From a virus (lineage: Duplodnaviria; Caudoviricetes), in the IMG/VR virus record IMGVR_UViG_3300009431_000002, positions 137,922-201,921 of that record: a stretch of 64,000 nucleotides of DNA; one strand, given 5' to 3'. The notes beneath the pieces were generated by a model. The model saw nothing but the letters and a program-made list of their open reading frames with translations. It made no database searches and had not been told where the DNA came from. How positions within the stretch are numbered: the first letter of the stretch is position 1; every line of letters begins with the position of its first letter. Positions 1 through 64,000 of the stretch are shown here, piece by piece. Position numbers and translations under genes: made by a program.

Positions 1-273
1 CGAGAAGATGCGGTGCCGTCGCAGGTACCGTGCGGTCCGGATGTTCCTGCGGTCCCGGGGCAGGAAGGGGTTCGGGATGTCCTTGAGCAGCTGGGCACGG
101 AGGCGGCTGACGTACTGCTCCTCGGCCTCGGGCAGCCGATACATCTCCAGGTGCGTCTTCACGAACTCGTAGCTGCACTTCTCCGGATGCCCCTGCGTCA
201 GCAGGAAGAGGATGAACCGTTCGCTCGGATGAGCACGCTGCTCCCGAGCGGGTGGGAGCAGATCCATCGTCAT
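1..273 (-). CDS. Hypothetical protein, 3' end cut by window edge (MTMDLLPPAREQRAHPSERFILFLLTQG...)
   Basis: Hand translation: ATG at 273 overlaps the stop of the upstream gene (ATGA), open to base 1, GC3-rich codons; absent from the ORF track because it lacks a stop. Confidence 0.75.
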   Translation of the reverse strand, partial: MTMDLLPPAREQRAHPSERFILFLLTQGHPEKCSYEFVKTHLEMYRLPEAEEQYVSRLRAQLLKDIPNPFLPRDRRNIRTARYLRRHRIFS

Positions 274-2414
274 GCGTGTGACAGCAGCTTCAGCCCGTTG
301 ACCACCGACTCCAGAGAGAAGAGCGCCGTCCGCACCGACGACTCGTTGATGATCTTCTGGCCGATGCGGACGGCCAGCAGGAGGTCCGCGAGACGGTTCA
401 CGGAGTCCTCGAGGTACGGCATGTAGCTGACGAACACCGACATCGTCTCGGGCGACAGGAAGCCCAGCGACAGCACGGCGTCCACGGTGTCGGCGTCGCC
501 GTCGGCGAGGTCACCGGCCTCCTTGACCAGCAGCACGGCCTTGGGCAGGTCCTTGATCCTCTCGGCCGCGGTCTTGACCGCCTCCTCGCGGACCTCGGAC
601 AGCGGGACGATGGGGCGGAGCCCACCGAGCTCAGCGTGTCCGACCTCCACCGACTCCGCCAGCTTCTCCTTGGCCACCCGCGGGTGGACACCGGCGCAGA
701 CCATGAGGAACTCGGCGCCAGCCCGGTCCACGAACTGGTAGTCCTGCTGCGCCAGCTTGTGGAAGGCGCGGCCCTTGAGGCTGTACTCGGGGCCGTGGCA
801 CATCAGCGTGCCCACCTGCGCGACACCGCGGGCCTCGGACTCCTTGTTGAATCCCTCCGGCGCGTCCACCAGCTTGGTCATCTGTCCCTCGAGGGGGCAG
901 AAGCGGTAGTGATCGGGCACCGCGAACAGGCCGTCGCCCAGGAACTGGATCTTCTGGATGTTGGGGGCGAACGAGAACCGGACGAACTCCCCGATGTCCG
1001 TGATGGCCTGGTACGCCTGCATCCCACCCTGCTGCTGGTCCAGCTGCACTTGGAAGGGCACCGTGGCCTTGGCGTTGCCGCCCTCCACGCAGTAGAGGAA
1101 GCCGTGCCCGCGCACGGGCCCGTGCGGGAGGTTGCCGCCCTTGCCGACGCGGATGCCGGCGACGCCGGGCTGCACCGAGAACTCCGAGCCGTTGGTGAAC
1201 AGGCTCATCGGCACCAGGTCCTCGCCCATGCTGGGCTGGAACTGCATCAAGCCGGGGAACACCCAACCGATGAGGTGCCGGCCGTCGCAGGTGGCGACGC
1301 GCCACTCGCCGAACTCGTCGACCAGTCGGATCTCCTCGTCCTCGGAGTCCGGTTCCATCGCCGCGGCGTCGACGATGTCGGACTCGCCCGGGGCCAGATC
1401 GCCAGCGCCCGGCGCGATACCCTCGGCCTCGGCCGCCCCCATCTCCTGCTGTTGGGGAGCGAACGCCTCGGGGTTGGCCCACTTCGCCATCACCGTGCCG
1501 CTGGCGGTCTTGGTGAGCTGGACCACCGTGGGCTTGATGCCCGTGGCAAACTGGCTCCACATGTCGGCCGCGGCCACCTTGTCCAGCGTGCTGGCACCGG
1601 CGATGTACCCCAGCATCTCGGCCGCGGTCTCCGACGACCGGAAGGCGCGGCGCAGGGCGGGGTCGTCGGCGATGGCGGCGGCGACCTTCTCGACCGTGGC
1701 GGCGTCCATCGACGGCGCGAGCGCACGCAGCAAAGGCACGCCAGCCTTCTTCTCGTGCAGCTTCTTCTTGGCCTCGAGGGTGGAGTCCCAGGACTCGCCG
1801 GACGCCTCCTCCAGCTTCTTGAGCTGGTCCTCGTCGAACTTCTTGGCCAGGAAGCTGTCGACCACACCGGCGGCCTTCTCGACCCCCAGCATCTCGGCGA
1901 GCGCCTCCTCATGGGCGGAGCCGGTCACCGTCATGCCGCCGAAGTACCCGCCGTACTGGCCGCCGCCGAAGGGCGGGGCGAGGTCGCTGGCCATGTACTT
2001 CTGCGCCGGCGGCGTGCCGGGGCCGTCGAAGGTCTCGGCGCGGAACATGTGCTGACGGAAGCGAGCCTCCGTCAGCGGCCACGTCTTCTCCCCCTGCATG
2101 AACAGGTCGAACGGCGCCAGCTGGAACTTGTGGATCACGATGGGGATGCGGGAGTGCTTGACCGACTTCCCCAGCAGCTCCTCCCCCGGCGACCTGTCGG
2201 TCTTGTTCTTGACCTCGACGTAGCCGATGGCCGTGCCCTGCTCGGGCACCGAACGGGGGATGTTGACGGAGACGTCGTACTCCGCCAGGAACGGAAGCTG
2301 GCGGTACGCCTCCTGCAGGAGCTGCGTCGGCCAGTGGTCGGCGTTGCTGACCATGCGGGCCGAGGAGACCATCGCGGTCTTGGTCTTGGGGGATTCGTCG
2401 AGGAAGAGGTCCAT
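270..2414 (-). CDS. Probable virion/head-associated protein, 714 aa, K-x-A rich
   Basis: Long GC3-rich ORF downstream of the spike gene in the same operon; 11 K-x-A tripeptides by hand count. Function not recognised. Confidence 0.6.
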   Translation of the reverse strand: MDLFLDESPKTKTAMVSSARMVSNADHWPTQLLQEAYRQLPFLAEYDVSVNIPRSVPEQGTAIGYVEVKNKTDRSPGEELLGKSVKHSRIPIVIHKFQLAPFDLFMQGEKTWPLTEARFRQHMFRAETFDGPGTPPAQKYMASDLAPPFGGGQYGGYFGGMTVTGSAHEEALAEMLGVEKAAGVVDSFLAKKFDEDQLKKLEEASGESWDSTLEAKKKLHEKKAGVPLLRALAPSMDAATVEKVAAAIADDPALRRAFRSSETAAEMLGYIAGASTLDKVAAADMWSQFATGIKPTVVQLTKTASGTVMAKWANPEAFAPQQQEMGAAEAEGIAPGAGDLAPGESDIVDAAAMEPDSEDEEIRLVDEFGEWRVATCDGRHLIGWVFPGLMQFQPSMGEDLVPMSLFTNGSEFSVQPGVAGIRVGKGGNLPHGPVRGHGFLYCVEGGNAKATVPFQVQLDQQQGGMQAYQAITDIGEFVRFSFAPNIQKIQFLGDGLFAVPDHYRFCPLEGQMTKLVDAPEGFNKESEARGVAQVGTLMCHGPEYSLKGRAFHKLAQQDYQFVDRAGAEFLMVCAGVHPRVAKEKLAESVEVGHAELGGLRPIVPLSEVREEAVKTAAERIKDLPKAVLLVKEAGDLADGDADTVDAVLSLGFLSPETMSVFVSYMPYLEDSVNRLADLLLAVRIGQKIINESSVRTALFSLESVVNGLKLLSHA

Positions 2415-2418
2415 TGGT

Positions 2419-3510
2419 TCACCTCAAGTACGTGTTCTGGGCCAGGATGGAGCTGGCCGGAGTCGTCGGGGCCGCGGCTGTCGTACCCGCCACGGAGTGC
2501 GTGTGCGACTGGAGCCAGGAGACGAGCGTGTCTCCCAACACACCCTTCTGCGCGCCCTGCTGACCGCCGACCGTTACCTTCCCGCTGGGCTCCACCACGA
2601 CGGAGCCTCCGCCCATCGTGATGTTGCCGGTGGCCGTGATCTCCACGTCGCCACCGCTGTCTATCTTCACACTGGTTCCACCCTTGAGCATAGCTTCTTG
2701 AGTGGCTTCGACCTTCGCGTTCTCCTGTGCCACGAGCTCGATGTTCTTCTTGGCCGCCACCAAGAAGCTGTCCTCGACCGCCCAGGAGACCTCGCCGTTG
2801 TGCTTCACCGTCAGCTCGGCGTTGAGCGTCGCCTCCTCGGCGCCATCCACGTTCACGCCGAGCCGTAGGGCCACGTCTTCGTCGTCAGGGTCGTGGCCGA
2901 GCAGCAGGGAGCACACGTAGCCTGGGTCCGTGGCCTTCTCCTTGGCCCGCAGCAGCAGCGTCGTGGTCTTGTCTCCGTCCGCGTTCTTCTCCGGCCGGTC
3001 GACCAACCAGGTCAGCTCGCCGCCGAACGTCCGCAACTCGTACTGTGAGCACACGTCGCGGATCATCCGATGGATCGGCAGGTACAGGCGCTGGGCCAGG
3101 GGGCCGGCCATCACCTGCACCACGCCACCGCGTCGGATGGTGATGCCGTTGCCGTCCCTCGTGCTCATGTGGATGTCGCCGGGGTTGAGGTCCTTGCGGG
3201 TGGCGCGCCACCCCTCCTCCCCCGGCGGCGGCGCGTACCCCAGGATGAACGGGTGCTCCCCGTCGCTCGGCCAACAGACCCAGCACATCGCCCCGACCTC
3301 CGGCATGATGTACACGCCTTCGCCGAAGTAGTGGTGCATGTACGGCGACATGAACGGCACGTCCCCGTAGTAGCGCATCGAGTGCTGGGTCACGAAGTCC
3401 ACGGAGTACAACGGCGGGTTCACGTTGATGACCTGGGCGGACTCCACGTACGCCTCGGTGAGCTCACCGAGAGCAATCGGTCGCGGTTCCTGGTGGGTCG
3501 CCCGAGTCAC
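2419..3510 (-). CDS. Baseplate central spike (gpV/gp5-like), 363 aa
   Basis: N-terminal OB-fold-like segment (GVYIMPEVGAMCWVCW..PFILGY), beta-helix-like repeats, C-terminal H-x-H metal-binding tip (LQSHTHSV) as in P2 gpV/phi92 gp138. Confidence 0.72.
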   Translation of the reverse strand: MTRATHQEPRPIALGELTEAYVESAQVINVNPPLYSVDFVTQHSMRYYGDVPFMSPYMHHYFGEGVYIMPEVGAMCWVCWPSDGEHPFILGYAPPPGEEGWRATRKDLNPGDIHMSTRDGNGITIRRGGVVQVMAGPLAQRLYLPIHRMIRDVCSQYELRTFGGELTWLVDRPEKNADGDKTTTLLLRAKEKATDPGYVCSLLLGHDPDDEDVALRLGVNVDGAEEATLNAELTVKHNGEVSWAVEDSFLVAAKKNIELVAQENAKVEATQEAMLKGGTSVKIDSGGDVEITATGNITMGGGSVVVEPSGKVTVGGQQGAQKGVLGDTLVSWLQSHTHSVAGTTAAAPTTPASSILAQNTYLR

Positions 3511-3517
3511 GTCCTAC

Positions 3518-3940
3518 TCAACGACGGAGCAGCGTCGCGCCCCCGAGGCCCAACGTGCCGAGACCAGCCATGCCTCCGGCGCCGGCCAGCGCACCGCCGC
3601 CGACGTCACGGGCGAGGTCGCCGCCCTCCTGGACCTGCTTGCCCCAGCCCTCGAGGCCCTCGCCCCAGCCGCGGCGTGTCTTGCCGGCGTCCAGGGCCTC
3701 CGTGCTCATCTTGCCCTTGGGCTGGGCCTTCACGGCGCGGGCCATGGCGTCGTCGCCCGACTGGGTGAGCTTGCCGCCCAGCCACTTGGCGCCGCGGCCG
3801 ATGAGCTTGCCGGCCTGCTCGATGAGCGCGAGCTTCTCGAGGTCGCTCAGGCCACGGGCGTCTGCCACCTTCTCGAGCTCGTCGAGGAACCCGCCGACGA
3901 AGGCGTGCTCGCATGCGGCCGCGTGCTTCTCCATATCCAT
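3518..3940 (-). CDS. Putative internal virion protein with FLDELEKVA leader, 140 aa
   Basis: SD GAGG; leader motif shared with neighbours; Gly/Ala/Leu-rich hydrophobic C-terminus. Confidence 0.6.
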   Translation of the reverse strand: MDMEKHAAACEHAFVGGFLDELEKVADARGLSDLEKLALIEQAGKLIGRGAKWLGGKLTQSGDDAMARAVKAQPKGKMSTEALDAGKTRRGWGEGLEGWGKQVQEGGDLARDVGGGALAGAGGMAGLGTLGLGGATLLRR

Positions 3941-3949
3941 GCGGTCCTC

Positions 3950-4735
3950 CTATCCAAAGTGGCGCGGCGTTGGCGCGTCGAGCCACAGATATTTGCTTTC
4001 GTGCGCTGACAGCCGAGGCTTGAGCCACCGCATGGCTTCCTGAGGCCCGCGGCTCTGCAACTGCTCCCGGTACGCGTCCTGTATCTGACTGTACTCTAAA
4101 TCTCGTCGGTCGACCGACCGCTCCAGCAACGCCCGAAACCGACGTCGCATAGCCTTCGGCATCTTCTGCCCAGGACGGCCAACGAACCCACCTGCGCGGG
4201 CGTCCCCGAACGCCTCGGACGCCTGCCTGGACAGACGCCTGTACTCCGGTTCGCGCAGCCTACGCCACAATCCAGCCGTCTCCCAGCCACCGCCCGGGCC
4301 CTCTAAGGTGTTAATGAGATTGGACTCCTGGACCAGCACATCTGGCTCTGCGTGACCAGAGACCAGTTCCGTGAGCTTCTCGCCGTAACGGCCAGCTTTC
4401 CGCTCCGCAGCCTCGTGTATGGTGGCGATCCCACGAAGGTTGGTTTGTGCCTCCCTGGAGGCGTGTGGGGCAATACCGCGACCCGCGGATGGCGCCACGT
4501 AGACGGCACCTGCAGCCCGAGCCAGGGCCGGGGACTGATCCTTTATGGCCTCCGGCAAACGCTTCGGTATGTGGAACGCGCCAGCGCGCATCGGTGTGGT
4601 GCCGAGCTCCTCCCAGGCTTTCGCTGGTAGCCTACGCAGTGGGGCGATGCGCTCGGTAGCCACGCGAAGATCTGCAGCTGACACCGCGATCTTCACAAGC
4701 TCGTCGCAAAACGCCGCCAGTCGCCTCCGCTCCAT
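3950..4735 (-). CDS. Putative internal virion protein with FCDELVKIA leader, 261 aa
   Basis: SD AGGAG; leader motif; basic mature part with HEAAE...H..E motif; codon usage atypical for the genome. Confidence 0.6.
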   Translation of the reverse strand: MERRRLAAFCDELVKIAVSAADLRVATERIAPLRRLPAKAWEELGTTPMRAGAFHIPKRLPEAIKDQSPALARAAGAVYVAPSAGRGIAPHASREAQTNLRGIATIHEAAERKAGRYGEKLTELVSGHAEPDVLVQESNLINTLEGPGGGWETAGLWRRLREPEYRRLSRQASEAFGDARAGGFVGRPGQKMPKAMRRRFRALLERSVDRRDLEYSQIQDAYREQLQSRGPQEAMRWLKPRLSAHESKYLWLDAPTPRHFG

Positions 4736-4743
4736 GCGATCTC

Positions 4744-7700
4744 CTAGTACCCGACGCGGAACTCCGTGGTGCCGGGTGTTCCTTTCTCAGGCTGCCCGAA
4801 CTCGGAGCCATAGGCTAGCGCCGGGATCGGATGCAACCCGTGGATGTTGCTGGACCAGCCCCTCAAGGCACCGTCGACGATGGTGTCCTTCAGCTTCTGG
4901 TACTGGAGCCGCGCCATCCAGTCCTCCTGCATGTCCAGCGGCGTCTGCGTGACCCCGCGCAGGATGGGCGTGAACTTGACGGGCTTCTTGCGCTTCTTGT
5001 TGTGGTACCCGACATTCGACGTGGACACCAGGTCTCCTGGGAGGAGGTCGGTGTCGCCGGCGTCATCCACTACGCCGAGGTCGGTGATGGCGCGGACCGC
5101 GGTCTCCACGTTGCGCCGGAGCACTGGGCCCGCGTCCGAGTACGCCTTGTGGACCTCGTCCGCGAGGTAGCCGCGCACCGTGTTGATGTTGGTCAGCGGC
5201 AGCATCTCGTGCGGATTGATGGGCCCGCCGGAGAGCCGGTCCCCCTTGCGGACCTTCACGCCCTTGCGCAGCTTGATCTTCTCGTTGACCAGGTGCTCGG
5301 GGACGTAGTGCCTCTTCCCCTTGACCCAGATGTTGAGGCCGCCGACCTCGGCGTCCTTCTCCACCCGCTCTACGGTGCCCGTGGTCGTCGCCAGCGTCGC
5401 CGAGTCCGCCAGCACCTTGGGCATGCGCAGCAGGTCCTGGACCCTGGTGAACTTGTCGGTGGACCGGCCGCTCTTCGAGGCAGCGACCCCGCCTTCGTGG
5501 AACGCGCGCATCGACAACTGCGTGGCGGGCTCGCCCAGTGCCTGCGACGCGATGACCCCGATGTTGGTCCCCGGGTCGGGCAGCTGGCCGTCCGGCAGGT
5601 TGCCGTAGTCCCGTGCGTACAGTCCCTTCGGGGCCACCGACTTCAGCGGGCTGCGGATCGACACGCGCCGGACGCCGCTGTTCTTCATCCTCGTCTGGAC
5701 CCGGTCGGTGACCTCGGTGTTCCTCGGCAGGACGTCGCCGCCCCGGAGCTTCACGGGCCGCGCGAGGTAGCGACCGATGACCTCGCGGTCCTCGGGGTCC
5801 GCGCTGATGCCGTCGTCGGCGTCGTCCGGCGCGTCCCCATCGACCACGACGAGGTTCATGGCAGAGTTCACGACGTCCTTGGTCAGCGCGCCGGGCTTGG
5901 CGGTCTCCTTCGTCTTCTGGATCATGCCCTTGCGCGCACCGTGCATGGCCGTGAAGTAGCTGGCGGAGTCCAGGCCCTCGGCGTAGCTCTTGGTGATCGG
6001 CACCGGCACGATGCGGTCGGCCGCGTCCTTCACCAACATGGGGGCGATGAGGATCTGCCGGACCTGGTCCCAGTTGCCGCGAGCACCGGCGTTGACCATC
6101 TCCAGGGCGTGGTTGCCCTGCCGCTCCAACTTCGGACGGATGGCCCGGCTCAGGTCCTCGGTGGCCTTGGAGTAGAGGTCGACGAGGCGCTGGTCCTTCT
6201 CCTCCTGGGTCAGCGACTTCATCTTCTGGATGCGCTTGGCCGCCTTGTGGACCCCAGCCAGGGCGCGGTCGCGCACAGCCTGCTGCGCCTGGAAGTCGTC
6301 GAGGGTGAACGACGCGCCAGACTCGTAGGCGTAGTCGTTGCCCATGTCCTTGAGGTCGTTGACGACGTCGCCGAAGTCGGCCGAGTGCTCCTTGGCCATC
6401 CGGGTGAGGAGGTCCTTGGTCGGGCCCTTGGACATCCGGAAGTCCTTGGAGTGGAGCAGCTGCGCGTCCCCTCGCATCCCCTCCGGCAGCACGCGGTCGA
6501 GGAGGATGCGACCGAGGGTCGTCTCCCTGCCCTTCACCGAGACCACGTCGGTCATGCCGAGGCCGAGCTTGCGGGCCTTGGCCGCCACCTGCGCCGGCGA
6601 GTCGAAGCGGTGCGACGTCTTCTTCCCCCACTCTGTCAGCCGGTACAGCCCGAGCTGGGCCTCGTGGCCCGGGGAGTACATCACCCGGCCGGTGGTGGTG
6701 TTGAACAGGTTGTTGGACGGGAAGAGCTTGCGCGCCTCCTCCACCGCCTCCTTGGCGAGCGGAACGTAGGCGGACATCTGGTCGCCGTCGAAGTCGGCGT
6801 TGTACCCCGAGGTCACCAGGGGGTGGATGCGGATGGCCTTGCCGCCGACGAGCTTGGGCTTGAACGCCATGACCCCGAACTTGTGGAGCACCGGGTCACG
6901 CTTCAGCAGCACCGGCCGCTCCTCCATCACGCGCTCAAGCGCGTGCCGGGCGACCTTGGAGTTGGTCCGGACCAGGTGCTGTGCCTCGGCGGGGACGTAG
7001 CCCTGCTCCCGCACCAGCTTTCGCACGACGAAGGGCTTGTACGTCTCCTTCGCCAGCTTGTAGGGGATGCCCACCTCGTCCAGTCCCATGTCGGGCTCGG
7101 GGATGATGGTGGACCGCATCGACAGGTCCTGCCGGCGGGAGACGAGGTTCTTCTGGAAGAACGAGTCCTTGGGCTGGGGCACGCCCTTCATCGTCTCCAT
7201 CACGCCGCGGTGCTTGCGGCCGTTGATGGTGGAGCCGGTCATCATCAGGGCGCGGAGCCCGTCGTAGAGCTCGGCGGTCAGCTTGCTCTTCGTCTTCTCC
7301 CCGAGTCCGGGGTCGTAGTCCCGCAGCTGGATGTTGGTGATGCCGAGGCTCTTGTACAGGCCGTTGATGTCCGAGTCGTTGAGCTTGCCCGACTCCATCA
7401 CCGAGACCGGCCGCATCACCGGCGGCATGACGGGCACGACCGAGGTGAAGTACGCCTGGTCGGGGGTCAGGTCGTTGGCGACCAGCGCCTCGAGGAACCG
7501 GATCTGCTTGCGCAGCTTCGCCATCGTCGACACGGCCTTGGTGGTCTCGGCCTGGCGACGGAGCGTCTCCAGCTGCTGCCGTGGGTCGATGGCCGCCAGC
7601 CGTGCGCGGATGGCTTCGGGCCCGGTCTTCCCGTCGAGCGTCTTCTCGCCGGCGATGACGGCCTGGTAGTCCTTGTTCTTCAGCCCCGTGAAGGTGAGGA

Positions 7701-10700
7701 TGGCCTTCTCGAACACCGGGTTCGGCATGGGCTCGGCCAGCCGGATGTGGGACCAGCGCTTGCCGTCCACACCGCCCGTGGCGTAGGGGTCGAACAGCCC
7801 GCCGCGCTCCGGCTTGAGGTCCTTGCCCCGGAACATCAGGCCCGGGTCCTTCAGTTCGCCGCTGGACATCCGCAGGATCTGCTCGTCGGTGAGGGGCGCG
7901 AGGTTCAGGGTCGAGCCCTGCTTCTTGACGTCGACGCCCAGCACGTTGAGGTAGCCGTTGAACTTGTCGAAGGCGAACGAGGTGGACGGCGGTGGGAGCT
8001 GCTCCCCAGTCTGCAGGGCCATCCACAGCTCGGGGTTCTTCTGGCTCTTGTAGGTGGCCATCTCCCGGATGTTGGCCTTCGCTCCATGAGCCAACATGGC
8101 GTACATGCCCAACGCGTCCATGGCCTGGGCGCCGTGGGCACCACCGCCCTTCGGAACCTCGTTGACGCTGTACGCGTACCCGGCCCCGCCCGCGCGGGCG
8201 TGGGACTTCTTGTCGATCTGGTGCTTGAGCTTGAGGATGTACTGGTCGCCCGTGAGGATCGGCCCCAGGCTCTGCCCGGACTTGGGGTCCACCAGCTCCT
8301 CGGTGTCGGACAGGCCCTCCTTCGCCAGCTCCGCCTTCATCTCCTTGGCGTAGTTGCGGTTGGCCCCGCCGAAGTTGTTGGTGACGTACCGCTTGCCCCG
8401 CTTCCGGGCGATCTTCCCGGCCATCGTCTCGAGGACCTGGCCGAGGTTGATGCGGCCGGGGATGCCAGCCGGGTTGAGCAGGACCTCGACCGGGGCGCCC
8501 TCTTCGCCAGAGGCGCGCGGCATCTCGTGGTCAGGCAGCACCGCCGTGACGATGCCCTTGTTGCCGTGGCGTCCGACCAGCTTGTCCCCGACGCGGGCAG
8601 GCTCCTCGGTGGCGACGTGGACGCTGACGTCCTTGCCCCGCTTGACGACGCGGACCACCCGGCCCTTCGTGTCCTTGTCCCAGACGATGGGCTTGGGGTC
8701 CATGTCCCGCACGAGGCTCTTGTGCAGCCGCGCCCGCATGCGACGCTCGCTGGTCTGCTCCGGCTTCTTCAGCGCGGCGACGAGGATGTCCCCCTCGTTG
8801 ACCTCCTGCCCCACCTGGATGACGCCGTCGTCGTCGAGCTTGTCGTAGACCTCGCGCTGCACGCGGTCGGGTGGCGCGTACGCGCGGAACTTCTTCTTGT
8901 CCAGGACCGTGTTCTTGGTCAGCCGCATGCTCTTGCGGTGCATGTGCTGGGACTTGAGCTTCTCGGCCGCGGACTCGGAGACGACGATGCCGTCCTCGAA
9001 GTTGTACCCACGGTACGGGATGTAGGCCACCCGGAGGTTCTTGCCCAGCGCGAGCTTGCCTTCGCGCGTGAAGTTGGTGTCGGCCACCGTCTGGCCGCGC
9101 TTGACCTTGTCCCCCTTCTTCACGAGGGGCTCGGAGTGCAGGACGCTGGACGCCTCGTTGAGCGGGAAGTGGTCGTAGAGCTGGACCTCCTCCAGCTTCC
9201 CGGCCTTGCTCCGGATCTTGATGGCGCCGGGCCTCACCGACACCACGGTGCCTTCCACCGGGGACTCGTGGGAGTTGAACTGGCCCAGCACGTCCTCGAA
9301 GGTGGACCTCACCTCGGTCTTGGACTGCACCAGCGGCTCGTCGCGGTCCACCAGGGGCACGGCCTGCTCCTGCTGCCGGGACGCCGTCATGGCCCTGTTG
9401 CCCTGGTTGTTCTGCAGGAAGGGCACGAGGTTGGTGGCCATGCTGAACAGGCCCTTGGCCGACGGGAGGATGTAGTCCACCTCGCTGGCCGGCACCTGCA
9501 TCACCTCGCCGCCCGGGCCGCTGACCGTCACCTCCTTACCGATGGGGACGAGCCGGTTCTTCACCTTCTTGTACTGGTCTGGGAAGGCGACGGTGGAGCG
9601 GTGCGCCTTGTGCGGATCGATCTTCTCCCGGCGGCCCGTCTTCGTGTTGTAGGCCTGGATGTAGAGGGTCTTGCCCTTCCGCGACACCCCCAGCGGGAGC
9701 TGGAGGGTGATGCCGGTGCGGTCACCCTCCGGGGTGTGGATGGGGTCGAGGAAGCCGAGGTGCGTCGGGTCGATGAGCTGGTCGGCGTCGGTCAGGGTGT
9801 GGGTGCTCTTGACCCCGCCCTCGCCCATGATGGTGGTCTTGGACTGGCCGGAGATGAACTCCAGCGGGTTGACCTGGTCGGGCATCTGCGACAGCTGGGT
9901 CTGGGTGAAGAAGGTCTTGATGGGCTTGTCGAACAGCCCGGGGGTCACGACCTCCCTGACGTCGGCCTTGCGGTCGATGTTGTTCTCCATCTTCCGCTGC
10001 AGATCCCAACGGCCGCGGGTCAGCCGCTCGGCCACGAAGTCGTCGACCGACAACGCGTCCTTGTAGAACAGGTGCTCACGCGCGTCCGGGGTGTCCTCGC
10101 CCCTCGAGATCCGCGCGAGCTTGTGGGCCGAGGCCAGGAGCGACGGGCCGCTCACCTTGTCGTAGGCCTTGCCCAGGGTGATCTTCGTGCTGTCGGGGCG
10201 CAGCACGGTCGTGCCGAACTCATCTCGGAGGTGGCGCTCGGCGTCCTCGATGCTGGGTGCCTGCTTGCCCGTCGACGCCTTGTAGAAGGCGCGCATGGCG
10301 ACGTCGTGCTTCTCCTTCTTCCCCTGGTTGAGGATCCCGCGGCCCAGCTCGCGCTCGATGGTGTCGTCGTCGACCCCCAGCACCTTGAGCATCGGGTAGA
10401 GCGGGATGTGGGAGTTGCCGTACCGGACCAGGAACCGCCGGTCCTCCGGGTGGAACCGGAGCCGGAAGTTCTTGCCTTTCGCCATGTTCCACTGGGACTC
10501 CAGCTCACCCTTGGCGCTGACGCGGTGGTACACCCCAGCCTTCAACCGGAACTGGTTGTCGACCTGGTACTCCTTGCCGTCGACGATGTAGGAGTGCCGC
10601 TTGGTCACGCGGGGCAGGTTGCCCACGCGCATGGACTTGCGGCTGATGACCTTGCCCGTCTCCTTGTTGACCAGGGAGACGTCGGCCATAACAGGGTCAG

Positions 10701-10890
10701 CCCAAGTCCTGCCCTTGAGCTTCGCGTCCTGCTGGGACCGGATGTCGTCGATGCCCTTCTTGTCGTCGACCCAGACCCGGTGGAGCTCCAGCCGGTTCTC
10801 TCGCCCCTCGAAGGGGAACATCGACGAGATGGCGTCGCTGACACGGTCTTTGAGGGCACCGTAGGAACCCTCTGGGTTCAGTGTCGCCAT
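4744..10890 (-). CDS. rpoBC: DNA-directed RNA polymerase, fused beta-beta' single polypeptide, 2048 aa
   Basis: Beta motifs QLSQ..DQ.NPL, TPEG, GYNFED, GDKLVGRHGNKG (8554-8589); beta' catalytic NADFDGD (6781-6801), bridge helix RKGMIQKTKETAKPG, trigger loop GEPATQLSMRAFH; junction VLGVDVKK-QG-STLNLAP near 7915-7926 with no stop. Confidence 0.97.
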   Translation of the reverse strand: MATLNPEGSYGALKDRVSDAISSMFPFEGRENRLELHRVWVDDKKGIDDIRSQQDAKLKGRTWADPVMADVSLVNKETGKVISRKSMRVGNLPRVTKRHSYIVDGKEYQVDNQFRLKAGVYHRVSAKGELESQWNMAKGKNFRLRFHPEDRRFLVRYGNSHIPLYPMLKVLGVDDDTIERELGRGILNQGKKEKHDVAMRAFYKASTGKQAPSIEDAERHLRDEFGTTVLRPDSTKITLGKAYDKVSGPSLLASAHKLARISRGEDTPDAREHLFYKDALSVDDFVAERLTRGRWDLQRKMENNIDRKADVREVVTPGLFDKPIKTFFTQTQLSQMPDQVNPLEFISGQSKTTIMGEGGVKSTHTLTDADQLIDPTHLGFLDPIHTPEGDRTGITLQLPLGVSRKGKTLYIQAYNTKTGRREKIDPHKAHRSTVAFPDQYKKVKNRLVPIGKEVTVSGPGGEVMQVPASEVDYILPSAKGLFSMATNLVPFLQNNQGNRAMTASRQQEQAVPLVDRDEPLVQSKTEVRSTFEDVLGQFNSHESPVEGTVVSVRPGAIKIRSKAGKLEEVQLYDHFPLNEASSVLHSEPLVKKGDKVKRGQTVADTNFTREGKLALGKNLRVAYIPYRGYNFEDGIVVSESAAEKLKSQHMHRKSMRLTKNTVLDKKKFRAYAPPDRVQREVYDKLDDDGVIQVGQEVNEGDILVAALKKPEQTSERRMRARLHKSLVRDMDPKPIVWDKDTKGRVVRVVKRGKDVSVHVATEEPARVGDKLVGRHGNKGIVTAVLPDHEMPRASGEEGAPVEVLLNPAGIPGRINLGQVLETMAGKIARKRGKRYVTNNFGGANRNYAKEMKAELAKEGLSDTEELVDPKSGQSLGPILTGDQYILKLKHQIDKKSHARAGGAGYAYSVNEVPKGGGAHGAQAMDALGMYAMLAHGAKANIREMATYKSQKNPELWMALQTGEQLPPPSTSFAFDKFNGYLNVLGVDVKKQGSTLNLAPLTDEQILRMSSGELKDPGLMFRGKDLKPERGGLFDPYATGGVDGKRWSHIRLAEPMPNPVFEKAILTFTGLKNKDYQAVIAGEKTLDGKTGPEAIRARLAAIDPRQQLETLRRQAETTKAVSTMAKLRKQIRFLEALVANDLTPDQAYFTSVVPVMPPVMRPVSVMESGKLNDSDINGLYKSLGITNIQLRDYDPGLGEKTKSKLTAELYDGLRALMMTGSTINGRKHRGVMETMKGVPQPKDSFFQKNLVSRRQDLSMRSTIIPEPDMGLDEVGIPYKLAKETYKPFVVRKLVREQGYVPAEAQHLVRTNSKVARHALERVMEERPVLLKRDPVLHKFGVMAFKPKLVGGKAIRIHPLVTSGYNADFDGDQMSAYVPLAKEAVEEARKLFPSNNLFNTTTGRVMYSPGHEAQLGLYRLTEWGKKTSHRFDSPAQVAAKARKLGLGMTDVVSVKGRETTLGRILLDRVLPEGMRGDAQLLHSKDFRMSKGPTKDLLTRMAKEHSADFGDVVNDLKDMGNDYAYESGASFTLDDFQAQQAVRDRALAGVHKAAKRIQKMKSLTQEEKDQRLVDLYSKATEDLSRAIRPKLERQGNHALEMVNAGARGNWDQVRQILIAPMLVKDAADRIVPVPITKSYAEGLDSASYFTAMHGARKGMIQKTKETAKPGALTKDVVNSAMNLVVVDGDAPDDADDGISADPEDREVIGRYLARPVKLRGGDVLPRNTEVTDRVQTRMKNSGVRRVSIRSPLKSVAPKGLYARDYGNLPDGQLPDPGTNIGVIASQALGEPATQLSMRAFHEGGVAASKSGRSTDKFTRVQDLLRMPKVLADSATLATTTGTVERVEKDAEVGGLNIWVKGKRHYVPEHLVNEKIKLRKGVKVRKGDRLSGGPINPHEMLPLTNINTVRGYLADEVHKAYSDAGPVLRRNVETAVRAITDLGVVDDAGDTDLLPGDLVSTSNVGYHNKKRKKPVKFTPILRGVTQTPLDMQEDWMARLQYQKLKDTIVDGALRGWSSNIHGLHPIPALAYGSEFGQPEKGTPGTTEFRVGY

Positions 10891-10911
10891 GGAACGTCCA
10901 GTTGTGCCATC

Positions 10912-10940
10912 AGGCTACAGTGCAAGGGATGCTGTGGCAA
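10912..10940 (-). promoter_or_regulatory. sigma70-type promoter TTGCCA-N17-TAGCCT for the RNAP/virion operon
   Basis: -35 at 10935-10940 (5/6 match), -10 at 10912-10917 with T-12, A-11, T-7 kept, 17-nt spacer, 21 nt before the rpoBC ATG. Confidence 0.6.
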
Positions 10941-10950
10941 CGGGTACAAG
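10919..10950 (+). promoter_or_regulatory. Putative phage-sigma promoter AGTGCAA-N17-GGTACAAG
   Basis: Same bipartite motif as 17269-17299; lies 29 nt upstream of the first gene of a plus-strand operon. Confidence 0.6.
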
Positions 10951-10979
10951 TAGAGTAACCAACAGAGGAGGTCTGCTGC

Positions 10980-11186
10980 ATGATTGAAATCGTACCCACC
11001 GAAGACCACACCCTCGACGATCTGGACGACGAGCCCATCGTGCTCGCCGGCCCGGGCGATGACGAGGATGACAACGATGACGAAGAGGAGGACAATGAGG
11101 AGGAGGTCGACGAGGACCGGGAGGACCGGACGAGTCCAGAGATCCTCGACGACGCCGTCGATGAGGCGATCTACGGCGAGGAGTAG
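10980..11186 (+). CDS. Small highly acidic protein, 68 aa
   Basis: SD GGAGG 8 nt upstream; Asp/Glu-rich; first gene after the putative phage promoter. Confidence 0.7.
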   Translation: MIEIVPTEDHTLDDLDDEPIVLAGPGDDEDDNDDEEEDNEEEVDEDREDRTSPEILDDAVDEAIYGEE

Positions 11187-11188
11187 CC

Positions 11189-11290
11189 ATGTTCTGGACG
11201 CTGGTGGGCGTCGGCCTGTTCCTGGGGCTGATGCTGTACATGAGACATTCGAGCGGGGACTTCGTGGCCTCGATGACCCGCTCGACCTGA
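11189..11290 (+). CDS. 33-aa single-pass membrane peptide (MFWTLVGVGLFLGLMLYMR...)
   Basis: Hand translation; SD GAGGAG; GC3-rich codons; hydrophobic N-terminal 17 residues. Confidence 0.55.
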   Translation: MFWTLVGVGLFLGLMLYMRHSSGDFVASMTRST

Positions 11291-11709
11291 CCGCCGACGA
11301 CGCGGCGCCCGACGCTACGTTCGCACTGGCGTACTGCACCCTGCTCGCCCACGACATCATCGCTGAGGCGTTGGACGGGGACCCCGAGGACTGGCCCGAC
11401 TACATCCAGCTGTGCTGCGACGAAGTGAACTGCGCCGAGTGCGCGCTCCTCGCCGGCTTCCTGGAGGGTTCCGAGTTCTCGTGGGTCTGCGCCACCTGCG
11501 CCACCGCCTTCCCACACCACATCGGCTTCTGGATCTCGGGGACCTGCGACGCCTGCGACGGCGTCGTCACAACAGGTACACGCCGCTCCCCCGTCGTCAC
11601 GACCGACGACGACCACGCCGAGTCCTGCGTCCTTCAACTGATCGAGGAGCAGCCGGTCCTCCGCGACCGGCTCCGCCGGATGCAAGCACTGGTGGAGCGG
11701 CATGCGTAG
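11287..11709 (+). CDS. Cys-rich hypothetical protein (start uncertain)
   Basis: Coding-like part of track ORF 10984-11709; CCDEVNCAEC, CATC, CDAC motifs; no ATG/GTG where the coding signal begins, only a CTG overlapping the upstream TGA. Confidence 0.55.
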   Translation: MTADDAAPDATFALAYCTLLAHDIIAEALDGDPEDWPDYIQLCCDEVNCAECALLAGFLEGSEFSWVCATCATAFPHHIGFWISGTCDACDGVVTTGTRRSPVVTTDDDHAESCVLQLIEEQPVLRDRLRRMQALVERHA

Positions 11710-12007
11710 GGCGCTACGATTCAGCGACCTCACGCGCCGCGCCAAGGAGGACCGAGAGGAGGCCCTCCGCCAGGACGACGCCGGCGAACCACGAGTCATC
11801 TGCGACTACTGCGACCAGCCAATCGTGCCCGGAGAGGTCGGCTTCGCCATCCAGCAATTCGAGGTGGTGGTGAGCAACAAGTCCGGGCGCGACGTCTACC
11901 AGGACATCCACATGGAGGACGGGTCCTCCGAGAAGTGCTACCACTTCACGTGTCTCGCCGAGCACATCACCCAGCCGTGCATCATCGGAGCCGAGCATGA
12001 AATGTGA
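11702..12007 (+). CDS. Zn-finger protein (C-x2-C...H-x2-C), 101 aa
   Basis: CDYCD...YHFTCL; paralog of next gene. Confidence 0.7.
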   Translation: MRRALRFSDLTRRAKEDREEALRQDDAGEPRVICDYCDQPIVPGEVGFAIQQFEVVVSNKSGRDVYQDIHMEDGSSEKCYHFTCLAEHITQPCIIGAEHEM

Positions 12008-12266
12008 CTGGTGCGACTGCGAGTTCGAGCCCGATGAGGAGGCCATGCTGGTCATCGAGGGGCAGATGACCCTCTCCCCCAAGTCCGAGCGCCTGGTGCT
12101 GGGCAAGGAGATGACCCCCAAGTACTTCCACAAGGCCTGCCTCTACGAGGTGGCCATGCACGCGATGGAGCTCGACGACGAGTACCTCGCCCAGGTCGGC
12201 GCCAACGTGCGCGAGATGCTGGAGGAGGAACTGCGCGAGAAGATCTACGACGAGCTGACTGCCTGA
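11997..12266 (+). CDS. Zn-finger protein (C-x2-C...H-x2-C), 89 aa
   Basis: CDWCD...FHKACL; paralog of previous gene; last gene before terminator. Confidence 0.7.
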   Translation: MKCDWCDCEFEPDEEAMLVIEGQMTLSPKSERLVLGKEMTPKYFHKACLYEVAMHAMELDDEYLAQVGANVREMLEEELREKIYDELTA

Positions 12267-12281
12267 CGACACAGTGTCGTC
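12265..12281. repeat. Dispersed palindrome copy 1 (GACGACAC-A-GTGTCGTC)
   Basis: Perfect 8-bp arms with 1-nt centre; core CGACACWGTGTCG at 12267-12279. Confidence 0.85.
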
Positions 12282-12287
12282 GACGCC

Positions 12288-12311
12288 GAGTGGGGGCCGC
12301 CCCACTCTTTT
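12288..12311 (+). terminator. Intrinsic terminator GAGTGGGG-GCCG-CCCCACTC-TTTT
   Basis: 8-bp perfect stem, 4-nt loop, T-tract, at a convergent junction. Confidence 0.8.
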
Positions 12312-12320
12312 AGATCGGGA

Positions 12321-14318
12321 TCAGACGACCGCCCGCTCGAGGGGCCGGCGCGGGGGCTTCTGCTCGGGGAGGGGCTGCTGAAGCGGATTCAGCGTGTCTC
12401 GCTGGCCTCCATCGCCCTCGCTCAGCAGGGCCTGGACCATGCGGTAGATGTCGGGGCTGCCCATCCGCAGCTTCTGCATGGCCTGCGGGAACATGGCCGG
12501 CTGCTCGTCCTGGATCCGGCGCATCTCCGTGGCGATGCGTCGCGCGACGAAGCGGACGTCGACCATCTCGTTGCCGCCGGTCATCTGCCCCATGTGCATG
12601 GGGGACTGGACCTCCTGCGGGAGGTTGTCGACGTACACGGCCGCGCCGTCCGGCACACCCGGACCGATCTGCTCGCCGCGCATGACCGATGGCTGGGTCT
12701 GCGGCAGCTCGGCGTAGGACGGCGGGGACTCCGGCGGCTGCTGCATCTGCATCTGCATGTGCTGGGCCTGGATCTCGTAGCGGAGGGCCGCCAGCTGGGC
12801 CTCCCCCTGCGCCGCGGCCTGGGCCACCACCATCTCGCGGTTGGCTGCCACCTGCTTGACCAGCTCCTGCTTCTTCCGCTTCTCCTCGGTCTCCAAGTCC
12901 TCGCCGAGCTCGCGGAGGAACGTGGTGTCGGAGATCTTCATGGCCTGGTTCGCCTGGAAGTAGACCATCAGCCTCTGCAGGTCGTCGGCCATCTTGAACC
13001 GCTCGAACCGGATGGGCACCCTCGGCCAGCCGAGGAACTCGCAGATGCGGCCCATGACGAAGTCGCCAACCAGCCGGAGTTGGTCGTCGCGGTACCCACT
13101 GAACTGGTTCTCGAGGATGCGCATCGACACGTTGGTGCCGGTGTACTGCATGCCACCGAAGATGAACTCGATGGGCACGTTCATGCCCGCGATGATCTGC
13201 TCGCTCCAGACCCGCAGCTCCTGGTGGAGGATGAGCGCCCGTCCCTGGCCGCCGATCATCTCGTGGCCGAGTGGGATGGGCATCAGCGGGATGTAGTTGG
13301 GGTCCTGGCGCCAGCGAGCGATCTCCTCCTGGACCTGGTCCTTCCACTCCCCGAGGTTGATCATCGTGATGGGGTCGCCGGTCTGCCCGTTGGCCTGCGG
13401 GTACAGCACGCGCAGCGGGACGATGTGCTCCTGGGCGATCATCTCCTGGCCCTTGCGCAGGACCTGCAGGTAGAAGATGTCCTTGAGCACGGGCAGGACC
13501 AGCGGCATGCCCCAGCCCTGGTCCTTCTGGGCGATGATGGGCCGCTTGAGGTGGAACAGCGTGCCCGGCGCGAACTTCACCGACTTCTTCTTCCGCATCG
13601 CCTCGATGAAGGTGTCGGGCACCGTCTCGATGACGTTGCGGCGGCCGATGGTGATGGCGTTCTTCAGCTTCTGCGGCAGCTTGTAGAAGTAGGTCGGGTC
13701 GGTGACGCCCTCGTTGTCGTCGATCTCCACCCGCTCCGGGTCCCACCGGACCAGCCGGATGCCCTTGGCCGTCCGCATGGCCTCGTCGTGGACCTCGGCC
13801 GGCCGGCGCTCCCCGCACTCGGGGCAGGTCAGGTAGTAGACCATCTCCTGGTAGCGGTAGTGCCTGCGGAGCTTGTCGATGGGCGCCTTGTGGCCGCAGT
13901 GACGGCACTTGAGGTGCTTGACGAAGGGGAAGTGCACCGTGACGAAGGCGTTGCCGTAGTTGTAGTAGTCCAGCCCCACCTCGATCTGGAACTTGCGGAC
14001 CTGGAGCTGGTCCTCGAAGAGGTGGCGGTACCGCTCTCGGACGTCCTTGTCGTCGGCCTCGTAGATGATCTTGGTGATGGGGTACTCGGCCAGCTTGTAC
14101 ACGACCGCGTTGATGAGCGGGTTCGTGAAGAAGAAGTACCGGCACCACTGCAGCATCTGCTTGAGGCGCGCGGGGAAGTACGTCTGGGCGGCGTCGAAGA
14201 ACGGGTTGGGGTACCGCACCCCGGTCCGCTGCATGCTCGAGCCGAGCGTGACGGGCGTGCGGGAGAAGCGGGTCAGCCCGTCACCGTAGGAGACGCCGGT
14301 GTACCCGAGGCCTGGCAT
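12321..14318 (-). CDS. Probable portal protein with Zn-ribbon insert, 665 aa
   Basis: Size, helical character and motifs reminiscent of portals (NPLINAVVYKLAEY, DYYNYGNAF, WGMPLVLPVL, IIAGMNVP); CRHC...CPEC insert; Gln/Pro-rich tail. Assignment is inference. Confidence 0.6.
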   Translation of the reverse strand: MPGLGYTGVSYGDGLTRFSRTPVTLGSSMQRTGVRYPNPFFDAAQTYFPARLKQMLQWCRYFFFTNPLINAVVYKLAEYPITKIIYEADDKDVRERYRHLFEDQLQVRKFQIEVGLDYYNYGNAFVTVHFPFVKHLKCRHCGHKAPIDKLRRHYRYQEMVYYLTCPECGERRPAEVHDEAMRTAKGIRLVRWDPERVEIDDNEGVTDPTYFYKLPQKLKNAITIGRRNVIETVPDTFIEAMRKKKSVKFAPGTLFHLKRPIIAQKDQGWGMPLVLPVLKDIFYLQVLRKGQEMIAQEHIVPLRVLYPQANGQTGDPITMINLGEWKDQVQEEIARWRQDPNYIPLMPIPLGHEMIGGQGRALILHQELRVWSEQIIAGMNVPIEFIFGGMQYTGTNVSMRILENQFSGYRDDQLRLVGDFVMGRICEFLGWPRVPIRFERFKMADDLQRLMVYFQANQAMKISDTTFLRELGEDLETEEKRKKQELVKQVAANREMVVAQAAAQGEAQLAALRYEIQAQHMQMQMQQPPESPPSYAELPQTQPSVMRGEQIGPGVPDGAAVYVDNLPQEVQSPMHMGQMTGGNEMVDVRFVARRIATEMRRIQDEQPAMFPQAMQKLRMGSPDIYRMVQALLSEGDGGQRDTLNPLQQPLPEQKPPRRPLERAVV

Positions 14319-15257
14319 CTACGCCCTCCTCTCGGCCGAAGGCGCGAAGAGCGTGGTGCTGGGCGTCGTCGCCCCCGAGGGCGTGGGCGGCGGCCGCAGG
14401 GACTGCTGCCTGCGCTTGTGGTAGCCCAGCAGCTTGTCGATGCCCTTGCCCAGCGTGCCCATCGACCTGGAGCCGACCTCCCAGCCCGCGATGGATCCCC
14501 CGAAGCCGGTGGGCATCCCCGCGACCATGCCGGCGTGACCGCCGAGGTGCTGCAGCGCTCGTTCTGCGTGGCCCCGCGGCTTCCCGCCACCGAAGGCGTG
14601 CGGGTCGTCGCGCTTGACGATGTGAGGGGAGAAGGCTCCGCCGAAGCCCGCCAGCATGGACTTGCCTCCCACCGGCGCGTACTTGGTCAGCTCGCCGGAC
14701 CCAGTCCAGCCGCGGCGCGACAGCTCCTCAGCCAGCTCACGAGGCCGGGTCGCCACGTCACGGAGCCGCTGCGACTCGTCGAAGAGGTGACTCGTCTCGG
14801 CGTGGGGCCGCACGGCCTTGGCTTGCTCCCCCATCGCGCGCCGAGTGCCCGAGCCGCCGGCCCACTCCGGTGCGTACCACCTGTAGGCGCCCTCGGCCTT
14901 CCGGGTCTCCTTCATACCCTCCTGCAGCGCCTTGTGCGCGGCGGGGTCACCCCTGACGGCCTGCATGATGTCCTCGGGCAGGCCCTTGGTCTTGGCGTAG
15001 CTGGCCCAGTCGTCGAACCCGGCCCGGCGGGCCTCGAGCATCAGCCGCTGCGTGGCCCCCTCCACCGGGCTGAGGTGCTCCCAGCCCCGACGAAGGATCT
15101 GTCCCGTGCGGCGCGGGTCGAAGGTCTTGGCGGCGGTGGCGGTGCCGTGCGCCGCGGAGGTGAGCTGGTTGAGGAGGAAGCGAAGCGGGTTGGCCTGCTT
15201 CTCCAGCTCGTCCTCGAACGCATCCAGTCGAGCTGGCGTCAGGGCGCGAGAAGCCAT
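14319..15257 (-). CDS. Putative internal virion protein with FEDELEKQA leader, 312 aa
   Basis: Start revised to ATG at 15257 (SD GGAG); no Cys; Gly/Ala-rich amphipathic segments near the C-terminus. Confidence 0.65.
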   Translation of the reverse strand: MASRALTPARLDAFEDELEKQANPLRFLLNQLTSAAHGTATAAKTFDPRRTGQILRRGWEHLSPVEGATQRLMLEARRAGFDDWASYAKTKGLPEDIMQAVRGDPAAHKALQEGMKETRKAEGAYRWYAPEWAGGSGTRRAMGEQAKAVRPHAETSHLFDESQRLRDVATRPRELAEELSRRGWTGSGELTKYAPVGGKSMLAGFGGAFSPHIVKRDDPHAFGGGKPRGHAERALQHLGGHAGMVAGMPTGFGGSIAGWEVGSRSMGTLGKGIDKLLGYHKRRQQSLRPPPTPSGATTPSTTLFAPSAERRA

Positions 15258-16126
15258 GGCCGCATCATCTCCATCTGTTGGGCCAGCTGGCGCCGGCGCA
15301 GCTTCATGTACTCCCGCGCCCGCAACACTCTGGCCACGCATCGATCCACCTGGGTCTCCCCCAGATCTACTTGGTCCAGGCCCTTACCGGCAACTGATTC
15401 GTACCGCTCCTTGACCGGCCGGTAGTCGTTGATGAAGTAGCGCTCGACCTTCCCGTGCCCCAGCTTCTTCGCCGGCGAGTCCGCCGTGGGCTTGCCATCG
15501 AGGTTGTGCTCACCTCGGAAGCGCTTGGCGCAGACGTCACACGTGTCGTCCTCGAGGTCGTCCTCGTCCTCGTTGCCGCAGCTGGTACACCTGTACATCG
15601 GCCGCGCGGCCAGCCGCTGTGCGAAGTCCAACGGCGGCGGGAGGAACCACACGCCGTCCGACAGCGCGGCCGCGGCGACGAACCGGGCCACCTCGTCCGA
15701 GAACTTCCGGCCGTCCACACTCTCCATCATGTCCACGCCGGCCGCCAGCGCGTCGAAGGAGGGCTGCTGGATGATGTCGAACCTCGGGATGTTGTTGTTC
15801 AGCGCCTGGATGGTGGGGACGAAGGCGTCCCAGCTGATCCAGCAGGCGTCCGTGGCGTGCAGCGTCTTCACCGCCATGATCTTGTTGCGGTTCAGCTCGC
15901 TGATCTCCAGCTGTCCACCGCCGAGCAGAGCCTGCCCGAAGTACCGCTTGATGCCGTCCCACACAGCCTCCGGCACCCACTCCCACCAGTCCTTCCCGAA
16001 GGCGGTGACGATGACGGCGTCGAGGACCAAGGGGTGTGCGTCGTGGTGGCGAAAGAGCGTGGCTGGCCGAATGTCGTCCGGCTGGGTGGTCAAAGCGGTG
16101 GCCGGGGACGCATCAGCCATGCGCAA
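15239..16126 (-). CDS. Hypothetical protein with Zn ribbon (CTSC...CDVC), 295 aa
   Basis: GC3-rich ORF overlapping both neighbours in the portal operon. Confidence 0.65.
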   Translation of the reverse strand: MRMADASPATALTTQPDDIRPATLFRHHDAHPLVLDAVIVTAFGKDWWEWVPEAVWDGIKRYFGQALLGGGQLEISELNRNKIMAVKTLHATDACWISWDAFVPTIQALNNNIPRFDIIQQPSFDALAAGVDMMESVDGRKFSDEVARFVAAAALSDGVWFLPPPLDFAQRLAARPMYRCTSCGNEDEDDLEDDTCDVCAKRFRGEHNLDGKPTADSPAKKLGHGKVERYFINDYRPVKERYESVAGKGLDQVDLGETQVDRCVARVLRAREYMKLRRRQLAQQMEMMRPWLLAP

Positions 16127-17207
16127 TCGTCTGCATGCCGACAGGGCTGTGGCCCGTGTCCGAGGCCAGCCGGGCGAGCGTGACCTTGTTGATGTCGGGC
16201 AGCGACTTGAACACGGAGACGGGGTCCTTGGCGAACTGCGTGGCGAAGTCGTCGCCGAAGTGGTCCTTGAGCAGCTGCCGATTGGCAGACAGGAGCCGCA
16301 GGTCGGCCTCGGTCACGCGCTCGGCGCCCTCCACCCACACGAAGTCCTCGGCGGTCTTCTCGAAGCAGGTGGAGACGGGGTCCAGCACGTGCTGGTCCCA
16401 GAGGTGGTCGAGGCCCGTCTGCTCGTCGAACAGCGTCAGGGCCGTGGCGAGCTTCTCGGGGTTGGCGCGTTCGTCGCCGGCGGACTTCACGAGGACGTCG
16501 AGCACCGGGTGCATGCTGGCCGGCACGTACTGGCGCCGCGCCTCGATGTACATACCGGCGTCGGGAGCGAGCGCGGTGCCGGCGTACTTCTCGATGTCGT
16601 GCGATGGCACGGGGATCCCCAGGTCGGCGGCGCGGGACGCCAGCTTCGTGGCGAACTCGCGGCGGTCGTTGGGATGGAAGCGCAGCATGTTCTCCCGGAA
16701 GAAGCCCATGCCGGCGGCGACCTCCTCGTAGGAGCGCAGCGGGTACTTGCCGAGGGCCACGCAGTCCGCTTCGGCCAGCTTCTCCTGCTCCATCACCGGC
16801 GCAGTGGCCAGCACGGAGTCCACGACCTCGGCCGTCTTCACGCCATCGGCGGTGAGGGCCAGCCCGATCTTCACCAGATCCAGCGGGACCTGCATCTGGT
16901 GGGCCTCGTGGGCGTCGATCAGGTTGTTCACGACCTGCAGCTGGGCCTCCTTGGACAGGTGGCCCCGCTGGGACAGGAAGTAATGGGCGGACATCCATGT
17001 ATTGCCGGGGTCGATGGTGGCATACTTGCAGAACAGGTTGCCGTCGACGGACGCGACGAGCGCGAAGTTCTTGGCCGGCAGAGCCTGACGCTCCTCGGGA
17101 GACAGGAAGGCTGCCGTCTTGGCCATGTCGGGGAGTTGGTCCTGGGGGACGGTACTGGCGAGCAGCGCCGCCTGGTCGTCATAGACGTCGAGGATCAATC
17201 CAGACAT
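16113..17207 (-). CDS. Probable head-assembly protein, K-x-A dense, 364 aa
   Basis: SD AGGAG; first gene of portal operon; 10 of 17 Lys are followed by x-Ala. Confidence 0.65.
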   Translation of the reverse strand: MSGLILDVYDDQAALLASTVPQDQLPDMAKTAAFLSPEERQALPAKNFALVASVDGNLFCKYATIDPGNTWMSAHYFLSQRGHLSKEAQLQVVNNLIDAHEAHQMQVPLDLVKIGLALTADGVKTAEVVDSVLATAPVMEQEKLAEADCVALGKYPLRSYEEVAAGMGFFRENMLRFHPNDRREFATKLASRAADLGIPVPSHDIEKYAGTALAPDAGMYIEARRQYVPASMHPVLDVLVKSAGDERANPEKLATALTLFDEQTGLDHLWDQHVLDPVSTCFEKTAEDFVWVEGAERVTEADLRLLSANRQLLKDHFGDDFATQFAKDPVSVFKSLPDINKVTLARLASDTGHSPVGMQTIAHG

Positions 17208-17239
17208 GGAGACTCCTGTGAATGAGGCGGTCCAGTGGA

Positions 17240-17269
17240 ATCGTAGGCCCCTGCGCGCACGCGAGTCAA
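17240..17269 (-). promoter_or_regulatory. sigma70-type promoter TTGACT-N18-TACGAT for the portal operon
   Basis: -35 at 17264-17269 (5/6), -10 at 17240-17245 (4/6), 32 nt upstream of ATG 17207. Confidence 0.7.
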
Positions 17270-17299
17270 GTGCAACGTCTCCCGGGAAGCCGGCATAAG
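17269..17299 (+). promoter_or_regulatory. Putative phage-sigma promoter AGTGCAA-N16-GGCATAAG
   Basis: Same motif as 10919-10950; heads the 17-kb replication operon; no credible sigma70 promoter seen on this strand. Confidence 0.62.
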
Positions 17300-17304
17300 A
17301 AAAG

Positions 17305-17318
17305 CAGATTGTAATCTG
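17305..17318. promoter_or_regulatory. Operator-like inverted repeat CAGATT-GT-AATCTG
   Basis: Perfect 6-bp AT-rich arms just downstream of the putative promoter. Confidence 0.45.
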
Positions 17319-17346
17319 AAACCCTGCTCCGAGGAGGATGCCTATC

Positions 17347-17724
17347 GTGACCCGAGCAGCCGCGAGAGCGATTCGTTACTCAGACCTTGCGCCGTCACCG
17401 ACGACGTACCCCCGCAACCGCCCGCCGTGTTTCGGCAAGCAGTACGACCCAGCCGACGCCGAGTGCCGGCACCAGTGCTCCCACAAGAGCGCCTGTGCCC
17501 CGATCTTCCGCCAGACCCACGGGGTCCGCGTCCCCGCAACCACCACCAGCTCCGCCGTGGCGGACCGAGAGCAGACCGAGCTCCCGGAGTACACGGAGGT
17601 CGCTGCCCCCGACGAGAGCTTCTGGGCGAAGCTCGCCTTCAACTCCGCCCTGCAGGCTGTGGAGTCCGTGGTCCACGAGATGCACTACGCCATCCGCTCC
17701 GTCCCGAGGAAGGAGTACTTCTGA
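17347..17724 (+). CDS. Cys4 Zn-finger protein (PPCFGKQY...C..QC.....C)
   Basis: SD GAGGAGG 9 nt before GTG 17347 (alternative ATG 17338); four spaced Cys. Confidence 0.7.
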   Translation: MTRAAARAIRYSDLAPSPTTYPRNRPPCFGKQYDPADAECRHQCSHKSACAPIFRQTHGVRVPATTTSSAVADREQTELPEYTEVAAPDESFWAKLAFNSALQAVESVVHEMHYAIRSVPRKEYF

Positions 17725-18122
17725 TGGCCATGCTCAGCGTGGGCCAGACGTTCAAGCGATACCGCGAGCGCGCCAGGTTCAGCAGCTGTGCCGCCGTGGC
17801 TGGCCCCATGGGCATCTCGGGTGAGTACATCCGGCAGATCGAGAAGAAGGGGAAGATCCCCAGCGACAAGGTCGTGAACAGCTTCATCGAGGTCTGCCGG
17901 ATGCCGACCGAGGCTGCCGACGCCCTGCGGAAGGCGGTCGTCGCCGCCCGCCTCAAGCGCACACACGGCCGCAACCTCACCCATTTCAAGGGTGCGGACC
18001 AGGTGGCCTCCGGCGTCTGCGACGACCTCCGGGAACTGCTCGACAAGATGGGGCTCATCGAAGAGGATGTGGACGCCATCCTCGAGACCGCTCGTCAGGG
18101 GATCGTATCGAGGCTCCGGTGA
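17724..18122 (+). CDS. XRE-family helix-turn-helix regulator, 132 aa
   Basis: GQTFKRYRERARFS..AVAGPMGISGEYIRQIEKKGKIPS fits the HTH_3 pattern; TGATG coupling to upstream gene. Confidence 0.75.
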   Translation: MAMLSVGQTFKRYRERARFSSCAAVAGPMGISGEYIRQIEKKGKIPSDKVVNSFIEVCRMPTEAADALRKAVVAARLKRTHGRNLTHFKGADQVASGVCDDLRELLDKMGLIEEDVDAILETARQGIVSRLR

Positions 18123-19504
18123 TCCAGTTCCACAGGCTCGACCGAGACAAAGCGTACCGGGAATCCATGCTCTGGGTGCCCAAGTACCTCGTGCCCGTGG
18201 AGACCCTGGAGGCCTCGCTGACCTACTGGTTCACCGAGACCGACGACGAGGGCAACTCCTTCGTCGCCAAGCTGGAGTGCTGGGCGGAAGAGGCTCGGCA
18301 CTTCGTGCTGCCGCGGGAGTTCCCGCAGGAAGAGGTCCCCTGCGAGGTCGTCGACCTCTCTCCACGCACCGAGCGCGTCACGTTCAACGACGACATCGCT
18401 CCCCGCGACGACGTACAGGTCGAGGCCATGGCGGCGATGCGCGGAGCCCAGACAGGCATCCTCAACCTCGGCTGCGGCCGGGGCAAGACCGTCGTCGCTC
18501 TGGAGCGCATCGCCCGCGGCGGCGGACCCGGGCTCGTCGTGGTCAACAACACCGGCATCCAGGCGCAGTGGCGCAAGGAGGCACGCGCCCGGCTCCGACT
18601 CCCGGCGGCCGACATCGGCATGGTCGGCGGGGACAGCCCCAAACGCAACGAGCTGCTCGAGTGGATGAAGCCGCTGGTCCTCGTGACCGTCCAGACCCTG
18701 TGGCGTCGCATCGTCGAGGGCCGCGTCCCTGAGACCGTCCGTCGGCGGTTCACGACGGTGGCGTTCGACGAGGCCCACCACATGAGCGCGCCGAAGTTCA
18801 ACATCGCCAGCGGCTTCTTCACCGGCGACCGCTTCGGCCTGACGGCCACGGCTCAGCGCACCGACGGCAACGAGAGGTTCTACCTCTACCACCTGGGGCA
18901 GGTCCTCTACCGGAACATGGAGGTGGACGTACCGCCCATCTGCTACTTCGCCCACACGGGCATCGCGCCGACCGTCGCAGAGCGGAACAGGTTCTTCGTC
19001 AACGACATGGTGAACATCGGCCGCGTCCGTGAGTGGCAGGCCAAGAACGCGCGACGCAACACCATGATCGCCAGGCTGGCGAAAGACGCGGTGGGCGGCG
19101 GCAACAAGGTGATCGCCCTCACCCACAACAAGAAGGATCACATCCCGCGGCTGAAGAAGAAGCTGCCGGAGTCTGGGGAGGTGACCGGGAACGTCAAGGG
19201 CGAGGCGCGACTGGTGAATCTGCACGGGAACGACGTGGTCGTCGGGACGGTGCAGGCTGCACAGGAGGCGCTGGACAAGCCGGAGCTGAACGTCGGCATC
19301 TGGTGCACCACCTTCCCCAACGAGAACGAGTTTCAGCAGGGGACCGGCCGTCTGGCTCGCCAGTACCCCGGGAAGGACGTGGCCAAGGCCATCTTCCTGG
19401 TGGACGACGTCCCCATCTGCCACGACCACGCCCGCAAGCTGGAGCGATACGCCCGCAAGCGGGGATACCGAACCGAACACTTCAAGCTGGAGGACATCGC
19501 ATGA
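18119..19504 (+). CDS. Superfamily 2 DNA helicase (UvsW/XPB-like), 461 aa
   Basis: Walker A LGCGRGKT, DEAH box, motif III GLTAT, motif VI QGTGRLAR. Confidence 0.9.
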   Translation: MIQFHRLDRDKAYRESMLWVPKYLVPVETLEASLTYWFTETDDEGNSFVAKLECWAEEARHFVLPREFPQEEVPCEVVDLSPRTERVTFNDDIAPRDDVQVEAMAAMRGAQTGILNLGCGRGKTVVALERIARGGGPGLVVVNNTGIQAQWRKEARARLRLPAADIGMVGGDSPKRNELLEWMKPLVLVTVQTLWRRIVEGRVPETVRRRFTTVAFDEAHHMSAPKFNIASGFFTGDRFGLTATAQRTDGNERFYLYHLGQVLYRNMEVDVPPICYFAHTGIAPTVAERNRFFVNDMVNIGRVREWQAKNARRNTMIARLAKDAVGGGNKVIALTHNKKDHIPRLKKKLPESGEVTGNVKGEARLVNLHGNDVVVGTVQAAQEALDKPELNVGIWCTTFPNENEFQQGTGRLARQYPGKDVAKAIFLVDDVPICHDHARKLERYARKRGYRTEHFKLEDIA

Positions 19505-19992
19505 ACAAACCCGTCAAGATCCACACCGCCGGCCCCAATGAGAAGCAGGCCGAGTTCCGCAGGGAGCTGGAGGAGCTCTACGAGAAGGCCGAGGGCGACC
19601 ACCTCATCCTCATGTACGCCCACCCGACCGCCGCCTACATGGGCCGCCGTACGAACTCCGTGACCGACACGGTCGTCAAGCTCGAGAACGTCTGCTCCGT
19701 GCTCACGGCTCGCGTCCCGCAGGGCGGCGCCCTCGTCGGGACGGGCAAGCCGCAGATGGGCCGGGCGCTGGTGATCGAGCCCCCCGCCGGCGGCGAGCTG
19801 GGCATGGTCGAGAAGATGACGTTCCCCACGAGCATGCCCATCGCCGAGCTCCAGAACCTGTCTCCTCGGGACCAGCACCGGCTGCTGGAGAGCTACCTCG
19901 ACCTCATCGTGGGGTCCGAGCGGAACCGCGAGACCGCCCTCGGCCCCGACCCCGAGGAGGACGACGGTGAGCCGAGTCCTGTCGAAGCGTGA
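19501..19992 (+). CDS. Hypothetical protein, 163 aa
   Basis: ATGA overlap with helicase stop; GC3-rich. Confidence 0.7.
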   Translation: MNKPVKIHTAGPNEKQAEFRRELEELYEKAEGDHLILMYAHPTAAYMGRRTNSVTDTVVKLENVCSVLTARVPQGGALVGTGKPQMGRALVIEPPAGGELGMVEKMTFPTSMPIAELQNLSPRDQHRLLESYLDLIVGSERNRETALGPDPEEDDGEPSPVEA

Positions 19993-20821
19993 GCTGCTGA
20001 CCCGCGACAAGTGGGCCCGCGCCCAGATGGACGCGCTGGAGGAGGAGTACGCGGAGTGCGCGCGCTGCCCCACCATGGTCGACACCGGATGGTGGACGCG
20101 CGGCCACATCGTCTTCGGCGAGGGTGCGGCCAACGCGGACATCTCGGTCTTCGGCATCGCCCCCGGCGAGCAGGAGGACGAGACCGGGCTCCCCTTCATC
20201 GGCCCCACCGGCCAGTTGCTCGACGACCTGCTCCTGCGGGCCTGTCCCTACAAGGAGCTGGACCCCTACCGTGTCGAGCGCAACCTGAACAGAGGGGAGT
20301 GGCGCGAGGTGCGCCAGATCCTCGTGGAGAAGGAGCGGCTCTTCTACTCCAACGTCACCCTCTGTCGTCCGGTCAAGCAAGAATACAACGACCGGAAGGA
20401 CGTGATGGAGCTGCGCAACCGTGACCCGTCCAAGGTGGAGTACGACAACTGCGCCGAGCGGCTGCGCGAGACCTTGTACATCAACGACCCCTTCCTCGTG
20501 ATCGCCCTCGGAGGTGTCGCGCTCACCGCGCTGATGGCACTGGACGAACGCGTGGCCCGCTCCAAGAAGTTCAGCGTCCTCGACCTGCTGGGCGAGGTCC
20601 TCGAGCTCCAGATCCCAGGGGTCATCCGGCCCGTCCGCTACCCGCTCCTGGTGCTTCCGCACCCAGCCTTCCTGCTGCGCAAGTGGGATCCCAGAGAGCG
20701 CCGAGGCTTCGTCCAACGCACCCAGCAGGGCCTCAAGCGAGGTCTTCGCATCGTCGACACCGCAAGACACGAAACGATGGGGACGGCTGTCCCCGAACGC
20801 ACAGAGAAGAAACGGAGGTGA
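19967..20821 (+). CDS. udg: Uracil-DNA glycosylase family 4-like (Fe-S), 284 aa
   Basis: CARC...LCRP...NCAE Cys ligands, G(I)APGEQEDETGLPFIG motif A, HPAFLLR motif B. Confidence 0.88.
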   Translation: MSRVLSKRELLTRDKWARAQMDALEEEYAECARCPTMVDTGWWTRGHIVFGEGAANADISVFGIAPGEQEDETGLPFIGPTGQLLDDLLLRACPYKELDPYRVERNLNRGEWREVRQILVEKERLFYSNVTLCRPVKQEYNDRKDVMELRNRDPSKVEYDNCAERLRETLYINDPFLVIALGGVALTALMALDERVARSKKFSVLDLLGEVLELQIPGVIRPVRYPLLVLPHPAFLLRKWDPRERRGFVQRTQQGLKRGLRIVDTARHETMGTAVPERTEKKRR

Positions 20822-20823
20822 AT

Positions 20824-21279
20824 ATGAGCGAGGTCGGAGCTCAGCTCATGGAGGCGGCGCACCGCGCCATCGAGAAGTTCGAGGAGGCGGACCGCCTGTA
20901 CACGGATACCCTGGCGGAGCTGGAGGAGGAGGACCCCGAGGGGTTCCAGGAGCTCTACCGCTGCCTCGAGGAGCGCAACACCGCGGTCACGGTCGCCCGC
21001 GCGGCCGTCCGCAAGGCCAAGACCAAGGTCGGCAAGTTCCGCGTCGTCGTCAACCGCGGCGTCGAGTTCGACGTTGACGCCTTCATCGAGATGGCCAAGA
21101 AGCTGGGCATCTACGAGGAGCTGGTCGACGCCGGCGCCGTCAAGACCACCATCAACCAGACCACGCTCAAGAAGAACGTCACGGAGGACCAGCTGCAGCG
21201 CCTCAAGGAGGGCTGCGGCAAGGTCATCGAGAAGAGCGTCTCCGTGTACGGACCCAAGGAGCTGGGGACGCTGAAGTGA
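20824..21279 (+). CDS. Hypothetical protein, 151 aa
   Basis: SD GGAGG then ATG 20824; GC3-rich. Confidence 0.7.
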   Translation: MSEVGAQLMEAAHRAIEKFEEADRLYTDTLAELEEEDPEGFQELYRCLEERNTAVTVARAAVRKAKTKVGKFRVVVNRGVEFDVDAFIEMAKKLGIYEELVDAGAVKTTINQTTLKKNVTEDQLQRLKEGCGKVIEKSVSVYGPKELGTLK

Positions 21280-21674
21280 CGGGCAGCCACATCGTCCGGC
21301 GCCGGCTGGAGTTCTCGATGGAGCGCTACGCAGTGCTCCACTCAGACGCCGCGCCGGTGCGGGACGTGTGGGAGGGCCCCGAACTTCCGTTCCCGGAGGA
21401 GATCCTGGACATGATCGACAACCTCGTGACGACCGAGAACCCCGGGCGGATGACGCTCGGGTCCAACCTGGACTTCAAGGAGTTCGGCTCCGGCTTCGGC
21501 GCCCACGTCTCCCTGTCCTTCGACATCGACCAGACCACCGAGGCCGCCGAGACGGCGCGCGAGCGGGTCGGCGAGTTCCTCGTCGGGCTCGTCGCCGAGC
21601 AGACCGTGGAGGCCCAGCACATGTGGGAGGACCTGAAGTCCGGAGCCCAGGCAACGCTGAAGGCCAGCACGTAG
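21276..21674 (+). CDS. Hypothetical protein, 132 aa
   Basis: GTGA overlap; GC3-rich. Confidence 0.7.
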   Translation: MTGSHIVRRRLEFSMERYAVLHSDAAPVRDVWEGPELPFPEEILDMIDNLVTTENPGRMTLGSNLDFKEFGSGFGAHVSLSFDIDQTTEAAETARERVGEFLVGLVAEQTVEAQHMWEDLKSGAQATLKAST

Positions 21675-21698
21675 CGGTGACTGCACCGCGGAGGCGCC

Positions 21699-23057
21699 AT
21701 GGCGCACCCTGAGATCATCCTGCTCACGCAGATCATCGAGGACGGCAACTACCAAATCCTCAAGGACAACGACGTCGACGTCACCTACTTCACTACGCAG
21801 GAGGGGCGCGCCGTCTACCGACTGCTGACCAAGCGGTTCCACAACCGCACGACCTACGGCACCGTCCCCTCCATGGACCTCGTCCGACACACGGTCCAGG
21901 GGTTCCGGCCGGTCTCGACCGGCGACGACGTCGACATGCTGGTCGAGGACCTGCTGGCGTCGAAGCTGCGCAACGATCTGCTGGGGTTGAGCGAGGAGAT
22001 CACGGACCTGGTCGACCGGGACCAGTCCGAGAAGGCGGTTCGCGCCGTCATCGACGCGTCGACACAACTGGGGAAATCCAGGGGCGCCTCCCGCGACATC
22101 AACCTCGCCAGCGCCATCGAACTGGTCGAGGAGCGCTACGACCTCGTCTCCGATGGACAGGGGATGCTGGGCATCCCGTTCCCCTGGCAGCCACTGAACG
22201 AGGCGACGCTGGGCATGCAGCCCGGCCAGCTGTTCATCATCTACGGCCGGCCCGGCATGATGAAGACGTGGACCGCCATCCTCGTCGCGTGCCACGCCTA
22301 CCTCAGCGCCAACGCACGAGTGCTCTTCTACACCCGGGAGATGACCGAGGTGGAGATCCTCATGCGGATGGCCGCCGTCATCGCACGCGTGGACTACAGC
22401 CGGTTCCGCAAGGGCCGGTTGCAGCCCGCCGTCCGCGACGAGGTGTTCGAGATCCTCTACGGCCTCCGAGAGGAAGAGGAGATCATCGCCGAGCGCGACG
22501 GCGCCCGCCGCAAGGCCATCGAGATCACGACCGCCGCCGACCTCAAGGACGGCCACACCGTCCGCGGCCTGCGCGAGAAGGCGTTGGAGTACGACGCCGA
22601 CATCGTGGTCGCCGACGGCATCTACCGGATGGGCGACGCCCGAACCGGCAAGCACTCCATGGAGTGGACCAACCTGACCCACGTCAGCCAGGACCTCAAG
22701 GAGGGCGCCAAGCGCCTGCGCATCCCCATCGTGGGGGTCACCCAGGCCAACCGCGGCAACGACCTCGCCTTCTCCGACTCGTTCCTGCAGGAGGCCGACC
22801 TCGCGCTGCGATGCGTCCTCAAGGAGAACGAGCTCGTCTACATCAACCGCAAGCTGCGTGAGGACCAGCTGCCTGCGTTCTCCATCAACGCCTTCCCGGC
22901 CACCAACTTCACCCTGAAGGGCCAGCTGAGCGTGGATGACGCGATGGCCCTCCGAACCGCCGACGACCAGGCGGCCCACCGCCACGCGCCCAAGGACGGC
23001 AAGGACGGCGGCCGCAAGCCCGCAGGGCGCCGGCTCCCGGGAGCGATCCGTCGATGA
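21699..23057 (+). CDS. dnaB: Replicative DNA helicase, DnaB-like, 452 aa
   Basis: Walker A variant GRPGMMKT, Walker B VVADG, TQANR motif; adjacent to primase. Confidence 0.88.
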   Translation: MAHPEIILLTQIIEDGNYQILKDNDVDVTYFTTQEGRAVYRLLTKRFHNRTTYGTVPSMDLVRHTVQGFRPVSTGDDVDMLVEDLLASKLRNDLLGLSEEITDLVDRDQSEKAVRAVIDASTQLGKSRGASRDINLASAIELVEERYDLVSDGQGMLGIPFPWQPLNEATLGMQPGQLFIIYGRPGMMKTWTAILVACHAYLSANARVLFYTREMTEVEILMRMAAVIARVDYSRFRKGRLQPAVRDEVFEILYGLREEEEIIAERDGARRKAIEITTAADLKDGHTVRGLREKALEYDADIVVADGIYRMGDARTGKHSMEWTNLTHVSQDLKEGAKRLRIPIVGVTQANRGNDLAFSDSFLQEADLALRCVLKENELVYINRKLREDQLPAFSINAFPATNFTLKGQLSVDDAMALRTADDQAAHRHAPKDGKDGGRKPAGRRLPGAIRR

Positions 23058-24121
23058 CCGTGCGCGGGATGGAGGACACTGTCCACGACGCCCTGCAGCG
23101 GTACGTGGGTGGACGCATCAAGCCGTCCGGGAACAACCTCCTGGTCAACTGCCCCTTCCATCCCTGGTCTCCGGGCCAGCACAAGTTCACCCTGTCCGTC
23201 AGCGTGGTCCACGGCCAGTGGGTCTGCTTCTCCTGCGGCGAGAGCGGGGGCTTCCCGCGCCTGCTGAAGAAGCTCGAGGTCCCGGCCAGTGTCCGCGACG
23301 ACATCCTCGACCCCGTCAAGTACCTCATGCAGCGGCCCACCAAGCCGTCGCTGCCGACCCACCGCGACCCGTTCGCGGCGGAGCACTCGCTCCCGGAGGC
23401 CGTGCTCGGCGTCTACGAGTTCTGCCCCGTCTCGCTGGTCGACGAGGGGTTCGACGAGGTGCTGCTGCAGGACTTCGACGTCGGGTACGACTTCTCCCAG
23501 GACCGCGTCACGTGGCCTGTGCGGGACCTGTACGGCACGCTCACCGGCATCATGGGCCGCGGCGTGGACGGCACCTACCCGAAGTACAAGGGCTACAAGC
23601 GGGAGGACTACGACGACGAGACGCAGAGCCTCATCCGAGGCTACGAGTTCCGGCGGTCGCTGTTCCTGTGGAACATGGACCGCGTGCACGCCAGCCTGTA
23701 CCCGCGGCGCCACCCGGGCGTCGTCGTCCTCTGCGAGGGGTTCAAGGCTGCGCTGTGGTGCATCCAGCATGGCTTCCAGCACGCTGTCGCCATCATGGGT
23801 GCGCGCATCAGCTTCACCCAGGCCGAGATGCTCCGGCGCCTCGGTGCCGACATCATCATCTTCCTCGACGAGGACGACGCGGGGGTCAAGGGATCCATCG
23901 CCGCGTACGACATGCTCCGGCGGTCCTGCAGGGTGGAGTTCGCCATGTACCCCGAGGAGGCCCACCAGCCGGACGACCTGGATCCCGACGAACTGCACGA
24001 CGTACTGAACAACCCGGTCACCCTGAAAGCGTGGCTGGACATCGCCTTCCACAACGAGATGTGGGAGGAGTGGAGGAACCGACGATATGAGTTTTCGCAG
24101 AAGCGCAGGCGGCGAGCGTAG
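23054..24121 (+). CDS. dnaG: DNA primase, DnaG-like, 355 aa
   Basis: CPFH...CFSC zinc ribbon, TOPRIM EG and D-x-D-x-x-G (FLDEDDAG). Confidence 0.92.
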   Translation: MTVRGMEDTVHDALQRYVGGRIKPSGNNLLVNCPFHPWSPGQHKFTLSVSVVHGQWVCFSCGESGGFPRLLKKLEVPASVRDDILDPVKYLMQRPTKPSLPTHRDPFAAEHSLPEAVLGVYEFCPVSLVDEGFDEVLLQDFDVGYDFSQDRVTWPVRDLYGTLTGIMGRGVDGTYPKYKGYKREDYDDETQSLIRGYEFRRSLFLWNMDRVHASLYPRRHPGVVVLCEGFKAALWCIQHGFQHAVAIMGARISFTQAEMLRRLGADIIIFLDEDDAGVKGSIAAYDMLRRSCRVEFAMYPEEAHQPDDLDPDELHDVLNNPVTLKAWLDIAFHNEMWEEWRNRRYEFSQKRRRRA

Positions 24122-25262
24122 CCGCCGAGGCCGTGGCAGCCGCGGAACCTGGCGGAACCGCTGGCGGCCGCCGCAGGCCGAGGTCGGGACGCCCGCCGTC
24201 CTGATCCCCGGCGAGTACCCCGACCCCCGACCGGACAAGCAGGAGCACGGGCGCGCGCCCGTCCGCCAGTACTTCCTCCGCTCGGAGCACCGCAAGGTGC
24301 TGCAGAAGGGGAAGTCGATCATGACCGGCACCTGCTCCGCCGGCTGGGACCCCAACGACGCGTGCGACTGCGTGTGGTGCTACGAGAAGGAGAACGGGGA
24401 CAGCACCATCGACAACGGCAAGGACCCGCGCCTCGTCTTCTCGATGAACCTCGTCCACCTCGTCTGGTTCCACCTGGTGCCGGACGTCGACCGCAAGACC
24501 AAGCGCCCCCGCATCAACGAGAAGACCGGCAAGCCCTACATGGTCAAGACCGAGTGCCAGGGCCGCGGCTGCCCCCACTGCAAGAACGACGAGGAGCTGA
24601 CGTTCGGCGCCAAGAAGTACATGGACGTCGGCCTGGGCCACCTGGGCAACCTCCGCGACTTCGACGCCACCGTCGGCCGCCTGTGCCTCCGCTGCCGCGA
24701 GGGCACCATCAGCACGGCCTCTTTCGAGTGCCCCGAGTGCGGCGAGGTCATCGTCGACTGCCTGTCGCACCAGTACACCGACCGCGAGCTGGACCAGTTC
24801 GCCACCGAGCAGCTGACCTGCCCCAACCCGCAGTGCCGGACCACCGGCATGGCGGTCGAGACCATCGAGTGCTCGCACTGCAAGGACCCGCTCCGGACCA
24901 CCCTGTTCGACGTGGTCTTCTGGATGTGCCGCAAGGGCGAGGGCACCGACTCCAAGATCTCGCTGGCCCACGACGACCCCCGGCACCCCGGCTGGTGCTT
25001 CCTCGACGAGTTCGACATCCCCTGTGACCCGCCGGCCCCGCTCATCACCGGGTGGGAGGACGACGAGACCGGCCTCGGCCTCAAGCCCGTCTGGGACGAG
25101 GACGTCCGCAAGCTGACCCGCCCGTTCGACTTCGCCGAGATGATGGACGTGGGCAAGCCCCTGTCCCTCGACGGCCAGGCCAAGCGCCTGCAGGTCCAGA
25201 ACCCCTTCGCCCAGACCCGGGGCGCCCGGAGCTACGGCGACGGCCCCGGCTTCAACAGGTAG
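24087..25262 (+). CDS. Probable gp32-like ssDNA-binding protein with multi-Zn-finger insertion, 391 aa
   Basis: Between primase and polymerase; Arg-rich N-arm; H...C-x9-CDC-x2-C resembles the T4 gp32 Zn site; five more C-x2/4-C pairs. Confidence 0.5.
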   Translation: MSFRRSAGGERSRRGRGSRGTWRNRWRPPQAEVGTPAVLIPGEYPDPRPDKQEHGRAPVRQYFLRSEHRKVLQKGKSIMTGTCSAGWDPNDACDCVWCYEKENGDSTIDNGKDPRLVFSMNLVHLVWFHLVPDVDRKTKRPRINEKTGKPYMVKTECQGRGCPHCKNDEELTFGAKKYMDVGLGHLGNLRDFDATVGRLCLRCREGTISTASFECPECGEVIVDCLSHQYTDRELDQFATEQLTCPNPQCRTTGMAVETIECSHCKDPLRTTLFDVVFWMCRKGEGTDSKISLAHDDPRHPGWCFLDEFDIPCDPPAPLITGWEDDETGLGLKPVWDEDVRKLTRPFDFAEMMDVGKPLSLDGQAKRLQVQNPFAQTRGARSYGDGPGFNR

Positions 25263-25271
25263 CCACTACGG

Positions 25272-25299
25272 GCCCGCCCCCGCACGCGCGGGGGCGGGC
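25272..25299 (+). other. 12-bp all-GC intergenic hairpin without T-tract
   Basis: GCCCGCCCCCGC-ACGC-GCGGGGGCGGGC between the SSB-like stop and the polA start. Confidence 0.75.
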
Positions 25300-25310
25300 G
25301 TGGAGCCTCA

Positions 25311-27284
25311 ATGCGGTTGAACGTCACGCTCCCCGAACCCGAGTGGGTGGGCACCGAAGAAGAGGCCCGTCGTGTCCTCGCCTACGCCATGAAGCAGAAG
25401 CACATGGCCGTGGACACGGAGACCACAGGCCTCAACATCGTCCGGGACTACATCGTCTACTGGTCGATGAGCGAGGGCACGCACCGCTGGTGCATCCCGG
25501 CCGAGCTCCTGGACGTGTTCCGCCCGTTCTTCGAGGCCGAGCACATCACCAAGATCTTCACCAACGCCAAGTACGACGTCCACATGCTGGCCAACGCCGG
25601 CATCGAGTGCCGTGGGCCCTGGTGGTGCACCCTGGTGATGGACTGGCTGATCGACGTGAACCGACGACACGGGCTGAAGGAGTGCGTGCAGCGGGAGGGC
25701 ATCCTCCCGCGCGGCGCCATGCCCAGCTTCGCCGAGGTCTTCCTCACCGACCCGGAGACGGGCAAGCGCATCAAACGCAAGAAGACAGACTCCCTCGAGG
25801 ACATCCACCGACGGATGATGAAGGACGACCCCGAGAAGGCCATCGACTACGCCTCGCAGGACGCCTGGGCCACCTGGGTCCTGGCCTGGATCCTCCAGAA
25901 GGACCTCGAGGAGATGGAGTTCGGTGACGACTGGTCCGGGTGGGACTACTACCTGGACATGGAGCTGCCCTACACGCCGGTCCTGTGGAGGATGGAGCGC
26001 GAGGGCATCACCGTCGACGTCGGCCACCTCCTGTCGTTCGGCGACGAGCTGATCGGCCAGCTGGACAAGCTGGAGCGGTCGTTCGCCAAAGAGGCGGGGC
26101 ACGTCGTCAACCTCCGCAGCCACAAGCAGCTGCGCGAGCTGTTCTACTTCTTCGACGAGGACACGGAGACCTGGGAGGACCCCTGGGGCAAGCCGTGCAA
26201 GTACTGGACCGACGGCGGGGCAAAGGGCCTCCGCATGCCCTCCACCGCGAAGCTCGTGCTGGAGAAGTGGGCGGACAAGGGCCTACCGCTGGCCCAGAAC
26301 CTGATCGACCACCGCAGCCTGGCCAAGCTCCACGACACCTACATCCAGGGTGTCCCGGCCAGGCTCGACGGCCACATGCGGGTCCACACGACCTTCAACC
26401 AGCACATCACCGCGACTGGACGGCTGTCCAGCGAGGACCCCAACCTGCAGAACATCCCGGTGCGCACGGCCAACGGCCGCCGCATCCGCGAAGCGTTCGT
26501 CGCCGCCGAGGGCAAGCGCCTGCTGGTCTACGACTACAGCCAGCTGGAGATGCGCATCCTCGCCCACTACTCCGGCGACCGGGGGATGATCGACGCCATC
26601 AACGGCGGACTCGACATCCACAACGACTCGACCGCCCGCATCTACGGCATCCCCTACGACGTGGTGGCCGCGGCCAAGAAGGCCGAGGACCCGACATCAG
26701 AGCAGGTGGAGATCGTCGAGAAGCGAGGCCTGGCCAAGAACGCCGGCTTCCTCATCGTCTACGGCGGCGGCGCCGGGCGCCTGGCGGTCACCGCAGGCGT
26801 CCCGTTCAAGGTGGCCAAGGGCGTCATCGCCGGCTTCCTGGACGCGCGGCCCGGCATCGCCGACTACGCGCAGGGCATGAAGGACTTCGCGCACGACCAC
26901 CACCACGTCCGGACCATCACCGGCCGCTACCGGCACCTGCCCTACATCGACAGCCGCGAGGACCACGGTGCCAGCGAGCGCGCCGCGGTCAACACACCGA
27001 TCCAGGGCAGCGCCGGGGACATCGTGAAGAAGGCGATGCTCAAGATGTTCGCCATCGAGGACCCGCGCTATCGTGAGACTGCGGAGCGGCTGGAGGAGCT
27101 GGGCTGCAAGCTGCTGCTGCAGGTCCACGACGAGCTGGTCATGGAGATCCCGGACGACGACGAGATCGAGGCCGAGGTCGAGGCCATCGCCCACGAGCAG
27201 ATGGAGAAGCCGTTCGCCGAGGACCTGGTCGTCCCGCTGCCCATCGACGGTGGCGGTGGATACAACTGGCTGGAGGCCAAATGA
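25311..27284 (+). CDS. polA: DNA polymerase family A with 3'-5' exonuclease, 657 aa
   Basis: ExoI DTET, ExoII NAKYD, ExoIII YASQD; TGRLSS..PNLQNIP, motif A DYSQLEMR, motif B KNAGFLIVYG, motif C VHDE; no 5'-3' exonuclease. Confidence 0.95.
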   Translation: MRLNVTLPEPEWVGTEEEARRVLAYAMKQKHMAVDTETTGLNIVRDYIVYWSMSEGTHRWCIPAELLDVFRPFFEAEHITKIFTNAKYDVHMLANAGIECRGPWWCTLVMDWLIDVNRRHGLKECVQREGILPRGAMPSFAEVFLTDPETGKRIKRKKTDSLEDIHRRMMKDDPEKAIDYASQDAWATWVLAWILQKDLEEMEFGDDWSGWDYYLDMELPYTPVLWRMEREGITVDVGHLLSFGDELIGQLDKLERSFAKEAGHVVNLRSHKQLRELFYFFDEDTETWEDPWGKPCKYWTDGGAKGLRMPSTAKLVLEKWADKGLPLAQNLIDHRSLAKLHDTYIQGVPARLDGHMRVHTTFNQHITATGRLSSEDPNLQNIPVRTANGRRIREAFVAAEGKRLLVYDYSQLEMRILAHYSGDRGMIDAINGGLDIHNDSTARIYGIPYDVVAAAKKAEDPTSEQVEIVEKRGLAKNAGFLIVYGGGAGRLAVTAGVPFKVAKGVIAGFLDARPGIADYAQGMKDFAHDHHHVRTITGRYRHLPYIDSREDHGASERAAVNTPIQGSAGDIVKKAMLKMFAIEDPRYRETAERLEELGCKLLLQVHDELVMEIPDDDEIEAEVEAIAHEQMEKPFAEDLVVPLPIDGGGGYNWLEAK

Positions 27285-27577
27285 GAGTCACGTGCAGCGA
27301 GTGCGGCACCGAGTTCACGGCGAAGCTCGCCCCCTGTCCGGACGGCAGGGAGAACTGCGCTGTCGCCCACTACAACAAGGAGAGTTGGGACTGCCCCAAC
27401 TGCGACCACAACATGGGCCGGGAGGTGGCCACGGCCATCAAGGAGGGCCGGGTCACCGAGGAGCCCGGCATCGGCATCGGCAACATCGCCGCGGTGCGGA
27501 AGCTCGAGATCTACCGGGGAGACAACCGTGCACCGGACGGCATGACCTTCCCGAAGGTCGAGGACTACGAGCCGTGA
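27281..27577 (+). CDS. Zn-ribbon protein, 98 aa
   Basis: CSEC...CPNC plus two extra Cys; ATGA overlap. Confidence 0.7.
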   Translation: MRVTCSECGTEFTAKLAPCPDGRENCAVAHYNKESWDCPNCDHNMGREVATAIKEGRVTEEPGIGIGNIAAVRKLEIYRGDNRAPDGMTFPKVEDYEP

Positions 27578-28110
27578 CAGGCCATCCCAAGCTACGGCCT
27601 GGGTTCCTGCGGTTGATGGAGCGCTTCCTCATGCACCCGCGCGACCCGTCGAAGCCATCCCCAGCCGACATCATCCACGCGAACCCCGAGGAGCTGGCGC
27701 GGGAGCTGATCCGCCTCCAGCACACCGACGCGATGTACGCGACACTGTGTCGTTTGCAGCGTGACCACCCGCAGATCACGGACCAGCACATCCTGTGTGC
27801 CGCGCTGCTCTCGCGGGAGGAGATCCTCGAGCTGCTGCACGCTGAGGTCCGCGACCGGCCACCCGAGCCCATCGTGGTGGGGGACGTCCCCTTCTTCCCG
27901 ATCAGCTCCGAGCGCGTCCCGAAAACGGAGGAGGCACTGCTGGAGGGCATGGCCGACCTCAAGCCGGCGCTCAACAAGATCATCGCCACCGCCAGCGGCT
28001 CGAGGCCAATCCCCGATGGCGAGGTCACCTGGGAGCGTCTCGGCGAAGGACTCCGCGACTGGTTCAGTAGGCACGCCACGCCCGTGGAGCGAGACGATGA
28101 CGAAGAGTGA
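27574..28110 (+). CDS. Hypothetical protein, 178 aa
   Basis: GTGA overlap at 27574; carries palindrome copy 2 in its coding sequence. Confidence 0.65.
   Translation: MTGHPKLRPGFLRLMERFLMHPRDPSKPSPADIIHANPEELARELIRLQHTDAMYATLCRLQRDHPQITDQHILCAALLSREEILELLHAEVRDRPPEPIVVGDVPFFPISSERVPKTEEALLEGMADLKPALNKIIATASGSRPIPDGEVTWERLGEGLRDWFSRHATPVERDDDEE
27740..27752. repeat. Dispersed palindrome copy 2 (CGACACTGTGTCG)
   Basis: Exact core inside a CDS, forcing rare codons ACA-CTG-TGT-CGT. Confidence 0.85.
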
Positions 28111-28378
28111 GCTGCTGGACCTCGTGCACCGCCGCGTTCGCCGGCGCGTGCGCCTCAACCCCCTGCTGACTCGCGCCGTCGTCGAGGCGTTCCTGGACGT
28201 CGTCGCCGAGACCATCAACTCCGGCGAGCCCGTGAAGCTCCGTGGCTTCGGCCGGTTCGACATCATCCTCGCGCCGAAGAAGGCGGTCTACGACTTCAAG
28301 AAGAAGGAGATGACCAGCATCCCGCCGAGGCACAAGGTCGTGTTCAAGCCCTCGTCGACGAGGTTCACCCTTGACTGA
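28097..28378 (+). CDS. hup: HU/IHF-family DNA-binding protein, 93 aa
   Basis: MTKSELL..., GEPVKLRGFGRF, IPPRHKVVFKPS. Confidence 0.9.
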   Translation: MTKSELLDLVHRRVRRRVRLNPLLTRAVVEAFLDVVAETINSGEPVKLRGFGRFDIILAPKKAVYDFKKKEMTSIPPRHKVVFKPSSTRFTLD

Positions 28379-28844
28379 CCTGACCATCGAAGAGGCGGAG
28401 CTGGTGATGGTCGACTACGTCCTCAGCTGCTACACCGGCGCCTACGTCCCCAGGGCGGTGATGAACGCGCTGGCCCACGGCAACGTCACGCCGGCCGAGG
28501 CCCTGAAGAAGGCCGCCGGCGTCGGCGGGTACGCGGGCGACGGCATCTCCTTGGACTACAGCGCCAAGGGCATCTCGATGACCAGCCCCATCAATCACTT
28601 CCTCACCTGGGCGCGAGCTGCGAAGATCGCCACACGGGGGCTCGACGTCTTCCGCCGGGTCTTCGAGGAGGATCGCGTCTGGGTCTTCGGCCTGGGCGAG
28701 AAGGCAACCCACCGCGCCCGCTCCGCGCGCGGACGCGACGACATCACCAACATGGCCAGCCGGATACCGAGCTGGGAAGGAGGACACCGTGAAGCCCGAC
28801 CCCCGAGACGACGAGGGAATGGACAAGTACAGCGTCGTCGTTGA
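28371..28844 (+). CDS. Hypothetical protein, up to 157 aa
   Basis: TTG start overlapping HU stop; GC3-rich; 3' end overlaps next gene. Confidence 0.55.
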   Translation: MTDLTIEEAELVMVDYVLSCYTGAYVPRAVMNALAHGNVTPAEALKKAAGVGGYAGDGISLDYSAKGISMTSPINHFLTWARAAKIATRGLDVFRRVFEEDRVWVFGLGEKATHRARSARGRDDITNMASRIPSWEGGHREARPPRRRGNGQVQRRR

Positions 28845-28980
28845 CGACGAGATGGAGAAGCAAGCCCGGGAGGGCGGCGGCTGCCCCGTGTGCGGCGGCA
28901 CCGTCGACTACTCCGGCAACGTGCCCGTGTGCCCCAAGTGCGGCACCGCTCCCTTCGAGAAGCGCCCGGAGGGGAAGTGA
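28789..28980 (+). CDS. Small Zn-ribbon protein (CPVC...CPKC), 63 aa
   Basis: SD GGAGG; EMEKQA directly before the ribbon. Confidence 0.7.
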   Translation: MKPDPRDDEGMDKYSVVVDDEMEKQAREGGGCPVCGGTVDYSGNVPVCPKCGTAPFEKRPEGK

Positions 28981-30170
28981 ACGACTTCACCTCGCCCCGA
29001 CACGAGCGCCTCGCCCCCCACCTCGACGACGTCGTGAAGAAGGTCGGCGGGCGCGCACGACTGAAGCGCGCCAGCGAAATGGTCATGCCCTACTACATGC
29101 TCCGCCGACCGTGCGGGATCATCGGCCTGGACATCGCCACGGGCGGTGGCCTCCCGGCCGGCGGGCTGGCCGAGATCATCGGCCCCGACGGGGTCTGCAA
29201 GACCTACCTCCTCAACCGCTACCTGCGGCGGCAGCAGGAGATCTTCGGCCGCAACTGTTTCCTCGCCATGGACATGACGGAGATGCAGTACGACAAGACC
29301 TTCGCCAAGATGCACGACCTCCGCGTCTCGCTCAGCGAGATCGAGATCAAGCGCGAGCAGGAGCTGCAGGGCCGCGACTTCACCGATGAGGAGCTGGCCT
29401 ACGCCCGCGACCAGATCGGTGAGTTCTTCGTCGGCATCGGCGACTCCGCCGAGGACCTGTACGACATGATCCTCGTCCAGGTCGCCAGCATGATCTACAA
29501 CATCGTCGGCATCGACTCTTGGGGCTCCCTCCTGACCAAGGAGGAGGACAAGAAGGGGATGCACGACAAGACCCGAGGCGGGTCCGCGAAGGTCAACACC
29601 GAGTTCCTGCGGCGCTTCCACGCTGCGATGCTGACCGAGGACGACTCGGGCATGCCCAACCTCACCACGGTCGTCGGCATCAACCAGTGGCGCGACCGCA
29701 TGGGTGGGATGGGTGGCCTCAGCATCCAGGGCGGCTACGCCCTGAAGCACGGCAAGTTCGTCTCCATCAGGCTCACGGCCCACTCGGGGATCTTCAAGAA
29801 CGCCAAGGGCGAGGTCTCCATCGGCGCGAGCAAGGACGACAGTGGCAAGAAGTCCACGAAGACCCAGATCGGCAAGGTCATCCGCTGGAAGATCCTCAAG
29901 GGCAAGGCCGGGTGCCACGACGGTCCCGAAGGCGAGTTCCACTACTACTACGCCACCGGCGTGGACACGGACCGCGACCTCATCGTCACCGCGCAGAAGT
30001 GCGGCGTCGTCAAGACCGCGGGGTCCTGGCTGTCCTTCGGCAAGCTCAAGGCCCAGGGCATCGCCAACTGGAACAAGCGGTTCGACGCGGAGCCCGACCT
30101 CCGACTGGAGATGGAGCGCGCTGTCCTGGAGGCGTACGGTGTCACGCCGAACTACTACCTCGAGTACTGA
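28977..30170 (+). CDS. recA: RecA/UvsX-like recombinase, 397 aa
   Basis: LDIATGGGLPAGGLAEIIG, Walker A variant GPDGVCKT, Walker B IDS, INQ.R..G, GGYALKH; start revised to GTG 28977. Confidence 0.9.
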   Translation: MNDFTSPRHERLAPHLDDVVKKVGGRARLKRASEMVMPYYMLRRPCGIIGLDIATGGGLPAGGLAEIIGPDGVCKTYLLNRYLRRQQEIFGRNCFLAMDMTEMQYDKTFAKMHDLRVSLSEIEIKREQELQGRDFTDEELAYARDQIGEFFVGIGDSAEDLYDMILVQVASMIYNIVGIDSWGSLLTKEEDKKGMHDKTRGGSAKVNTEFLRRFHAAMLTEDDSGMPNLTTVVGINQWRDRMGGMGGLSIQGGYALKHGKFVSIRLTAHSGIFKNAKGEVSIGASKDDSGKKSTKTQIGKVIRWKILKGKAGCHDGPEGEFHYYYATGVDTDRDLIVTAQKCGVVKTAGSWLSFGKLKAQGIANWNKRFDAEPDLRLEMERAVLEAYGVTPNYYLEY

Positions 30171-30675
30171 CCTGTTCCAGGACTGCATGCACTGCGGGGC
30201 CAACGCGTGGCAGAGCCACCGCTTCAAGCTCCGCTGCTCCGTCTGCGGCACCATCGTCAACCGGCGCTCCGTGGAGATCCAGAAGCACGCGCAGAGGGGC
30301 TCCTCGGACGCCGGCTACAACGCGCGCGTCCGGCGCAAGGAGAGCGACACCGACGAAGCCGAGCTCGCCCGGCAGACGGGTGGCCGAGTCCAGCGCGGCT
30401 CGGGCTGCGGCCCCATCCACAAGCTCGACGTGGCCACCCGCGAGGAGCTGCGTGAGCACAAAGAGACGCGCTCCAGCGACTTCCGGTTCGTCAAGCTCAA
30501 CGACTGGTACAAGACCCGAAACCACGCCCTGTCGCAGGGGCTGCGGCCCATCCTGGACCTGCGGTTCAAGCGGCGGGGCGCTACACCCGATGTCCAGCTC
30601 GTCGTGCTGGATCTCCGTGACTATGAAGCACTGAAGGAGGCTGCACGTGACCGATCAGCTGAAGACCATCGCTGA
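30139..30675 (+). CDS. PD-(D/E)xK nuclease, Hjc-like resolvase with N-terminal Zn ribbon, 178 aa
   Basis: SD GGAGG 6 nt before GTG 30139; CMHC...CSVC; E-x2-A...GSG......D.....EHK pattern. Confidence 0.6.
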   Translation: MSRRTTTSSTDLFQDCMHCGANAWQSHRFKLRCSVCGTIVNRRSVEIQKHAQRGSSDAGYNARVRRKESDTDEAELARQTGGRVQRGSGCGPIHKLDVATREELREHKETRSSDFRFVKLNDWYKTRNHALSQGLRPILDLRFKRRGATPDVQLVVLDLRDYEALKEAARDRSAEDHR

Positions 30676-31450
30676 CCTCGACGCCATGGGGATGGAACAA
30701 GCGGAGGCGATTGCCCTCGCCAACTCCCCGAAGACCGAACTACTCGCCTGGATCAAGACCCTCAACGACCCCGAGGTGGATCTCCACCACCAGTCCGTCC
30801 AGATCACGCGCGCCAAGCGCGCGGCCGCCCGCGAGCCCAAGCTCCGGGAGACCTTCCGCATCGAGCCGTCGTCCATCAAGGACTGCAGCCGCAAGCTGTG
30901 GTACCAGCTGATGGGCGCCGAGAAGAAGTCGAAGTTCGACGCCCGCATCCTGCAGATCTTCGGCACCGGACACGCCATCCACGAGCAGTACCAGTGCTAC
31001 TGCGAGGCCATGTGGGGCTGGTCCCCGGACGGGTGGGAGCCCGGCTTCCACGACGAGATGGGCGTCATGATCGAGGACCTGTGGATCTCTGGGTCCACGG
31101 ACGGTATCCGCTCGACGCCACTGATCCGCTACCAGTTCGACATCAAGACGATCAACCACGACAGGTTCACCAAGCTGAATGGCAGGCCGGAAGACGGCCA
31201 CGCGCAGCAGCTGCTGTGCTACATGAAGGCGTTCGACATCCCCTTCGGGTACATCCTGTACATCAACAAGGACAAGAGCCTGATGGAGGAGGTACTCGTC
31301 ATGTTCAGCCACGTCCTGTGGGAGTCCATCGAGCGGAAGTGCCAGGCCGTCATCGAGTCCGGGCCGGACGGCGCCGACCGCGATGTCAAGAAGTGGGCCT
31401 GCCGGCGATGCGACTACAGCCACGTCTGCACGCAGAAGGGTGGCCGCTGA
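30647..31450 (+). CDS. Cas4-like PD-(D/E)xK exonuclease, 267 aa
   Basis: PSSIKDC.RKLWY, GHAIH, GSTDG..DIKT, QLLCY, C-terminal CRRC.....C. Confidence 0.8.
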   Translation: MTDQLKTIADLDAMGMEQAEAIALANSPKTELLAWIKTLNDPEVDLHHQSVQITRAKRAAAREPKLRETFRIEPSSIKDCSRKLWYQLMGAEKKSKFDARILQIFGTGHAIHEQYQCYCEAMWGWSPDGWEPGFHDEMGVMIEDLWISGSTDGIRSTPLIRYQFDIKTINHDRFTKLNGRPEDGHAQQLLCYMKAFDIPFGYILYINKDKSLMEEVLVMFSHVLWESIERKCQAVIESGPDGADRDVKKWACRRCDYSHVCTQKGGR

Positions 31451-32025
31451 TGGGACGTGGACGACTCGCGCCACGCGCGGCGCTGGACGACGCACTCGAC
31501 AAGTTCGACATCGAGGCCGAGGCCACCAAGAACCTGGGCAAGCTGAAGATCTCGGTGCCACCCAAGCCGGAGTGGACCGGCAAGCTCTACGACGGCATCC
31601 TGCCGCCCAACTACGCGCGGCTGTCCGACGACGAGCTCGCTGACCTGCTCGGCGAGATCACGCAGCACCAGAACTTCCTGCGCGGGCAGGGCGCGGTGTT
31701 CAGCGCCTGTGCCAAGGCGATCAAGAAGCGGCTGCGGCTCCTGCAGGCGTACCTCCGCAAGCAGTACCGCAAGCACATCGACGACCGCGACCCCAAGTGG
31801 GCGCTCGACGACCTCCTGGAGATGGACGAGCGCCACCAGGACCACGTCTCGATGCTCGGGTTCTACGAGTACTCTGCCGAGATCGCCGAGGCCTGCTACA
31901 AGGCGGCCGAGAGCGACTTCGCCACGGTCAGCCGCGTCATCACCCTCCGGGGCCAGTCGCGGGACAGCTCGTCGCGCGCACGGTCGGCTCGCTATGGAGG
32001 CGGAGGTCGCGGAGCACTGAAGTGA
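31450..32025 (+). CDS. Helical protein, possibly UvsY-like recombination mediator, 191 aa
   Basis: Coiled-coil character, SRVITLR near C-terminus, context with RecA and resolvases; inference only. Confidence 0.4.
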   Translation: MGRGRLAPRAALDDALDKFDIEAEATKNLGKLKISVPPKPEWTGKLYDGILPPNYARLSDDELADLLGEITQHQNFLRGQGAVFSACAKAIKKRLRLLQAYLRKQYRKHIDDRDPKWALDDLLEMDERHQDHVSMLGFYEYSAEIAEACYKAAESDFATVSRVITLRGQSRDSSSRARSARYGGGGRGALK

Positions 32026-32552
32026 CCTTCCCCGAGATCGAGCCTCACGTCCTCGCCTACCACTACCTCCAGCCGCCGCCCAGTACCAACAAGGCGTACT
32101 ACAACGCGCCGGGCGGCGGCAGGAGGAAGACCAAGCTCGCCGAGCGGTGGCAGGCGCGGTTCTCTGGGTCCATGGCCCAGGCGCGGCTGTTCTCGGTGAA
32201 GAAGCTGCAGGACATGGCCGCGGTCGGCGCCATCATCCACCTGCAGATCACCTTGTTCCTGCTGGCCGAGGAGGTGCTGAACATCAACTGGGCTGTCCGG
32301 TACGTCCGCGGCAAGAAGAAGGGGCAACGAAAGGCGCAATCCCGCTACAAGAAGATGGATGTATCTAACAGAGTCAAGCTCGTAGAAGATGCCGTGGCCG
32401 ACCTCATCGGCATCGACGACCGAGCCAACTTCAGCGTCTCCAGCCTCAAGTTCATCGTCGGGGACAAGGCCGACCGCGGGGTGCGCGTCCGCATCACCAT
32501 GGATGACCCGCGCGCGTTCGGCGTCCCCGAGGAGTTCGTGGGGCCGGAATGA
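32022..32552 (+). CDS. rusA: RusA-like Holliday junction resolvase, 176 aa
   Basis: PPPSTNKAY, DVSNRVKLVEDAV..IDD catalytic pattern. Confidence 0.75.
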   Translation: MTFPEIEPHVLAYHYLQPPPSTNKAYYNAPGGGRRKTKLAERWQARFSGSMAQARLFSVKKLQDMAAVGAIIHLQITLFLLAEEVLNINWAVRYVRGKKKGQRKAQSRYKKMDVSNRVKLVEDAVADLIGIDDRANFSVSSLKFIVGDKADRGVRVRITMDDPRAFGVPEEFVGPE

Positions 32553-32959
32553 AGGACGGCAAGACCATCACCTGCTACGGGCACGCCCCGAAGCAGCGGT
32601 CGGAACCCTACCAGACCAGCCGGCTGAAGTGCCTGACGCAGCCATACGACTTCTGCGAGGAATGTGGGCGCGGCTCGTTCGAGCTCATCGTCCCCGACCT
32701 GCGGAAGATGATCCGCTGCCCCGTCGGGCGGCTCGCCGAGTTGGCGAAGTCCAACGGCTTCTTGCCGCACCTGAAGGAGGAGAACCCGGTCCTCGCTACC
32801 GACGTGCGCAACGCGCTGGAGTCGGGGTTGGCGGGGGCCACCTTCGAGTACCAAGCATGTATCCTGTCCGGACCGTTCTACACCTGCACCAGCTGCCGAG
32901 GAGAAGAGGACTATGACCCAAGACGTGGACGGAATCCTCAAGGCGCTCAACGTCAGTGA
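32549..32959 (+). CDS. Cys-rich hypothetical protein, 136 aa
   Basis: ATGA overlap; CEEC, CTSC. Confidence 0.6.
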   Translation: MKDGKTITCYGHAPKQRSEPYQTSRLKCLTQPYDFCEECGRGSFELIVPDLRKMIRCPVGRLAELAKSNGFLPHLKEENPVLATDVRNALESGLAGATFEYQACILSGPFYTCTSCRGEEDYDPRRGRNPQGAQRQ

Positions 32960-33236
32960 GCTGGTCGAGCTCGCCCGCTCCCAAGGACTGGGCATCCTCG
33001 ACCCCAGCATCGACCGCGTGCGCCTCGAGCGCATCGTCTCCGGCATCGAAGACCCCACACGCAATGACCTCTGCCCCACGGTCCCGTACCGCGAGGCACT
33101 CCACGCCTTCATCCGCCGCCACTGGGCCACGCTCAAGACCCAACTGCCTCACTGCCAGGGGGAGTGCCTGACGTTCGGCTGCCCGATGGGGATGGCGCTT
33201 GACCACTGGCTCGAGAACAGAGAGCATGTCGTCTGA
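32913..33236 (+). CDS. Hypothetical protein, 107 aa
   Basis: SD GAGGA; C-terminal Cys cluster. Confidence 0.65.
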   Translation: MTQDVDGILKALNVSELVELARSQGLGILDPSIDRVRLERIVSGIEDPTRNDLCPTVPYREALHAFIRRHWATLKTQLPHCQGECLTFGCPMGMALDHWLENREHVV

Positions 33237-34020
33237 CTTCGAGATGGAACGCGCTACCTGCATGGACTGCGGGAGGCTCGGCCGGTGCCGAACGGCACGC
33301 AGGATCCTGAAGACGACAGGCCCCGACGCCCTACTCACGTACGATTGCGAAACTTGGGAGGTGTGCCCTCCCGTTGTTGCTGCTGCGAGGCAGCGCGCCC
33401 TGGAGACCGCAGGCACACTGGCGGTCAGAGTACTGACAGAACATCATGCAACTCTGGACCTGAAGGAGGGTTCCTACATGGCAAGCATCGAGGCCCGCCG
33501 GGCCGAACTCGAAGACCTCAGCCGGATGGCACTCCGCAAGATCGCCATCAAGCTCGGGATGGACCACAACGACTCGCTGAACTACAAGCACGAGGACCTG
33601 CTGGAGTGGGTGCTCGAGCAGGAGTTCGGCGGCGAGGCGACCGAGGAGCCGGACAAGAAGCCGGCCCGCAAGGCGGCCGCGCGCAAGCCCGCCGGCAAGA
33701 AGCCCGCCGGCAAGAAGGCCCCCGCCAAGAAGCCGGCCGGCAAGAAGGGCGGCAAGGCCGGCACCGCCGCTCCACCACCGTCCGACGCCGCCACCAAGGA
33801 GGACCTCGGCAACCTGGCCGCCGTCGTCGACTCCCACTCCGACGTGCTGAACGAGCACTCCGAGACCCACGCCACCATCGTCGCCAACCAGGAGACCATC
33901 ATCGAGGGCCAGCGCGTCCTCGCCGGCGCCGCCCACCTGGTGTGCCAGATGTACATGGAGCCCGAGGACGCCGCCGCCGTCGCGGAGCGGCTCGGGGGTC
34001 TGCTCGAGGACCCTTCCTAG
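33226..34020 (+). CDS. Protein with Rho-N/SAP-like helical domain and histone-H1-like Lys/Ala/Pro repeats; strong internal start at 33478
   Basis: LEDLSRMALRKIAIKLGM helix-loop-helix; KKPAGKK repeats; AAGGAGG SD before ATG 33478. Confidence 0.65.
   Translation: MSSDFEMERATCMDCGRLGRCRTARRILKTTGPDALLTYDCETWEVCPPVVAAARQRALETAGTLAVRVLTEHHATLDLKEGSYMASIEARRAELEDLSRMALRKIAIKLGMDHNDSLNYKHEDLLEWVLEQEFGGEATEEPDKKPARKAAARKPAGKKPAGKKAPAKKPAGKKGGKAGTAAPPPSDAATKEDLGNLAAVVDSHSDVLNEHSETHATIVANQETIIEGQRVLAGAAHLVCQMYMEPEDAAAVAERLGGLLEDPS
33655..33756 (+). repeat. Coding repeat for KKPARKAAARKPAGKKPAGKKAPAKKPAGKKGGK
   Basis: Imperfect cccgccggcaagaag units. Confidence 0.8.
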
Positions 34021-34034
34021 ACCCCTCGGACTAC

Positions 34035-34208
34035 GTGCGTGTCGACAGCAACGAGCTCCGGGCGATGATGGAGAACCCGGATGAGCTGTCGCGCTTCGCC
34101 GAGAAGGTCGGACTCGTTGTGCATGCGGGCGAGCAGCCCACGGCCACCCTGACGCGCCTGATGCGTCTCGCGGTCCGGGCCATTGACAGGCCGGACCTCA
34201 GCCTCTGA
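34035..34208 (+). CDS. Small hypothetical protein (start uncertain)
   Basis: GC3-rich tail of track ORF 33285-34208 filling the gap before the terminator. Confidence 0.5.
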   Translation: MRVDSNELRAMMENPDELSRFAEKVGLVVHAGEQPTATLTRLMRLAVRAIDRPDLSL

Positions 34209-34265
34209 CGACACCGGCGGGGCCCCCGGACGGGGGCTCCGCCATCGTCAGCCGCCCCGCTTTTT
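34205..34265 (+). terminator. Long hairpin plus T-tract at convergent junction
   Basis: GGCGGGGCCCCC-GGAC-GGGGGCTCCGCC (34216-34243) extended by CTGACGA/TCGTCAG; TTTTT at 34261-34265. Confidence 0.7.
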
Positions 34266-34541
34266 AGATCGCTTCGTTCGCGCCTTGACGATGCCGGCGA
34301 GCCGACCCACGTGGGACGACGTGATCTTGCGGTTGCGACGCACCTTGAGCATCCTCCTGGCGCCCACGGGCCCAGCTCGCATGGGGGTCACGGCGGGAGG
34401 GGGCCCCTCGGCCATCCTCGGGGGCGCGTCGGTCCGCGGCGGTCGGGGCTTGCCCGGCGGCTTGGCGCGCTCGGTGGGGCGCCTCTCGGCAGCGCAGTAC
34501 CGCTGGGTCTGCAGGAACACATCGTCTCGAAGCTCGTCCAT
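34248..34541 (-). CDS. Small basic Arg/Pro-rich protein, 97 aa
   Basis: SD GGAGG; acidic N-terminus, very basic C-terminus; last gene of tail operon. Confidence 0.55.
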   Translation of the reverse strand: MDELRDDVFLQTQRYCAAERRPTERAKPPGKPRPPRTDAPPRMAEGPPPAVTPMRAGPVGARRMLKVRRNRKITSSHVGRLAGIVKARTKRSKKRGG

Positions 34542-34542
34542 C

Positions 34543-35556
34543 TCAGCCTCCCCGGTACCGGGTCATCAGGTCTCGCTGCCCCTGGACCCAGGAGCCGTAC
34601 AGCCGGTCGAGGTCCTTGCCGTGCTGCTGGAGGTAGGCCGCCTCCTCCGGTGAGCCCTGCTGCGTGGCGACCAGCCCCTGCTGCAGGGGATTGTACTGGT
34701 TCTCCTTGATGTCCCAGACGGGCTTGATGTCCGCGGCGAACTGCGCAGGTTGGACATCGGTCTTGTGCGGCCGCAGGTTGCGGACGTAGACCTTGGCGTG
34801 CTCCGGTGGGATGCCGGCAGTCGCCGCCACCGCCTGCACGTACTCCCTGGGTGGGCCGAACAGGCCCAAGAAGGCCTCCTTCACCGAGGACTGCTTCTTC
34901 TTGCCGGCGATGCGCCGCACCGCCTGCAGCAGCGTCTCGCCGGGCTTCTTCTTCACGGCCGTGCTCAGATTGCCTGCACCGGCGGCACCGCCCAGGAGGG
35001 CGTGTCGCTTGGCCTGCTCCTTCGTGATCTCCGCTACGGTCTTCTTCCCCGCCGTCTTGCCCTCCTCCGGTTGCTCGTACAGCTCGCGGAAGTAGCTGAG
35101 GTCCACGGGCTTGCCAGTCAGCCGGGCCTGGACTCCACCCATCTCGCCGACCATCGACCCCGAGGGGTTGAGCATCCGCAGCTGCGCCTCCTCGTCCGGT
35201 GTGAGCGTGCCGCCCTGCAGCTGCCTGGCGACCAGTCCGCGGGCCTTGTTGTACCCGGGGACTGTGGTGCCCATGAGAGCGCCGAGGCCCAGACCCGCGA
35301 TGCCGGGCGCACGGAGGGCCCAACGGCCGACCGGCCCCTTCGGGAGGAAGGATGCTGCCGTCAGCGCCGCCCCTCCCGCCGCGGGGACAGCCGCTGCCGT
35401 CATCCCGGCGCGGTTCATCCGCTGCACGTACTCGTCCAGCAGGGGGTCTGCGTCGGGCAGAGCCGGCTGCCCCTCCTGCGCTGCGGTCTTCACCTCGGCG
35501 TCGGAGGCCATCCGCCCCAGATGCTCGACGAACGATGCGTAGACAGCCGGCTCCAT
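34543..35556 (-). CDS. Putative internal virion protein (EVKTA and SVKEA sites), 337 aa
   Basis: No Cys; Gly/Ala-rich hydrophobic hairpin segments; K-x-A near N-terminus. Confidence 0.6.
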   Translation of the reverse strand: MEPAVYASFVEHLGRMASDAEVKTAAQEGQPALPDADPLLDEYVQRMNRAGMTAAAVPAAGGAALTAASFLPKGPVGRWALRAPGIAGLGLGALMGTTVPGYNKARGLVARQLQGGTLTPDEEAQLRMLNPSGSMVGEMGGVQARLTGKPVDLSYFRELYEQPEEGKTAGKKTVAEITKEQAKRHALLGGAAGAGNLSTAVKKKPGETLLQAVRRIAGKKKQSSVKEAFLGLFGPPREYVQAVAATAGIPPEHAKVYVRNLRPHKTDVQPAQFAADIKPVWDIKENQYNPLQQGLVATQQGSPEEAAYLQQHGKDLDRLYGSWVQGQRDLMTRYRGG

Positions 35557-35559
35557 GGC

Positions 35560-36051
35560 CTACTCCTTGCTGGCGGCGATGTCGCGTCCGATCTTCTGCA
35601 GCTCCGTGATGAGGATGGCGCCCGGACCTCCGAGGGCAAGGATGAGGGCGTTGTACCACTCCACCCCCGCCGCGAAGTCCGATAGGAGGTAGACGGCGAA
35701 GCCCACCACCACGCAGATGATCCGGAGCACGAACCCCTTCTCGAACAGCTTGCGGAACCAGGTCCTCGCCGCCCACAGCAGCAGCTTCAGGATGGCCGCG
35801 ATGAGCCCAGAGATGGCGAGGAACATGGCGGTCTTGTCCCCCTTGGCCGCCTTGACCGCGGCGACACCGTCGATGACGCCTGTGAGCGCCTCGGCGGCGT
35901 CTGCCGGGTCGGCCTCGGCGTCCGGGTCCATGAGCTCGTAGTCGGCCTCCTCGGCCGCGGGTGCGGCACTGTCGTCGTCCTGGGCGCGCACCTCGGCGCA
36001 CCAAGCGATGCTCGCAACGAGCGCGAGCGTGATGAGAACGAAGTCTCGCAT
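35560..36051 (-). CDS. Membrane protein with signal peptide and about 3 TM helices (holin candidate), 163 aa
   Basis: Hydrophobic N-terminus ending VRA, acidic linker, three hydrophobic stretches. Confidence 0.55.
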   Translation of the reverse strand: MRDFVLITLALVASIAWCAEVRAQDDDSAAPAAEEADYELMDPDAEADPADAAEALTGVIDGVAAVKAAKGDKTAMFLAISGLIAAILKLLLWAARTWFRKLFEKGFVLRIICVVVGFAVYLLSDFAAGVEWYNALILALGGPGAILITELQKIGRDIAASKE

Positions 36052-36064
36052 GACGTCTCCCTTC

Positions 36065-39000
36065 CTAGCCCGGCCGCAGCCGGTCCCACTCGTAGGTCAT
36101 CCGCAGGCCGCGGAACTTCATCGCCGCGGACCGACGGAGGATCCTGAGGTAGGTCTCCTTGTCCTCGTCCGCCTGCGAGATCTTCGTCCACGACGCCATC
36201 GCCGTCGGCGGGATCTCCGGCTTCCTCCGGTCCAGGCTCATCCAGTATGGGCTGTACATCCCCGACCCGAGCCACGGGCCATCGACCGCCGGGTCTGGCG
36301 CGTCGCCGTTCTTGCCGAGCACGTCCCCGTGCGGGGTGTCGACGTCGCCGCGGCCCCAGGCGTCGATGATGGCGTAGTAGGCGAACTGCCGTGTGTCGGC
36401 CACCCACACCTCCGGCTTGCTGTGCCGGAACGGCACCACCTCGGGGTCCGGGTCATCGCCACCCTGCCCGGTCAAGAAGAAGTACCGGCGGCGAGCGAAC
36501 ATCTCCGCGCCGATGGGGAGGTTCCACAGCGCCCCGCCGTAGTGGCCGACGAAGTTGGTGCGGATGGCGCTGTTCACCGGGAGGTACGTGGGCTCCTCCG
36601 GGAGCACCATGTAGCTACCGAACAGCACCTCGTAGAAGCCGACGTCCTGGTGGCGGAGCCCTGCGTCCCACGGGTCCTCGAAGTTGCAGCGCACGCTGGC
36701 GTGCACCCCGTTCTCGAAGGCGCCGCCGGACGGGTCGTTCGAGAACTCGTTCCCGATGCGCCTCACGGCCTCGTCGGCGTCGGGGAACAGATGCAGCCGG
36801 ACGATGCGGATGCGGCAGCCGACCAGGTCGTCCTCCGCCCCCGGCCCGACGAACGGTCTGCGGTCCCCCCAGATGGTGAGCTTCGCCTTGTGGTCCTCGC
36901 CGTCGTCGTAGAACTGCGGCTGGAACGACATCTGCAGGTCGGCCCCGATGATCCGGGCGCCATGCGGCACCCGCAGCGGGACGATGAACCCGACGCGCGA
37001 TGGCGGCGCGTAGCCGTCCGTGTCCTCGTCGCCGAGCGGGTCGCCTCCGGTCCGCGACAGGTAGTGGACGTAGGGGTCGGTCCACTTCATCAAGAACCGG
37101 ATGGACGCCGAGTCGATGCCGCGGCGGAAGTCGATGAAGTCAGCGACGCGGCACCAAGCACGGTGGTCGTGCTGCTCGCCGTCCTCCTTCTCGTAGTTGC
37201 AGTTGAGCATGAAGTGCGCAGGTGGATCGATGGGGAGATCCAGCCCGACGTAGTCCGACGTCGCCTTGATGGATGGCTCCGCGGCGTACCCCGGTGGCAG
37301 GTACAGCTGGGCGTCGCCAGGGCCCATCACCATGTAGTCCCGGATGGGGCTGAGGGCCCGGAAGCCCTGCGCGGAGACCGTGCCTTCGACGACACGGCTG
37401 CCCTGGTCGACCAGCACCTGGTGGTCCTGGTCCACGGAGATCTGCCAGAGGTGGAGGCGTCCTCGCTGTGCGATGAGGAGCGGCGCGTCGGCCGTGATCT
37501 TGCCGATGCCGATCTCCACGCGCCAGTCGTTCTCCTCCTCAAAGGTCATCATGTTGGCTTCGCGGAGCCGCTCTCCGAGGTTGAGGTGCACCTCGTACTT
37601 CGAGGCGGCCGCGGCGTTCACCGGGACCATGACGGACGCCATCTGATGCACCGTGCCATTGTCGCTGACGAGCCGGGCGATGACCTCGACTTCGGTCTGG
37701 TCGATGTTGCCGAGGATCGTCTCGAAACGAGCCTCGAAGCGCACCACCACGTTGTAGTGGTGGTTCCGGAGCAGCCGCTGCCCCTTCTCCAGCGCACGGT
37801 ACATGTTCCGAGGGACATACAGCGCCACGCCCGGGTCGTGTTCGTACTCGAAGTACATGGCCCACGGGTCACCGAGGGCAGCCCCCACACCGGGTCCGGT
37901 GCCAGCGTAGAACGTCCCGCTCGGAGTCTGGTTCTTGATCAGGTTCCGCGTCCACACCCACTCCGAGTTCCAGAAGTTCATGGCGTTGTCGGCGCGGGAG
38001 CTCAACGCGTCGTCGAGGAACGGGCCGAAGTTGGGCGGCGCCGGTGCGATCATGCGCCCGTAGGCGCCGCACCACCCGCTGTTGAGGAACGGCTCCTCGG
38101 CCAGCCAGTCGCTCGTCGGATCCGTGATCATCTCGCCGATGTCGCTGTCGCCGTGCCCGTAGGGCTGGTCGATCATCCCGGCCAGTGAGTGTGGTGCGTG
38201 GTAGAACTTGCCGTAGGCTGGCCACGCCGGCTCCGGGCTCGTGAGGTTGATCAGGTCGCCCCCACGCAGTAGCGTCGTCGTGTCGTTCATCCGGGCCCCA
38301 ATCACGGGGTACTCGTGCGGCGCGCGGTCGCGCAGCAGCTCGATGGGGGCCGGCTGCGGGCCGCCTGCGCTGGAACCTCCGCCCGAACCGCCGCCCGGCC
38401 CGCCGCTTCCGAAGTCCTTCCCGACGATATAGGGGACCTTGGTCTCGGTGCCGTACAGCGTGAACCCGGCCACGTCCACGTAGCCGTAGTGCCACCGCGC
38501 GCCGAGGACCGCCAGCGATGGCGCCGCCGGGTCACCGTCTGCCCACGTCAGCGGCGCTGCGATGGTGTTGGTGCCGAGGAGCTCGAGCTCCAGGGTGTAG
38601 TCGGGCATCGCCGCCTGGTCGACCGGCACGGCGTTGATGATGACGTAGATGCCGTCGTCGTCCGCCGACCCGGAGATCTCCACTTGGCAGCCGATGAAAC
38701 GGTCGAAGGGCTCCCAGAGACGGATCGTCGCGTCGGAGACGACGAACTGCACGGTTCCGCTGGTGCGGATCGCCCTCGATTTCGTCGGGTCCGGCGGAAG
38801 GAGCCCAGTGATCTGAATGTCCCCGGTGAGCCCCCACGGCTGGATCTGGCCAGGCCACCCGAGTCGTGCCTGCCCGCGGGTGATGGCGCCCAGAGGCACA
38901 GGCGCCGCCTCGTAGTACCTGTCCTCCGGCAACATCATCGGGTGCAGGGAGTGCATGAAGGCGCCAGCCTGCTCCGAGTAGATGCCGCCGCGGTGGATGT

Positions 39001-41995
39001 CGTTGTGGTCCGCCGACCACATCCGGGCGTCCGGCTGGTACATGGCGCCGGTGAACTCGTGCGCCCCGCTCTGCAGCTGGGTCTGCGGGTTCTCGCCGGC
39101 GGCGACGATGGCGGCCGCGCTCTCCAGCCACGGATAGTCCATGGACACGAAGTTGGTGTTCCCGGTCTCCTTGCTGAGAACGAACAGCCCCGGGTCCCAC
39201 CCGAGTTGGACCAGCATGCCGGCGCCGCCGCGCATCATCGGGCCGGTCTTGGTCTGGTCCAGCGACCGCGTCAGGGCCTGCATGTACATGGCCCAGTAAC
39301 CACGGTAGCTGGCACCGGCGTTGTCCGGGTCGCCGTAGTGGCGGTTGAACAGGCCGTAGGCCGGCGAGTACGAGGTGAATCGCATCGCCGGGCCTCTCGT
39401 CGCGTCCGGGATGCGGTCGATGGACTTGAAGGAGGGGTCGTTGAGGTTGGCCCACAGGCCCGAGCCGACGCCACGCCAGCCGATGCCGACCACGCCCTGC
39501 AGGTTGTCGAGGTCGTAGCCGTCCTCGTAGAAGAACTTGCCGATGCGCCGGATGCCCGCCGACGCCGCGATGGGCGTGAGGTCGAATGTCTCGTTGGACA
39601 GCTCCGTGGCCACGTACAGGTGGGCCTTCGCCTCTCCTGTTGCGTCCGCGGCGAAGTTGGGCTTGCTGCCGTCGAGGTTCGCCAGTCGCAGCCGCCCGGC
39701 GCCAGCGCCCATCTCACCCTGCACCACGTGGTACCAGCCCGCGTTCTCCTGGCTGTGGGTGATGGCGATGTACCCGCCCGGCCGGTACTCGCCGGTGTCG
39801 TCGTCGTACCCGAACCGGACGTTGCCGGAGTCCGTGGGGTCGAACGGCACGCGGATCCAGTCGTCGCCACCGTCGAAGGTGATGTCGAAGTACCGGAGGA
39901 TCGAGGCGTCGCCCGAGTGCTGCGGCGCCTCACGGAGGGCGTTGAGGGCGTGGCCCGGGTCGTAGTCCCCGTAGGGGTTCATGTCCTCGAAGTACACGCC
40001 GCCCCACCGAGCGGTCGGGTTGACCTGCTCGATGACGTGCCAGACCATGGCCGCGTTCCAGTCCTCGAACCGGCCCTCGATGATCGCGTACTCCTCCACG
40101 CTCCCGACGGGGATCTGCCCCGGGGCGGAGGTCTCCTCCGAGACGATGACGCTCTCGGAGTCCAGGTAGTCGATGATCTTGAACGTGGCGTTGGGGTCGA
40201 GCCCGGCCGGCAGTGCGCCGCGGACCAGGATGTACCGCCCCACGTCGTCCAGCGTGAACGCCTCACCCGTGGCGAAGAAGATGTTGCCGGCGAGGAACTG
40301 CGCCGGGACCCCAGGCGTGCCGGTGCGCAGCACCGTCCCCGGCTTCGGGGTGCGGGTGCTGTTGACCTGCCACCGCGGCGGCCGGTCGTCCACCTCCACC
40401 ATGAACCCGCCGCCGGCGCCGCGGCCCTGACCGTCGTAGGCGCCCTGCAGGGTGGTGCGGCGCCACTGCAGCTCCTGGGTGACGTCGGGCTCGCCGGCGT
40501 ACGTCGAGCCGCCGGCGATGCTGTGGGCGAAGGGCGCCGACGTGAAGTCGTCGGTGCTGTCGACCAGCGGCCCCTTCATCTTGCGGATGACCTCCTGCAC
40601 CAGGTCGTCCACCTCGTCGAAGGAGCGGATGTTCATGCGCAGGAAGTGGTCCACCGGCATGTTCGCCAGCGTCACGGCCGCGCCGCAGACCACCTTGAAC
40701 AGGGTACCGGCGGGGATGGCCGGCTCGAAGGTGAGCCAGATGCCGTCGGCGAACAGGCCACCCGAGCTGACCTCGACGCTCCCGAAGGCCCCGGAGGTGT
40801 CGGGGTTCAGCTCTGCGCGGTCTCCCGGTGTCCAGGCGCCGAGCTCGAGGTGCTCCTCGTCGATGACGCGCTCGACCCGGTAGGTGCCGTCGTGGTTGAA
40901 GGGGTCGTTGATCGTCGAGCCCGACACGACGGCCTTGTCGCCGTCGACCACGCCGTCGGTGATGAAGGTCGCGCCGGCCACGCGGACCACGCAGCGGTTC
41001 TGGATCTCGTCGATGGGGACGGCCGCGGTCTTGATGCAGTCCACGCCCAGGACGTTCGAGCCGTCGTGCGTGGTCCAGTCGGCCACGTCGATCAGCGGGT
41101 TGGTCGGCGGGCTGGTCTCGTCCACGAAGTCGGGCGTCGGCGCCACACGCTGGCCGCGATGGACACCTGCGACCCGGACGGCCTCGCCGCCCTCGATGAT
41201 CTCGACCAGGTCGTTGCGCATCACGGCGAAGAACTGGCCGATCTCCGTGAGGGTCGACAGCCGGTCGACGTACCCGTTGCCGACGTAGATGCGCTCCTCC
41301 AGCAGGGGCCACGGCGACAGGTCGCTGAGGTCGAGCTGGACGATGTTGCCGGCGCCGTCGGTCACGATGCGCGCCGCCCAGTTCGGGTCGGTCTCGTCGA
41401 CGTCGACCTCCATGCCGCGGGCCAGCTCCCGGGTCACGGTCTGGTACAGGCTCTCCGTGTTGGCGGACAGCAGCATGAGGCCGCGGTTCTGCGCGTCCGC
41501 CGCCATCTGGTCGCCGGTGGCGATGAACCCAGTGCCCAAGGGGTTGTTGTCCACGCGGCCCCTGGGCGGGGTCCAGGCGACGTCCCCGGACTCTACGCGG
41601 GAGATGGGGTTCGGCCACCGCGGGAAGCCGAGGTAGAAGCTGGCGTCGACGCCGGCGCTGACCGGCACGATGGTGACCGATGCCCCGGCACCGATGGTCG
41701 ACGAGTAGATGGCGACGAAGCCCTCCTCCTCCTTGGCCGTCCCCGTCACACCGAGCGCGGCGTCGATGTCCGCCACGATGGTGGTGATGTCCAGCGCAGA
41801 CAGCACCACTTCCACCGGGGCGTCAACGTCGGGGTCGCCGTCGATCAGCACAGCCAGCCGTGCGGGAAGGGTCAGCCCCGGGAACTCGCGGGAGGTGTCG
41901 TCGCGGCGGATCTGCCCACGGATGTAGGGCTGGGACAGGACGTCGATGGGGGTGTTCCCCATCAAGAACGGGCGTCGGAGGAAGCGAAGGCTCAT
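36065..41995 (-). CDS. Giant tail fibre/baseplate-associated protein, 1976 aa
   Basis: Acidic beta-rich modular protein in tail operon; G-x-Y-x-I beta modules; Gly/Ser linker. Confidence 0.6.
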   Translation of the reverse strand: MSLRFLRRPFLMGNTPIDVLSQPYIRGQIRRDDTSREFPGLTLPARLAVLIDGDPDVDAPVEVVLSALDITTIVADIDAALGVTGTAKEEEGFVAIYSSTIGAGASVTIVPVSAGVDASFYLGFPRWPNPISRVESGDVAWTPPRGRVDNNPLGTGFIATGDQMAADAQNRGLMLLSANTESLYQTVTRELARGMEVDVDETDPNWAARIVTDGAGNIVQLDLSDLSPWPLLEERIYVGNGYVDRLSTLTEIGQFFAVMRNDLVEIIEGGEAVRVAGVHRGQRVAPTPDFVDETSPPTNPLIDVADWTTHDGSNVLGVDCIKTAAVPIDEIQNRCVVRVAGATFITDGVVDGDKAVVSGSTINDPFNHDGTYRVERVIDEEHLELGAWTPGDRAELNPDTSGAFGSVEVSSGGLFADGIWLTFEPAIPAGTLFKVVCGAAVTLANMPVDHFLRMNIRSFDEVDDLVQEVIRKMKGPLVDSTDDFTSAPFAHSIAGGSTYAGEPDVTQELQWRRTTLQGAYDGQGRGAGGGFMVEVDDRPPRWQVNSTRTPKPGTVLRTGTPGVPAQFLAGNIFFATGEAFTLDDVGRYILVRGALPAGLDPNATFKIIDYLDSESVIVSEETSAPGQIPVGSVEEYAIIEGRFEDWNAAMVWHVIEQVNPTARWGGVYFEDMNPYGDYDPGHALNALREAPQHSGDASILRYFDITFDGGDDWIRVPFDPTDSGNVRFGYDDDTGEYRPGGYIAITHSQENAGWYHVVQGEMGAGAGRLRLANLDGSKPNFAADATGEAKAHLYVATELSNETFDLTPIAASAGIRRIGKFFYEDGYDLDNLQGVVGIGWRGVGSGLWANLNDPSFKSIDRIPDATRGPAMRFTSYSPAYGLFNRHYGDPDNAGASYRGYWAMYMQALTRSLDQTKTGPMMRGGAGMLVQLGWDPGLFVLSKETGNTNFVSMDYPWLESAAAIVAAGENPQTQLQSGAHEFTGAMYQPDARMWSADHNDIHRGGIYSEQAGAFMHSLHPMMLPEDRYYEAAPVPLGAITRGQARLGWPGQIQPWGLTGDIQITGLLPPDPTKSRAIRTSGTVQFVVSDATIRLWEPFDRFIGCQVEISGSADDDGIYVIINAVPVDQAAMPDYTLELELLGTNTIAAPLTWADGDPAAPSLAVLGARWHYGYVDVAGFTLYGTETKVPYIVGKDFGSGGPGGGSGGGSSAGGPQPAPIELLRDRAPHEYPVIGARMNDTTTLLRGGDLINLTSPEPAWPAYGKFYHAPHSLAGMIDQPYGHGDSDIGEMITDPTSDWLAEEPFLNSGWCGAYGRMIAPAPPNFGPFLDDALSSRADNAMNFWNSEWVWTRNLIKNQTPSGTFYAGTGPGVGAALGDPWAMYFEYEHDPGVALYVPRNMYRALEKGQRLLRNHHYNVVVRFEARFETILGNIDQTEVEVIARLVSDNGTVHQMASVMVPVNAAAASKYEVHLNLGERLREANMMTFEEENDWRVEIGIGKITADAPLLIAQRGRLHLWQISVDQDHQVLVDQGSRVVEGTVSAQGFRALSPIRDYMVMGPGDAQLYLPPGYAAEPSIKATSDYVGLDLPIDPPAHFMLNCNYEKEDGEQHDHRAWCRVADFIDFRRGIDSASIRFLMKWTDPYVHYLSRTGGDPLGDEDTDGYAPPSRVGFIVPLRVPHGARIIGADLQMSFQPQFYDDGEDHKAKLTIWGDRRPFVGPGAEDDLVGCRIRIVRLHLFPDADEAVRRIGNEFSNDPSGGAFENGVHASVRCNFEDPWDAGLRHQDVGFYEVLFGSYMVLPEEPTYLPVNSAIRTNFVGHYGGALWNLPIGAEMFARRRYFFLTGQGGDDPDPEVVPFRHSKPEVWVADTRQFAYYAIIDAWGRGDVDTPHGDVLGKNGDAPDPAVDGPWLGSGMYSPYWMSLDRRKPEIPPTAMASWTKISQADEDKETYLRILRRSAAMKFRGLRMTYEWDRLRPG

Positions 41996-42654
41996 CGGAA
42001 CATGACCTCCCAGACGGCCTCGAGGCCGTAGCCTTCAACCTTCACGAGCGGGTCGAAGGACTTGTAGGCCAACGGCGACCTCGACGCGGACGTGGCGAAG
42101 TCCGTGGGGCACGGGATCGCGTTGTCGGCGTTGGGGTCGCCGTCGGTGAACAGCCCGGCCTCGCTGATGACAGCGTTGGCACCGAGGCTGATCTCGTTGG
42201 AGGCGTACTCGCGGATGAACTGGACCGAGGTGCGCGGCGTGCCGTCGGCGTCTGCGGTGTAGGTCGGGGGGACCTGGAACTGCGCCAGGAACTCCCCGAC
42301 ACGGAACTCGATGGGGCTCACCAAGCCTGACACCTCGGCGACCTCGGACTGGTTGCCGTTGCCCAAGCCGATGTAGAGGATGCGGTCGTCCCGCATCGGC
42401 GTCCGCGACGGGTTCTGCAGCGCCAGCGCCACCAGCTCCGCCAGGTACTCCCGGCCCGTGAGCGTCCAGATGTTGTTCCCGTCACGCTCCTCGACGACAC
42501 GGCCGTCGGGGTCCTTCAACCGCAGCGTGAGCCGCCCCTCGATGCTGGGCCCATCCTTGATCGGCGACACAGTGTCGTCGCCACCACCAGGTCCGCCGAC
42601 CACGCGGAGCCGCAGGCGGTCCCGCACACGCACGATGTCCTTCAGGAACTTCAT
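41992..42654 (-). CDS. Tail-fibre attachment/baseplate protein, 220 aa
   Basis: NIWTLTGREYLA...YIGLG...ISEAGLF...AYKSF pattern typical of small proteins preceding myovirus fibres. Confidence 0.55.
   Translation of the reverse strand: MKFLKDIVRVRDRLRLRVVGGPGGGDDTVSPIKDGPSIEGRLTLRLKDPDGRVVEERDGNNIWTLTGREYLAELVALALQNPSRTPMRDDRILYIGLGNGNQSEVAEVSGLVSPIEFRVGEFLAQFQVPPTYTADADGTPRTSVQFIREYASNEISLGANAVISEAGLFTDGDPNADNAIPCPTDFATSASRSPLAYKSFDPLVKVEGYGLEAVWEVMFR
42565..42577. repeat. Dispersed palindrome copy 3 (CGACACAGTGTCG)
   Basis: Exact core inside a CDS (sense codons GAC ACT GTG TCG). Confidence 0.85.
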
Positions 42655-45600
42655 CCAATGTCCTCCCGGAGCACTCGACCAGTCACCGCACCGAGAGCTC
42701 CGATGTCACGAGTCAACCAGAAGGCGTGGGGCCCGTCCAGTGACGCTACCACGGCAACGGTTCCGCCTGAACCGAATACTTCAAACAGGTCGCCCCTCTG
42801 AACACCGAGCACTTCGAGGTCCACAGCCGCCGGCACGTCAACATGGTCGTTCACCACATTGAAGTCCGGCGAGTCCCTCAGGATGCGCGCCTGGACGTTG
42901 GCGGGCTGGAACTGGAGGTTGGCCCGCACCTCCAACCAGTGGGGCCCGAGGTTCAGGATCTCGTAGATGCCAGAGTTGACGCCGTCCAGCACGTCCACGA
43001 AGTCGCCAGGCAGTACGGGCACCGTATCGAACCCGAGGATGCTGGACTCGTTGAACTGGTAGTAGTCGGTGTGCAGCACCTCGAGGTTGTTGACCGCGTA
43101 GACCTCCACCCGAGGGCGGTAGATGGTGAACCGGACCGTGCTCTCCGGGCACACCAAGGCCTCGCGGTCCCACGCATGCGGGCCGCCGGGGGTGTCAAAC
43201 ACGATCTCGCACGAGTCGCCCGCGGAGTTCTGCGGCGGCGTCGGGCTGACGTAGACCTCCGAGACGTTAGGGAAGCCGTCGAGGATCTCGTACTCGCCGG
43301 TGTTCGGGCCTTCGAGGATGCGAAGCGTCGCGCTGAGCTGCGTCCTCCGAAGGTCTGTCCGCTCCGCCCGGACCGCAGTCTCCTCGTCGATGACGACGGT
43401 GGGCGACCCCGCGTTGCAGGAGCACGTCATCCCCGTGATGGGCCCATCCAAGTACCGGCGGACGATCCTCCAGGCACCGAGGTTGCCGTCGGGCGGGGGT
43501 GGGTAGACCTTCACCTCGCGCCAGTACTGCCCGGGGGCTGGCTCCTGCATCTCCAGGATGATGAACCTGCGCGGTGTTCCCACAAATGGGAACGTCAGCA
43601 GCTCGTCGTCGGTGGTCACGCCGTCCGGGTACAGGCTGTCCGTGTCCAGCTCAACCATGGATGTCGCGGCCGTGCCCATCGCGGTTCCGCCCGCGTCCAG
43701 CGGGTTCTCCACGATGCGGCCGATCACGAAGTTCAGGTCCTCACCGTCCTGGATGCCGGCCATCGTCGGTCCTGGGAGGTGTGGGGTGCGGACCTGGATG
43801 TCGTCGAGTTCCAACGCGCCGCTGGCGACGCCGATGATGGCGTACCAGCCCTGGTTCGGGCCGGCGTCAGGCAGGTAGAGCACGTCCCCCACCTTCACCA
43901 TGTCGCCGCCGGTGTAGGTGTCCAAGGCCTCCGAGAAGAACCTGCTCGGCACCTGCGTCGTGACCAGTCCCGTGAAGCCGCCACGTGCCGACGTGGCCTG
44001 CACCGACCCCGCCTGCATCGCCAGGTCGTCGCCGCTGAACAGCACCCGGCACGACAGCGCCCCGACGTCCTCAAGGTGCAGGGGCAGCGACCGTCCACTC
44101 CAGTCGTCCATCATCGGCGTGGCCGCGATGCTCAGCGAGGGGCTGTCGTAGAAGTTGGGGTGGTGGACGAAGCCCAGCGTGTCCGTGACCTCCACCACAT
44201 CGGCGAGGTACAGGCGCAACACGGCGTCCAACTCGGTCCACGCCGGCTTGATGGCGTTGGCGAACTCGACGGCGACTGCGAAGTCCTCGGGGCCCACGGC
44301 CTGCGCGTTGGCGCGCATCCGCCACGTGTGGAACTTCCGCAGCTCGGCCTGCTGGCCCTGCGACTGTAGGCCCATCCACCACGTCGGGTCCGTGAGGTAG
44401 TCCTGCACGTCGACGCCGCGGGAGAGCGGGGTGAAGCGGTCGACGATGTCGCCGACGGCGTACTGGACACCCGTGTCCGGGTTCTCGGCGATGCCCGTCA
44501 GCTCGTCGGCCCCCACCGTGGGTGGAGCCGGGTAGAGGTAGGTCCGGACGATGCCCAGTGGCTCGTCGGTGTGGGCGTCGACGTCCTCCACGAGCACCCG
44601 ACCGAACTCTGGTGTGCCGTCGGGCTTGAGGGAGTACACGTCGTTGATGTCGACGATCACGCCCCGCGCCACCGCCACCGGCAGCCCGAGGAGGATGTGG
44701 GCGCCGACTGCGATGTTGTACAGGGACGGGCCGTTGGCGAACGCGTACAGCAGCCCCTCGACCGCGTGCTTGTAGGTGACCGACCGGGTTTCGCGCTCCG
44801 AGAGCTGCTCCACCGTCAAGGCGACTGCGACGCCGAAGTTGCTCTCGACGACGGGCGCGTTGTCGATGAACGTGGTCTCGGCCCACAACCTCGACGGCGC
44901 GGGCTCGTTGGCGGTCCACAGGTCGTCGTCGAACCGGACGAACCGGCCGGCTCCGCGTCGTGTGGCGGTGAACTCGACGTTGACCTCGTCGCTGAACACG
45001 GTGTCCCCGGTGGCCTCGAACTTCAGCAGCACGGCCGTGTTGCTCTGGACCTGCTGCACCACCCAGGTGCCCGCGTTGGGCCCATGCTCAACCTCGACCT
45101 CGTCCCCAGAGCGCACGCGCTTGCGCAGGAACTCGGCCGTCGGCGACTCCAGCGTGCTCGTCGACGCCTGGAACTCGCCGTCGCGGCACAGGAACCCCGA
45201 CTCGTCGTCGACCGTGTAGTCCCGGTTCTCCAGCAGGGTGACGGGAAGCTGGTCGAGCTCGGTGCGCTCACCGTCCCGGGTGAGCAGGATGAGCTCTGTG
45301 CCCGTGTCCTGGACTGTCGGCGGCCGGACATACTCACGCAGGCAGGGGATGGAGATCACGCGCGGGTCCACGGCGATCTGGCTGTTCCGCACCACCGCGG
45401 TGACCGAGATGTTCACGGAGAAGGGGCCGATGTCGATGTCGGCGGTGTGGCGGATGGGGATGTTGCCGTACAGCTCGTTGAACGACCCCGACGTGAGCGT
45501 GTCCGACGCCTCCTGCCCCTCGCCATCCAGCAGCAACGTGCCGAACACGTCGGCCGCCACGCCCGTCATCCCCAGCGCCTCGGCGAGGGTCACCTTCTCG

Positions 45601-47420
45601 GTGACGCTCGCGTCGGCCGGCTCCCCGCCCACAATGGGGTCCAGCGTGGGCTCAAACCCCAAGCGGTTGCGGTCGACACCCACGACCGTGCCGTAGAAGT
45701 CGGCGACGGCCCCGTTGTCCACTCGGCGGACCACGCCCTCGAGGCGGTCTCCTGCAGAGACGCCGAGCTCCTCGAAGTCGATCTCCTCGGACACGAGCGT
45801 TGCCGGCACACGCCACGTCAGCCCCGACAGCTTCGACGGCGCCATGGCGCGGTCCAGCACGGCGAGACCCACCTCACCGGGGCCGGTCGGCGTGGCCGGG
45901 AGCTCGTCCGTCTCGTAGGCGTCCAACATGGTGTAGGCGCGGTCGTCGACCACGATGACGCGGCCTGCGATGGCGCCGACGGCGTCGATGCGGAAGCTCA
46001 CATCGTCCATCGGGAAGGGGCCGACGAAGGGGCGGTCGACGATGTACCCGGTCCGGGGGTCGTTGAGGTCCGCGATGACGTACCGGCCTGCGTTGTCGCC
46101 GTCGAGGATCACGATGGCCCGGCCAGCGGCGCTCTCGAAGGTCTTGCTCGCCCCGACTACGATCTCGGTGGCCGACTTCACCGTCGCCTTGCCTGTCATC
46201 GGTGCGGGGGCCAGCGCGGGGAGGTCCGACGTGTCCGCGGGCACTTGGAGCAGGTCGGTGAAGGCGGACTCACCCTCCGGGACCGTGACCTCCACGGTGT
46301 TGTAGACCGTGAACTGCAGCCCAGAGTTGCTCGTCGTGAGGCTACGCGCCAGACGCAAGCTGCCATCGTCGGGCAGGCCGTCCGCGAGCCCGATGCCTGT
46401 GATCTCGTAGAAGCCGCGGTCGGCCCCCTCAGAGATGCGGAGCACGTCGCCGGCCTCGAAGCCCGACAGCGCCGCGAAGTTGGTGCCTGACGACTGGACG
46501 ATGTCGAAGCCGGCGTTGGTCACCAGGTCGTTGGACGACGCGATCACGTCATCTGCGGGGGCGGGCAGCGGCGTCGCCCGGGACAGGGTGTATCCCGACA
46601 GCCCGCGGGCGACGCCGCGGATGGTGTAGGTGCCCCGGTTGCCCGGCACGCCGTTGCTGCTGACCACCTCGACCTCGACGCCTGCCGCCGTCGGGCGCGC
46701 GACGCCCTCGATGACGCGAATCTCGCTGGCGGAGATGACGATGGCGCGGATGGTCTCCGAGAACGGACCAGTCGCGGCGTCCAGGCCCTCCTGCTCGTTG
46801 CCCTGGATGAAGTACGTCTGCGCGGGCGTCAGGTCGATCCGCGGCTCGTAGGCCAGCCATCGACGGGCAACCTGGTCCTGGATGTGCTGGATGCTCTTGT
46901 TGTGGTCCGTCTCCAGGAGCCGTTGGAGCTCGGAGGCCGCGACCTGCATGTAGGCCGACCAGATGATCGGCAGGACATCCGACTGCTGGAAGTGCCGAGG
47001 CCAGAAGTCCGAGATGGTCCGGAGCAGGAAGCGGGCGTCGGGCGTGACATCCGTGCACGTCGGCATGAGTGCCGCGGACACCAGAACCGAGGTCTCCGCG
47101 GGCACGCTGTCGAACTGACCATCGTTGACGACCACCTGCAGGCGGTACATCCCCACGATGTCCGGCGTGAACGCGACCGCGCCGCCATCGTCGTCCAGGT
47201 CCTCGAAGGAGTCGTTGTTGGCCTCGCTGCCGATGGGAACCTCGAGGAAGGTCCACGCGTAGGTGAGGTCGGCCCCCTCGGGGTCGTAGCTGCTGCGCGC
47301 ATCGAACTTGACGATGGAGCCGATGACGGCGGAGTGCTGGATGGGCGACACCATCGCAACAGGCGCCTGGTTGCCCGCTTGGAGGCCGTAGCTGAAGAAG
47401 CTGAAGGTCGTGTTCGCCAT
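42651..47420 (-). CDS. Large baseplate wedge-like protein with N-terminal PKD/Ig domain, 1589 aa
   Basis: FDARSSYDPEGADLTYAW...GMYRLQVVVNDG PKD signature; repeated GD-x-L-x-I...G-x-N-x-G-x-Y modules. Confidence 0.6.
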   Translation of the reverse strand: MANTTFSFFSYGLQAGNQAPVAMVSPIQHSAVIGSIVKFDARSSYDPEGADLTYAWTFLEVPIGSEANNDSFEDLDDDGGAVAFTPDIVGMYRLQVVVNDGQFDSVPAETSVLVSAALMPTCTDVTPDARFLLRTISDFWPRHFQQSDVLPIIWSAYMQVAASELQRLLETDHNKSIQHIQDQVARRWLAYEPRIDLTPAQTYFIQGNEQEGLDAATGPFSETIRAIVISASEIRVIEGVARPTAAGVEVEVVSSNGVPGNRGTYTIRGVARGLSGYTLSRATPLPAPADDVIASSNDLVTNAGFDIVQSSGTNFAALSGFEAGDVLRISEGADRGFYEITGIGLADGLPDDGSLRLARSLTTSNSGLQFTVYNTVEVTVPEGESAFTDLLQVPADTSDLPALAPAPMTGKATVKSATEIVVGASKTFESAAGRAIVILDGDNAGRYVIADLNDPRTGYIVDRPFVGPFPMDDVSFRIDAVGAIAGRVIVVDDRAYTMLDAYETDELPATPTGPGEVGLAVLDRAMAPSKLSGLTWRVPATLVSEEIDFEELGVSAGDRLEGVVRRVDNGAVADFYGTVVGVDRNRLGFEPTLDPIVGGEPADASVTEKVTLAEALGMTGVAADVFGTLLLDGEGQEASDTLTSGSFNELYGNIPIRHTADIDIGPFSVNISVTAVVRNSQIAVDPRVISIPCLREYVRPPTVQDTGTELILLTRDGERTELDQLPVTLLENRDYTVDDESGFLCRDGEFQASTSTLESPTAEFLRKRVRSGDEVEVEHGPNAGTWVVQQVQSNTAVLLKFEATGDTVFSDEVNVEFTATRRGAGRFVRFDDDLWTANEPAPSRLWAETTFIDNAPVVESNFGVAVALTVEQLSERETRSVTYKHAVEGLLYAFANGPSLYNIAVGAHILLGLPVAVARGVIVDINDVYSLKPDGTPEFGRVLVEDVDAHTDEPLGIVRTYLYPAPPTVGADELTGIAENPDTGVQYAVGDIVDRFTPLSRGVDVQDYLTDPTWWMGLQSQGQQAELRKFHTWRMRANAQAVGPEDFAVAVEFANAIKPAWTELDAVLRLYLADVVEVTDTLGFVHHPNFYDSPSLSIAATPMMDDWSGRSLPLHLEDVGALSCRVLFSGDDLAMQAGSVQATSARGGFTGLVTTQVPSRFFSEALDTYTGGDMVKVGDVLYLPDAGPNQGWYAIIGVASGALELDDIQVRTPHLPGPTMAGIQDGEDLNFVIGRIVENPLDAGGTAMGTAATSMVELDTDSLYPDGVTTDDELLTFPFVGTPRRFIILEMQEPAPGQYWREVKVYPPPPDGNLGAWRIVRRYLDGPITGMTCSCNAGSPTVVIDEETAVRAERTDLRRTQLSATLRILEGPNTGEYEILDGFPNVSEVYVSPTPPQNSAGDSCEIVFDTPGGPHAWDREALVCPESTVRFTIYRPRVEVYAVNNLEVLHTDYYQFNESSILGFDTVPVLPGDFVDVLDGVNSGIYEILNLGPHWLEVRANLQFQPANVQARILRDSPDFNVVNDHVDVPAAVDLEVLGVQRGDLFEVFGSGGTVAVVASLDGPHAFWLTRDIGALGAVTGRVLREDIG

Positions 47421-47428
47421 CCGGGCTC

Positions 47429-49723
47429 CTACGGGTCGGTATCCGCTACCTCGACGACCAGGTTGAGGTGCCCGTCGAAGGCGTGCTCATCCATCTCCTC
47501 CTGCGACAGGGAGCGGCGCACGGAGAGATCATACCCCCGGCTCGTTCCGATCCGTACAGCCTTCCAGGACGACGTGCACTGCCTCGTCGTGTCGCTCGAC
47601 CCGACCACCACGGATGGCACGAGGGTCTCCGCGCCGTTGGGGAGGTCGATGTCGGACCACTGCACGTCGATTATCGGGGTGTCGGCGTTGTCCACGTACA
47701 GTCGGACGTAGCTCCCGGGCCGCCTCTCCAGCCTGTAGGTGTGGGCCTCGGTCCAGTCCACAGCGGCCGAGATCGCCTCGCCCTCCTCGGTCTGCAGCAG
47801 GACAGCCTCGAGGGTGCTGGCCGCGTCCGCCCCCTGGAGGTACACGTACTTCGCGCCTGCGGCGGTCTGCGTGGCCATCAGCCGCACGAGGTCGGACATG
47901 TCGTCGATGGAGAACCCGCCGGCGATGGGCTCCTCGGTCGGATTCGGTGAGCCGACGGTGTCGCTCCACGCCGAGATGGAGAAGATGGCCTCGACGAAGA
48001 CCCCGTGCTCTGGCTGGAGATCCGGCAGCGACCGGATGTAGCGGCGCCACCCCGCCGACCCTGCTGTGCCGTACCCGGTATCCGTGAAGACGGCCGCGTC
48101 CCCGACCATAGCCTCCGACCCCGGCCCCGTGGCGTCCAGCGTCCACGCCGCTATAGGCGGCAACGCTCCGGAGCTCGCCTCGTACCGGACGAGGTCGCAG
48201 CTGTACTTGAGGCTCTCGATGCGGAAGGTCCCATAGGTCCGCTGGGTCAGCCCTGGCCGGATGTGGCCGGCGCGTACATGCGCCAGCGCGCTGGCGGGTA
48301 GGTCCCCGCGCCCGACGCTCGCGGCGGGGACCAGGTCGTCGTCGACGTAGACGTCCACCACGCCAGCCTCACCGTCACTGATGAACAGCAGCTCTCGGGA
48401 TGTCGTCCAGTCGCCGGTGGCTGGCTCGTACCCCGCCTCCTGCTCGGGGGAGACACCGTTGTCCAGCCGGAGGCCGAAGTACGGCGTTGCGAAGTCCGTG
48501 ATCAGGCCGAGGTGTGCCTGGCGCTCTCCGTCGCAGACCTCGATGGCGGCGCCAGCGTGGTTCGTGAGCGACGGTGTCAGCGCCGCGTTGATCCGGGCGC
48601 GCAGGTACCACCCCGGGCTCGGCAGCAGCCCTGGCTCCTCACGCTCGATGTAGCACTCCTCCAGCCCCTGCGTGCTGTCCTGCGCGATGACGAGCTGCGT
48701 GGTCGACGGCGTGAAGGTCCCCTCGATCTCGGGCGTCGCCCACGGCGGGTCGGCTTCGGCCACGTCGACGTTCATGGGCAGCTCGACGAGGTCGTCGGGG
48801 GTCAGTGCGATCTCGGCCCCGTGCCACGACACGCCAGCGGTCACCGCGGACATGGCGAGGGGCAGGATCCGCACGGAGTTGTGGGCCGCCTGGTTGCCCA
48901 CTGGCCCGTCGACTCCGAAGATGGCGAACGCGCGGGTGCTCGTGGCGGGCTCGTGGCCACCGAAGACCGCGTTGCCGACGAAGGTGTCGATGGACGAGAA
49001 GGGGATGGCTGCCAGTCGCTGGACGTCACCAGACGCCTCGTCTCGGACGTACACCTCGACCTGGAGGACGGCCGGCGCCTCGTTCCATCGCACCAAGTAG
49101 GTCGTGTCGAGCGACCAGTCGTAGGCGACGTCCGCCAAGGTCTGTCGCGCGCCGGCGCCGATGGCGGGGCCGGTGATGACGACTCGTCGGGTGCCGGCGT
49201 CGTCGCACAGCATCAGGAAGACGCCGCGGTTGCGCAGGCCCGACACCGACCCGAGCATCACCCCGGTGAACCGCGGGTCCTCGAAGTATGGGACGGCGGC
49301 TGTGGTGTACGCGACGACCTCGGGCCGGAACTCGACGTGGAACCCGTCGCCGTCCTCCAACACCTCGGACATGACGTAGTGGCTCTTGAGCGGGCCCGCG
49401 GAGGGCATCGACATGTCGAGGAAGCCGGCCGACGCATCGGCGTCCGCGGGGTCTACGTGAGACGGACCGGCCCAGTCGTTGAAGCTCTCCAGCCTGACCT
49501 CACGGGATGCGTCCGTCTCCAGGAAGCTCGGCGTCTCTTCGGGCAGCAAGGAGGTGTTGGCGGGCTCGTACAGGACAGACCCGTAGGCCAACCCGATCTG
49601 CAGGGAGCTGAGGTCGACGCGCGTGTTCTCGTCGCGTACACCGAACCGGATGGGCCTGTCCACCTCGACGCCTGCGGAGCCTGGGGCGGGGCTTCTGTTG
49701 ACGACGAGCGGTTCAACAGCCAC
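47429..49723 (-). CDS. Virion protein with N-terminal Ig-like domain and lectin-like beta-sandwiches, 764 aa
   Basis: PLVVNRSPAPGSAGV..DRPIRF Ig start; SD AGGAGG. Confidence 0.6.
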   Translation of the reverse strand: MAVEPLVVNRSPAPGSAGVEVDRPIRFGVRDENTRVDLSSLQIGLAYGSVLYEPANTSLLPEETPSFLETDASREVRLESFNDWAGPSHVDPADADASAGFLDMSMPSAGPLKSHYVMSEVLEDGDGFHVEFRPEVVAYTTAAVPYFEDPRFTGVMLGSVSGLRNRGVFLMLCDDAGTRRVVITGPAIGAGARQTLADVAYDWSLDTTYLVRWNEAPAVLQVEVYVRDEASGDVQRLAAIPFSSIDTFVGNAVFGGHEPATSTRAFAIFGVDGPVGNQAAHNSVRILPLAMSAVTAGVSWHGAEIALTPDDLVELPMNVDVAEADPPWATPEIEGTFTPSTTQLVIAQDSTQGLEECYIEREEPGLLPSPGWYLRARINAALTPSLTNHAGAAIEVCDGERQAHLGLITDFATPYFGLRLDNGVSPEQEAGYEPATGDWTTSRELLFISDGEAGVVDVYVDDDLVPAASVGRGDLPASALAHVRAGHIRPGLTQRTYGTFRIESLKYSCDLVRYEASSGALPPIAAWTLDATGPGSEAMVGDAAVFTDTGYGTAGSAGWRRYIRSLPDLQPEHGVFVEAIFSISAWSDTVGSPNPTEEPIAGGFSIDDMSDLVRLMATQTAAGAKYVYLQGADAASTLEAVLLQTEEGEAISAAVDWTEAHTYRLERRPGSYVRLYVDNADTPIIDVQWSDIDLPNGAETLVPSVVVGSSDTTRQCTSSWKAVRIGTSRGYDLSVRRSLSQEEMDEHAFDGHLNLVVEVADTDP

Positions 49724-49752
49724 TTGTACTGGCCCTCCTGGCGTTATACGGT
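49724..49752 (+). promoter_or_regulatory. sigma70-type leaderless promoter TTGTAC-N17-TACGGT
   Basis: -10 ends exactly 6 nt before GTG 49759; no SD upstream of that gene. Confidence 0.5.
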
Positions 49753-49758
49753 TCCTAC

Positions 49759-50151
49759 GTGGCCCGGCCCCGCCAACTGTTGGACCCGGAGGTTACGGCG
49801 CAGCTGCTGGAGGGGCACACGTGCACTCTACCAGAACTGTACCGGCCTGTTGACGAGCAGTTCGAGAAGCTACGCTGCCCGAAGTGCGGAAGCAAGGTCG
49901 AGCGCGTGGTCGACACGAAGCGGCCGTTCACCGACCGCGACATCATCCCCAACTACCTCGCCCGCTGCCCGGTCTGCGACCTCGAGATGACACCCGAGGG
50001 GATCATCACCAAGACCGGCGGCATCCCCAAGGAGGGGCCGAACCCGTCCGAGGGGATGAGCACGGTAGACCCGCGCAACACCTTCATCGCCGAGCAGGCC
50101 ATCGAGCAGGTCATCGGATCACGCCGCGGCCGACCTGGCGGGTCAGGATGA
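49759..50151 (+). CDS. Zn-ribbon protein antisense to the tail operon, 130 aa
   Basis: CPKC...CPVC; GC3-rich; fills the gap between two minus-strand genes. Confidence 0.7.
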   Translation: MARPRQLLDPEVTAQLLEGHTCTLPELYRPVDEQFEKLRCPKCGSKVERVVDTKRPFTDRDIIPNYLARCPVCDLEMTPEGIITKTGGIPKEGPNPSEGMSTVDPRNTFIAEQAIEQVIGSRRGRPGGSG

Positions 50152-53100
50152 TGTGCTCGCCGGCGGGGATGTCCTCGTCGGCGCCCGTCGCCAGCGCTCC
50201 AGGGATGAAGAAGGACGTCCGGTTGCTGCCGTTGAAGTAGACCTCGGTGTCACCACCCAGCTTGTCCTCCGACCTGTCGGCCACCATCCTCCGGTCGAGG
50301 TCGTGCGTGACCGCCGCAAGCGTCGATGGGTGGTTCCACCCCGTCGCTCCCGACGTCCGCATCTTGTCCTCGACGGCCGCGACTCCCAGCTCGTCCAAGG
50401 GGTCGCGGTCGTTGATGTAGTCGCGCACCTCCGGGTACAGCCCAGCCTCCGTTGCCCCGCCCTGGTACTGGCCGTCGAAGCACACGTAGGACGGCAGGAA
50501 GTGGCGGACCAACGGGTCCGAGTCCGGCGCGCGCTCCTGCCTGGAGGTCACGAACCTCTGGAGCTGGGCCACCAGCGGCGCCCACGTGTACCGCAACTGC
50601 ATGCGCTGGCTGTCCACGGGAATCCGCGAGGCGTGGTCGTCGTCAGCGCCCACCGGCAGCACGGCGGGGCTCACATGGATGGCCACCTCCTCGTGCGTGC
50701 TGAAGGTCAGGCGCGTGTCGTCGGTCTCGTACCTGTATCCCTCGCTGAAGTAGGTCCCGAAGACCATCTCCATCCGCGTCATCGCGGTCAGGTTGTAGAT
50801 GTCGTCGGACCCCGAACTGCGCACCAGGAAGTCGGCGTAGTACATGCAGCCTGCCCGCTGCGTAGCCATCACCGTCGACGACACGCGCTGGACGCCGGGT
50901 CGGATCACCCGGAAGGGCTGGCCGTACCCGTCCACCGGCACGTGCGTCGGGTCGAGGGGGTCCTGCACCGAGAAGGTGGCCACGGCGTTGTCGAGGGTCG
51001 TGTCGACCGCGCTGACCACCCAGACATCAGCGGTGCCGCTGTACAGGCGGAACGGACGGAGGCCCCACAGCTCTGTGCCCCCGACATCCGTCTCCACCGG
51101 AGCCTCCGCCGGTGCGCCGGAGAGCACCCACAGGACATCCGACTCCCGGGAGTCCGCGGGGAAGTACCCGGCCGGAATCTCCAGGTCCACCCAAGCCCCC
51201 GAGGTCGTGTCGACGTCCAGCACCTTGTACGAGCCATTCGTGGCCGGGTAGTGCGAGCCGTAGATGGTGAGGTACCGGCCCAGGTCGTCGGTGTCGAAGG
51301 TGCCAGCGGTCACGGTGAACCGGGTGTTCTCGGCGACGTCACCGTCCCACGAACCGTCGTTGCCGTCCTTCAGCGGCGTGGACGAGTTGTCGGTCATCAC
51401 ATGATCGACCACGAGCTCCAAGGCGCTGATGGACTCCACGACATAGCCGCCGGCGTCCAGGCCCTCCTCGAGGAAGAGCAGGTCGCCTGCCTGGACGCCG
51501 AGCGTCACGAAGTCGATGCCTGCGGACTCCAGCACCTCGATGCGCGCCGTGTCCCTGCGGATACGCGCGGCCGGGATGCGGTCCTTGCTCGGTGCTTGGT
51601 CGTACCCGTAGCCGATGGCCGGGTCGAACGTGAGGTACCCGTAGCCGCCGCTCGTCGCAGCCGAGGACTGGTCCACGTCGACGACCACGGCGCCGCCGAC
51701 CTCGACGGAGGCGACGACGACGGTGTCGCCGACCGCCGTGACGGTGAGCACCGGCACCCCGGCGTCCTCCGTGAACGAGGGCACGTTCATGGCCGCGGCT
51801 GCGGCCGCGGCGTCGGCAACTGCAACGCTCTCCGGGAAGGTGAAGCTCTGCGTGTGGGTGCCGCTCGAATCCTCAACATCGACGCTGATGGTGGCGAAGG
51901 CGGGCCCCGTACCCAGCGGTGTGGTCCACGCAGGATGTCCATTGAGGGCGGCGCCCGTGGTGACGTCCGCCTCGATGGTGACGGTGGCGCCCCCCTCGAT
52001 GGTCGTCATCACGAGGCTGTTCCCGCTGGCGGTCAGCGACAGCACCTGGGTGCCGCCGTCGTCCTCGAAGCCAGCCGCCAGCATCTCGGCGAGCAGTTGC
52101 GCCATGTCGTTGTAGGTCGCCCCCGGGACGACCAAGATGACGGGGCCGTTCTGCGCCTGCCCGACGTGCGTGAACTCCTGGACGTGCGTCCCGTTGGGGT
52201 CGATCACGGTCGCTCGGATGGTCTCGGCCGAGTGCCCCTGGCTGGTCCCCACGGCGCCGGCCGCCGTGTTCCACGGGATGGGGCCGCCGCCCGTTGACAA
52301 CGCGGTGGACCCGGGCACGACGAAGATGGAGGTCTGCACGCCCGTCTCGAGCGTCCGGATGGCCAGGACCATCTGACCAGGCACGGAGCTGTTGAGGGTC
52401 TCCGCCTGCACCAGCCCGGCCGTGAACGCGGCGTCGGCGTTCAGCTCGTCCCGGATGTCTGTCAGGGAGATGTTCCCCGCAGCGAACGAGTGCTGGAGGG
52501 TCGCGGTCATACCGATGGATGGCGCGTTGACCGTGATCTGCAGGATCTCGCCGCCGGCGAAGACGAAGGGCCCCACAGGCGGGACAGCCTCGGACCACAC
52601 CCTGGCGGACTCCTCCGCCTCAGCCACGTAGGGGAAGGTGATGGCGTCGGAGGTGATGACCGCCTCGGTCTCCGGCGGCGTGAACGCGGACACGTCGTCC
52701 GAGATCACGACAGCGTTGCCCCCCGTTGCCCGCTCCGAGGGCAAGCAGAACAGCTCCTCGTGGATCTCCACGAAGTCCCGGCCCTCGAGGAACATCAGCT
52801 CGATGGGCGCGGGGACGGACATGTCCGTGATTCGCAACTGGGAGTTGGTCCCCTGCGACACGACCTCGAGGTCGCGCGGGAGGTCCTGCTCCAGCGTGTC
52901 CTCCGAGCTCTCCTTGCTCGGGAAGACCTGATGCGGGTCGGCGTCCGGCGACGGCGTGTACAGGGCCTCCTCTGCCCCGACCACGGCCGACCACAGCGTG
53001 GGCTGGCCAGCGTGGATGGTGATGGGGACGTCGTCCACCTCCTCGGCCAGCAGGACCGTGCACTCCCCGCCGGAGTCCACCTCGATGGTGGTCGGCTCGG

Positions 53101-56100
53101 AGAAGTAGACCCGGACGATGTTGTCGCACGTCGGGCTGCCGACGGAGTAGTCGACGAACACCATGTCGGCCAGGGCCAGCAGGATGTTCTCCAGCCCCAG
53201 GTAGTCGAGGATGTCCTCGGGGATGTCGAAGCCCAGCCGGCCCAAGAACTCGATGAGCCACGCGAAGAAGGCCACGATCCAGTCGAACGGGTCCTGGATG
53301 TTGCCGTAGTCGTCGTAGCAGTAGCCGTCGAACGCCGGCGGCTCCGGGAGGTCCGGCACGTCGGGCAGGCCCTCCTGGAACATGTTCCAGAAGGCGCCGC
53401 AGGGGCCCACGGAGAACTCGCCGCGGATGGTCACGGCACAGATGTTGAACTGACCCCAGAACTCGTTGAGGTACGCGTAGTAGCTCGTGGCGGTCATCGT
53501 ACCGCCCGGCAGCAGCGTGTCCTGCACGTCGGTGTCGTCGATCTCAACGATGGGGATCTGCAGGGTGAAGGTGTGGAGGTCGCGGATGTTGTACCCACCC
53601 GCGTTCGGACCGCTGGCGATGGTCAGGACGTCGCCGGGCTCCGCCTGGCACAGCGCCGGCTCCTCGGCCCCGTCCAGCAGCTGCCCCAGCTCAGCGATCT
53701 GGGCGGGCCAGTTGTCGGTGTCGAACGCCGCCAGAATGGAGGCCAGCGTCGGGATAGACACCTCGGGGATGGCCATGAACACATCGTTGCAGCAGTTGAA
53801 GAACTCGGCCGGCAGGCACAGCTCCACCTGCATCACGTGGTCGGCCGTCAGCTCCTGTCCAGCGGGCCACGGCGCGAAGATGCCGTCCTCGTCGATCACG
53901 ACGTCCGGCACGTCCTTGCTGGGGAAGAAGGCCGCGTAGGTCTCTTCCAGCCACGTGACCACCGAGTTCCAGTAGGTCGCCACCTGCGGAGTCAGGGAGG
54001 TGTTGAGTCGGATGCCGTCCGCGTCGAACGACAGGCACACCGTGTACCCGTCGCAGGGGATGCACCCGTCGCCGTAGCACCCGGCGCCGACCACGGCGTC
54101 CAGCAGATCGAGCACGCCCTCCGTGGTTGCCGGGAATGAGCCCGACCCAACGATCTCACCGGCGATGAATTCATCGAAGCCGAACTGCGCCAGCCGCGAG
54201 CACACCACGTCTTCCAGTGGCTCGAAGGTCGGCGTGAGGTCGGGCATGACGAAGCCCATCGTCCCGCTCGCCGTCTCCGCTGCGCCCGTGAACCCCTCGA
54301 GGTTGCGGCTGTCGATGGGCAACGCCGGAGGCACCGTGACCTCCGTGGGCTGGTCGGCCGCGTCGAGGAGGCGCACTCCCAGCGGCTCCAACCGCACCAG
54401 CGGCCGGTCGATGCCCGTGAAGGGCGTGAACACCTCGTAGTCCAGGTTGGCGTTGCTGGCGGACAGCGGCCGGTCCACCTGCGGACCGGACCCGCCGTTC
54501 GTGGTGTCGAAGGACGTGATCTCGTAGTCGCCGGCGTCCGGCCCCTCGAGGATGCGGAGGATGTCGCCTGTCGCCGCCTGGTAGTTGAGCAGGTTGGTGC
54601 CCGTGAACCGGACAACGTCCTGCCCCACGAACGTCTGGAGGTCTCCGCCCGGCGCCGCGGCGCCGAAGGGGACCTTGAGGTGGCGGGGCTCGACGAGGTT
54701 GACGACGACCTCGTCAACGATCCGGAACGCCACACCCTCGTCCGTCGTCGTCATGTCCGTGTCGAGCACCAGCTCGTCGCGGCTGACGCGGAGGATGCCG
54801 TAGGAGCCGGCGTCCGCGCCCTCCGTGATGACCAGGAAGTGCTGACCAGCGATGACCCCGAGCTCCACCCAGTCGATGGTGGGGTCCGTGGACATCACGA
54901 TGTTGGGGTAGGCTCCGAGCCCATCGAAGGACAGCGACCTATCCGCGTACAGGGGCTGCTCGTCCGCGGCCGTGACCGAGGTCGACGCCTCCGTGTCCGA
55001 GGCGGGCCGGACCCAGATGTCGTGCTTGCCGCCGATGTGGATCTCGCCGTCGTCGATGATGATGGTGCCGCGGTCGGTCTCCGGTGCGAGGATGCCGCCC
55101 GGGATGTCGGCAATCTCGATCTTCCCCTGCCCGCGGACCGTCGTGAACACCGCCGGCAGCAGGCCGGGGAAGCCACCGAGAATCGTGGACGTCGGCGTCG
55201 GCTCTCCGTTCATCTGGAACAGGTAGATGGTGGGGAAGGAGGGCACGGCGTCGCGGCTCGAGAACACGACGCTCGTGATCGTGAACTCCTCGTGCTGCTG
55301 GTGGTCCGGCATGCCGTAGAGCATGCCCCAGTAGTTGAGGTCCACGGTGTCCCCGACCTCGACCTCTGTCAGTCCGTTCAGCCCACGGTCCTCGTACTGC
55401 GAGAGCAGGAGGCAGAAGGTGCCGAACACGAACGCCGTGCCGCTGGCGCGCACGCTGCCGTGGCCACCGCCGGTGATGACGTCCCGCTCCATCTCGGGGT
55501 CGCCCATGCCGACGACCTCGAGGTTGCGGATGCCGCTGAACGTCTCGGTGAGCTTGCCGAAGATGCCACGCACGCCGGTCAGCGACCGCTCGGACAGCCC
55601 GCGCTTGGTCTTGGTGATCAGCTGGGTGTTGTTCTCCCGGGAGACGCCGCCGCTCCCGGCGTCCAGGTTGACGACGCGGATGGCCGAAGCGATGCCCTCC
55701 ACGTTGGACAGCTCGCCGCGGTCGATCTCGTACTCGGTCCCCGGGTTCTCCGACCTCACGACGACGTCCATGTAGTAGTCGCTGCCGGACCGCTGCACCG
55801 TCATTTGCTCGGCGGTGATGGTCTGGGCACGGGTCGGGTAGAAGTTCAGGCCGCCGTTCGTGTAGAACCGGACGAGGGGGGACACGTCCTGGTAGGCGGG
55901 TGCCGCGTAGTACACGCGCGCCGTGACGGTGACGTACTCGCCCTGGTTGCGGCTGGCGAACCAGTTCGCCGCCAGGCCGTCAGCGTCGTCGTCGGTCAAC
56001 AGGTCGGGGCGCAGGAAGCTCTGGCGTTGGCGGATGGCGTCGATCTGACCGCGCAGGGGGGCGAGGACGGGGACCAGGGGCTTGGCGAACAGGTCCCGGC

Positions 56101-56320
56101 CGCCCACGTGGTCGCTCATGTCGAGCGAGGGGTACTCCTGCTTCACGCGGTCGACGATGAAGTCCAGGATGGGCATGCTGAACGCGTCGGCGCCGAGGGC
56201 GTCCACCAACGGATCGATGATGTCCACGCGCACGGACGAGCCCGCCGTGAGGTCCACGTCCGCATCCCACGAACGGAAGAGGTCCTCGATGTACTCCTGG
56301 AGCGTCTGGGGATCGCTCAT
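50111..56320 (-). CDS. Baseplate J/gp6-like giant protein, 2069 aa
   Basis: N-terminal BplJ-like region (GGVSRENNTQL), directly downstream of gp25-like gene; repeated beta modules. Confidence 0.62.
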   Translation of the reverse strand: MSDPQTLQEYIEDLFRSWDADVDLTAGSSVRVDIIDPLVDALGADAFSMPILDFIVDRVKQEYPSLDMSDHVGGRDLFAKPLVPVLAPLRGQIDAIRQRQSFLRPDLLTDDDADGLAANWFASRNQGEYVTVTARVYYAAPAYQDVSPLVRFYTNGGLNFYPTRAQTITAEQMTVQRSGSDYYMDVVVRSENPGTEYEIDRGELSNVEGIASAIRVVNLDAGSGGVSRENNTQLITKTKRGLSERSLTGVRGIFGKLTETFSGIRNLEVVGMGDPEMERDVITGGGHGSVRASGTAFVFGTFCLLLSQYEDRGLNGLTEVEVGDTVDLNYWGMLYGMPDHQQHEEFTITSVVFSSRDAVPSFPTIYLFQMNGEPTPTSTILGGFPGLLPAVFTTVRGQGKIEIADIPGGILAPETDRGTIIIDDGEIHIGGKHDIWVRPASDTEASTSVTAADEQPLYADRSLSFDGLGAYPNIVMSTDPTIDWVELGVIAGQHFLVITEGADAGSYGILRVSRDELVLDTDMTTTDEGVAFRIVDEVVVNLVEPRHLKVPFGAAAPGGDLQTFVGQDVVRFTGTNLLNYQAATGDILRILEGPDAGDYEITSFDTTNGGSGPQVDRPLSASNANLDYEVFTPFTGIDRPLVRLEPLGVRLLDAADQPTEVTVPPALPIDSRNLEGFTGAAETASGTMGFVMPDLTPTFEPLEDVVCSRLAQFGFDEFIAGEIVGSGSFPATTEGVLDLLDAVVGAGCYGDGCIPCDGYTVCLSFDADGIRLNTSLTPQVATYWNSVVTWLEETYAAFFPSKDVPDVVIDEDGIFAPWPAGQELTADHVMQVELCLPAEFFNCCNDVFMAIPEVSIPTLASILAAFDTDNWPAQIAELGQLLDGAEEPALCQAEPGDVLTIASGPNAGGYNIRDLHTFTLQIPIVEIDDTDVQDTLLPGGTMTATSYYAYLNEFWGQFNICAVTIRGEFSVGPCGAFWNMFQEGLPDVPDLPEPPAFDGYCYDDYGNIQDPFDWIVAFFAWLIEFLGRLGFDIPEDILDYLGLENILLALADMVFVDYSVGSPTCDNIVRVYFSEPTTIEVDSGGECTVLLAEEVDDVPITIHAGQPTLWSAVVGAEEALYTPSPDADPHQVFPSKESSEDTLEQDLPRDLEVVSQGTNSQLRITDMSVPAPIELMFLEGRDFVEIHEELFCLPSERATGGNAVVISDDVSAFTPPETEAVITSDAITFPYVAEAEESARVWSEAVPPVGPFVFAGGEILQITVNAPSIGMTATLQHSFAAGNISLTDIRDELNADAAFTAGLVQAETLNSSVPGQMVLAIRTLETGVQTSIFVVPGSTALSTGGGPIPWNTAAGAVGTSQGHSAETIRATVIDPNGTHVQEFTHVGQAQNGPVILVVPGATYNDMAQLLAEMLAAGFEDDGGTQVLSLTASGNSLVMTTIEGGATVTIEADVTTGAALNGHPAWTTPLGTGPAFATISVDVEDSSGTHTQSFTFPESVAVADAAAAAAAMNVPSFTEDAGVPVLTVTAVGDTVVVASVEVGGAVVVDVDQSSAATSGGYGYLTFDPAIGYGYDQAPSKDRIPAARIRRDTARIEVLESAGIDFVTLGVQAGDLLFLEEGLDAGGYVVESISALELVVDHVMTDNSSTPLKDGNDGSWDGDVAENTRFTVTAGTFDTDDLGRYLTIYGSHYPATNGSYKVLDVDTTSGAWVDLEIPAGYFPADSRESDVLWVLSGAPAEAPVETDVGGTELWGLRPFRLYSGTADVWVVSAVDTTLDNAVATFSVQDPLDPTHVPVDGYGQPFRVIRPGVQRVSSTVMATQRAGCMYYADFLVRSSGSDDIYNLTAMTRMEMVFGTYFSEGYRYETDDTRLTFSTHEEVAIHVSPAVLPVGADDDHASRIPVDSQRMQLRYTWAPLVAQLQRFVTSRQERAPDSDPLVRHFLPSYVCFDGQYQGGATEAGLYPEVRDYINDRDPLDELGVAAVEDKMRTSGATGWNHPSTLAAVTHDLDRRMVADRSEDKLGGDTEVYFNGSNRTSFFIPGALATGADEDIPAGEHIILTRQVGRGVIR

Positions 56321-56991
56321 GCCGCCTCCTTGGACTGCGCCGCCAGGTTGGCCAACGCCTCCTCTCCCGCCATGGACACCAGCCGGATCCTGCCCTCAAC
56401 CGACAGGGTCTGCGGATCGAAGTTGACCGACAGCAGCGATGCCGACAGCAGCCGCTCGGGCAACGTCAAGCCGCGCGTGGTCGCCTGCACACGCGTGATC
56501 TGCTCTTCTGCACGGGCCACCGCAGCAGCGAAGGCCCCGACGTGCAGGTTCTTGTCGTGCCGGCCCGACGAGCTCTTCTGCAGCGCCATCAGGTTCCCGC
56601 CGTGCTCCGCATCGTAGATGTCGGAGCCGGGCGTCGTCAGCAGGACCTTCACGAACGTCTGGACCAGCTTGGGCAGCCCACCGACCAGCCTCCCCGTCCT
56701 GCTGAACCGGAACACCAGCTGGCTCTTCTCCGTGGCGGTGAACGCATCGCTGAGCACCATGACCTGCTTGAGCGGGGACTCCGCCAGCCTGGGTGGGACC
56801 TGCGCCACCAGCCGCGTACGCGAGAGGACCAGGAACTCCTCGGCCTCCACGCCGTTGAGCAGTACGGTGGAGACGTTGCGGAAGTCGTTCCCGTAGATGT
56901 CGTAGACCGGAGGGTAGAAGCCCGACACGAGCCCGATCTTCCGGACGGGGACGACGTCCTGGTACTGGACGTACTGGATGTCCAGGCTCAT
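56317..56991 (-). CDS. Baseplate gp25/gpW-like protein with N-terminal IPT/TIG domain, 224 aa
   Basis: KLVQTFVKVLLTTPGSDIYDAEHGGNL gp25-like signature. Confidence 0.68.
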   Translation of the reverse strand: MSLDIQYVQYQDVVPVRKIGLVSGFYPPVYDIYGNDFRNVSTVLLNGVEAEEFLVLSRTRLVAQVPPRLAESPLKQVMVLSDAFTATEKSQLVFRFSRTGRLVGGLPKLVQTFVKVLLTTPGSDIYDAEHGGNLMALQKSSSGRHDKNLHVGAFAAAVARAEEQITRVQATTRGLTLPERLLSASLLSVNFDPQTLSVEGRIRLVSMAGEEALANLAAQSKEAA

Positions 56992-57413
56992 AGCGGCATG
57001 TCCTCCGACGAGACGGTTGCGTACACGCCGTCGTCCTTCTCGACGTCGTTCGGGTCGAAGTCCCTGGCGGCCTGGATGAGCCCCGGCACCGCGGGCTCGC
57101 CACCCGCCTCCTCCCGGCCCATCATCAGTTCCTGGAGCTCCTCCAGGCGTTGCTTCCGCCCCTTGCGCCCCGCGGCTCGCTCAAGCTCCGCTTGCGCCGA
57201 GGCGCTCGCCTCAGACTCGATCTGTGCTGTCACATCGATCTGGGTGGAGTCCAGCCCAAAAATGGCCTCGTCGATGAAGTTGGCCATGGTGAGCGACGCG
57301 ATGGTCTCGGCCGTGGCCTGGCTCGTGATGGCCGAGATGACCCGCGCGAGGCCGATCCGCAACGCGGTCTCCTGGGCCTTGGCGTCCTCTGTGGTGTAGA
57401 GGAAGGTCGTCAC
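56988..57413 (-). CDS. Hypothetical tail/baseplate protein, 141 aa
   Basis: Coupled overlaps on both sides. Confidence 0.65.
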   Translation of the reverse strand: MTTFLYTTEDAKAQETALRIGLARVISAITSQATAETIASLTMANFIDEAIFGLDSTQIDVTAQIESEASASAQAELERAAGRKGRKQRLEELQELMMGREEAGGEPAVPGLIQAARDFDPNDVEKDDGVYATVSSEDMPL

Positions 57414-60001
57414 GGGCTCTCCCTGTGCGTCGAGATGGCCGCCACGTCTCCGGTGACAGACGACCTCCTCCCAGCGTCCTCGGCCTGCGCATCACTGGAC
57501 TTGGGCGGTGCCATATCCTGCGCTACCGCAGTCAGCGCCGCTTCGAGGTTACCAGATTGAGAAGCCGTGGCGGACGACAAGTCCAGGAAGTCCTGAACGC
57601 GTCCGTTCACAAGGAACTCTGCGGCACGGTCGAAGCCGTGCTCCTCCAACGAGGCGAGGAGGCTGTCCACGGCGCGCTGGGAGTCCACATCCACGGTCGG
57701 CGAGAACAGAGCCAGGGAGTCCTCGTAGGTGCGGCCGCTGGTCGGCCTGGCCATCTCCTCGGACACCAACCCCGCGTCGATGTCGGTAGCCTGCGGCGGG
57801 GAGGCCGTGAGCAGGGAGAGCAGGTCCACCAGCGGGACGAGTGCCTTCCGCATGGCGCCCGCGCTGATGGCCCCACGTCCGCTGGCGGCCGCCACCCGCT
57901 CGCGCAGTGCGCGCAGCACGCGGATGTTGGGCACGCGGGACTGTGCTTGGTCCGACAGCAGCCGCTGCAACGACGTGCCGGTGTCGTAGAACGACTTGTA
58001 GCTGGCGTCAGTGATGACGAATGGGGTGTCCCCCATGTCCAGCCGCACGGGCGGGGTCACCTGCAGGTCGGTGCCCGTCGGCGCCACCACGACCTCCAGA
58101 TCGACCTGGGCCTCGCCATGCAGCTGGAGTCGGTCGCCGGCCGCGATCCCGAAGGTCGTCAGGTCCAGCGGTGTGTCGTCCCCAACTCGGCGCACCACCT
58201 CCACCAGCGCCGTCGTAGCATGGGTATCGCCAGCGACCAGGCCCAACTCAGCCAGCCCCACACTGTCCAAGATCGTGAGGACCGTGCCCTCAACCTCGTC
58301 CAGCACAGTCAGTACGAGGTGACCGTCGGCGTCCAGCGATGGCGTGACCCCACCACCCTTGACGGCCTCCACAACGGTGCTGGGGTCTGTCTCCAACGTC
58401 GCCGTCTCGGTCAGGCCGAGGAGCGTGACCGCCTGGTTGGGCTCCGCCAACGCCCCGACGCCTGTGGGCGCAGTCCAGGAGATCTGGATGGTCGTGCTGA
58501 CCTGGTCGATGGTGATCGAAACACCCTGCCCCTCGGCCACGGAGCTGACGACCAGCTTGTCGCCGTCCGAGGAGACGGCCGCGACGGTCTCAGCGCCGTC
58601 CTGCTCCAGCGGCTGCATGGCCGCGACGAGCGCGGCCATGTTGCTGGCCCAGACGCCGGCGCCCATCGTCGCCGTGAGGATGCGGAGCTGCCCCGGTACG
58701 TCCTGCAGGATGACCTGGATGCCGACGCCGTCGCCGACCGGGAAGGTGATGTCGTCGGAGGTCACCGTGGCCGGCGCGTCCCCATCGAAGGTCGACGGGA
58801 GCGTGAACGCCGACGGGCAGGTCAGCAGCAGGCGGTCGCCGAACGCCTCGGCCGTCACCGGCGTCCCCGCGGCGTTGATCGCGTCGACGATGTCGGCGAC
58901 ATCCGCCGCGCCAGCCGGAAGCTGGATGGGGTAGGTCACACCGCCCGTCTCGATGTACAAGTAGACGCCGGCCGGAATCGTCAACCCGATCACGTCGACG
59001 GTGCCCAGCACGGCGTACAGCCCCGCACCAGGGATGTCGGCCGAGAATGAAGCGTCGCCAACCTCGTACAGGAGCTGCGTCCCGGCAGGCAGAAGTCGAG
59101 CCACGGGCGACGACCCCGTCACCACGAGGTCGCTACCGTCCTCCAGGGGGAGCAGGACGTAGTCCGTGCCCTCGGGGATGGCCGTCAGCGGATCCTGCGA
59201 CAGGTCCTTGGACCGGATCTTCGGGTCGGCCGGGCCGCGCGCCTGCTGAACGGCGCTCAGTGCCGCCTTGCCGGCCAGCAGATTCAACGCCACGGAGGAC
59301 GCAGTCCGCGCCGCCTCCTCATCCGACGCCGTGTCGTAGTAGTCGACTGCGGCGTCCACCCCCGACTTCGTCCGGTCCACGATGCCCGAGGACACCCGCC
59401 GGCGCAGGTCCTCGGCGGTCACCTCTGTCACGGTCCTGCGCGCCCACAGAATCCGCTGCTGGAGCTGCAGGAAGCGCCGGATGAAGTCGTCGAAGTGGGT
59501 CACGGCATCCGAGAGGGCCTCGGCCCCCACGCGCGCGGCGCCCGCCCCGACAGCGGGCTGCACGTTGGGCTGCAGCCCAGACGCCACGAAGTCGTCCAGC
59601 GCCTTCCCATAGGAGCCCAGGAGGGTGGATGTCGCGCGGCTGCTGCCCGAGGTCTGCATCACATCCGCGGCCGTGCCGAGCGCCGACGACGCCGCGGCCA
59701 ACGACACAGTGTCGTTTGGCGCCACGGACGGGCGGGTGGAGTCCAGCAGGGCGAGGATGGTCTCCTCGAGGTCGGTGATGGTCTCCTTCAGCAGGGCGCG
59801 GACGCCGTTGTTGGCGTAGCCGGCGAGGACGTAGAAGGTCGGCGGCCGCAGGAGCAGCAGGGTGGCCGCGTCCTCCTGCAGCTTCGTGAACGCCTCGGTC
59901 TTGGCGTCGACACCAGCCGTCTGGTGCCCCGCCACCGACTGACGAGAGAGGACCTTGCCCGACGCGGTCTGCAGCCGGTTGCTGTCATACCCTCGCGCCA
60001 C
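57410..60001 (-). CDS. Tail-associated structural protein, 863 aa
   Basis: Helical termini, beta-rich middle sharing the ITSD.ITFP segment with the 2069-aa protein. Confidence 0.6.
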   Translation of the reverse strand: MARGYDSNRLQTASGKVLSRQSVAGHQTAGVDAKTEAFTKLQEDAATLLLLRPPTFYVLAGYANNGVRALLKETITDLEETILALLDSTRPSVAPNDTVSLAAASSALGTAADVMQTSGSSRATSTLLGSYGKALDDFVASGLQPNVQPAVGAGAARVGAEALSDAVTHFDDFIRRFLQLQQRILWARRTVTEVTAEDLRRRVSSGIVDRTKSGVDAAVDYYDTASDEEAARTASSVALNLLAGKAALSAVQQARGPADPKIRSKDLSQDPLTAIPEGTDYVLLPLEDGSDLVVTGSSPVARLLPAGTQLLYEVGDASFSADIPGAGLYAVLGTVDVIGLTIPAGVYLYIETGGVTYPIQLPAGAADVADIVDAINAAGTPVTAEAFGDRLLLTCPSAFTLPSTFDGDAPATVTSDDITFPVGDGVGIQVILQDVPGQLRILTATMGAGVWASNMAALVAAMQPLEQDGAETVAAVSSDGDKLVVSSVAEGQGVSITIDQVSTTIQISWTAPTGVGALAEPNQAVTLLGLTETATLETDPSTVVEAVKGGGVTPSLDADGHLVLTVLDEVEGTVLTILDSVGLAELGLVAGDTHATTALVEVVRRVGDDTPLDLTTFGIAAGDRLQLHGEAQVDLEVVVAPTGTDLQVTPPVRLDMGDTPFVITDASYKSFYDTGTSLQRLLSDQAQSRVPNIRVLRALRERVAAASGRGAISAGAMRKALVPLVDLLSLLTASPPQATDIDAGLVSEEMARPTSGRTYEDSLALFSPTVDVDSQRAVDSLLASLEEHGFDRAAEFLVNGRVQDFLDLSSATASQSGNLEAALTAVAQDMAPPKSSDAQAEDAGRRSSVTGDVAAISTHRESP
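59702..59714. repeat. Dispersed palindrome copy 4 (AACGACAC-A-GTGTCGTT)
   Basis: Exact core inside a CDS; arms extend to 8 bp and further with one bulge. Confidence 0.85.
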
Positions 60002-60362
60002 TGGACTTCCTCCGCCCCAAGAGCTCGATGCGCCGCATGTGGCCTGGCGACATCGTCTTAGCCTGCCGTCTCCACTTCTCTGGGTCCAGGTCGTAGGCCA
60101 TGCAGACGCTCATGTACGAGTTGAAGCGGTCCGTGTTGTTGGAGAACAGCCAGCGCTTGACCTCCGCGTGCAACCTCCGCTTCCGGAGGCTCCGTGCGTG
60201 CCTCGTCATCACGTAGTCGTGGACGGCCTTTCGGATCGTCAGGATCCACATGCGTCGCTCGCGGGAGTTCTGCACCTGAATCCAGTCGAGCAGCTGGAGG
60301 TACTCGTCCTCGTCGGTCGGGTCTCGGACCTCGAACCCCTCGTAGGTGGCGGCGTGGATCAT
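59985..60362 (-). CDS. Basic hypothetical protein, 125 aa
   Basis: Start revised to ATG 60362 (ATGA overlap with upstream stop). Confidence 0.65.
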   Translation of the reverse strand: MIHAATYEGFEVRDPTDEDEYLQLLDWIQVQNSRERRMWILTIRKAVHDYVMTRHARSLRKRRLHAEVKRWLFSNNTDRFNSYMSVCMAYDLDPEKWRRQAKTMSPGHMRRIELLGRRKSSGARV

Positions 60363-61252
60363 GCGACGTTGACGACCAGCGGAGTCACGGTGAACGTGAC
60401 CTCCGGCAGTCGCGCAGAGAAAGCTCCTTCGTCCACAGTTGCGGTGATCGAGGCGCTGCCGGTTCCGGTTGCGGTGATGACGAGCGTGCCGCCGGACCAT
60501 CCAATGGTCGCAACGTCCTCGTCGCTGGACTCGAAGGTGAGGAACTCCTGTGGCGTGCGGTCGGTGTCCTCGTCCAGGGTGATCCCACTGGACAGGAGCA
60601 GCTGCGGGTTGATGTCCTCGTGGTCGCCTACGGCCAGCGCCAGCGGGCCGGCGGGGTCGAAGGTGAGGGCGGTGGCCTGCGGGAAGAGCAGGTCGGCGAC
60701 GTCGACGGACGCGGCGTCGGGCACCTCCACGGTGCACAGCGCGTCCTCGTAGCCTGCGAGGTTGATGTCGAACTCCGCCTCACGCGGGAGGTCGAACTGG
60801 AAGTAGCCGTTGGCGTCCGAGATCTGCCGGAACGGCTTGGCGAAGTAGCCCCTGGTGGGCTGGTAGAGGGTCGCCGGCAGCCACCGGGAGTTGACCTCGA
60901 GGAGGACTCCTGGCTGCGGCTGGCCGGAGGCGTCGACGAAGTACCCGGACACCGTGCACATGTTGGGGTACACGCTCTCGGGCTGCGGCGTGACGTACGC
61001 TTCGACGTCGAACGCATTGGGGTTCGGGTCGACGACGCGCAACGTCTGGGGCGACGTGATGGTGGTCTGCGGCGTCAGTGGGTAGAACCGGATGTAGTAG
61101 AGGCCCTCGGCGACCGTGAAGTCCACCTCGCCGGCGGCGTCGGTGAGCATCGAGTACAGCAGCTCGGTGTTGTCCTCGTCGTAGATCCGGACAGGTAGCC
61201 CCTCGATGGCCGCGGCGTTCTGGTCGGTGACGGTGACGGTGACATCGGCCAT
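60359..61252 (-). CDS. Ig-like domain protein (carboxypeptidase-regulatory-like repeats plus Big_2), 297 aa
   Basis: TDAAGEVDF / SDANGYFQF repeats; FESSDEDVATI..GTLVITATGTGSASITATV Big_2 signature. Confidence 0.7.
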   Translation of the reverse strand: MADVTVTVTDQNAAAIEGLPVRIYDEDNTELLYSMLTDAAGEVDFTVAEGLYYIRFYPLTPQTTITSPQTLRVVDPNPNAFDVEAYVTPQPESVYPNMCTVSGYFVDASGQPQPGVLLEVNSRWLPATLYQPTRGYFAKPFRQISDANGYFQFDLPREAEFDINLAGYEDALCTVEVPDAASVDVADLLFPQATALTFDPAGPLALAVGDHEDINPQLLLSSGITLDEDTDRTPQEFLTFESSDEDVATIGWSGGTLVITATGTGSASITATVDEGAFSARLPEVTFTVTPLVVNVA

Positions 61253-61668
61253 TACGGTGTGCTCCTCGGAGCCGGGATCACTGAAGCCCTCTGCATCTGG
61301 TAGACGCTGGGGGCGTCGGCGAGCAGCAGGAACAGGTCGGCCTCCGCCTGGTCCGGCACGGTGAACCGGCCGGTGTACCGTGTGCCGTGGATGCTGACGT
61401 CCACCTCCATGCCGCGCGCGAGGTAGATCTCGGCCTCGCCGTGCTCGTCGGTCTGCATCTCGACCTGCGCACCCGCGGTGCCCATGCGCTGGACGACCGG
61501 GAGGTTGAACGTCGGGGCGAACGCGATGACGAGGTTCTCGATGGCGTCGCCCTCAACCGTGCCGATCTGACAGAAGACGCGGCAACGCGACGCCTGCGGC
61601 AACGGCAGGTGCGGCTTCGACACCACCACGGGCGCCAATGGGAGCAGCATCGCTGGGTAGGTGGCCAT
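61252..61668 (-). CDS. Single Ig-like domain protein, paralogous to the next gene, 138 aa
   Basis: CRVFCQI...QTDEHGEAEIYL matches CTVSGYF...ISDANGYFQFDL. Confidence 0.65.
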   Translation of the reverse strand: MATYPAMLLPLAPVVVSKPHLPLPQASRCRVFCQIGTVEGDAIENLVIAFAPTFNLPVVQRMGTAGAQVEMQTDEHGEAEIYLARGMEVDVSIHGTRYTGRFTVPDQAEADLFLLLADAPSVYQMQRASVIPAPRSTP

Positions 61669-61674
61669 GGCGCC

Positions 61675-61703
61675 ACTCTACCGCAGGATGTCGGAGTAGT
61701 GAA
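61675..61703 (-). promoter_or_regulatory. sigma70-type leaderless promoter TTCACT-N17-TAGAGT
   Basis: -10 ends exactly 6 nt before ATG 61668; no SD. Confidence 0.5.
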
Positions 61704-61707
61704 GGAA

Positions 61708-62730
61708 CTACGCGGTCTTGAGGGCGAGGCCGTCGGAGTCGTCGGCGAAGTGGACGTAGGTGTCCGTGCCGTCCTCGAAGTCGTCCTCGTTGGCCAGGCC
61801 GGCCGGAGCCCAGAACAACAGCGGCAGCGTGCCAGGGTGGTAGTCGCCTGTGGCGGTCATCAGCACGATGGGCGCCAGCGGCACATTGCCGGCGATCAGC
61901 GCCTCGGGGATGTTGTCCATCCACTCCAACTCGGTGTCGGTGTACTCGGTGGCGCTGTGCAGCGAGTAGGGTGTGGCCGACATGAGCACACCGCCCGAGT
62001 CGCCCCACAACACCATCGGCTGTACGTCGCTGCCGACGATGGCGCCGGAGTCGTAGCTGTAGTCCAACGGGTCCGCGGGATCGAGGAAGATGGTACGCGC
62101 GGGGCCGTCGACGCCCACGATGAGCTTCAGCTCGCCGACGCCGGCGACCGGGGTGTCCGACTGGTTCATCAACCAGAGGTACTGGCCCGCCTCGAACTTG
62201 GTGAAGTCCGTGCCGGCGGCGAGATAGATCATGTCGTCGCCGGCCTCGTTGTAGCCAGACGACGGGGCGCCGACGATGTAGGCGCGTCCAGACCGCTGCT
62301 CCGGCTCGGAGCGGTCCACCTTGCCGCCGTAGAACTTGTTGTAGACCCCGCCGCCGACGTCGGCAACGATGGCCACCTGCTCGGCCGTGGCGGTGATCCA
62401 CACGTCGCAAGGGGTCTCGAGCTGGATGCAGGTGGTCCCGGTGTCGTCCCCGAGCTCGTCGTAGCCCACGCTCGCGGAGTCGTCCCACCACGAGTAGGCC
62501 CGGAAGTGGACCTGCTTGGTCGTCAGGTCGTGGGTGGCGCGCAGGAACAGAGCCTCGTAGCCGTCGTCGCCGTTGCTGAAGTACACCCGGTCCTGCTCGT
62601 CTGCGTCGCCGTCGACCTCCTCCCACAGCGTCCACCCCGCGGCCAGCAGCGTGGCGTGGAGCCCGTTGGCGGCCTCGATGAAGTTGTTGACCGTGGCGAA
62701 GGTCTGGTCGGCGACGGATACGAGCGGCAT
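61708..62730 (-). CDS. Virion structural (tail) protein, 340 aa
   Basis: Acidic beta-rich; GLHATLLAAGWTLW N-terminal pattern seen in phage tail proteins. Confidence 0.55.
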   Translation of the reverse strand: MPLVSVADQTFATVNNFIEAANGLHATLLAAGWTLWEEVDGDADEQDRVYFSNGDDGYEALFLRATHDLTTKQVHFRAYSWWDDSASVGYDELGDDTGTTCIQLETPCDVWITATAEQVAIVADVGGGVYNKFYGGKVDRSEPEQRSGRAYIVGAPSSGYNEAGDDMIYLAAGTDFTKFEAGQYLWLMNQSDTPVAGVGELKLIVGVDGPARTIFLDPADPLDYSYDSGAIVGSDVQPMVLWGDSGGVLMSATPYSLHSATEYTDTELEWMDNIPEALIAGNVPLAPIVLMTATGDYHPGTLPLLFWAPAGLANEDDFEDGTDTYVHFADDSDGLALKTA

Positions 62731-62733
62731 GGT

Positions 62734-63054
62734 CTACTCCTCGGTGGGCGGCTCCTCGGGCTCCGGTGCCGGCGGGTTCTGGCCCGTGCCGACCTGCTGG
62801 CGGAGCATCAGGGTGCCCGTCCGCGGGTCGTATTGGTACTGCGAGATGTCGTGACCCAGCTTGTGGCTGAGCCGGCCCATGGTGATGGCCTGGGCCCGCA
62901 TCTCCTCCTGCAGCGCCCGGTTGGCGTCGTCGACGGCGCGCGACGAAAGCTGCATCCGAAGCTGGCTGTTCTCCAGCTCCAAGGCGTCGGACCGCTCCAG
63001 CTTGATGGTCGCCGGCGGGGTCTCAGGGTTGTTCGTGGGGGTCGCGTCGGACAT
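62734..63054 (-). CDS. Small coiled-coil protein, 106 aa
   Basis: SD GAGGAG; heptad region. Confidence 0.65.
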   Translation of the reverse strand: MSDATPTNNPETPPATIKLERSDALELENSQLRMQLSSRAVDDANRALQEEMRAQAITMGRLSHKLGHDISQYQYDPRTGTLMLRQQVGTGQNPPAPEPEEPPTEE

Positions 63055-63063
63055 GGGTTCTCC

Positions 63064-63294
63064 TCATCTACCGAGTAGCAGGTTGACCTCCTGGATCAGG
63101 AAGGGTTCGGCGCTGCTGATAGTAGCAAGGCTGAGGTCCGCTGATCCACTGATTCCCTCCCGCACCTCCTTGAGGTAGGCCACGTCGTCATCGATCCGTG
63201 CGATCTCCTTGTCGTAGTAGTCCGTCCACGCCTGCTCCAGCGCGTCCAGTGCTTCGTCTCGGGTCATCGGCTCTGTCACCAGCCCGGGTCCCAC
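63064..63294 (-). CDS. Small acidic hypothetical protein, 76 aa
   Basis: Overlaps sigma stop by 19 nt; GC3-rich. Confidence 0.6.
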   Translation of the reverse strand: MGPGLVTEPMTRDEALDALEQAWTDYYDKEIARIDDDVAYLKEVREGISGSADLSLATISSAEPFLIQEVNLLLGR

Positions 63295-64000
63295 CGCTGT
63301 GCCTTCGCCGCGATCCGCTTGCGGATGCGCGAGACCTTGGAGTCCGACCAGCCCATCTTCTTGGCGATCCGCGTCGCGGACGTCGCCTGCTTGCCACCGG
63401 TGCCGAGCAGGTGCTCGTAGACCGTCAGCTCGTCAGGGGTGAGCTCGAAACGCAGGAACTCCAGCATCTCCTGGTCCTTGCTCGGGATGATGGAGGTGGG
63501 GTCGTCCTTGAACCCGGAGGATGGGAGGTCCTTGTGGGACAGCTCCGCCTGCATGCGGCCGACCTCATCCTGGTTCCACCCCAAGCGGTCCGCCAGTTCC
63601 GACGACGTCGGCTCCCTGCCGAGCTGCTGGTCGAGCTCGAACTGGGTGGTCTTGAACTTGCCGATGTCGTAGCTGCGCGTCTCCGGGATGCGACCGACGT
63701 TCTGGTACTTGTTCACGAACCTCTGCGCCGACCGCATGTAGTGGTGGACGAAGGTGGACAGCTTCGTGCCGCGGTTGGGGTCGTACCGGCGCAGGGCGCG
63801 CAGGAACTGCTGGTTGAACTCGGCCTCGACGGCCGCCGGCGGCAGCGGCGTGCGCTGCTGGAACATGCGGACCCGCTTGCCGATCAACGACTGCATGGAG
63901 TCGAGGAGGGGCTGGAACTTCGTCGGGTCCTCGCCGGAGTTCTTCCAGTCCCAGTACATCTCCATCTCCTCACGCTGCTTCTGCGTGAGGGGCTTCTTGG
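63276..64000 (-). CDS. RNA polymerase sigma factor, group 3 (FliA/WhiG/SigF-like); frame open to window edge
   Basis: Region 2 RALRRYDPNRGTKLSTF, region 3 ELDQQLGREPTSSELADRLGW, region 4 HTH IAKKMGWSDSKVSRIRKR; upstream of ATG 63965 the frame stays open (KKPLTQKQREE). Confidence 0.88.
   Translation of the reverse strand, partial: KKPLTQKQREEMEMYWDWKNSGEDPTKFQPLLDSMQSLIGKRVRMFQQRTPLPPAAVEAEFNQQFLRALRRYDPNRGTKLSTFVHHYMRSAQRFVNKYQNVGRIPETRSYDIGKFKTTQFELDQQLGREPTSSELADRLGWNQDEVGRMQAELSHKDLPSSGFKDDPTSIIPSKDQEMLEFLRFELTPDELTVYEHLLGTGGKQATSATRIAKKMGWSDSKVSRIRKRIAAKAQRWDPGW

Follow-up and report, generated by a model that had tools for sequence, protein, structure and literature searches.

Predicted back-to-back promoters of two types between opposed operons of an uncultured phage encoding a fused RNA polymerase and its own sigma factor

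Polymerases and promoters of comparable phages

The lambda promoters PR and PRM are close, divergent and arranged back to back, and they interfere with each other; the same host holoenzyme reads both, and repressors act as the switch. In coliphage N4, the virion polymerase recognizes hairpin promoters. In both N4 and the crAss-like phage phi14:2, a virion RNA polymerase (RNAP) acts early and later genes are served by the host RNAP; no motif shared by the early genes of phi14:2 was identified (bioRxiv 10.1101/2020.03.07.982082). The jumbo phages phiKZ and AR9 possess virion and non-virion multisubunit RNAPs (PMC7598289). Salmonella phage Arash is the only cultured relative of the present phage described in the papers searched, and proteomics revealed that its Gp10 sigma factor and both of its polymerase subunits are abundant in virions (PMC10585845). 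Arash-like phages combine a bacterial-type beta-beta′ polymerase with a sigma factor of their own, and we presume that this group corresponds to the “mReC” lineage of PMC7481178. The papers searched, including PMC10585845, hold no promoter or transcription work on Arash-like phages and describe no transcription programme for phages with this combination of polymerase and sigma.

The phage considered here is uncultured and has a genome of 202 kb. Our analysis centers on a stretch of 64,000 nt (the window; positions 137,922 to 201,921 of IMG/VR record IMGVR_UViG_3300009431_000002), to which coordinates refer unless stated otherwise. Two short gaps between opposed operons each carry two back-to-back promoters of different types, which we call class A (minus strand, sigma70 type) and class B (plus strand). 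As at lambda PR/PRM, polymerase footprints at these gaps could overlap, such that occupancy of one promoter can affect the other. The arrangement differs from that of lambda in that two promoter classes are involved, with −35 elements that are abutting, coincident or interdigitated. The phage would resemble N4 and phi14:2 in that a virion-borne polymerase is expected to start infection, host-type promoters are predicted for later genes, and the gene for the polymerase is located among putative late virion genes. However, the virion polymerases of those phages are single chains that act without sigma, whereas this phage has a bacterial-type beta-beta′ chain, its own sigma factor and a bipartite −35/−10 promoter. 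A multisubunit-type RNAP in virions, a phage-specific early promoter consensus and possible independence from the host RNAP are features that would be shared with phiKZ and AR9. Those phages encode two split polymerases and are not known to have a canonical sigma, whereas the present phage encodes one fused polymerase and a sigma70-family factor and carries host-consensus promoters on putative late genes. Arash belongs to the same lineage, and where the RNAPs of the two phages could be matched they share about 32% identity. In Arash, however, separate genes encode the beta and beta′ parts of the enzyme, and there is a second sigma factor, gp196.

Promoter elements in the two divergent regions

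The first gap (region 1) precedes the gene for a fused beta-beta′ bacterial-type RNAP of 2048 aa (4744–10890, minus strand; Pfam Rpb2_6, 7e-64, plus Rpb1 domains), which is the first gene of the minus-strand operon served by this region. Its class A promoter consists of the −35 hexamer TTGCCA (10935–10940) and, across a 17-nt spacer, the −10 hexamer TAGCCT (10912–10917), which leaves 21 nt to the start codon of the RNAP gene (ATG at 10890). On the plus strand, the sequence AGTGCAA (10919–10925) contains the class B −35 element with the core GCAA (10922–10925). It is followed by an extended −10 element, GG-TACAAG (10943–10950, wherein TACAAG occupies 10945–10950), and the ATG at 10980 lies 29 nt downstream. 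This start codon opens an operon of five small genes (10980–12266, plus strand) that have no confident Pfam match, and a terminator-like hairpin is present after the operon (12288–12307). The two −10 hexamers of region 1 are separated by 27 bp and each −35 element falls inside the spacer of the opposite promoter, such that the class A spacer encloses AGTGCAA and the core elements are interdigitated.

The second gap (region 2) separates a four-gene minus-strand operon (12321–17207) from a 25-gene plus-strand replication operon (17347–34208). The former encodes proteins of 364, 263 and 312 aa and then a 665-aa portal, which shares 30% identity with Arash portal gp204 and 67% with the homologue in relative L005, and which has weak PHROG portal matches. 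The 364-aa protein, used as a single query against viral contigs, returned no relative. Products of the replication operon include an XRE helix-turn-helix protein, a helicase, a uracil-DNA glycosylase (UDG), DnaB, a primase, PolA and a RecA-like protein. The class A promoter of the portal operon is formed by TTGACT (17264–17269) and TACGAT (17240–17245) with an 18-nt spacer, and a further 32 nt separate it from the start codon (ATG at 17207). The class B promoter has its −35 element in a second AGTGCAA (17269–17275; core GCAA at 17272–17275), and its extended −10 element is GG-CATAAG (17292–17299, wherein CATAAG occupies 17294–17299), 47 nt upstream of the GTG at 17347. In this region the −10 hexamers are 48 bp apart and the −35 elements of the two classes abut, with base 17269 common to AGTGCAA and TTGACT. 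Both copies of AGTGCAA are thus followed, 18 to 19 nt downstream, by a −10-like element of the form GG-YAYAAG.

A preliminary description of this DNA had reported overlapping hexamers in both regions, and re-reading the sequence returns exactly the same positions. The proposal that each gap holds two promoter types, one per strand and back to back, is likewise borne out, with core elements interdigitated in region 1 and abutting in region 2. The minus-strand elements, which head the polymerase and portal operons, had also been described as sigma70-like promoters. Both −35 hexamers match TTGACA at five of six positions, and both −10 hexamers fit TAnnnT at spacings of 17 and 18 nt, which agrees with that description. 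The assignment of replication genes to the plus strand applies to the 25-gene operon of region 2, but not to the five small genes of region 1.

An Rfam search of positions 10000–18500 gave no match, and querying the phage collection with the DNA of positions 4744–12000 likewise returned nothing. None of the RNA runs searched for this sequence contains it, and start sites and timing are those that we infer. One marine DNA run contains a small share of the words of the sequence.

Distribution and conservation of the two promoter classes

Class B conforms to the bipartite pattern G[AC]AA-N16–19-(GG)YAYAAG; in many copies a G-rich stretch and a CAAC tract come next. Its −10 element ends in G at −7, where primary sigma factors need T. 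The pattern occurs 20 times in the genome (1.1 matches expected), and 15 of these sites are intergenic in a genome that is 91% coding and has a non-coding share of 9.3% (P = 3e-12). All 15 intergenic matches are on the plus strand, and ten lie 17 to 58 nt upstream of a plus-strand start codon.

Although the preliminary description had singled out AGTGCAA as a phage-type plus-strand element, the sequence corresponds only to the −35 half of this lineage-specific promoter and is not conserved as a 7-mer. Its place is taken in the closest relatives by CTGCAA at region 1 and by GCGAAA at region 2. Nor is the 7-mer enriched, with two copies in the window (3.3 expected) and seven in the genome. We also considered AGTGCAA as a stand-alone repeat or operator and rejected this idea: the genomic copies are few and mostly in coding DNA, the sequence is changed in the closest relatives, and the two regions share no palindrome.

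Relatives were represented by 80 loci retrieved through their RNAP homologue, all of which hence encode the polymerase. The class B motif is present in G001, G002, L005, L010, L014, L015, L027, L058 and Arash. Its form is GCAAA-N17-GGTATAAG in G002 (50% GC) and GCAA(G/A)-N17-GGATAAG in G001 (61% GC). In Arash, 35 intergenic TATAAG sites are found on the minus strand, opposite the large blocks of structural genes, and 25 of the 35 match GGTATAAG; the −35 element there is CCAAT or TCAAC, in contrast to GCAA in this phage. Arash carries class A as well: TTGAAT…TAGTCT precedes the gene for its portal, and a TATAAG promoter faces away from this site in a back-to-back arrangement. The occurrence of class B in relatives of 35 to 70% GC and in a cultured Salmonella phage marks the class as lineage-specific, and the sequence comparison indicates a promoter code that is conserved whatever the GC content. 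When GGYAYAAG was counted by strand in 68 loci of relatives, duplicates excluded, the totals (76 versus 92) were uninformative owing to noise from coding DNA, and a strand bias is visible in the closer relatives only.

Class A has the pattern (G)TTGACA-like-N17/18-TAnnnT, which is typical of promoters read by a canonical primary sigma. Promoters of this class stand ahead of the polymerase and portal operons, of further operons on the minus strand and of tRNA operons. A consensus scan flagged the minus-strand promoter of region 2 (9 of 12 positions), and that of region 1 scored 8 of 12, under the scan threshold. The class is not enriched overall, with 17 matches in the genome and 13 expected. 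Nevertheless, 12 of these 17 are intergenic (P = 1.6e-9), and all but one of the 12 are on the minus strand. Segregation of the two classes by strand is pronounced (Fisher P = 9e-7), with an exception at genome positions 127587–127657, where a plus-strand operon has a class-A-like promoter; the link between strand and class is therefore not absolute. Several class A transcripts would be leaderless. A class A census in G001 and G002 was too noisy with rough gene calls.

The preliminary description had called for a check of conservation, and the outcome is positive for both regions, wherein the elements form conserved islands in the nearest relatives. Across the footprints, relatives with 67% RNAP identity share 21 of 24 and 22 of 24 element bases (43 of 48 together), compared with 39 of 74 and 53 of 124 bases outside the elements (43–53%). 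In region 1, TTGCCA and TAGCCT are both identical in L004, L005 and L008, and the bases flanking TTGCCA differ. In region 2, TACGAT and the class B CATAAG are identical in L004 and L005. In each of the eight relatives examined (35–70% GC), the class A promoter of the portal operon combines an 18-nt spacer with a TAnnnT −10; its −35 is TTGAC[ATC] in seven and TTGCAG in L031. Context and conservation in these sequences together indicate that both promoter classes at the two gaps are genuine.

Predicted readers of the two classes and implications

The sigma factor of the phage (63276–63965, minus strand; Pfam Sigma70_r3, 5e-10), whose upstream region, and with it the promoter, runs off the contig, is the orthologue of virion-associated Arash Gp10 (30% identity, E 6e-33). 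Alignment to RpoS and RpoD reveals divergence in region 2.3–2.4, with changes at what we take, in E. coli sigma70 numbering, to be Y425T, W433H, W434Y and Q437S. These replaced residues fit a non-canonical −10 element. Orthology and operon position suggest that the polymerase is packaged in the virion of this uncultured phage. We infer, as the most economical reading, that class B would be served by a virion-carried phage polymerase with its own sigma and class A by the host enzyme.

This division of labor, with two genuine promoter classes and interference that stays local, is the explanation that we consider probable. The phage beta-beta′ polymerase with its sigma would read class B, and the small genes and replication genes behind such promoters would be early or middle, because both polymerase and sigma are found in the Arash virion. 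The host holoenzyme would read class A late in infection. Given the interdigitated and abutting geometries, two holoenzymes could hardly bind together in region 1 and would probably interfere in region 2. The consequence would be interference between promoters that is confined to two key late operons, not a general early-to-late switch of the phage. Rifampicin should discriminate between the polymerases, since the phage enzyme carries G, K and T at positions that we presume to be equivalent to E. coli beta H526, R529 and S531.

A less probable alternative, to which we nonetheless give some weight, is that all transcription is phage-driven, wherein the beta-beta′ polymerase reads both classes and the host RNAP is dispensable, as in phiKZ. 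Class B would then be recognized through the virion sigma, and class A through an unrecognised late sigma, a factor encoded behind class B promoters or a borrowed host sigma. That every one of the related loci encodes the polymerase is in keeping with this idea, although they were retrieved through its homologue. A second sigma gene is present in Arash (gp196, of more canonical type) and in the metagenomic relative G002, and class A might use the phage core with another such factor; gp196 is itself preceded by TTGACT-N17-TACTAT. The near constancy of the portal −35 and its N18 spacer over so wide a range of GC could also point to a lineage-specific reader, and a 200-aa plus-strand protein has a weak domain resembling sigma region 4. 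Against this, no second sigma was detected in the complete 202-kb genome with PF04542, PF04545, PF04539, TIGR02937 or an Arash gp196 query, which returned the known sigma and two weak region-4-like matches only. Moreover, second sigma genes are sporadic among relatives whereas class A is conserved, and any bacterial primary sigma reads TTGACA/TAnnnT, such that an extra factor is unnecessary.

The model of the preliminary description, which we regard as unlikely, holds that the overlap itself was selected and that an injected phage holoenzyme competes with host RNAP for the same 30 to 40 bp. Early occupancy of class B would silence the late operons of the polymerase and the portal, and its loss would turn them on. 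Close packing is indeed maintained across relatives, with the −10 hexamers 27 to 46 bp apart at the polymerase locus and 42 to 62 bp apart at the portal locus. Several relatives use one set of base pairs (CTTGCA/G) as the −35 in both directions, and interdigitation is held within 1 bp (27 versus 28 bp) in a relative with 67% RNAP identity even though the bases between the elements have changed. A bolder form of the idea, which we find comparably doubtful, is a lineage with two codes, GCAA-N18-GGYAYAAG for a virion-delivered holoenzyme and a host-type code for late genes, deliberately interlocked at the polymerase and portal operons as a protein-free, DNA-encoded temporal switch. For as long as the injected early enzyme stayed in place, it would physically block the late promoters.

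Competition of this kind cannot be general, because the −10 hexamers are 168 bp apart in two of the genome's seven scorable divergent regions, and many class A and class B promoters, indeed the majority, have no partner. The claim of a built-in overlap switch as a general mechanism is thus not upheld. The spread of gaps among relatives, from 27 to 62 bp, reveals no single fixed geometry, the short intergenic regions of so densely coding a phage push promoters together anyway, and the assignment of enzymes follows from parsimony. Finally, we consider it very improbable that the minus-strand hexamers are chance matches in less GC-rich intergenic DNA, with the operons transcribed from elsewhere, for example by read-through: the unflagged region 1 promoter and the absence of genome-wide class A enrichment would fit, but relatives with diverged spacers retain the −35 and −10 hexamers of the two promoters unchanged, homologous promoters exist in eight relatives, and class A matches are strongly intergenic with a strand bias.

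With the division between phage and host enzymes as our preferred reading, we offer a candidate promoter code for these phages, comprising a lineage-specific early/middle class and a host-like class for virion, polymerase and tRNA operons, and we point to two conserved loci at which both classes are interlocked. This code would let timing be annotated in hundreds of metagenomic relatives. It also bears on how a virus-delivered, sigma-dependent polymerase shares a genome with the host enzyme, a question for which Arash provides a cultured member of the group.

Divergent operon heads and the two promoter classes

The window is the final 64 kb (137922 to 201921) of a contig of 201,921 bp (67% GC; uncultured virus), and its gene blocks were defined from codon-based gene calls and domain searches. 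A minus-strand block ends with the gene for a fused beta-beta′ RNA polymerase of 2048 amino acids (4744 to 10890; Rpb2_6 at 7e-64), which is followed by five small plus-strand genes forming an operon (10980 to 12266). Beyond these lie an operon of four minus-strand genes (12321 to 17207), the last of which encodes a portal 30% identical to gp204, the portal of the cultured Salmonella phage Arash, and a plus-strand replication operon of 25 genes (17347 to 34208) encoding an XRE helix-turn-helix (HTH) protein, helicase, UDG, DnaB, primase, PolA, and a RecA-like protein. A sigma factor gene (63276 to 63965) stands at the end of an extended minus-strand block whose large proteins are presumably tail components. 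This layout on both sides indicates that the gaps at 10891 to 10979 (first region, at the polymerase locus) and 17208 to 17346 (second region, at the portal locus) are true divergent operon heads.

Three other features of this layout were recorded. The small-gene operon and the portal gene converge on a terminator-like, GC-rich hairpin followed by TTTT (12288 to 12307). In the minus-strand orientation this hairpin is without a U-tract, and thus read-through from the portal operon toward the polymerase operon is conceivable. Within the polymerase operon, a 261-amino-acid ORF (3950 to 4735, in the interval 3941 to 4743) has a third-position GC below 0.8 and was rejected by the codon model; it may be a recent acquisition or no gene. 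The XRE-family HTH protein (17724 to 18122; HTH_31 at 6e-8), whose gene is second in the replication operon and kept at the same position in the related loci L004, L005, and L008, is a candidate regulator of the adjoining promoters.

The preliminary description placed a minus-strand, sigma70-like promoter over a plus-strand AGTGCAA element in both regions, and on re-reading all of its sequences and coordinates are correct. The element constitutes half of a larger promoter. Taken alone, the sites are slender evidence: AGTGCAA occurs twice in the window (3.3 copies expected) and seven times in the whole genome, chiefly within coding DNA. Each of the two window copies is followed, 18 to 19 nt downstream, by a second element, GG-TACAAG (10943 to 10950) or GG-CATAAG (17292 to 17299). 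Genome-wide, the bipartite pattern G[AC]AA-N16-19-YAYAAG is matched 20 times, where a first-order Markov model predicts 1.1, and 15 of these matches are intergenic, non-coding DNA making up 9.3% of the genome (P = 3e-12). The 15 intergenic matches are without exception on the plus strand, and 10 are situated 17 to 58 nt upstream of a plus-strand start codon. When aligned, the sites yield approximately cgGCAAa, ~16 nt, ccGGyAyAAGGg, and then a CAAC tract as their consensus. The fact that both AGTGCAA copies precede GG-YAYAAG, together with this genome-wide pattern, identifies AGTGCAA as the −35 half of a two-part promoter, here called class B.

The opposing promoters, class A, lie upstream of minus-strand operon heads and carry (G)TTGACA-like hexamers, a spacer of 17 or 18 nt, and TAnnnT. 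A scan for TTG with at least four of six matches, N16-19, and TAnnnT reveals no enrichment across the whole genome (17 found versus 13 expected); 12 of the 17 are intergenic (P = 1.6e-9), and all but one of these 12 are on the minus strand, some before tRNA operons. The two classes segregate by strand (Fisher P = 9e-7). In a consensus scan, the minus-strand promoter of the second region scored 9/12 and was flagged, whereas that of the first region scored 8/12 and was not. As an exception to the strand pattern, a class-A-like TTTACA-N18-TACCAT heads a plus-strand operon (genome 127587 to 127657), and thus promoter class is not strictly tied to strand.

Some class A sites have additional peculiarities. 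At four of them (window 61669 to 61707; genome 57897 to 57935, 87529 to 87570, and 13830 to 13870) the −10 hexamer is just 6 to 7 nt before an ATG, as in TTCACT-N17-TAGAGT-6 nt-ATG at 61669 to 61707, an arrangement that would yield leaderless mRNAs. Three class A promoters (window 17246 to 17263; genome 10340 to 10425 and 57897 to 57935) carry the octamer CGCGTGCG in their spacers, at varying offsets.

Conservation among relatives

Because conservation of the overlap had been proposed as a check, 80 related loci were retrieved with the polymerase protein as query, and the two-class, back-to-back architecture is indeed kept at both regions. In the nearest relatives (L004, L005, and L008; 67% RNAP identity), the gap upstream of the polymerase reads, on the polymerase strand, CTTATG-4-TTGCCA-9-TTGCAG-3-TAGCCT, an architecture matched by CTTGTA-4-TTGCCA-9-TTGCAC-2-TAGCCT in this phage. 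The portal-operon gap reads CTTATG-19-TTTCGC then TTGACT-18-TACGAT in these relatives and CTTATG-18-TTGCAC then TTGACT-18-TACGAT here. Element bases are identical at 21/24 (polymerase locus) and 22/24 (portal locus) positions, versus 39/74 and 53/124 outside the elements. The class B −35 of these relatives is CTGCAA or GCGAAA, such that the element is kept but the 7-mer AGTGCAA is not.

Eight more distant relatives (36 to 47% RNAP identity, 35 to 70% GC) were examined at the portal-operon promoter. All eight have the 18-nt spacer and a TAnnnT −10, and seven have a TTGAC[ATC] −35, the exception being L031 with TTGCAG. On the opposite strand these distant relatives carry a GCAA(A/G)-N17/18-(T/C/G)A(T/C)AAG promoter. 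Many copies of the class B code are present in two larger relative contigs, as GCAAA-N17-GGTATAAG in G002 and GCAAG-N17-GGATAAG in G001. On the minus strand of Arash, where the large structural-gene blocks are not encoded but lie opposite, 35 TATAAG sites are intergenic; 25 match GGTATAAG, and their consensus is cTGGTATAAGtAAaGT. Upstream of the Arash portal gene, a TTGAAT...TAGTCT site stands back to back with one of these TATAAG sites. This distribution makes class B a promoter code of the phage lineage, independent of the host. Separately, Arash (OQ632216.1) has five identical copies (26744, 66491, 100247, 138594, and 173368) of a stretch, 44 nt or longer, centered on the palindromic cttaTATAAGg.

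Geometry of the paired promoters

The −10 to −10 distances in seven divergent regions of this genome are 27 (first region), 29, 38, 48 (second region), 48, 168, and 168 bp. For two sigma-type promoters to keep their core DNA separate, ~48 bp are required, which is twice the sum of a 6-bp hexamer and an 18-bp spacer. Thus, at 27 bp each −35 of the first region lies within the spacer of the other promoter, and at 48 bp the −35 hexamers of the second region abut, with base 17269 common to both. Among relatives the distance is 27 to 46 bp at the polymerase locus and 42 to 62 bp at the portal locus, and in several, with a 42-bp gap, the same CTTGCA/G base pairs serve as the −35 in both directions. 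Tight packing at these two loci is therefore kept without one fixed geometry.

The proposal that overlap provides a built-in early-to-late switch does not hold as a general mechanism. The two 168-bp pairs and the many promoters with no partner indicate that overlap is not how this phage generally switches between classes, and any such effect is at best local interference. Exactly 168 bp separate the class A −10 from its nearest class B counterpart in both of these long regions (genome 57897 to 58235 and 87529 to 87745); the latter contains a perfect hairpin, GTCGACGACACTGTGTCGTCGAC, with a near-copy at genome 103967 to 104009.

Polymerases that may read each class

The sigma factor encoded at 63276 to 63965 is an orthologue of Gp10, the virion sigma of Arash (30% identity, E 6e-33). 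Proteomics of purified Arash virions places Gp10 and the two RNAP subunits near the top in abundance (PMC10585845). A lineage-wide code needs a lineage-wide reader, and therefore a Gp10-type sigma acting with the phage polymerase would be the obvious candidate for class B. Alignment of the phage sigma to RpoS and RpoD reveals differences in region 2.3-2.4, which by alignment count we take to be Y425T, W433H, W434Y, and Q437S in E. coli sigma70 numbering. These changes fit a −10 that ends in G rather than T.

Any primary sigma would read class A, and searches of this complete genome found no second sigma. For these reasons, reading of class A by the host holoenzyme, the role it has at the host-type promoters of N4 and phi14:2, seems the most economical assignment, to which we give slightly better than an even chance. 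Three caveats apply. Arash and G002 each have an additional, more canonical sigma. The N18 spacer, which does not vary, could point to a lineage-specific reader. This genome also encodes a 200-amino-acid protein (63207 to 63809, plus strand) that combines a Lar-like zinc ribbon with a weak match to sigma region 4 (E about 1e-3) and is possibly a transcription factor expressed from a class B operon.

In its rifampicin cluster I region (window 9790 to 9890, RNAP residues about 334 to 367), the phage polymerase reads ...LSQMPDQVNPLEFISGQSKTTIMGEGG. By alignment count, it has G, K, and T at the positions of H526, R529, and S531 in E. coli beta, and rifampicin therefore probably does not inhibit this enzyme. 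The comparison with and without rifampicin that the preliminary description had proposed should thus discriminate between the two polymerases. Overall, the assignment of polymerases to promoter classes is a plausible hypothesis. The back-to-back arrangement of two classes is genuine and kept among relatives, and the literature searched appears to hold no description of the lineage's promoter code.

Follow-up and report, generated by a model that had tools for sequence, protein, structure and literature searches.

CTP clamps of the ParB type have known roles in the partition of chromosomes and plasmids, in nucleoid occlusion and in plasmid gene silencing. The parS sites of chromosomal ParB proteins cluster near the origin, and Noc is a ParB paralogue that can work without ParA from sites dispersed over the chromosome. 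Dispersed palindromes of 12-13 bp also organise a chromosome region in the MatP-matS and SlmA-SBS systems, and many exact copies served by one phage-encoded binder are found in the stoperators of mycobacteriophage L5 and the C1 operators of P1. In the prophage-plasmid N15, the IR1-4 sites are dispersed, as Ravin and Lane reportedly described in 1999. One published account names these inverted repeats as the sites used by the N15 protein SopB (PMC7205306). The IncP plasmid RK2 (~60 kb) bears twelve OB sites for KorB, each a 13-bp palindrome around one central base, and their positions are kept in R751 (PMC13768133). The KorB site reads TTTAGC-S-GCTAAA, and distal sites serve as starting points for the sliding clamp (PMC13768133, PMC11790492).

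Here we describe a 13-bp palindrome, CGACAC-W-GTGTCG, that is scattered over the genome of an uncultured marine phage (G000). Within the window, the 64,000-nucleotide stretch of this genome that was analysed, exact copies start at positions 12267, 27740, 42565 and 59702, separated by gaps of 15473, 14825 and 17137 bp as in the original prediction; dinucleotide shuffles gave 0.01 expected against these four. The first copy (CGACAC-A-GTGTCG, 12267..12279, genome 150188) occupies an intergenic, convergent spacer, abuts the TGA stop codon of a plus-strand gene (11997-12266) and has the extended form GA-core-TCGA. The second (CGACAC-T-GTGTCG, 27740..27752, genome 165661) lies within a plus-strand gene at about 27619-28110, where it encodes A-T-L-C-R according to the GC3 frame profile and translation. 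The remaining two, both CGACAC-A-GTGTCG, are placed within minus-strand genes and encode D-T-V-S with the rare Thr codon ACT. One of them (42565..42577, genome 180486) is carried by a gene for a 220-aa protein of unknown function that matches phrog_5417 (41992..42654), the other (59702..59714, genome 197623) by a gene for an 863-aa protein without a family match (57410..60001). As predicted, all four copies fit R-core-T-Y, with one copy intergenic and three in genes, on both strands, in differing frames and at the price of rare codons. The predicted lack of a C/G-centred copy held for the window and for the entire 201,921-bp genome.

That whole genome carries 15 exact copies where ~0.03 are expected. 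All 15 are exact over 13 bp, 14 extend to R...Y, and in some the perfect symmetry continues outwards to as much as 25 bp. Degenerate copies are nearly missing: the genome-wide mismatch count was 15 exact, one one-mismatch and three two-mismatch copies, compared with 0, 0.25 and 4.1, respectively, in Markov-3 simulations, and this fits a stringent, parS-like site. Gaps range from 5.7 to 23.9 kb with a coefficient of variation (CV) of 0.41. Under random placement, so small a CV has P = 2-4e-4, and so large a minimum gap has P of about 5e-4. Thus, the sites are far more even than random, yet not periodic. Mapping the full genome, a check proposed at the outset, therefore confirmed further, non-randomly placed copies, whereas the near-regular interval of 15-17 kb holds in the window only and gives way genome-wide to over-dispersed, non-periodic sites. 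The sites extend across the entire genome, the nearest one being 0.8 kb from g138, the candidate binder gene introduced below. Clustering near a parB gene or an origin, typical of a classical centromere, was not found for these sites, and their spread is like the KorB/Noc pattern and unlike a centromere.

The palindromes are selected as DNA. Ten of the 15 copies are intragenic; they occur on either strand and use three frames, one of which, reading D-T-V-S, accounts for seven of the ten. Synonymous-codon shuffling predicted 0.12 in-gene copies (maximum 2 in 1000 shuffles) against 8 observed, which bears out the suggestion that enrichment would survive codon-preserving controls. In the called genes, which make up 83% of the genome, D-T-V-S peptides use ACA or ACT in seven of seven cases; together these two account for 8% of Thr codons. 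The sites originated by substitution, not insertion. A conserved RNA polymerase peptide, G-D-R-L-S, is written GAC AGA CTG TCG in the phages G001 and G004, which creates a site in their version of the motif, and GAC CGG CTC TCC in G000.

The motif version depends on the lineage: CGACAC-W-GTGTCG in G000, CGACAG-W-CTGTCG in G001 and G004, and GGACAG-N-CTGTCC in G031, where 49 kb of sequence contains just three sites and the central base of one is G. These sister-phage variants are symmetric and, again, dispersed and evenly spaced. At eight orthologous sites of G001 and G004, the core is identical in 103 of 104 positions versus 82% in the flanks, the sole change being a flip of the central W. In two spacers the position is retained while the motif version changes; one of them is that of window site 12267, with a variant site at 22567 in G001, 19993 in G027 and 27813 in G031. 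Conservation of the same motif, which the original prediction called for in close relatives, was thus not found in the nearest ones, and symmetric variants take its place. Such variants are stronger evidence than plain conservation. Beyond these lineages, the 17-mer GACGACACWGTGTCGTC had no match in IMG/VR outside the phage's own genome, CGACNNNNNGTCG occurred only at background level in 20 relatives, and no comparable palindrome was present in the 7 scanned of 21 distant RNA-polymerase relatives. A BLAST search of GenBank phages with two window stretches returned no relative.

Our candidate for the protein that binds these sites is g138 (genome 127655-128674, plus strand), which is divergent from terL and sits upstream of the window at a distance of about 9-10 kb. 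Profile comparison and structure prediction place g138 in the ParB/Noc/KorB family. Its profile matched the solved structures of Spo0J (1e-18), M. xanthus ParB (7e-17), Noc (5e-15) and KorB (3e-6) in alignments that span the domain for nucleotide binding at the N-terminus, and a PHROG match (3.8e-16) is annotated as 'ParB-like partition protein'. An AF2 model built on a 57-sequence alignment reached a pLDDT of 85 (92-98 for residues 1-190, bar one block of 82), compared with 50 for a poor three-sequence model, and its best 31 Foldseek matches were all ParB, Noc or KorB, KorB structures included. The N-domain and the central helix-turn-helix are contiguous over ~197 aligned columns in ParB, Noc and KorB structures. 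The GxxRxxA arginine motif of the N-domain, which is of the ParB/Srx type, reads GLRRWLA, with G61, R63, R64 and A67 invariant in the clade, and a Lys-rich disordered linker precedes a conserved helical C-terminus that ends in W-A-L-G-E. Of the 57 proteins in the alignment, namely g138 and 56 of its profile hits, 41 have an HTH_ParB match. By itself, g138 stays under threshold with the Pfam ParB models, PF02195 included, and the empty six-frame Pfam ParB_N search of the genome was a false negative for this divergent protein.

Orthologues of g138 adjoin terL in every motif-bearing lineage. A profile search found no homologue in 21 more distant RNA-polymerase relatives, and viral and metagenome contigs yielded only the same three or four g138-bearing lineages. 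The search also recovered one 4-kb fragment, on which there is no site. The recognition helix reads DVRTVQR in G000, STRHVQR in G001 and G004, and STRHVRR in G031. Over these three helix/motif pairs there is one residue difference per half-site base change. Family priors, the three helix/motif pairs and the joint presence of gene and motif in three or four related lineages suggest a link between g138 and the site. Against it, many further genes, g136 among them, are also confined to the motif-bearing lineages, g138 is only 29-34% identical where the motifs of two lineages are one half-site base apart, and the sites keep at least 0.8 kb away from g138. The comparison points to the site and the candidate ParB-type protein having changed specificity together in the sister phages. 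Nothing that we found supports the binders originally put forward (an XRE protein, HU, an H1-like protein, Zn fingers or a host protein). The evidence favours g138, which occurs only in palindrome-bearing lineages and whose helix shifts with the motif. The remainder of that interpretation, namely dispersed sites of the parS/Noc type, selected as DNA and present genome-wide, stands without its binders.

In all members of the g138 clade, N stands opposite Q52 of M. xanthus ParB, and L, M or I opposite E93. When mutated in M. xanthus ParB, Q52A and E93A leave CTP binding and closure intact but slow the release of DNA, and spreading reaches 175 and 125 kb, respectively, versus 33 kb (bioRxiv 10.1101/2021.05.05.442810). 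By analogy, the loss of the catalytic residues is compatible with ParB membership and predicts a slow or non-hydrolysing clamp. Alternatively, g138 could do without any CTP.

We consider it probable that the palindromes are parS/OB-like loading sites from which a long-lived ParB clamp of the phage comes to cover its entire genome. A g138 dimer, the form known for family members, would read the two 6-bp arms via its helix-turn-helix domains, close to a nucleotide-bound clamp and slide off from the site. Because the CTP-hydrolysis residues are replaced in the g138 clade, the clamps are expected to persist and to move over long distances, and sites kept ~5 to ~24 kb apart would allow them jointly to cover all of the 202 kb.

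Such an arrangement resembles KorB/OB in having a ParB-family protein, 6-bp arms around one central base, a replicon-wide scatter of sites and positions kept in a relative. It differs in that the replicon is a 202-kb phage without detectable ParA/IncC, the sites are evenly spaced and mostly within genes instead of close to promoters, a locking partner of the KorA/TrbA kind is not known, and other residues stand in place of the catalytic Q and E. Moreover, g138 is nearer to chromosomal ParB (1e-18) than to KorB (3e-6), ParB/Spo0J-parS and Noc-NBS being its best sequence and fold matches. Chromosomal ParB and Noc have in common with our proposal the palindromic, near-invariant sites and a CTP-gated clamp that spreads from them. 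In contrast to the 16-bp parS, the phage sites measure 13-15 bp, are centred on an A:T pair and are genome-wide and even, and ParA was undetected. N15 is likewise a phage genome with a ParB-family protein and several separate inverted-repeat sites, but as a plasmid prophage N15 is temperate, encodes SopA and has four sites, whereas our phage has 15 sites and no detected ParA or integrase. MatP and SlmA belong to other protein families with other site sequences, the matS consensus presumably differing from the phage motif, and their sites are macrodomain-confined or -excluded, not even. The L5 and P1 sites are asymmetric, orientation-dependent and intergenic, and are used in prophage repression, by repressors that are not of the ParB family.

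Without a detected integrase or ParA, G000 is probably a lytic jumbo phage. Six-frame Pfam searches of its genome found neither Phage_integrase nor the Tet_JBP dioxygenase. For ParA, no KGGxGK[ST] motif occurred in six frames and PF13614 (AAA_31) had no match, a soft negative because even the divergent ParB escaped this six-frame tool. A ParB-activated thymine dioxygenase system was set aside for two reasons: the ParBs in these phage systems have no DNA-binding domain (PMC13229309), and our search detected no dioxygenase. Since ParA was undetected, the role is likely to be other than classical plasmid partition, and segregation in that classical sense, one of the functions first proposed, is weakened by the undetected ParA and integrase. 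Ejection pausing, another, has no support, and with the ParB link in view the suggested likeness to the BldD box becomes superfluous. During infection the clamp would likely act on the phage's own DNA as a mark, a compacting agent or a shield, or else regulate it at long range as KorB does. A more specific version, which we offer only tentatively, is that a lytic jumbo phage uses a ParA-less, hydrolysis-impaired ParB clamp, loaded at ~15 spaced sites, to coat its whole genome as a self-marking or shield. The coat would tell phage from host DNA, either in packaging, with g138 encoded next to terL, or as a defence against host nucleases. The rapid divergence of site specificity among sister phages would perhaps avoid cross-talk in co-infection.

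It is rather unlikely that the sites are instead multiple pac-like packaging entries on concatemers, bound by g136 (genome 124054-124818) as a possible small terminase. The g136 gene lies 1 kb from terL, its N-terminal HTH_17 domain exceeds the Pfam cut-off, it is confined to the same lineages as the motif, and its helix varies among them. In addition, an unrelated small phage (G030) carries the same 15-mer twice just upstream of a Mu-type terS/terL. Small-terminase sites, however, are usually single direct-repeat clusters, unlike 15 dispersed perfect palindromes. Nothing in packaging calls for a minimum spacing of ~5 kb, the role given to g136 is a guess, and the site architecture is directly precedented in the ParB family.

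G030 and the small phage contigs G028/G029, two unrelated lineages, have the same 15-mer core twice each, inside longer palindromes. This would reflect a common host if a host nucleoid-organising or regulatory protein bound the sites and the phage exploited it, which we regard as improbable. Two chance coincidences are plausible among millions of contigs, and among the matches listed from 185,579 species genomes there were scattered single 15-mers and no 15-mer-rich genome. The symmetric motif change between sister phages also needs the binder to co-change, which is easier for a phage gene.

We give similarly little credence to the sites being targets of a sequence-specific enzyme, be it a nicking or restriction-like nuclease, a recombinase, a topoisomerase or a base-modifier. 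All-or-none exactness and symmetric switching of specificity do occur in the evolution of restriction-modification as well. Yet the sites are enriched, not avoided, 13 bp is atypical for type II enzymes, no Tet/JBP dioxygenase was detected in the genome, and no candidate enzyme matches the phyletic link of g138.

Least probable are hairpins or cruciforms acting as terminators, RNA stability elements or N4-like promoters: several copies do directly follow stop codons (genome 39099, 150188), some are perfect palindromes up to 25 bp and a stem of 5 bp closed by a 3-nt loop is reminiscent of N4 early promoters, but 10 of the 15 are intragenic on both strands in three frames, folding at four sites gave unexceptional hairpins (z -1.1 to -2.2), U-tracts are absent, the palindromes are missing from the scanned relatives that share the RNA polymerase, and the C6/G8 switch falls in the would-be loop, where pairing leaves its symmetry unexplained.

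If loading of a ParB-type clamp is confirmed, an evenly spaced whole-genome loading array on a large virus without detectable ParA would be a new use of such clamps, and our data point to a whole-genome marking system not previously described for a phage of this kind. The sister phages would then also provide a natural, matched change of recognition helix and palindrome over a short evolutionary distance, and the three natural helix/palindrome pairs make the specificity code of the ParB family directly testable. Even spacing would, in turn, be a genomic read-out of the travel distance that such a clamp needs. It recurs in the merged contig of G001, where 11 sites have a CV of 0.45 (P 0.005) and a minimum-gap P of 0.001.

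The palindrome CGACAC-W-GTGTCG occurs exactly at the four window positions originally predicted (12267, 27740, 42565 and 59702), against 0.01 copies expected by dinucleotide shuffles; permitting one mismatch and any centre added just one extra, unrelated near-match in the window. When mapping was extended, as the original prediction had proposed, to the full IMG/VR record (201,921 bp, 67% G+C, rated complete by CheckV; the window spans bases 137922-201921), further copies brought the total to 15 against 0.03 expected (Markov-3 estimate). These exact sites lie at genome coordinates 15183, 39099, 52738, 58973, 79646, 87639, 103984, 115662, 121362, 129467, 137517, 150188, 165661, 180486 and 197623. 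The core is extended as R...Y in 14 of the 15 copies and as TCGA...TCGA in many. The spectrum of matches is all-or-none: this genome has 15 exact copies, 1 with one mismatch and 3 with two, whereas simulated genomes give 0, 0.25 and 4.1. A lone copy whose spacer is 3 nt long, CGACAC-GTA-GTGTCG (~0.03 expected), sits outside the window at genome 98804 (L100:18804-18818), within the 16.3-kb gap separating sites 87639 and 103984, and could be a site that has decayed or an alternative one. A second palindrome, AGCTC-NNN-GAGCT, has 10 copies genome-wide (for example at genome 18460, 42123 and 114606, outside the window) against 0.85 expected, an enrichment far below that of the main motif.

Gaps among the 15 sites range from 5,700 to 23,916 bp, with a mean of 13.0 kb and a coefficient of variation (CV) of 0.41. 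Per 10,000 random placements of 15 points, 2-4 had a CV this low and about 5 a minimum gap this large. The array is therefore not periodic, yet clearly more even than chance; of the near-regular spacing suggested by three window gaps, the evenness stands and the periodicity does not.

Local GC3 and open frames place ten copies in coding sequence and five between genes. The coding copies, on both strands, specify D-T-V-S (7), T-(L/Q)-C-R (2) or R-H-C-V (1). Permuting synonymous codons within genes, the kind of control that had been called for, yielded 0.12 in-gene copies where 8 are observed; none of 1000 trials exceeded 2. There are seven D-T-V-S peptides in the called genes, which make up 83% of the genome, where 0.9 would be expected, and all seven use ACA or ACT for Thr, codons that together represent 8% of Thr codons; in-gene copies do force rare codons, as had been claimed. 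In aligned orthologous codons, sites originated by substitution, not insertion. The clearest case of selection on DNA is the conserved RNA polymerase peptide G-D-R-L-S: two sister phages spell it GAC AGA CTG TCG, their version of the site, which needs their rarest Arg codon, whereas this genome has GAC CGG CTC TCC. The gene carrying site 58973 (genome 58236-59165; L098:18236-19165) encodes a C-terminal nucleoside 2-deoxyribosyltransferase-like domain (phrog_355, 3.7e-20), which could bear on how this phage modifies nucleotides or DNA.

CGACAC-W-GTGTCG is absent from all 80 related loci recovered by the RNA polymerase gene. The closest contigs (G001 lineage, 67% amino-acid identity) carry a symmetric variant, CGACAG-W-CTGTCG: the 74-kb G001 contig has 8 (0.007 expected), and merging it with an overlapping contig raises the number to 11 (104 kb; CV 0.45, P 0.005; minimum gap 4.75 kb, P 0.001). 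A second species, G004/G027, ~84% identical to G001, has this variant at eight orthologous positions, where 103 of 104 core bases match, compared with 82% in the ±60-bp flanks; the sole core difference is a flipped central A:T pair. At another G027 site the G001 counterpart has six mismatches, indicating site turnover. A third lineage, G031 (a 49-kb contig syntenic with 121-170 kb of this genome), has three copies of CGGACAG-N-CTGTCCG. The conservation proposed for relatives fails for the unchanged motif; the G001, G004/G027 and G031 lineages carry symmetric variants instead. In G001, G027 and G031, the convergent spacer of window site 12267 carries the lineage's own variant, and a second spacer bears a site both here (87639) and in the G001 lineage; remaining positions mostly differ across lineages, and spacing is nonetheless even. 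No comparably enriched palindrome was found in seven more distant relatives (G005, G006, G007, G009, G012, G014 and G016). The feature is real, strongly selected, lineage-specific and co-evolving with the phage. In G012, one of the distant relatives, GGCCATGGCC and GCACCC-NNN-GGGTGC repeats are clustered locally at ~180 bp intervals (85056-87184; L290); they form a tandem array and not a dispersed system.

The best candidate binder is none of those originally listed (XRE protein, HU, H1-like protein, Zn fingers or host protein), but g138, a ParB-like gene outside the window at genome 127655-128674, divergent from terL (PF05876). Its product has a GLRRWLA motif, a helix-turn-helix (HTH), a Lys-rich linker and a conserved helical C-terminus. 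The profile of its clade matches the solved structures of Spo0J (1e-18), M. xanthus ParB (7e-17), Noc (5e-15) and KorB (3e-6) across the N-domain and HTH; all 31 significant Foldseek matches of its structure model (pLDDT 85) are ParB/Noc/KorB. It also matches the PHROG 'ParB-like partition protein' (3.8e-16), and Pfam HTH_ParB is found in 41 of 57 aligned proteins (g138 and 56 of its profile hits). Orthologues adjoin terL in G001, G004 and G031, and a profile search found none in 21 more distant relatives. The recognition helix reads DVRTVQR in this genome, STRHVQR in G001/G004 and STRHVRR in G031, one residue being altered per altered base of the half-site. We infer that g138 binds the palindrome.

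The phyletic pattern of g138 is common to many other genes, among them g136, a nearby rival candidate with an HTH_17 domain, whose product could be a small terminase. The same 15-mer core also occurs, twice each and inside longer palindromes, in two unrelated small-phage lineages: as AAAAA-core-TTTTT, 16.7 kb apart, in G028 (L215:7700-7735, L216:4440-4475), and as AAATA-core-TATTT, 62 bp apart and directly upstream of Mu-type terS/terL, in G030 (L219:10075-10165). This may reflect coincidence or a shared host factor. The hairpins predicted by folding four sites as RNA are unexceptional.

The palindromes are best interpreted as parS/OB-like sites, arrayed across the genome, for a predicted phage ParB-family clamp, a reading that puts a familiar kind of system to a new use. 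KorB is the closest precedent: a sliding CTP clamp with twelve 13-bp palindromic OB sites, each with one central base, across the ~60-kb RK2 plasmid and at positions conserved in R751 (PMC13768133, PMC11790492). SopB and IR1-4 of N15 provide a phage precedent, although that system has far fewer sites and includes ParA (PMC7205306). The g138 phage clade retains the CTP-binding arginines, but throughout it has, by profile alignment, N at the position of catalytic Q52 of M. xanthus ParB and L/M/I at that of catalytic E93. The M. xanthus Q52A and E93A variants retain CTP binding and closure, come off DNA 7-60 times more slowly, and reach over 175 and 125 kb as against 33 kb (bioRxiv 10.1101/2021.05.05.442810). 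With its loading sites spaced 5-24 kb, a naturally slow g138 clamp would reach every part of the genome. Searches of this genome for a ParA-type Walker motif, an AAA_31 match or an integrase found nothing, and classical partition is therefore not the preferred explanation of its role.

Another gene flagged as ParB-like, at genome 70113-72177 (L099:10113-12177), has phrog_5931 (unknown function) as its sole match and matches no Pfam ParB model, and no orthologue was seen among the sister contigs searched; its neighbour encodes a protein with several HTHs and D5-like regulator matches. While terL is contiguous in this genome and G031, its match is split in two, with ~1.1-1.4 kb between the pieces, in G001 (45118-48027; L105:5118-8027), G004, G005 and G007, which points to an intron, an intein or a homing gene inserted there. 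The G001 site at 46686 falls just inside the second terL piece.

Follow-up and report, generated by a model that had tools for sequence, protein, structure and literature searches.

Tailed phages and herpesviruses mature their heads with proteases of one common fold, and enzymes of this gp21/assemblin fold recognize the P3 and P1 residues of their substrates. Herpesvirus assemblin (MEROPS S21) cuts (V/L/I)-x-A before Ser, and the herpesvirus substrates have two sites. To our knowledge, few cutting signals have been described for this fold, and those of phages end in Glu. In bacteriophage T4, the core proteins are cut many times by gp21 at (L/I)-x-E (PMC9026906), and the head proteins of phages phiKZ and SPN3US carry multi-site propeptides that are cut at (S/A/G)-x-E or A-x-E (PMC9026906, PMC10052503). 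Our search of the accessible literature found no paper tying K-x-A to a prohead protease. Here, we describe a phage protein (the target) dense in K-x-A which, judging from sequence, on balance probably serves the phage's own prohead protease, of the T4 gp21/assemblin type, as a substrate with many sites, its N-terminal part being shredded and its C-terminal domain freed.

The window that we analyzed is the final 64 kb of the 201,921-bp genome of an uncultured phage, which encodes a single-chain beta-beta' RNA polymerase. The closest cultured relatives, Vibrio phages D69, D148 and D181 and Salmonella phage Arash, are all distant. The target gene (Table 1) has a base composition of the coding type (GC3 of 0.92) and is preceded on its 5' side by a divergent intergenic region of 130 nt. 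Its stop codon overlaps the ATG of the following gene, p295 (ATGGCTGA), and the 340-aa ORF found after p295 bears the F-x-D-E-L-x-K-x-A leader of this lineage. The 665-aa portal product aligns with Arash gp204 over 444 aa (30% identity, E 3e-86); gp204 is annotated as the portal protein and was detected in virions (PMC10585845). The order target, p295, portal was kept in 80 of 80 related IMG/VR loci, and in all of these UDG and a helicase are encoded on one strand, and the target, p295, the portal and the RNA polymerase on the opposite one. The earlier note had called the target the first gene of the portal operon. Given the order kept in all of these loci, together with the divergent region upstream, the stop/start overlap and the portal gene downstream, this is correct. 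The gene thus heads the portal operon, and lies about 32 kb away from the head module.

Table 1. Features of the target, its operon and the putative protease. Coordinates are those of the window unless marked as genome coordinates; family percentages and domain counts refer to K-x-A occupancy.
Feature	Coordinates	Strand	Evidence or remark
Target gene, 364 aa, ATG start	16113..17207	-	ORF and translation
Shine-Dalgarno AGGAG, 6 nt 5' of the target ATG	17213..17217	-	direct reading
p295 gene, 295 aa, zinc-ribbon-like Cys pairs	15239..16120	-	next gene after the target
Portal gene, 665 aa	12321..14318	-	30% identity to Arash gp204
Residues 1-286, K-x-A-dense part with all 10 sites	16350..17207	-	family-wide enrichment 2.2-6.0x in every segment
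K30-T-A32	17112..17120	-	K-x-A at most 4 residues away in 87% of 177 aligned family domains
K61-Y-A63, beta-strand of first DUF6582-like repeat	17019..17027	-	occupied in 94% of family
K86-E-A88	16944..16952	-	family alternatives 86 or 90: one only in 12 and 119 domains, both in 1
K124-T-A126, start of low-confidence linker	16830..16838	-	occupied in 45% of family
K143-L-A145, within low-confidence linker	16773..16781	-	occupied in 74% of family
K188-L-A190, mid-helix	16638..16646	-	family: 188 in 70 domains, 191 in 62, both in 0
K207-Y-A209	16581..16589	-	sole site with a structural equivalent in the other internal repeat (position 113)
K241-S-A243	16479..16487	-	family: 238 in 38 domains, 242 in 95, both in 0
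K252-L-A254	16446..16454	-	private to the target protein
K284-T-A286, last site, loop	16350..16358	-	occupied in 78% of family
Residues 287-364, conserved C-terminal domain, 4 Lys, no K-x-A	16116..16349	-	beta-hairpin and five short helices
Putative protease, 563-aa ORF	genome 120729-122420		between capsid and terminase genes; fold and position

The target has 17 Lys and 48 Ala residues, and 10 of the lysines open a K-x-A (KTA and KLA three times each, KYA twice, KEA and KSA once) against 2.24 expected, a 4.5-fold excess (binomial p=1.3e-5). This recount is identical to that of the earlier note, which had put the expectation at about two. Because the motif had been picked after the sequence was read, K-x-A was tested over the whole 201,921-bp genome. 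In this binomial test across the proteome, a check that the earlier note had asked for, the target showed the lowest p-value and the highest excess among 184 ORFs. When all residue pairs at spacings of 1-4 were compared in all ORFs, K-x-A in the target ranked third, after a DD run and a Gly repeat; K-x-A came up twice more within the top 22 tests, in two genes that both flank the head protease gene. The proteome minus six K-x-A-rich late genes holds 204 K-x-A where about 192 are expected, and is therefore without general compositional bias.

A word search found 26 relatives of the target and a profile search 2826 cluster representatives at E<=1e-3; the target protein itself matched nothing in Pfam or PHROGs. 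K-x-A was in excess in each of the 26 word-search relatives (295 in total against 73). Over 170 members, 2154 K-x-A were observed and 635 expected (3.4x), and K-x-A was the top pair motif in 135 of them, the corresponding ratios being 1.07x for R-x-A, 0.70x for K-A and 1.23x for K-x-x-A. An excess missing from homologs had been named beforehand as the outcome that would count against the idea; the excess was found in 245 of 245 members, at a ratio of at least 1.5 and with 6-19 sites each (median 12). At the same 80 loci the ratio was 3.49x for the target, 0.86x for p295, 1.27x for the portal, 0.93x for the RNA polymerase, 1.35x for the helicase and 0.97x for UDG. Non-virion controls from the same genomes, both neighboring genes and the rest of the proteome, were free of the excess, as the earlier note would have it.

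The GC content of the family genes spans 33-69%, and the sites draw on both codons for Lys and on all four for Ala. Since the codons vary over this range, the constraint acts on the protein, and a motif at the DNA level is ruled out. The excess amounts to 4.3x in conserved match states vs 1.38x in variable inserts. As most of it lies at conserved positions, shared ancestry inflates the raw counts, and independent recurrence in the variable inserts is weak and lends little support. In the alignment, the stretch across the alternative positions 188 and 191 is ungapped, 81% of the family have a site at most 6 residues away from K241, and Ala286 is invariant among 14 aligned sequences. M-K-T-A forms the start of 22% of the members; a cut there would take off four residues only, and it is difficult to see what use cleavage at this start would have. 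No match was found by tblastn when the target and a central family member were compared with 50,697 phage records, nor when the Arash genome was searched with the family profile. Arash gp199 and Vibrio phage D181_0253, which occupy the genomic place of the target, are unrelated to it (hhalign probability 0.1) and have no K-x-A excess. Therefore, the virion proteome of Arash is uninformative on the target.

The sequences around the sites are also alike and follow a longer pattern, [FLM]-[VE]-K-[TVY]-A-[small]. From P5 to P2', F, L, M or Q is found at P5, V, E or R at P4, and T, Y or V at P2, where Pro, Gly and Asp do not occur; P1' is S, C, H, A, E or G, with Pro, Lys, Arg and bulky residues excluded. 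P2 is thus beta-branched or aromatic, P1' is small, and Pro is kept out of both positions. As far as sequence can tell, this is the kind of context that a protease would recognize. We built a flank profile from the family sites only, leaving out the window's protein and its closest relative. The K-x-A sites of the head module scored a median of +1.5 (n=56) vs -2.4 for those in the rest of the genome (n=187; p=1.8e-10), and pseudo-site controls gave a difference of 0.45 only. The sites at residue 25 in the capsid protein and at residues 29 and 556 in the protease were among the high scorers. The extended motif is found in other head proteins, and some of these sites are close to the N-terminus of the capsid protein or of the protease. 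These pseudo-site controls, the neighboring-gene controls and a proteome at expectation together rule out compositional bias as the cause of the excess.

The head module, 14-22 kb ahead of the window, comprises a capsid gene (a weak PHROG match), the large terminase gene and a 563-aa ORF. This ORF gave a faint match to a head-maturation-protease PHROG; searches of its sequence with phmmer, with a PDB profile and in Pfam did not identify it as a protease. An AF2 model of its residues 1-270 (pTM 0.78) was compared with 48,161 chains using VIA-align. The top match was T4 gp21 (5JBL; Z 8.9, rmsd 2.9 A, 130/165 residues), and the next were the proteases of VZV (Z 7.7) and then of HCMV and KSHV. Foldseek ranked the same families at the top, herpesvirus proteases first, with weak E-values. 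Judged by predicted fold and position only, the 563-aa ORF is a putative protease of the T4 gp21/assemblin fold. Some of its homologs contain inteins, which are usual in essential enzymes. K-x-A followed by a small residue fits the P3/P1 recognition scheme of this fold.

As a positive control, the same binomial statistic was applied to the motif [LI]-x-E in 25 T4 proteins. It singled out the scaffold gp22 (16 vs 5.8 expected, p=4e-5), followed by gp21 (2.7x), gp68 (2.5x), gp23 (2.0x) and Inh (2.0x, 9 vs 4.6). Other tail, replication and packaging proteins gave 0.4-1.6x, mostly close to 1, and the 2.1x of the neck protein gp13 (5 vs 2.4) was not significant. By analogy, the signature of the target looks like that of a multiply cut protein of T4. 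As in T4 gp22, gp67 and gp68, a P3-x-P1 motif is spread along the chain in several-fold excess (10 vs 2.2 in the target); T4, like this phage, has a protease of the gp21 fold, and the genes for gp67 and gp68 adjoin the portal gene, as the target gene does. However, the T4 core proteins have no similarity to the target in sequence or fold, and their motif is Leu/Ile-x-Glu rather than Lys-x-Ala. Unlike them, the target has a compact predicted fold and a C-terminal domain free of the motif, and its gene precedes the portal gene instead of following it.

The head proteins of phiKZ and SPN3US are alike in having a long N-terminal part with many redundant sites and a C-terminal part that is kept, as we propose for the target. 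Their phages, like the present one, are jumbo phages that pack an RNA polymerase. They differ in motif and show no homology, and the target would keep just 78 of its 364 residues. Herpesvirus assemblin shares with the present system Ala at P1, a small P1' and a related protease fold, but it has an aliphatic residue instead of Lys at P3 and two substrate sites rather than ten. Overall, by analogy, the target resembles the multi-site propeptides of phiKZ and SPN3US and T4 gp67 and gp68. The traits of substrates of gp21/assemblin-type proteases were present, namely a protease fold in the head module, an excess of the motif, and the motif in other head proteins. Those of classical scaffolds such as T4 gp22, P22 gp8 and phi29 gp7, an elongated or coiled-coil shape and a gene beside the protease and capsid genes, were not. 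No homology to a named scaffold was found for the target in Pfam, PHROG, PDB or BFVD, and an absent match of this sort does not exclude membership of such a family.

The AF2 model of the target (pLDDT 83) consists of compact domains made of short helices and two beta-hairpins, and residues 127-144 form a linker with pLDDT below 50. According to the model, the sites occupy a strand (61), helix starts (86, 252), the middle of a helix (188), helix ends (30, 207, 241) and loops (124, 143, 284). Helical periodicity, against which the earlier note had weighed its reading, is not the cause of the excess: a spacing of i/i+2 is no helical repeat, and sites are also found in a strand and in loops. If the model is right, the mid-helix and strand sites would be reachable for a protease only once the protein is unfolded. 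Searches of the PDB with the target model found no match, with a best E of 0.12 with Foldseek and, with VIA-align, a best Z of 5.3, on a helical piece of 63 residues; BFVD returned unnamed relatives only, and the ESM Atlas hypothetical viral clusters only.

The target contains an internal duplication, in which residues 60-116 match residues 153-210 (hhalign 95%, E 2.6e-8); a BLASTP comparison of the two halves showed no similarity. Each repeat resembles a unit of DUF6582 (PF20223), a family of small phage proteins of which the target would thus hold two copies. The homolog P0025 passes the Pfam cut-off of 27.3 bits with a score of 30.2, in the hairpin region, and the target itself has no Pfam match at E<=1. 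DUF6582 is without a known function, and the match therefore explains nothing. The two repeats place K-x-A at non-equivalent positions, except for the pair 113/207, and position 113 of the target reads KIG. The duplication thus explains one pair of sites only, and the repeats were rejected as the source of the excess.

The conserved C-terminal domain stands apart from the rest of the chain. Across the family, residues 290-355 hold 797 Lys, and K-x-A occurs 44 times vs 66.9 expected (0.66x, depletion p=1.3e-3). With the sites confined to residues 1-286 and the C-terminal 78 residues depleted, the target has the look of a precursor and not of a classical scaffold. Thus, of the earlier description of a scaffold-like protein cut into pieces, the part concerning protease sites is supported by the fold of the putative protease, the flanks shared with other head proteins, the protease-like make-up of these flanks and the T4 control. 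The scaffold-like part is not: compact helical domains are predicted, with no coiled coil, the gene lies beside the portal gene and not the capsid gene, and the last 78 residues are depleted in the motif. We propose that the C-terminal 78 residues are the surviving product and, from the sequence, that K284-T-A286 may be the maturation cut that frees them.

What follows is our inference as to how the target would enter the prohead, at which bonds it would be cut and where the pieces would go. The target would be a late product, synthesized alongside the portal protein and incorporated into the prohead. There, each [FLM]-[VE]-K-x-A-[small] stretch would dock into the protease as an extended strand; Lys would occupy the S3 pocket and Ala the S1 pocket, and the chain would be cut after the Ala of each K-x-A. 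From the positions of the sites, residues 1-286 would yield pieces of 32, 31, 25, 38, 19, 45, 19, 34, 11 and 32 residues. These peptides of 11-45 residues would exit the head or stay behind as small internal peptides, and the motif-free C-terminal domain of 78 residues would be released intact.

Other readings of the K-x-A excess have to be weighed against processing. It is unlikely, although not far-fetched, that K-x-A binds the protease without productive cutting, the target being a pseudo-substrate, timer or inhibitor that checks the protease or recruits it to the portal vertex, much as T4 Inh might. Inh, the annotated inhibitor of gp21, does show a two-fold excess of the T4 motif; many sites of the target lie within folded elements, and its gene is tightly linked to that of the portal and not to those of the protease or capsid. 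However, the density and spread of the sites are closer to those of the degraded scaffold gp22 than to those of Inh, and the sharp boundary between the part rich in sites and the C-terminal domain that has none is a signature of precursor processing. A reading in which K-x-A is an inherited structural trait of the fold, serving folding or packing and with no common reader, is quite unlikely. The predominance of the excess at conserved positions, the good predicted folding of the protein and the equivalence of sites 113 and 207 all speak in its favor. Yet the sites lie in a strand, at the start, middle and end of helices and in loops, and the paralogous repeats otherwise have their sites at different positions. 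Moreover, the registers move by 3-4 residues between lineages, and 188/191 and 238/242 never coexist. The six-residue context also recurs at K-x-A of unrelated head proteins and not elsewhere in the genome, and the conserved C-terminal domain avoids K-x-A.

That the lysines are instead acted on by an enzyme other than a protease, such as one that modifies or cross-links lysines, is very unlikely. The failure of Arg to substitute for Lys would suit chemistry at the epsilon-amino group, but no candidate was seen among the late genes scanned, and the motif is also present close to the N-terminus of both the capsid protein and the protease, a place at which propeptides would be expected to be cut off. 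As to a fluctuation of chance or composition that was spotted afterwards, the choice of the motif after reading the sequence and the roughly 290,000 protein-by-pair tests possible in the genome count for it. Set against these, the third rank among all pair tests, the presence of the excess in every one of the 245 homologs from 33 to 69% GC and its absence from neighboring genes leave such a fluctuation with a negligible probability. Processing by the prohead protease is the reading that we prefer.

We put at about even the prospect that K-x-A followed by a small residue defines a new specificity class of gp21/assemblin-type proteases, and that the target founds a very large family of precursors encoded in portal operons. 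In these, cuts at about a dozen sites would shred an N-terminal part of 286 residues and leave a C-terminal head protein of 78 residues. If true, the Lys-x-Ala signal would add a distinct specificity to this fold, and cut head proteins would become predictable from sequence in thousands of uncultured large phages. The target is the cleanest test substrate, with about ten sites in 286 residues beside a conserved domain that avoids the motif. New here are the test of the whole family against syntenic controls, the flank-profile test, the duplication argument, the T4 calibration and the motif-free C-terminal domain. With at least 2826 sequence clusters and a constant place before the portal gene, the target family probably belongs to the core assembly components in this lineage of phages. 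Invariant residues of the family include D7, Y9, D10, D11, R182 and R224, which suggests that the target may have a specific role before cleavage, and its constant linkage to p295 and the portal gene suggests that it may act at the portal vertex.

The 364-aa protein rich in Lys-x-Ala (K-x-A), the proposed cutting signal of the prohead protease, is encoded by the first gene of the portal operon, and the next gene, p295, is translationally coupled to it. In all 80 of the related loci compared for gene order, p295 lies after the gene for the 364-aa protein. p295 has no match in Pfam or PHROG, and K-x-A is not in excess in its sequence (0.86x). The p295 protein thus far appears to accompany the 364-aa protein as an obligate partner.

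The position just ahead of the portal gene varies between loci, because a homologue of the 340-aa ORF found there is detectable in only 6 of the 80. The true start of this ORF is probably an internal Met; with that start, the leader A-F-E-D-E-L-E-K-Q-A lies 13 residues into the protein. Between the helicase and portal genes the slot is conserved, and its occupant is replaced in the cultured relatives, Salmonella phage Arash and Vibrio phage D181. There it is filled by a protein of about 308 aa, unrelated to the 364-aa protein; Arash gp199 and D181_0253 share an N-terminal Y-T-x-L-D-P-Y-Y, and Arash gp199 was detected in virions.

Features of the regions discussed (L-numbers are locus handles)
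Feature	Position	Strand	Remarks
Divergent ORF, 128 aa	window 17338-17724	+	2 K-x-A
Internal duplication, DUF6582-like unit	window 16593-17030 (residues 60-116 and 153-210 of the 364-aa protein)	-	hhalign 95%, E 2.6e-8
p295, 295 aa	window 15239-16120	-	paired cysteines, zinc-ribbon-like
340-aa ORF	window 14319-15341	-	internal Met at about 15260
Head protease gene	genome 120729-122420 (L002:8730-10421)	-	
Arash gp199	L001 9358-10290		between helicase and portal
D181_0253	L084 6199-7119		between helicase and portal
inh, phage T4	L083 21328-22008		annotated inhibitor of gp21 protease

Within the 364-aa protein, the first DUF6582-like copy carries R-K-F-A, and K-x-P is found at this place in the second copy and in distant family members. 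In the family alignment, 22% of the members start with M-K-T-A-G, which places a K-x-A at residues 2-4, whereas the N-terminus of the 364-aa protein itself is M-S-G. In the small divergent ORF, two of the four lysines are in K-x-A, and its seven detectable homologues hold 10 such motifs against 2.8 expected, too few sequences for a judgement.

T4 Inh contains nine L/I-x-E motifs, twice the expectation of 4.6; this excess suggests that Inh may be a pseudo-substrate of the gp21 protease. Among the head protease homologues, several contain inteins (Hom_end, LAGLIDADG_3 and Hint domains). Other homologues are fusions with an inorganic pyrophosphatase domain (PF18823).

What the first reader, a model, noticed from the sequence alone, without database searches (positions are those of the whole stretch)
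63276..64000. Cys-free sigma factor encoded at the head of a tail-gene operon
Seen: complete regions 2, 3 and 4, no Cys in the visible 240 aa, coupled to structural genes rather than early genes; the frame runs off the window with ...xCC-AAG-AAG (possibly Ala-Lys-Lys). Established: phage sigma factors usually redirect host core RNAP. Inference: here sigma is made late and co-packaged with the fused RNAP as a two-component injected holoenzyme. Prediction: the missing N-terminus ends in a K-x-A leader.
Basis: partly seen in the sequence, partly recalled or inferred. Interest (0 to 1): 0.8.

Follow-up and report, generated by a model that had tools for sequence, protein, structure and literature searches.

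The report
Phage sigma factor with capsid leader
This is the sigma (promoter-recognition) subunit that partners a large marine phage's own one-chain RNA polymerase; its relatives make it with the short N-terminal leader that marks this lineage's head cargo, so polymerase and sigma are probably loaded into the virus particle and injected together, an arrangement that jumbo-phage reviews do not describe.

Summary
The minus-strand ORF 63276-63998 encodes a sigma-70-family protein with regions 2, 3 and 4 and no cysteine. The frame runs off the window, which is also the end of the 201,921-bp record, so the next window cannot supply the N-terminus.

Relatives supply it. A 92%-identical homologue has 27 more residues, ending F-V-K-V-S-A-R-T-K-K. 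Of 43 leader-bearing homologues, 39 carry a hydrophobic-x-K-x-A/S motif (shuffles: 6.5 +/- 2.3).

- **Cysteine:** 58 of 61 family members have none.
- **Pairing with the polymerase:** sigma and a fused beta-beta' RNA polymerase co-occur in 11 of 11 near-complete related records.
- **Leader and tag:** the sigma leader is found only in records that also carry the canonical F-x-D-E-L-x-K-I-A/G cargo tag.
- **Binding model:** the model docks sigma region 2 on the phage clamp helices (0.70, controls 0.00), a textbook-like pair.
- **Cultured relative:** in Arash, sigma was detected in particles at the same length-normalised level as the polymerase.

The gene is not at the head of an operon. It is translationally coupled inside a long virion module, and "tail" is unverified. 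Packaging, cleavage and timing remain inferred.

Other notes of this scan on the same genome already mention this sigma. A sequence look-up found no look-alike on other DNA.

The parts
63276..63998 (-). Sigma-70-family gene, 5'-truncated by the end of the record. It shows 240 codons plus the stop at 63276-63278. About 16-27 N-terminal codons (the leader) are missing.
63702..63983 (-). Residues 6-99: the N-terminal helices (region 1.2-like) and region 2. The predicted core-binding surface (residues 51-66 and 97-104) lies here.
   Evidence: Model helices H6-20, H25-46, H54-71 and H80-99. Weak Pfam Sigma70_r2 match at 64-90. Interface residues.
63537..63683 (-). Residues 106-154: region 3 (3.0/3.1).
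   Evidence: Pfam Sigma70_r3 at 112-149, E 5.4e-10. Helices H106-126, H132-139 and H143-154.
63480..63536 (-). Residues 155-173: a low-confidence linker in the position of region 3.2.
   Evidence: pLDDT below 50 at residues 159-167.
63291..63479 (-). Residues 174-236: region 4 with its helix-turn-helix.
   Evidence: HTH-type Pfam matches at 185-230, below their cut-offs. Profile alignment to RpoS region 4. Helices H174-185, H188-198, H208-215 and H219-236.
63064..63294 (-). Next gene downstream (76 aa from GTG 63294, or 67 aa from ATG 63267). It overlaps or abuts the sigma stop. It is conserved in the relative L004 (65% identity).
34248..63054 (-). The rest of the co-directional virion module downstream of sigma. 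It holds genes of 106, 340, 138, 297, about 123, 863, 141, 224, 2069, 764, 1589, 220 and 1976 aa, and more. The order is conserved in L004. The 2069-aa and 1589-aa proteins match Arash structural proteins gp13 and gp14.
   Evidence: Phrog_687 'structural protein' for the 340-aa protein and Ig-like domains in the 297-aa protein.
4744..10890 (-). Fused beta-beta' RNA polymerase (2048 aa, no Cys, no N-terminal leader), the proposed partner of sigma. Its clamp helices lie at about residues 1164-1207.

Best explanation
The ORF encodes the promoter-specificity subunit (a compact sigma-70-family protein with regions 2, 3 and 4) of the phage's own single-chain beta-beta' RNA polymerase. Three further steps are inferred, not shown. 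First, it is made together with virion proteins as a precursor whose 12-25-residue N-terminal leader ends in hydrophobic-x-K-x-A/S, a degenerate form of the F-x-D-E-L-x-K-I-A/G tag on this lineage's head-cargo proteins. Second, the leader takes sigma, possibly with the untagged polymerase bound to it, into the prohead and is probably trimmed there. Third, the holoenzyme is ejected with the DNA and starts transcription at the phage-specific promoters (GGYAYAAG type) that precede the plus-strand non-structural genes.
For: Shown here:
1. Sigma-70 family with all three regions.
2. Reciprocal co-occurrence with the polymerase. Of 11 IMG/VR records found through sigma, 9 encode RNAP beta in open frames of about 1,500-2,400 aa (most about 2,000), including 3 of 3 that are at least 90% complete. 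The two without it are 24% and 29% fragments. Of 17 large records found through the RNAP, 15 encode this sigma, including 8 of 8 that are at least 90% complete.
3. Complex model of sigma with RNAP residues 1000-1460: score 0.70, best of 3 controls 0.00. That mark was reached by 58 of 80 solved complexes and 2 of 110 mismatched pairs. The runs agree in at least 47% of contacts and the partner's pLDDT is at least 68. The interface is the canonical one: clamp helices (about 1164-1207) against sigma residues 51-66 and 97-104.
4. The clamp-helix positions matching E. coli beta' R275, E295 and A302 read T, K and L in the HMMER alignment. The role of those three residues in sigma-70 binding is from my own recall. 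Sigma region 2.2 reads AEFNQQFL where the RpoS chain aligned has N-L-G-L-I, and bacterial sigmas have the longer E-G-N-x-G-L motif by my recall. This fits a private partnership.
5. Leader. The 92%-identical homologue has 27 extra N-terminal residues. Of 43 homologues with a leader of at least 20 residues, 39 carry [LFIMVY]-x-K-x-[AS], against 6.5 +/- 2.3 (maximum 14) in 2,000 shuffles. All 13 further sigma genes reached from the RNAP side have a K-x-A/S/G leader and no Cys.
6. The canonical tag (as a DNA pattern) occurs in 14 of 18 records whose sigma has a leader and in 0 of 7 whose sigma lacks one, with 0 hits for the reversed-pattern control. Fisher p = 7e-4, not corrected for relatedness. 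Tagged genes lie 1-4 kb upstream of sigma in at least 8 records.
7. Family-wide loss of cysteine. In this genome, Cys-free proteins of 200 aa or more are 13 of 49 on the virion strand and 0 of 34 on the other strand.
8. In Arash particles, sigma gp10 had 100% coverage and 467 spectra (PMC10585845). Per residue that is 2.0, against 2.3 and 2.0 for RNAP gp206 and gp216 (lengths).
9. GGYAYAAG occurs 23 of 25 times on the plus strand, mostly 20-60 nt before plus-strand genes, and none is placed to serve the minus-strand virion operons: the two minus-strand copies lie inside genes.
Against: - The N-terminus of this very gene is not in the record, so its leader is inferred from relatives.
- No experiment shows that the leader targets or is cleaved. 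The prohead protease was not confirmed here: PF03420 and PHROGs gave nothing.
- A sizeable subclade, including Arash gp10, has no leader. Yet Arash sigma is the only one with particle data, so the leader is not required for particle association.
- The Arash preparation yielded 116 'virion' proteins, including ribonucleotide reductase, so carry-over from the lysate is possible, as its authors say.
- Sigma with beta' clamp helices is a solved, textbook complex, so the pass may reflect likeness. It does not exclude binding to host core.
- Cellular sigmas are also Cys-poor: 4 of the 8 hits have none.
- No RNA data bear on timing.
Confidence: 0.55

Rival explanations
1. Sigma is the cognate specificity subunit of the phage RNAP but works only inside the infected cell, for middle or late transcription. 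It is not a packaged or injected component. On this reading the N-terminal leader is a pro-sequence or regulatory peptide that holds sigma inactive or controls its stability, and has nothing to do with capsid loading.
For: - The phage has one RNAP gene, so newly made enzyme probably also works later in infection.
- The leaderless subclade shows the core function does not need a leader.
- The sigma leader is only a degenerate version of the canonical tag. Only 5 of 61 N-termini pass a strict matrix built from this genome's tags at the 99% shuffle level.
- The Arash particle data may include contaminants.
Against: - The leader occurs only where the cargo-tag system occurs.
- The gene sits beside tagged cargo genes in at least 8 genomes.
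- Cysteine loss is shared with the RNAP and other proposed cargo on the virion strand.
- In Arash particles sigma matches the RNAP subunits per residue.
- The RNAP and sigma genes lack the phage-type promoter that precedes the plus-strand genes. That is hard to reconcile with an enzyme that is absent at the start of infection.
Confidence: 0.25
2. This is a classical phage sigma that redirects the host core RNA polymerase to phage promoters, as T4 gp55 and SPO1 gp28 and gp34 do, and as assumed for jumbo phages that lack an RNAP. Its link with the phage RNAP is coincidental.
For: - This is the general rule stated in reviews (PMC7824862, PMC13282480).
- The protein keeps an ordinary sigma-70 fold, and nothing here tests host core.
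Against: - Sigma and phage RNAP co-occur in 11 of 11 near-complete records searched from both sides, and in Arash.
- Its region 2.2 and the phage clamp helices have both diverged from the bacterial consensus.
- The docking model passes with controls at 0.00.
- The reviews describe phages with sigma but no RNAP, or RNAP but no sigma. This lineage has both.
Confidence: 0.1
3. The 'leader' is an annotation artefact: the real start is the internal Met (63965), and upstream codons in relatives are read-through of non-coding sequence.
For: An ATG at 63965 (and another at 63959) preceded by GAGGAG gives a 229-aa (or 227-aa) product, close to the 234 aa of leaderless Arash gp10.
Against: - Of the 11 visible codons upstream of Met-12, 10 end in G or C, as coding frames do in this genome.
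- The leader motif is conserved at protein level in homologues of 35-64% identity that begin with their own ATG.
- Most homologues have Leu, not Met, at the position of Met-12 and Met-14.
- In L003 a GTG start 7 nt after the upstream stop, preceded by AGGTGA, opens the 267-aa frame.
Confidence: 0.03

Closest known systems
Salmonella phage Arash gp10 ('RNA polymerase sigma factor RpoS', 234 aa) and the matching ORFs of Vibrio phages D69, D181 and D148
   Same: They are homologous (31.6% identity, E 4e-24, and 32.4%). The gene has the same position inside a virion-gene array. The genomes also encode a bacterial-type RNAP. gp10 was detected in particles together with the RNAP subunits (PMC10585845).
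   Different: Arash gp10 has no N-terminal leader. Its RNAP is split (gp206 of 1525 aa and gp216 of 606 aa) rather than one 2048-aa chain. The paper reports the detection but does not discuss a packaged holoenzyme.
Pro-sigma-E and pro-sigma-K of Bacillus subtilis sporulation (N-terminal pro-sequences removed by SpoIIGA and SpoIVFB; from my own knowledge)
   Same: A sigma-70-family protein is made with a short N-terminal extension that is expected to be removed by a dedicated protease.
   Different: Here the extension shares its motif with phage head-cargo tags, and the presumed protease is the prohead protease. The proposed purpose is loading into a capsid, not compartment-specific activation. 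Cleavage is untested.
Capsid-targeting sequence of phage T4 internal proteins (IPI-III, Alt), removed by prohead protease gp21 (from my own knowledge)
   Same: A short N-terminal peptide shared by unrelated proteins and ending at a protease site, on proteins that are injected with the DNA.
   Different: The motif is different (hydrophobic-x-K-x-A/S, against cleavage after Glu in T4). No transcription-initiation factor is known among T4 cargo. Function is untested here.
Virion RNA polymerases of phiKZ-like phages and of N4
   Same: An RNA polymerase is carried in the particle and injected to transcribe early genes independently of the host.
   Different: By reviews PMC7598289-type work and PMC13282480, phiKZ and AR9 enzymes have no homologue of bacterial sigma. 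The sigma-like gp68 and the gp226 subunit belong to the non-virion enzymes. N4 uses a single-subunit enzyme. Here a recognisable sigma-70-family protein accompanies a bacterial-type enzyme.
Compact alternative sigmas with regions 2-3-4 (RpoS, SigB, SigF and FliA type)
   Same: The domain set and fold are the same. The best sequence and structure matches are RpoS, SigA and RpoD chains.
   Different: - Identity is only about 20%.
- The Trp pair of region 2.3 is not kept: the phage reads H-H-Y there (the role of that pair is from my own knowledge).
- Region 2.2 is rewritten.
- Cysteine is essentially absent from the family.
- The partner is a phage enzyme that other notes of this scan report to lack both zinc sites (not checked here).

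Membership tests
Sigma-70 family (groups 1-3 architecture) | Region 2: core-binding helices and the -10 recognition domain. | tested here: met
   The family profile aligns from region 2.2 of RpoS. Model helices lie at residues 25-99 and Foldseek matches sigma chains over the full length. Pfam Sigma70_r2 is only sub-threshold at 0.0076.
Sigma-70 family (groups 1-3 architecture) | Region 3. | tested here: met
   Pfam Sigma70_r3 scores 39.7 bits against a cut-off of 25.3, E 5.4e-10.
Sigma-70 family (groups 1-3 architecture) | Region 4 helix-turn-helix (-35 recognition, flap binding). | tested here: met
   The profile alignment runs to RpoS residue 318, in region 4.2. HTH models match residues 185-230 below their cut-offs. 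Four helices lie at 174-236 with pLDDT of 90 or more.
Sigma-70 family (groups 1-3 architecture) | Binds RNAP core through region 2 and the beta' clamp helices. | tested here: inconclusive
   The model with the phage RNAP fragment scores 0.70, best control 0.00, with the canonical interface. The pair resembles solved complexes, so this shows likeness, not binding. Host core was not tested.
Sigma-70 family (groups 1-3 architecture) | Confers promoter-specific initiation. | not testable with these tools
   There is only a candidate promoter class, GGYAYAAG, on the plus strand.
Capsid-targeted, protease-trimmed head cargo (T4 CTS type) | N-terminal leader shared with other cargo proteins of the same phage. 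| tested here: inconclusive
   The leader is missing from this record. It is present in 39 of 43 leader-bearing homologues as hydrophobic-x-K-x-A/S and in 13 of 13 further genes. It co-occurs with the canonical tag in 14 of 18 records against 0 of 7. It is a degenerate form of that tag.
Capsid-targeted, protease-trimmed head cargo (T4 CTS type) | Leader removed by the prohead protease. | not testable with these tools
   There are no proteomic data for a leader-bearing member. The protease was not confirmed here.
Capsid-targeted, protease-trimmed head cargo (T4 CTS type) | Protein present in purified particles and ejected. | not tested
   The only data are for the leaderless homologue Arash gp10 (100% coverage, 467 spectra) in a preparation with 116 detected proteins.
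Pro-sigma factors (sigma-E and sigma-K type) | The precursor is inactive until its N-terminal pro-sequence is cleaved. | not testable with these tools
   In the model of the full-length homologue P0003, the leader is a separate helix (residues 3-15, block pLDDT 62-68) followed by a break at 16-19 before the first core helix. This says nothing about activity.

The most novel reading that the evidence does not exclude
Sigma is the packaging adaptor for the polymerase. The 2048-residue RNAP has no leader of its own, so it would enter the prohead by riding on leader-tagged pro-sigma as a holoenzyme. The head protease would then remove the leader, producing a ready-to-fire, cysteine-free, sigma-containing holoenzyme that is ejected with the DNA. 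This would be the first virion-borne bacterial-type holoenzyme with a canonical sigma, and a sigma whose maturation is coupled to capsid assembly.
Probability: 0.2. Interest if true: 0.85.

Novelty: new variant of a known kind. Interest (0 to 1): 0.7.

Why it matters
Current reviews split large phages in two: those that bring their own multisubunit RNA polymerase, which has no sigma homologue, and those that encode sigma factors to redirect the host enzyme (PMC7824862, PMC13282480). This widespread lineage does both. At least 576 RNAP-encoding stretches were found in IMG/VR, and it includes the cultured phages Arash and Vibrio D69, D181 and D148. It pairs a bacterial-type, single-chain polymerase with a recognisable sigma-70-family factor.

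If the pair is packaged and injected, it is a minimal two-polypeptide, cysteine-free bacterial-type holoenzyme with its own promoter class. That would be useful as an orthogonal transcription system. It would also be a tractable model for how sigma-core specificity co-evolves, and a new example of a sigma controlled by a pro-sequence. Because a cultured relative exists, most of this can be tested directly.

Tried and rejected
1. **Joining the record's ends.** Reading the N-terminus by joining the two ends exactly gives an Arg/Pro-rich non-protein frame, and the codon-position GC pattern changes frame at the junction. The ends are neighbours, since L003 bridges them, but about 60-100 nt are missing.
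2. **Public runs.** Only two DNA holders were listed. The one identical Logan contig stops at 63991 with no loose end beyond the window. No RNA holder was listed. Nothing follows from this about the N-terminus or about expression.
3. **The search for related loci.** The single protein found nothing, and the 27-row alignment had no usable block. A 10-row alignment worked.
4. **Strict tag matrix.** A position matrix built only from this genome's eight tags was too narrow. Only 5 of 61 sigma N-termini exceeded the 99% shuffle level, and about 21 of 61 exceeded the 95% level. I replaced it with the simpler motif test.
5. **Naming the neighbours.** Pfam and PHROGs gave nothing useful for the six upstream proteins or for most downstream ones. 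'Tail' therefore stays unverified.
6. **Confirming a prohead protease.** PF03420 gave no hit, and the controls did not ring either. PHROGs gave nothing on the ORFs at 118-124 kb.
7. **The 'moraphage' paper** (PMC12619734) turned out to describe a different lineage that lacks an RNAP.
8. **A sequence look-up in this scan's notes** gave only an unrelated hit.
Full report
**What is at the coordinates.** The window is the last 64 kb of a 201,921-bp IMG/VR virus record, classed 'linear' with CheckV completeness 100%. Position 64000 is therefore the end of the record, not just of the window. On the minus strand a frame is open from 63998 to the stop at 63276-63278. It has 240 codons and no cysteine, and the reverse complement of the window end reads CC-AAG-AAG.

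The protein matches Pfam Sigma70_r3 above its cut-off (5.4e-10). Sigma70_r2 and several HTH models match below their cut-offs. It also matches PHROG 351 'RNA polymerase sigma factor' at 1.4e-15. A profile of 27 family members hits RpoS, RpoD and SigA chains of the PDB at 4e-12 to 1e-9, from region 2.2 to region 4.2. An AlphaFold2 model has mean pLDDT 87.8. It consists of twelve helices with one disordered linker at residues 159-167. Its 50 best Foldseek PDB matches are all sigma-A or sigma-S chains at probability 1.00. In detail: this is a compact sigma-70-family protein with regions 2, 3 and 4.

**The missing N-terminus.** Joining the record's ends exactly does not give a protein-like N-terminus. 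The third-position GC pattern shows that the coding frame changes at the junction.

A 4,260-bp JGI contig (L003) encodes a 92%-identical sigma, P0001, of 267 aa. L003 positions 807-4253 align to the record's last 3.4 kb, and positions 1-110 align to record positions 746-637. The two ends of the record are therefore neighbours, and roughly 60-100 nt are missing between them. That gap holds the first 16-27 codons of sigma. Public Logan contigs stop at 63991 and did not help.

The visible 11 codons before the first Met end in G or C in 10 cases. Homologues mostly have Leu where this protein has Met-12 and Met-14. The internal ATG is therefore not the start. At the truncation point P0001 reads ...F-V-K-V-S-A-R-T-K-K-P-L, and the DNA there is identical to the window's last bases. 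The partial codon is thus probably ACC (Thr).

**The leader is a family feature.** The protein search returned 61 family members with E of 1e-13 or better, 60 of them at 1e-30 or better. Among the 57 that could be anchored on the conserved 'L-W-x-x-W-K' start of the core:
- 43 have an N-terminal extension of at least 20 residues.
- 39 of those 43 contain [LFIMVY]-x-K-x-[AS], for example FDELLKLS, IDELEKHS, FFEFEKEA and FLEKLAA. Shuffled leaders give 6.5 +/- 2.3, with a maximum of 14 in 2,000 shuffles.
- 14 have only short, leaderless N-termini, of the type that begins MGRRSRKDRDLE. Arash gp10 belongs with these.

Thirteen further sigma genes were reached independently from the RNAP side. All of them have a K-x-A/S/G leader. 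In a model of the full-length homologue P0003, the leader is a separate helix (residues 3-15) of lower confidence. A break at residues 16-19, just after its K-T-A (residues 12-14), precedes the first core helix.

**Link to the cargo tag.** Other notes of this scan describe an F-x-D-E-L-x-K-I-A/G tag on unrelated head-module proteins and propose K-x-A as the head protease's site. I checked part of this myself.
- The tag is at the N-termini of several minus-strand proteins here. Two of them lie just upstream of sigma across the record junction, at record positions 921-1403 and 1400-1759.
- The tag is on at least 10 proteins of the related record G003, where two tagged genes directly precede sigma.
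- Written as a degenerate DNA pattern, the canonical tag occurs in 14 of 18 records whose sigma has a leader (50 hits across all 29 records searched). It occurs in 0 of 7 records whose sigma has none. The reversed-pattern control gives 0 hits. Fisher p = 7e-4, not corrected for relatedness.
- In at least 8 records a tagged gene lies within about 1-4 kb upstream of sigma.

The sigma leader is a degenerate version of the tag, not a canonical copy. I could not confirm the protease.

**Partner polymerase.** The window also encodes a 2048-aa fused beta-beta' RNAP at 4744-10890 (Rpb2_6 at 7e-64). It has no cysteine and no leader.

Sigma and RNAP go together in both directions:
- Of 11 records found with sigma, 9 have RNAP beta in open frames of about 1,500-2,400 aa (most about 2,000). 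This includes 3 of 3 near-complete records, and the two exceptions are 24% and 29% fragments.
- Of 17 large records found with the RNAP, 15 have this sigma, including 8 of 8 near-complete ones.
- The RNAP lineage is large, with at least 576 stretches in IMG/VR.

A complex model of sigma with RNAP residues 1000-1460 scored 0.70, with the best of 3 controls at 0.00. That mark was reached by 58 of 80 solved complexes and 2 of 110 mismatched pairs. The runs agree in at least 47% of contacts, and the partner's pLDDT is at least 68. The model places sigma residues 51-66 and 97-104 on the clamp helices at about 1164-1207. Sigma on clamp helices is a solved, textbook interface, so this shows likeness. 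It does not show that this copy binds, and it does not exclude host core.

In the HMMER alignment to E. coli beta', the positions matching R275, E295 and A302 are T, K and L, and the first clamp helix is shorter. The numbering is my own count, and the importance of these residues for sigma-70 binding is from my own knowledge. Sigma's region 2.2 is also rewritten. This fits a private pairing and agrees with another note of this scan.

**Context and timing.** Sigma is not at the head of an operon.
- In L003 the upstream gene ends 7 nt before the sigma start.
- In L004 stop and start overlap as TGATG, and no sigma-70-like promoter is found nearby.
- The downstream gene overlaps or abuts the sigma stop.
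- Gene order from the 1121-aa protein upstream to the 2069-aa protein downstream is conserved in L004. Three of these proteins match Arash structural proteins gp6, gp13 and gp14.

Most neighbours match no family, so 'virion module' is justified and 'tail' is not.

The motif GGYAYAAG occurs 23 of 25 times on the plus strand, mostly 20-60 nt before plus-strand genes. The two minus-strand copies lie inside genes, so none serves the minus-strand virion operons, which hold both the RNAP and sigma genes. If that motif is the holoenzyme's promoter, the enzyme must be present before its own genes are expressed. That is the same logic that led to the virion polymerases of N4 and phiKZ. This step is inference, and no RNA data were available.

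**Cysteine.** Zero Cys in 240 residues is unremarkable by itself. The family, however, has 3 Cys in 15,562 residues, and 58 of 61 members have none. The eight cellular sigma hits have 0.29% Cys. In this genome, Cys-free proteins of 200 aa or more number 13 of 49 on the virion strand and 0 of 34 on the other strand. They include the RNAP, the Snf2-like protein and sigma. The large external-looking proteins of 1589-2069 aa do contain Cys. A plausible reason, which is inference, is that ejected proteins cross the oxidising periplasm unfolded.

**The cultured relative.** In Salmonella phage Arash the homologue gp10 sits in the same kind of array. It was detected in purified particles with 100% coverage, 24 unique peptides and 467 spectra (PMC10585845). 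Divided by length, that is 2.0 spectra per residue. RNAP gp206 (1525 aa) gives 2.3, gp216 (606 aa) gives 2.0, the major capsid protein gives 4.3, and ribonucleotide reductase alpha gives 0.87. This is compatible with one sigma per polymerase. However, 116 proteins were detected and the authors themselves allow for carry-over. Arash gp10 also has no leader, so a leader is not needed for particle association in that branch.

**Comparison with what is known.** Reviews state that jumbo-phage RNAPs lack sigma homologues and that phage sigmas serve host core in phages without an RNAP (PMC7824862, PMC13282480). This lineage has both. The closest analogues for the leader are the T4 capsid-targeting sequence and the pro-sequences of Bacillus sigma-E and sigma-K (my own knowledge). 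Neither combines the two ideas.

**Verdict.**
- That this is the cognate sigma of the phage RNAP: about 0.85.
- That it is made as a leader-bearing precursor in this phage: about 0.8.
- That it is packaged and injected with the polymerase: about 0.55-0.6.

I rate it a new variant of a known kind. Other agents of this scan, working on the same genome, have already pointed to this sigma, to Arash and to the tag. New here are the truncation diagnosis, the leader on sigma itself and its co-occurrence with the tag system, the family-wide loss of cysteine, the reciprocal sigma-RNAP census, and the docking model.

Noticed in passing
L003:766-778 (relative of window about 64000+): In the 92%-identical relative, the sigma leader has an 11-residue insertion (EIARRDTVSRP) whose DNA is the palindrome TCGCGACACAGTGTCGCGA. 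This is the 13-bp CGACACWGTGTCG site that other notes of this scan read as a ParB/KorB-type site. This record has 15 copies, and the largest interval (19.5 kb) spans the record junction, so a 16th copy may lie in the missing 60-100 nt.
   Followed up: partly
window 64000 (record end); G019:C1:4-189; G025:C1:141900-142394: Three of 29 related records end inside the sigma gene, at different points. About 0.2 would be expected if contig ends were random. The segment upstream of sigma is also the least conserved part of the array. This suggests a variable or hard-to-assemble spot.
   Followed up: no
whole record; in the window at 10950, 17299, 28336 and 30513: GGYAYAAG occurs 23 times on the plus strand and 2 times on the minus strand. 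Nearly all copies are intergenic and 20-60 nt before plus-strand genes.
   Followed up: partly
window 59985-60356 (-): A gene of about 123 aa fills the apparent gap between the 297-aa and 863-aa genes. It is 51% identical to a 118-aa gene at the same place in L004 and matches no family.
   Followed up: partly
L018:3-920 (-), record start: The 306-aa ORF that runs off the other end of the record is Ala/Glu/Lys-rich at its C-terminus (…AKAEAAKADAAEKTSG). It has no counterpart in L004 and no match in Pfam or PHROGs. It is the gene immediately upstream of sigma.
   Followed up: partly
G020, G018 (L130, L132); P0012, P0014, P0017: One sigma subclade has a long leader of 55-70 residues that begins x-F-L-K-Y-A and continues with a basic, His/Arg-rich stretch (…VKQHTR…). 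The near-complete record G020 has no canonical tag hit, so this branch may use a variant signal.
   Followed up: no
Arash record OQ632216.1, gp206 and gp216: Both RNAP genes are annotated 'subunit beta'. By length (1525 aa and 606 aa) the split differs from the bacterial beta/beta' boundary and from the single 2048-aa chain here.
   Followed up: no
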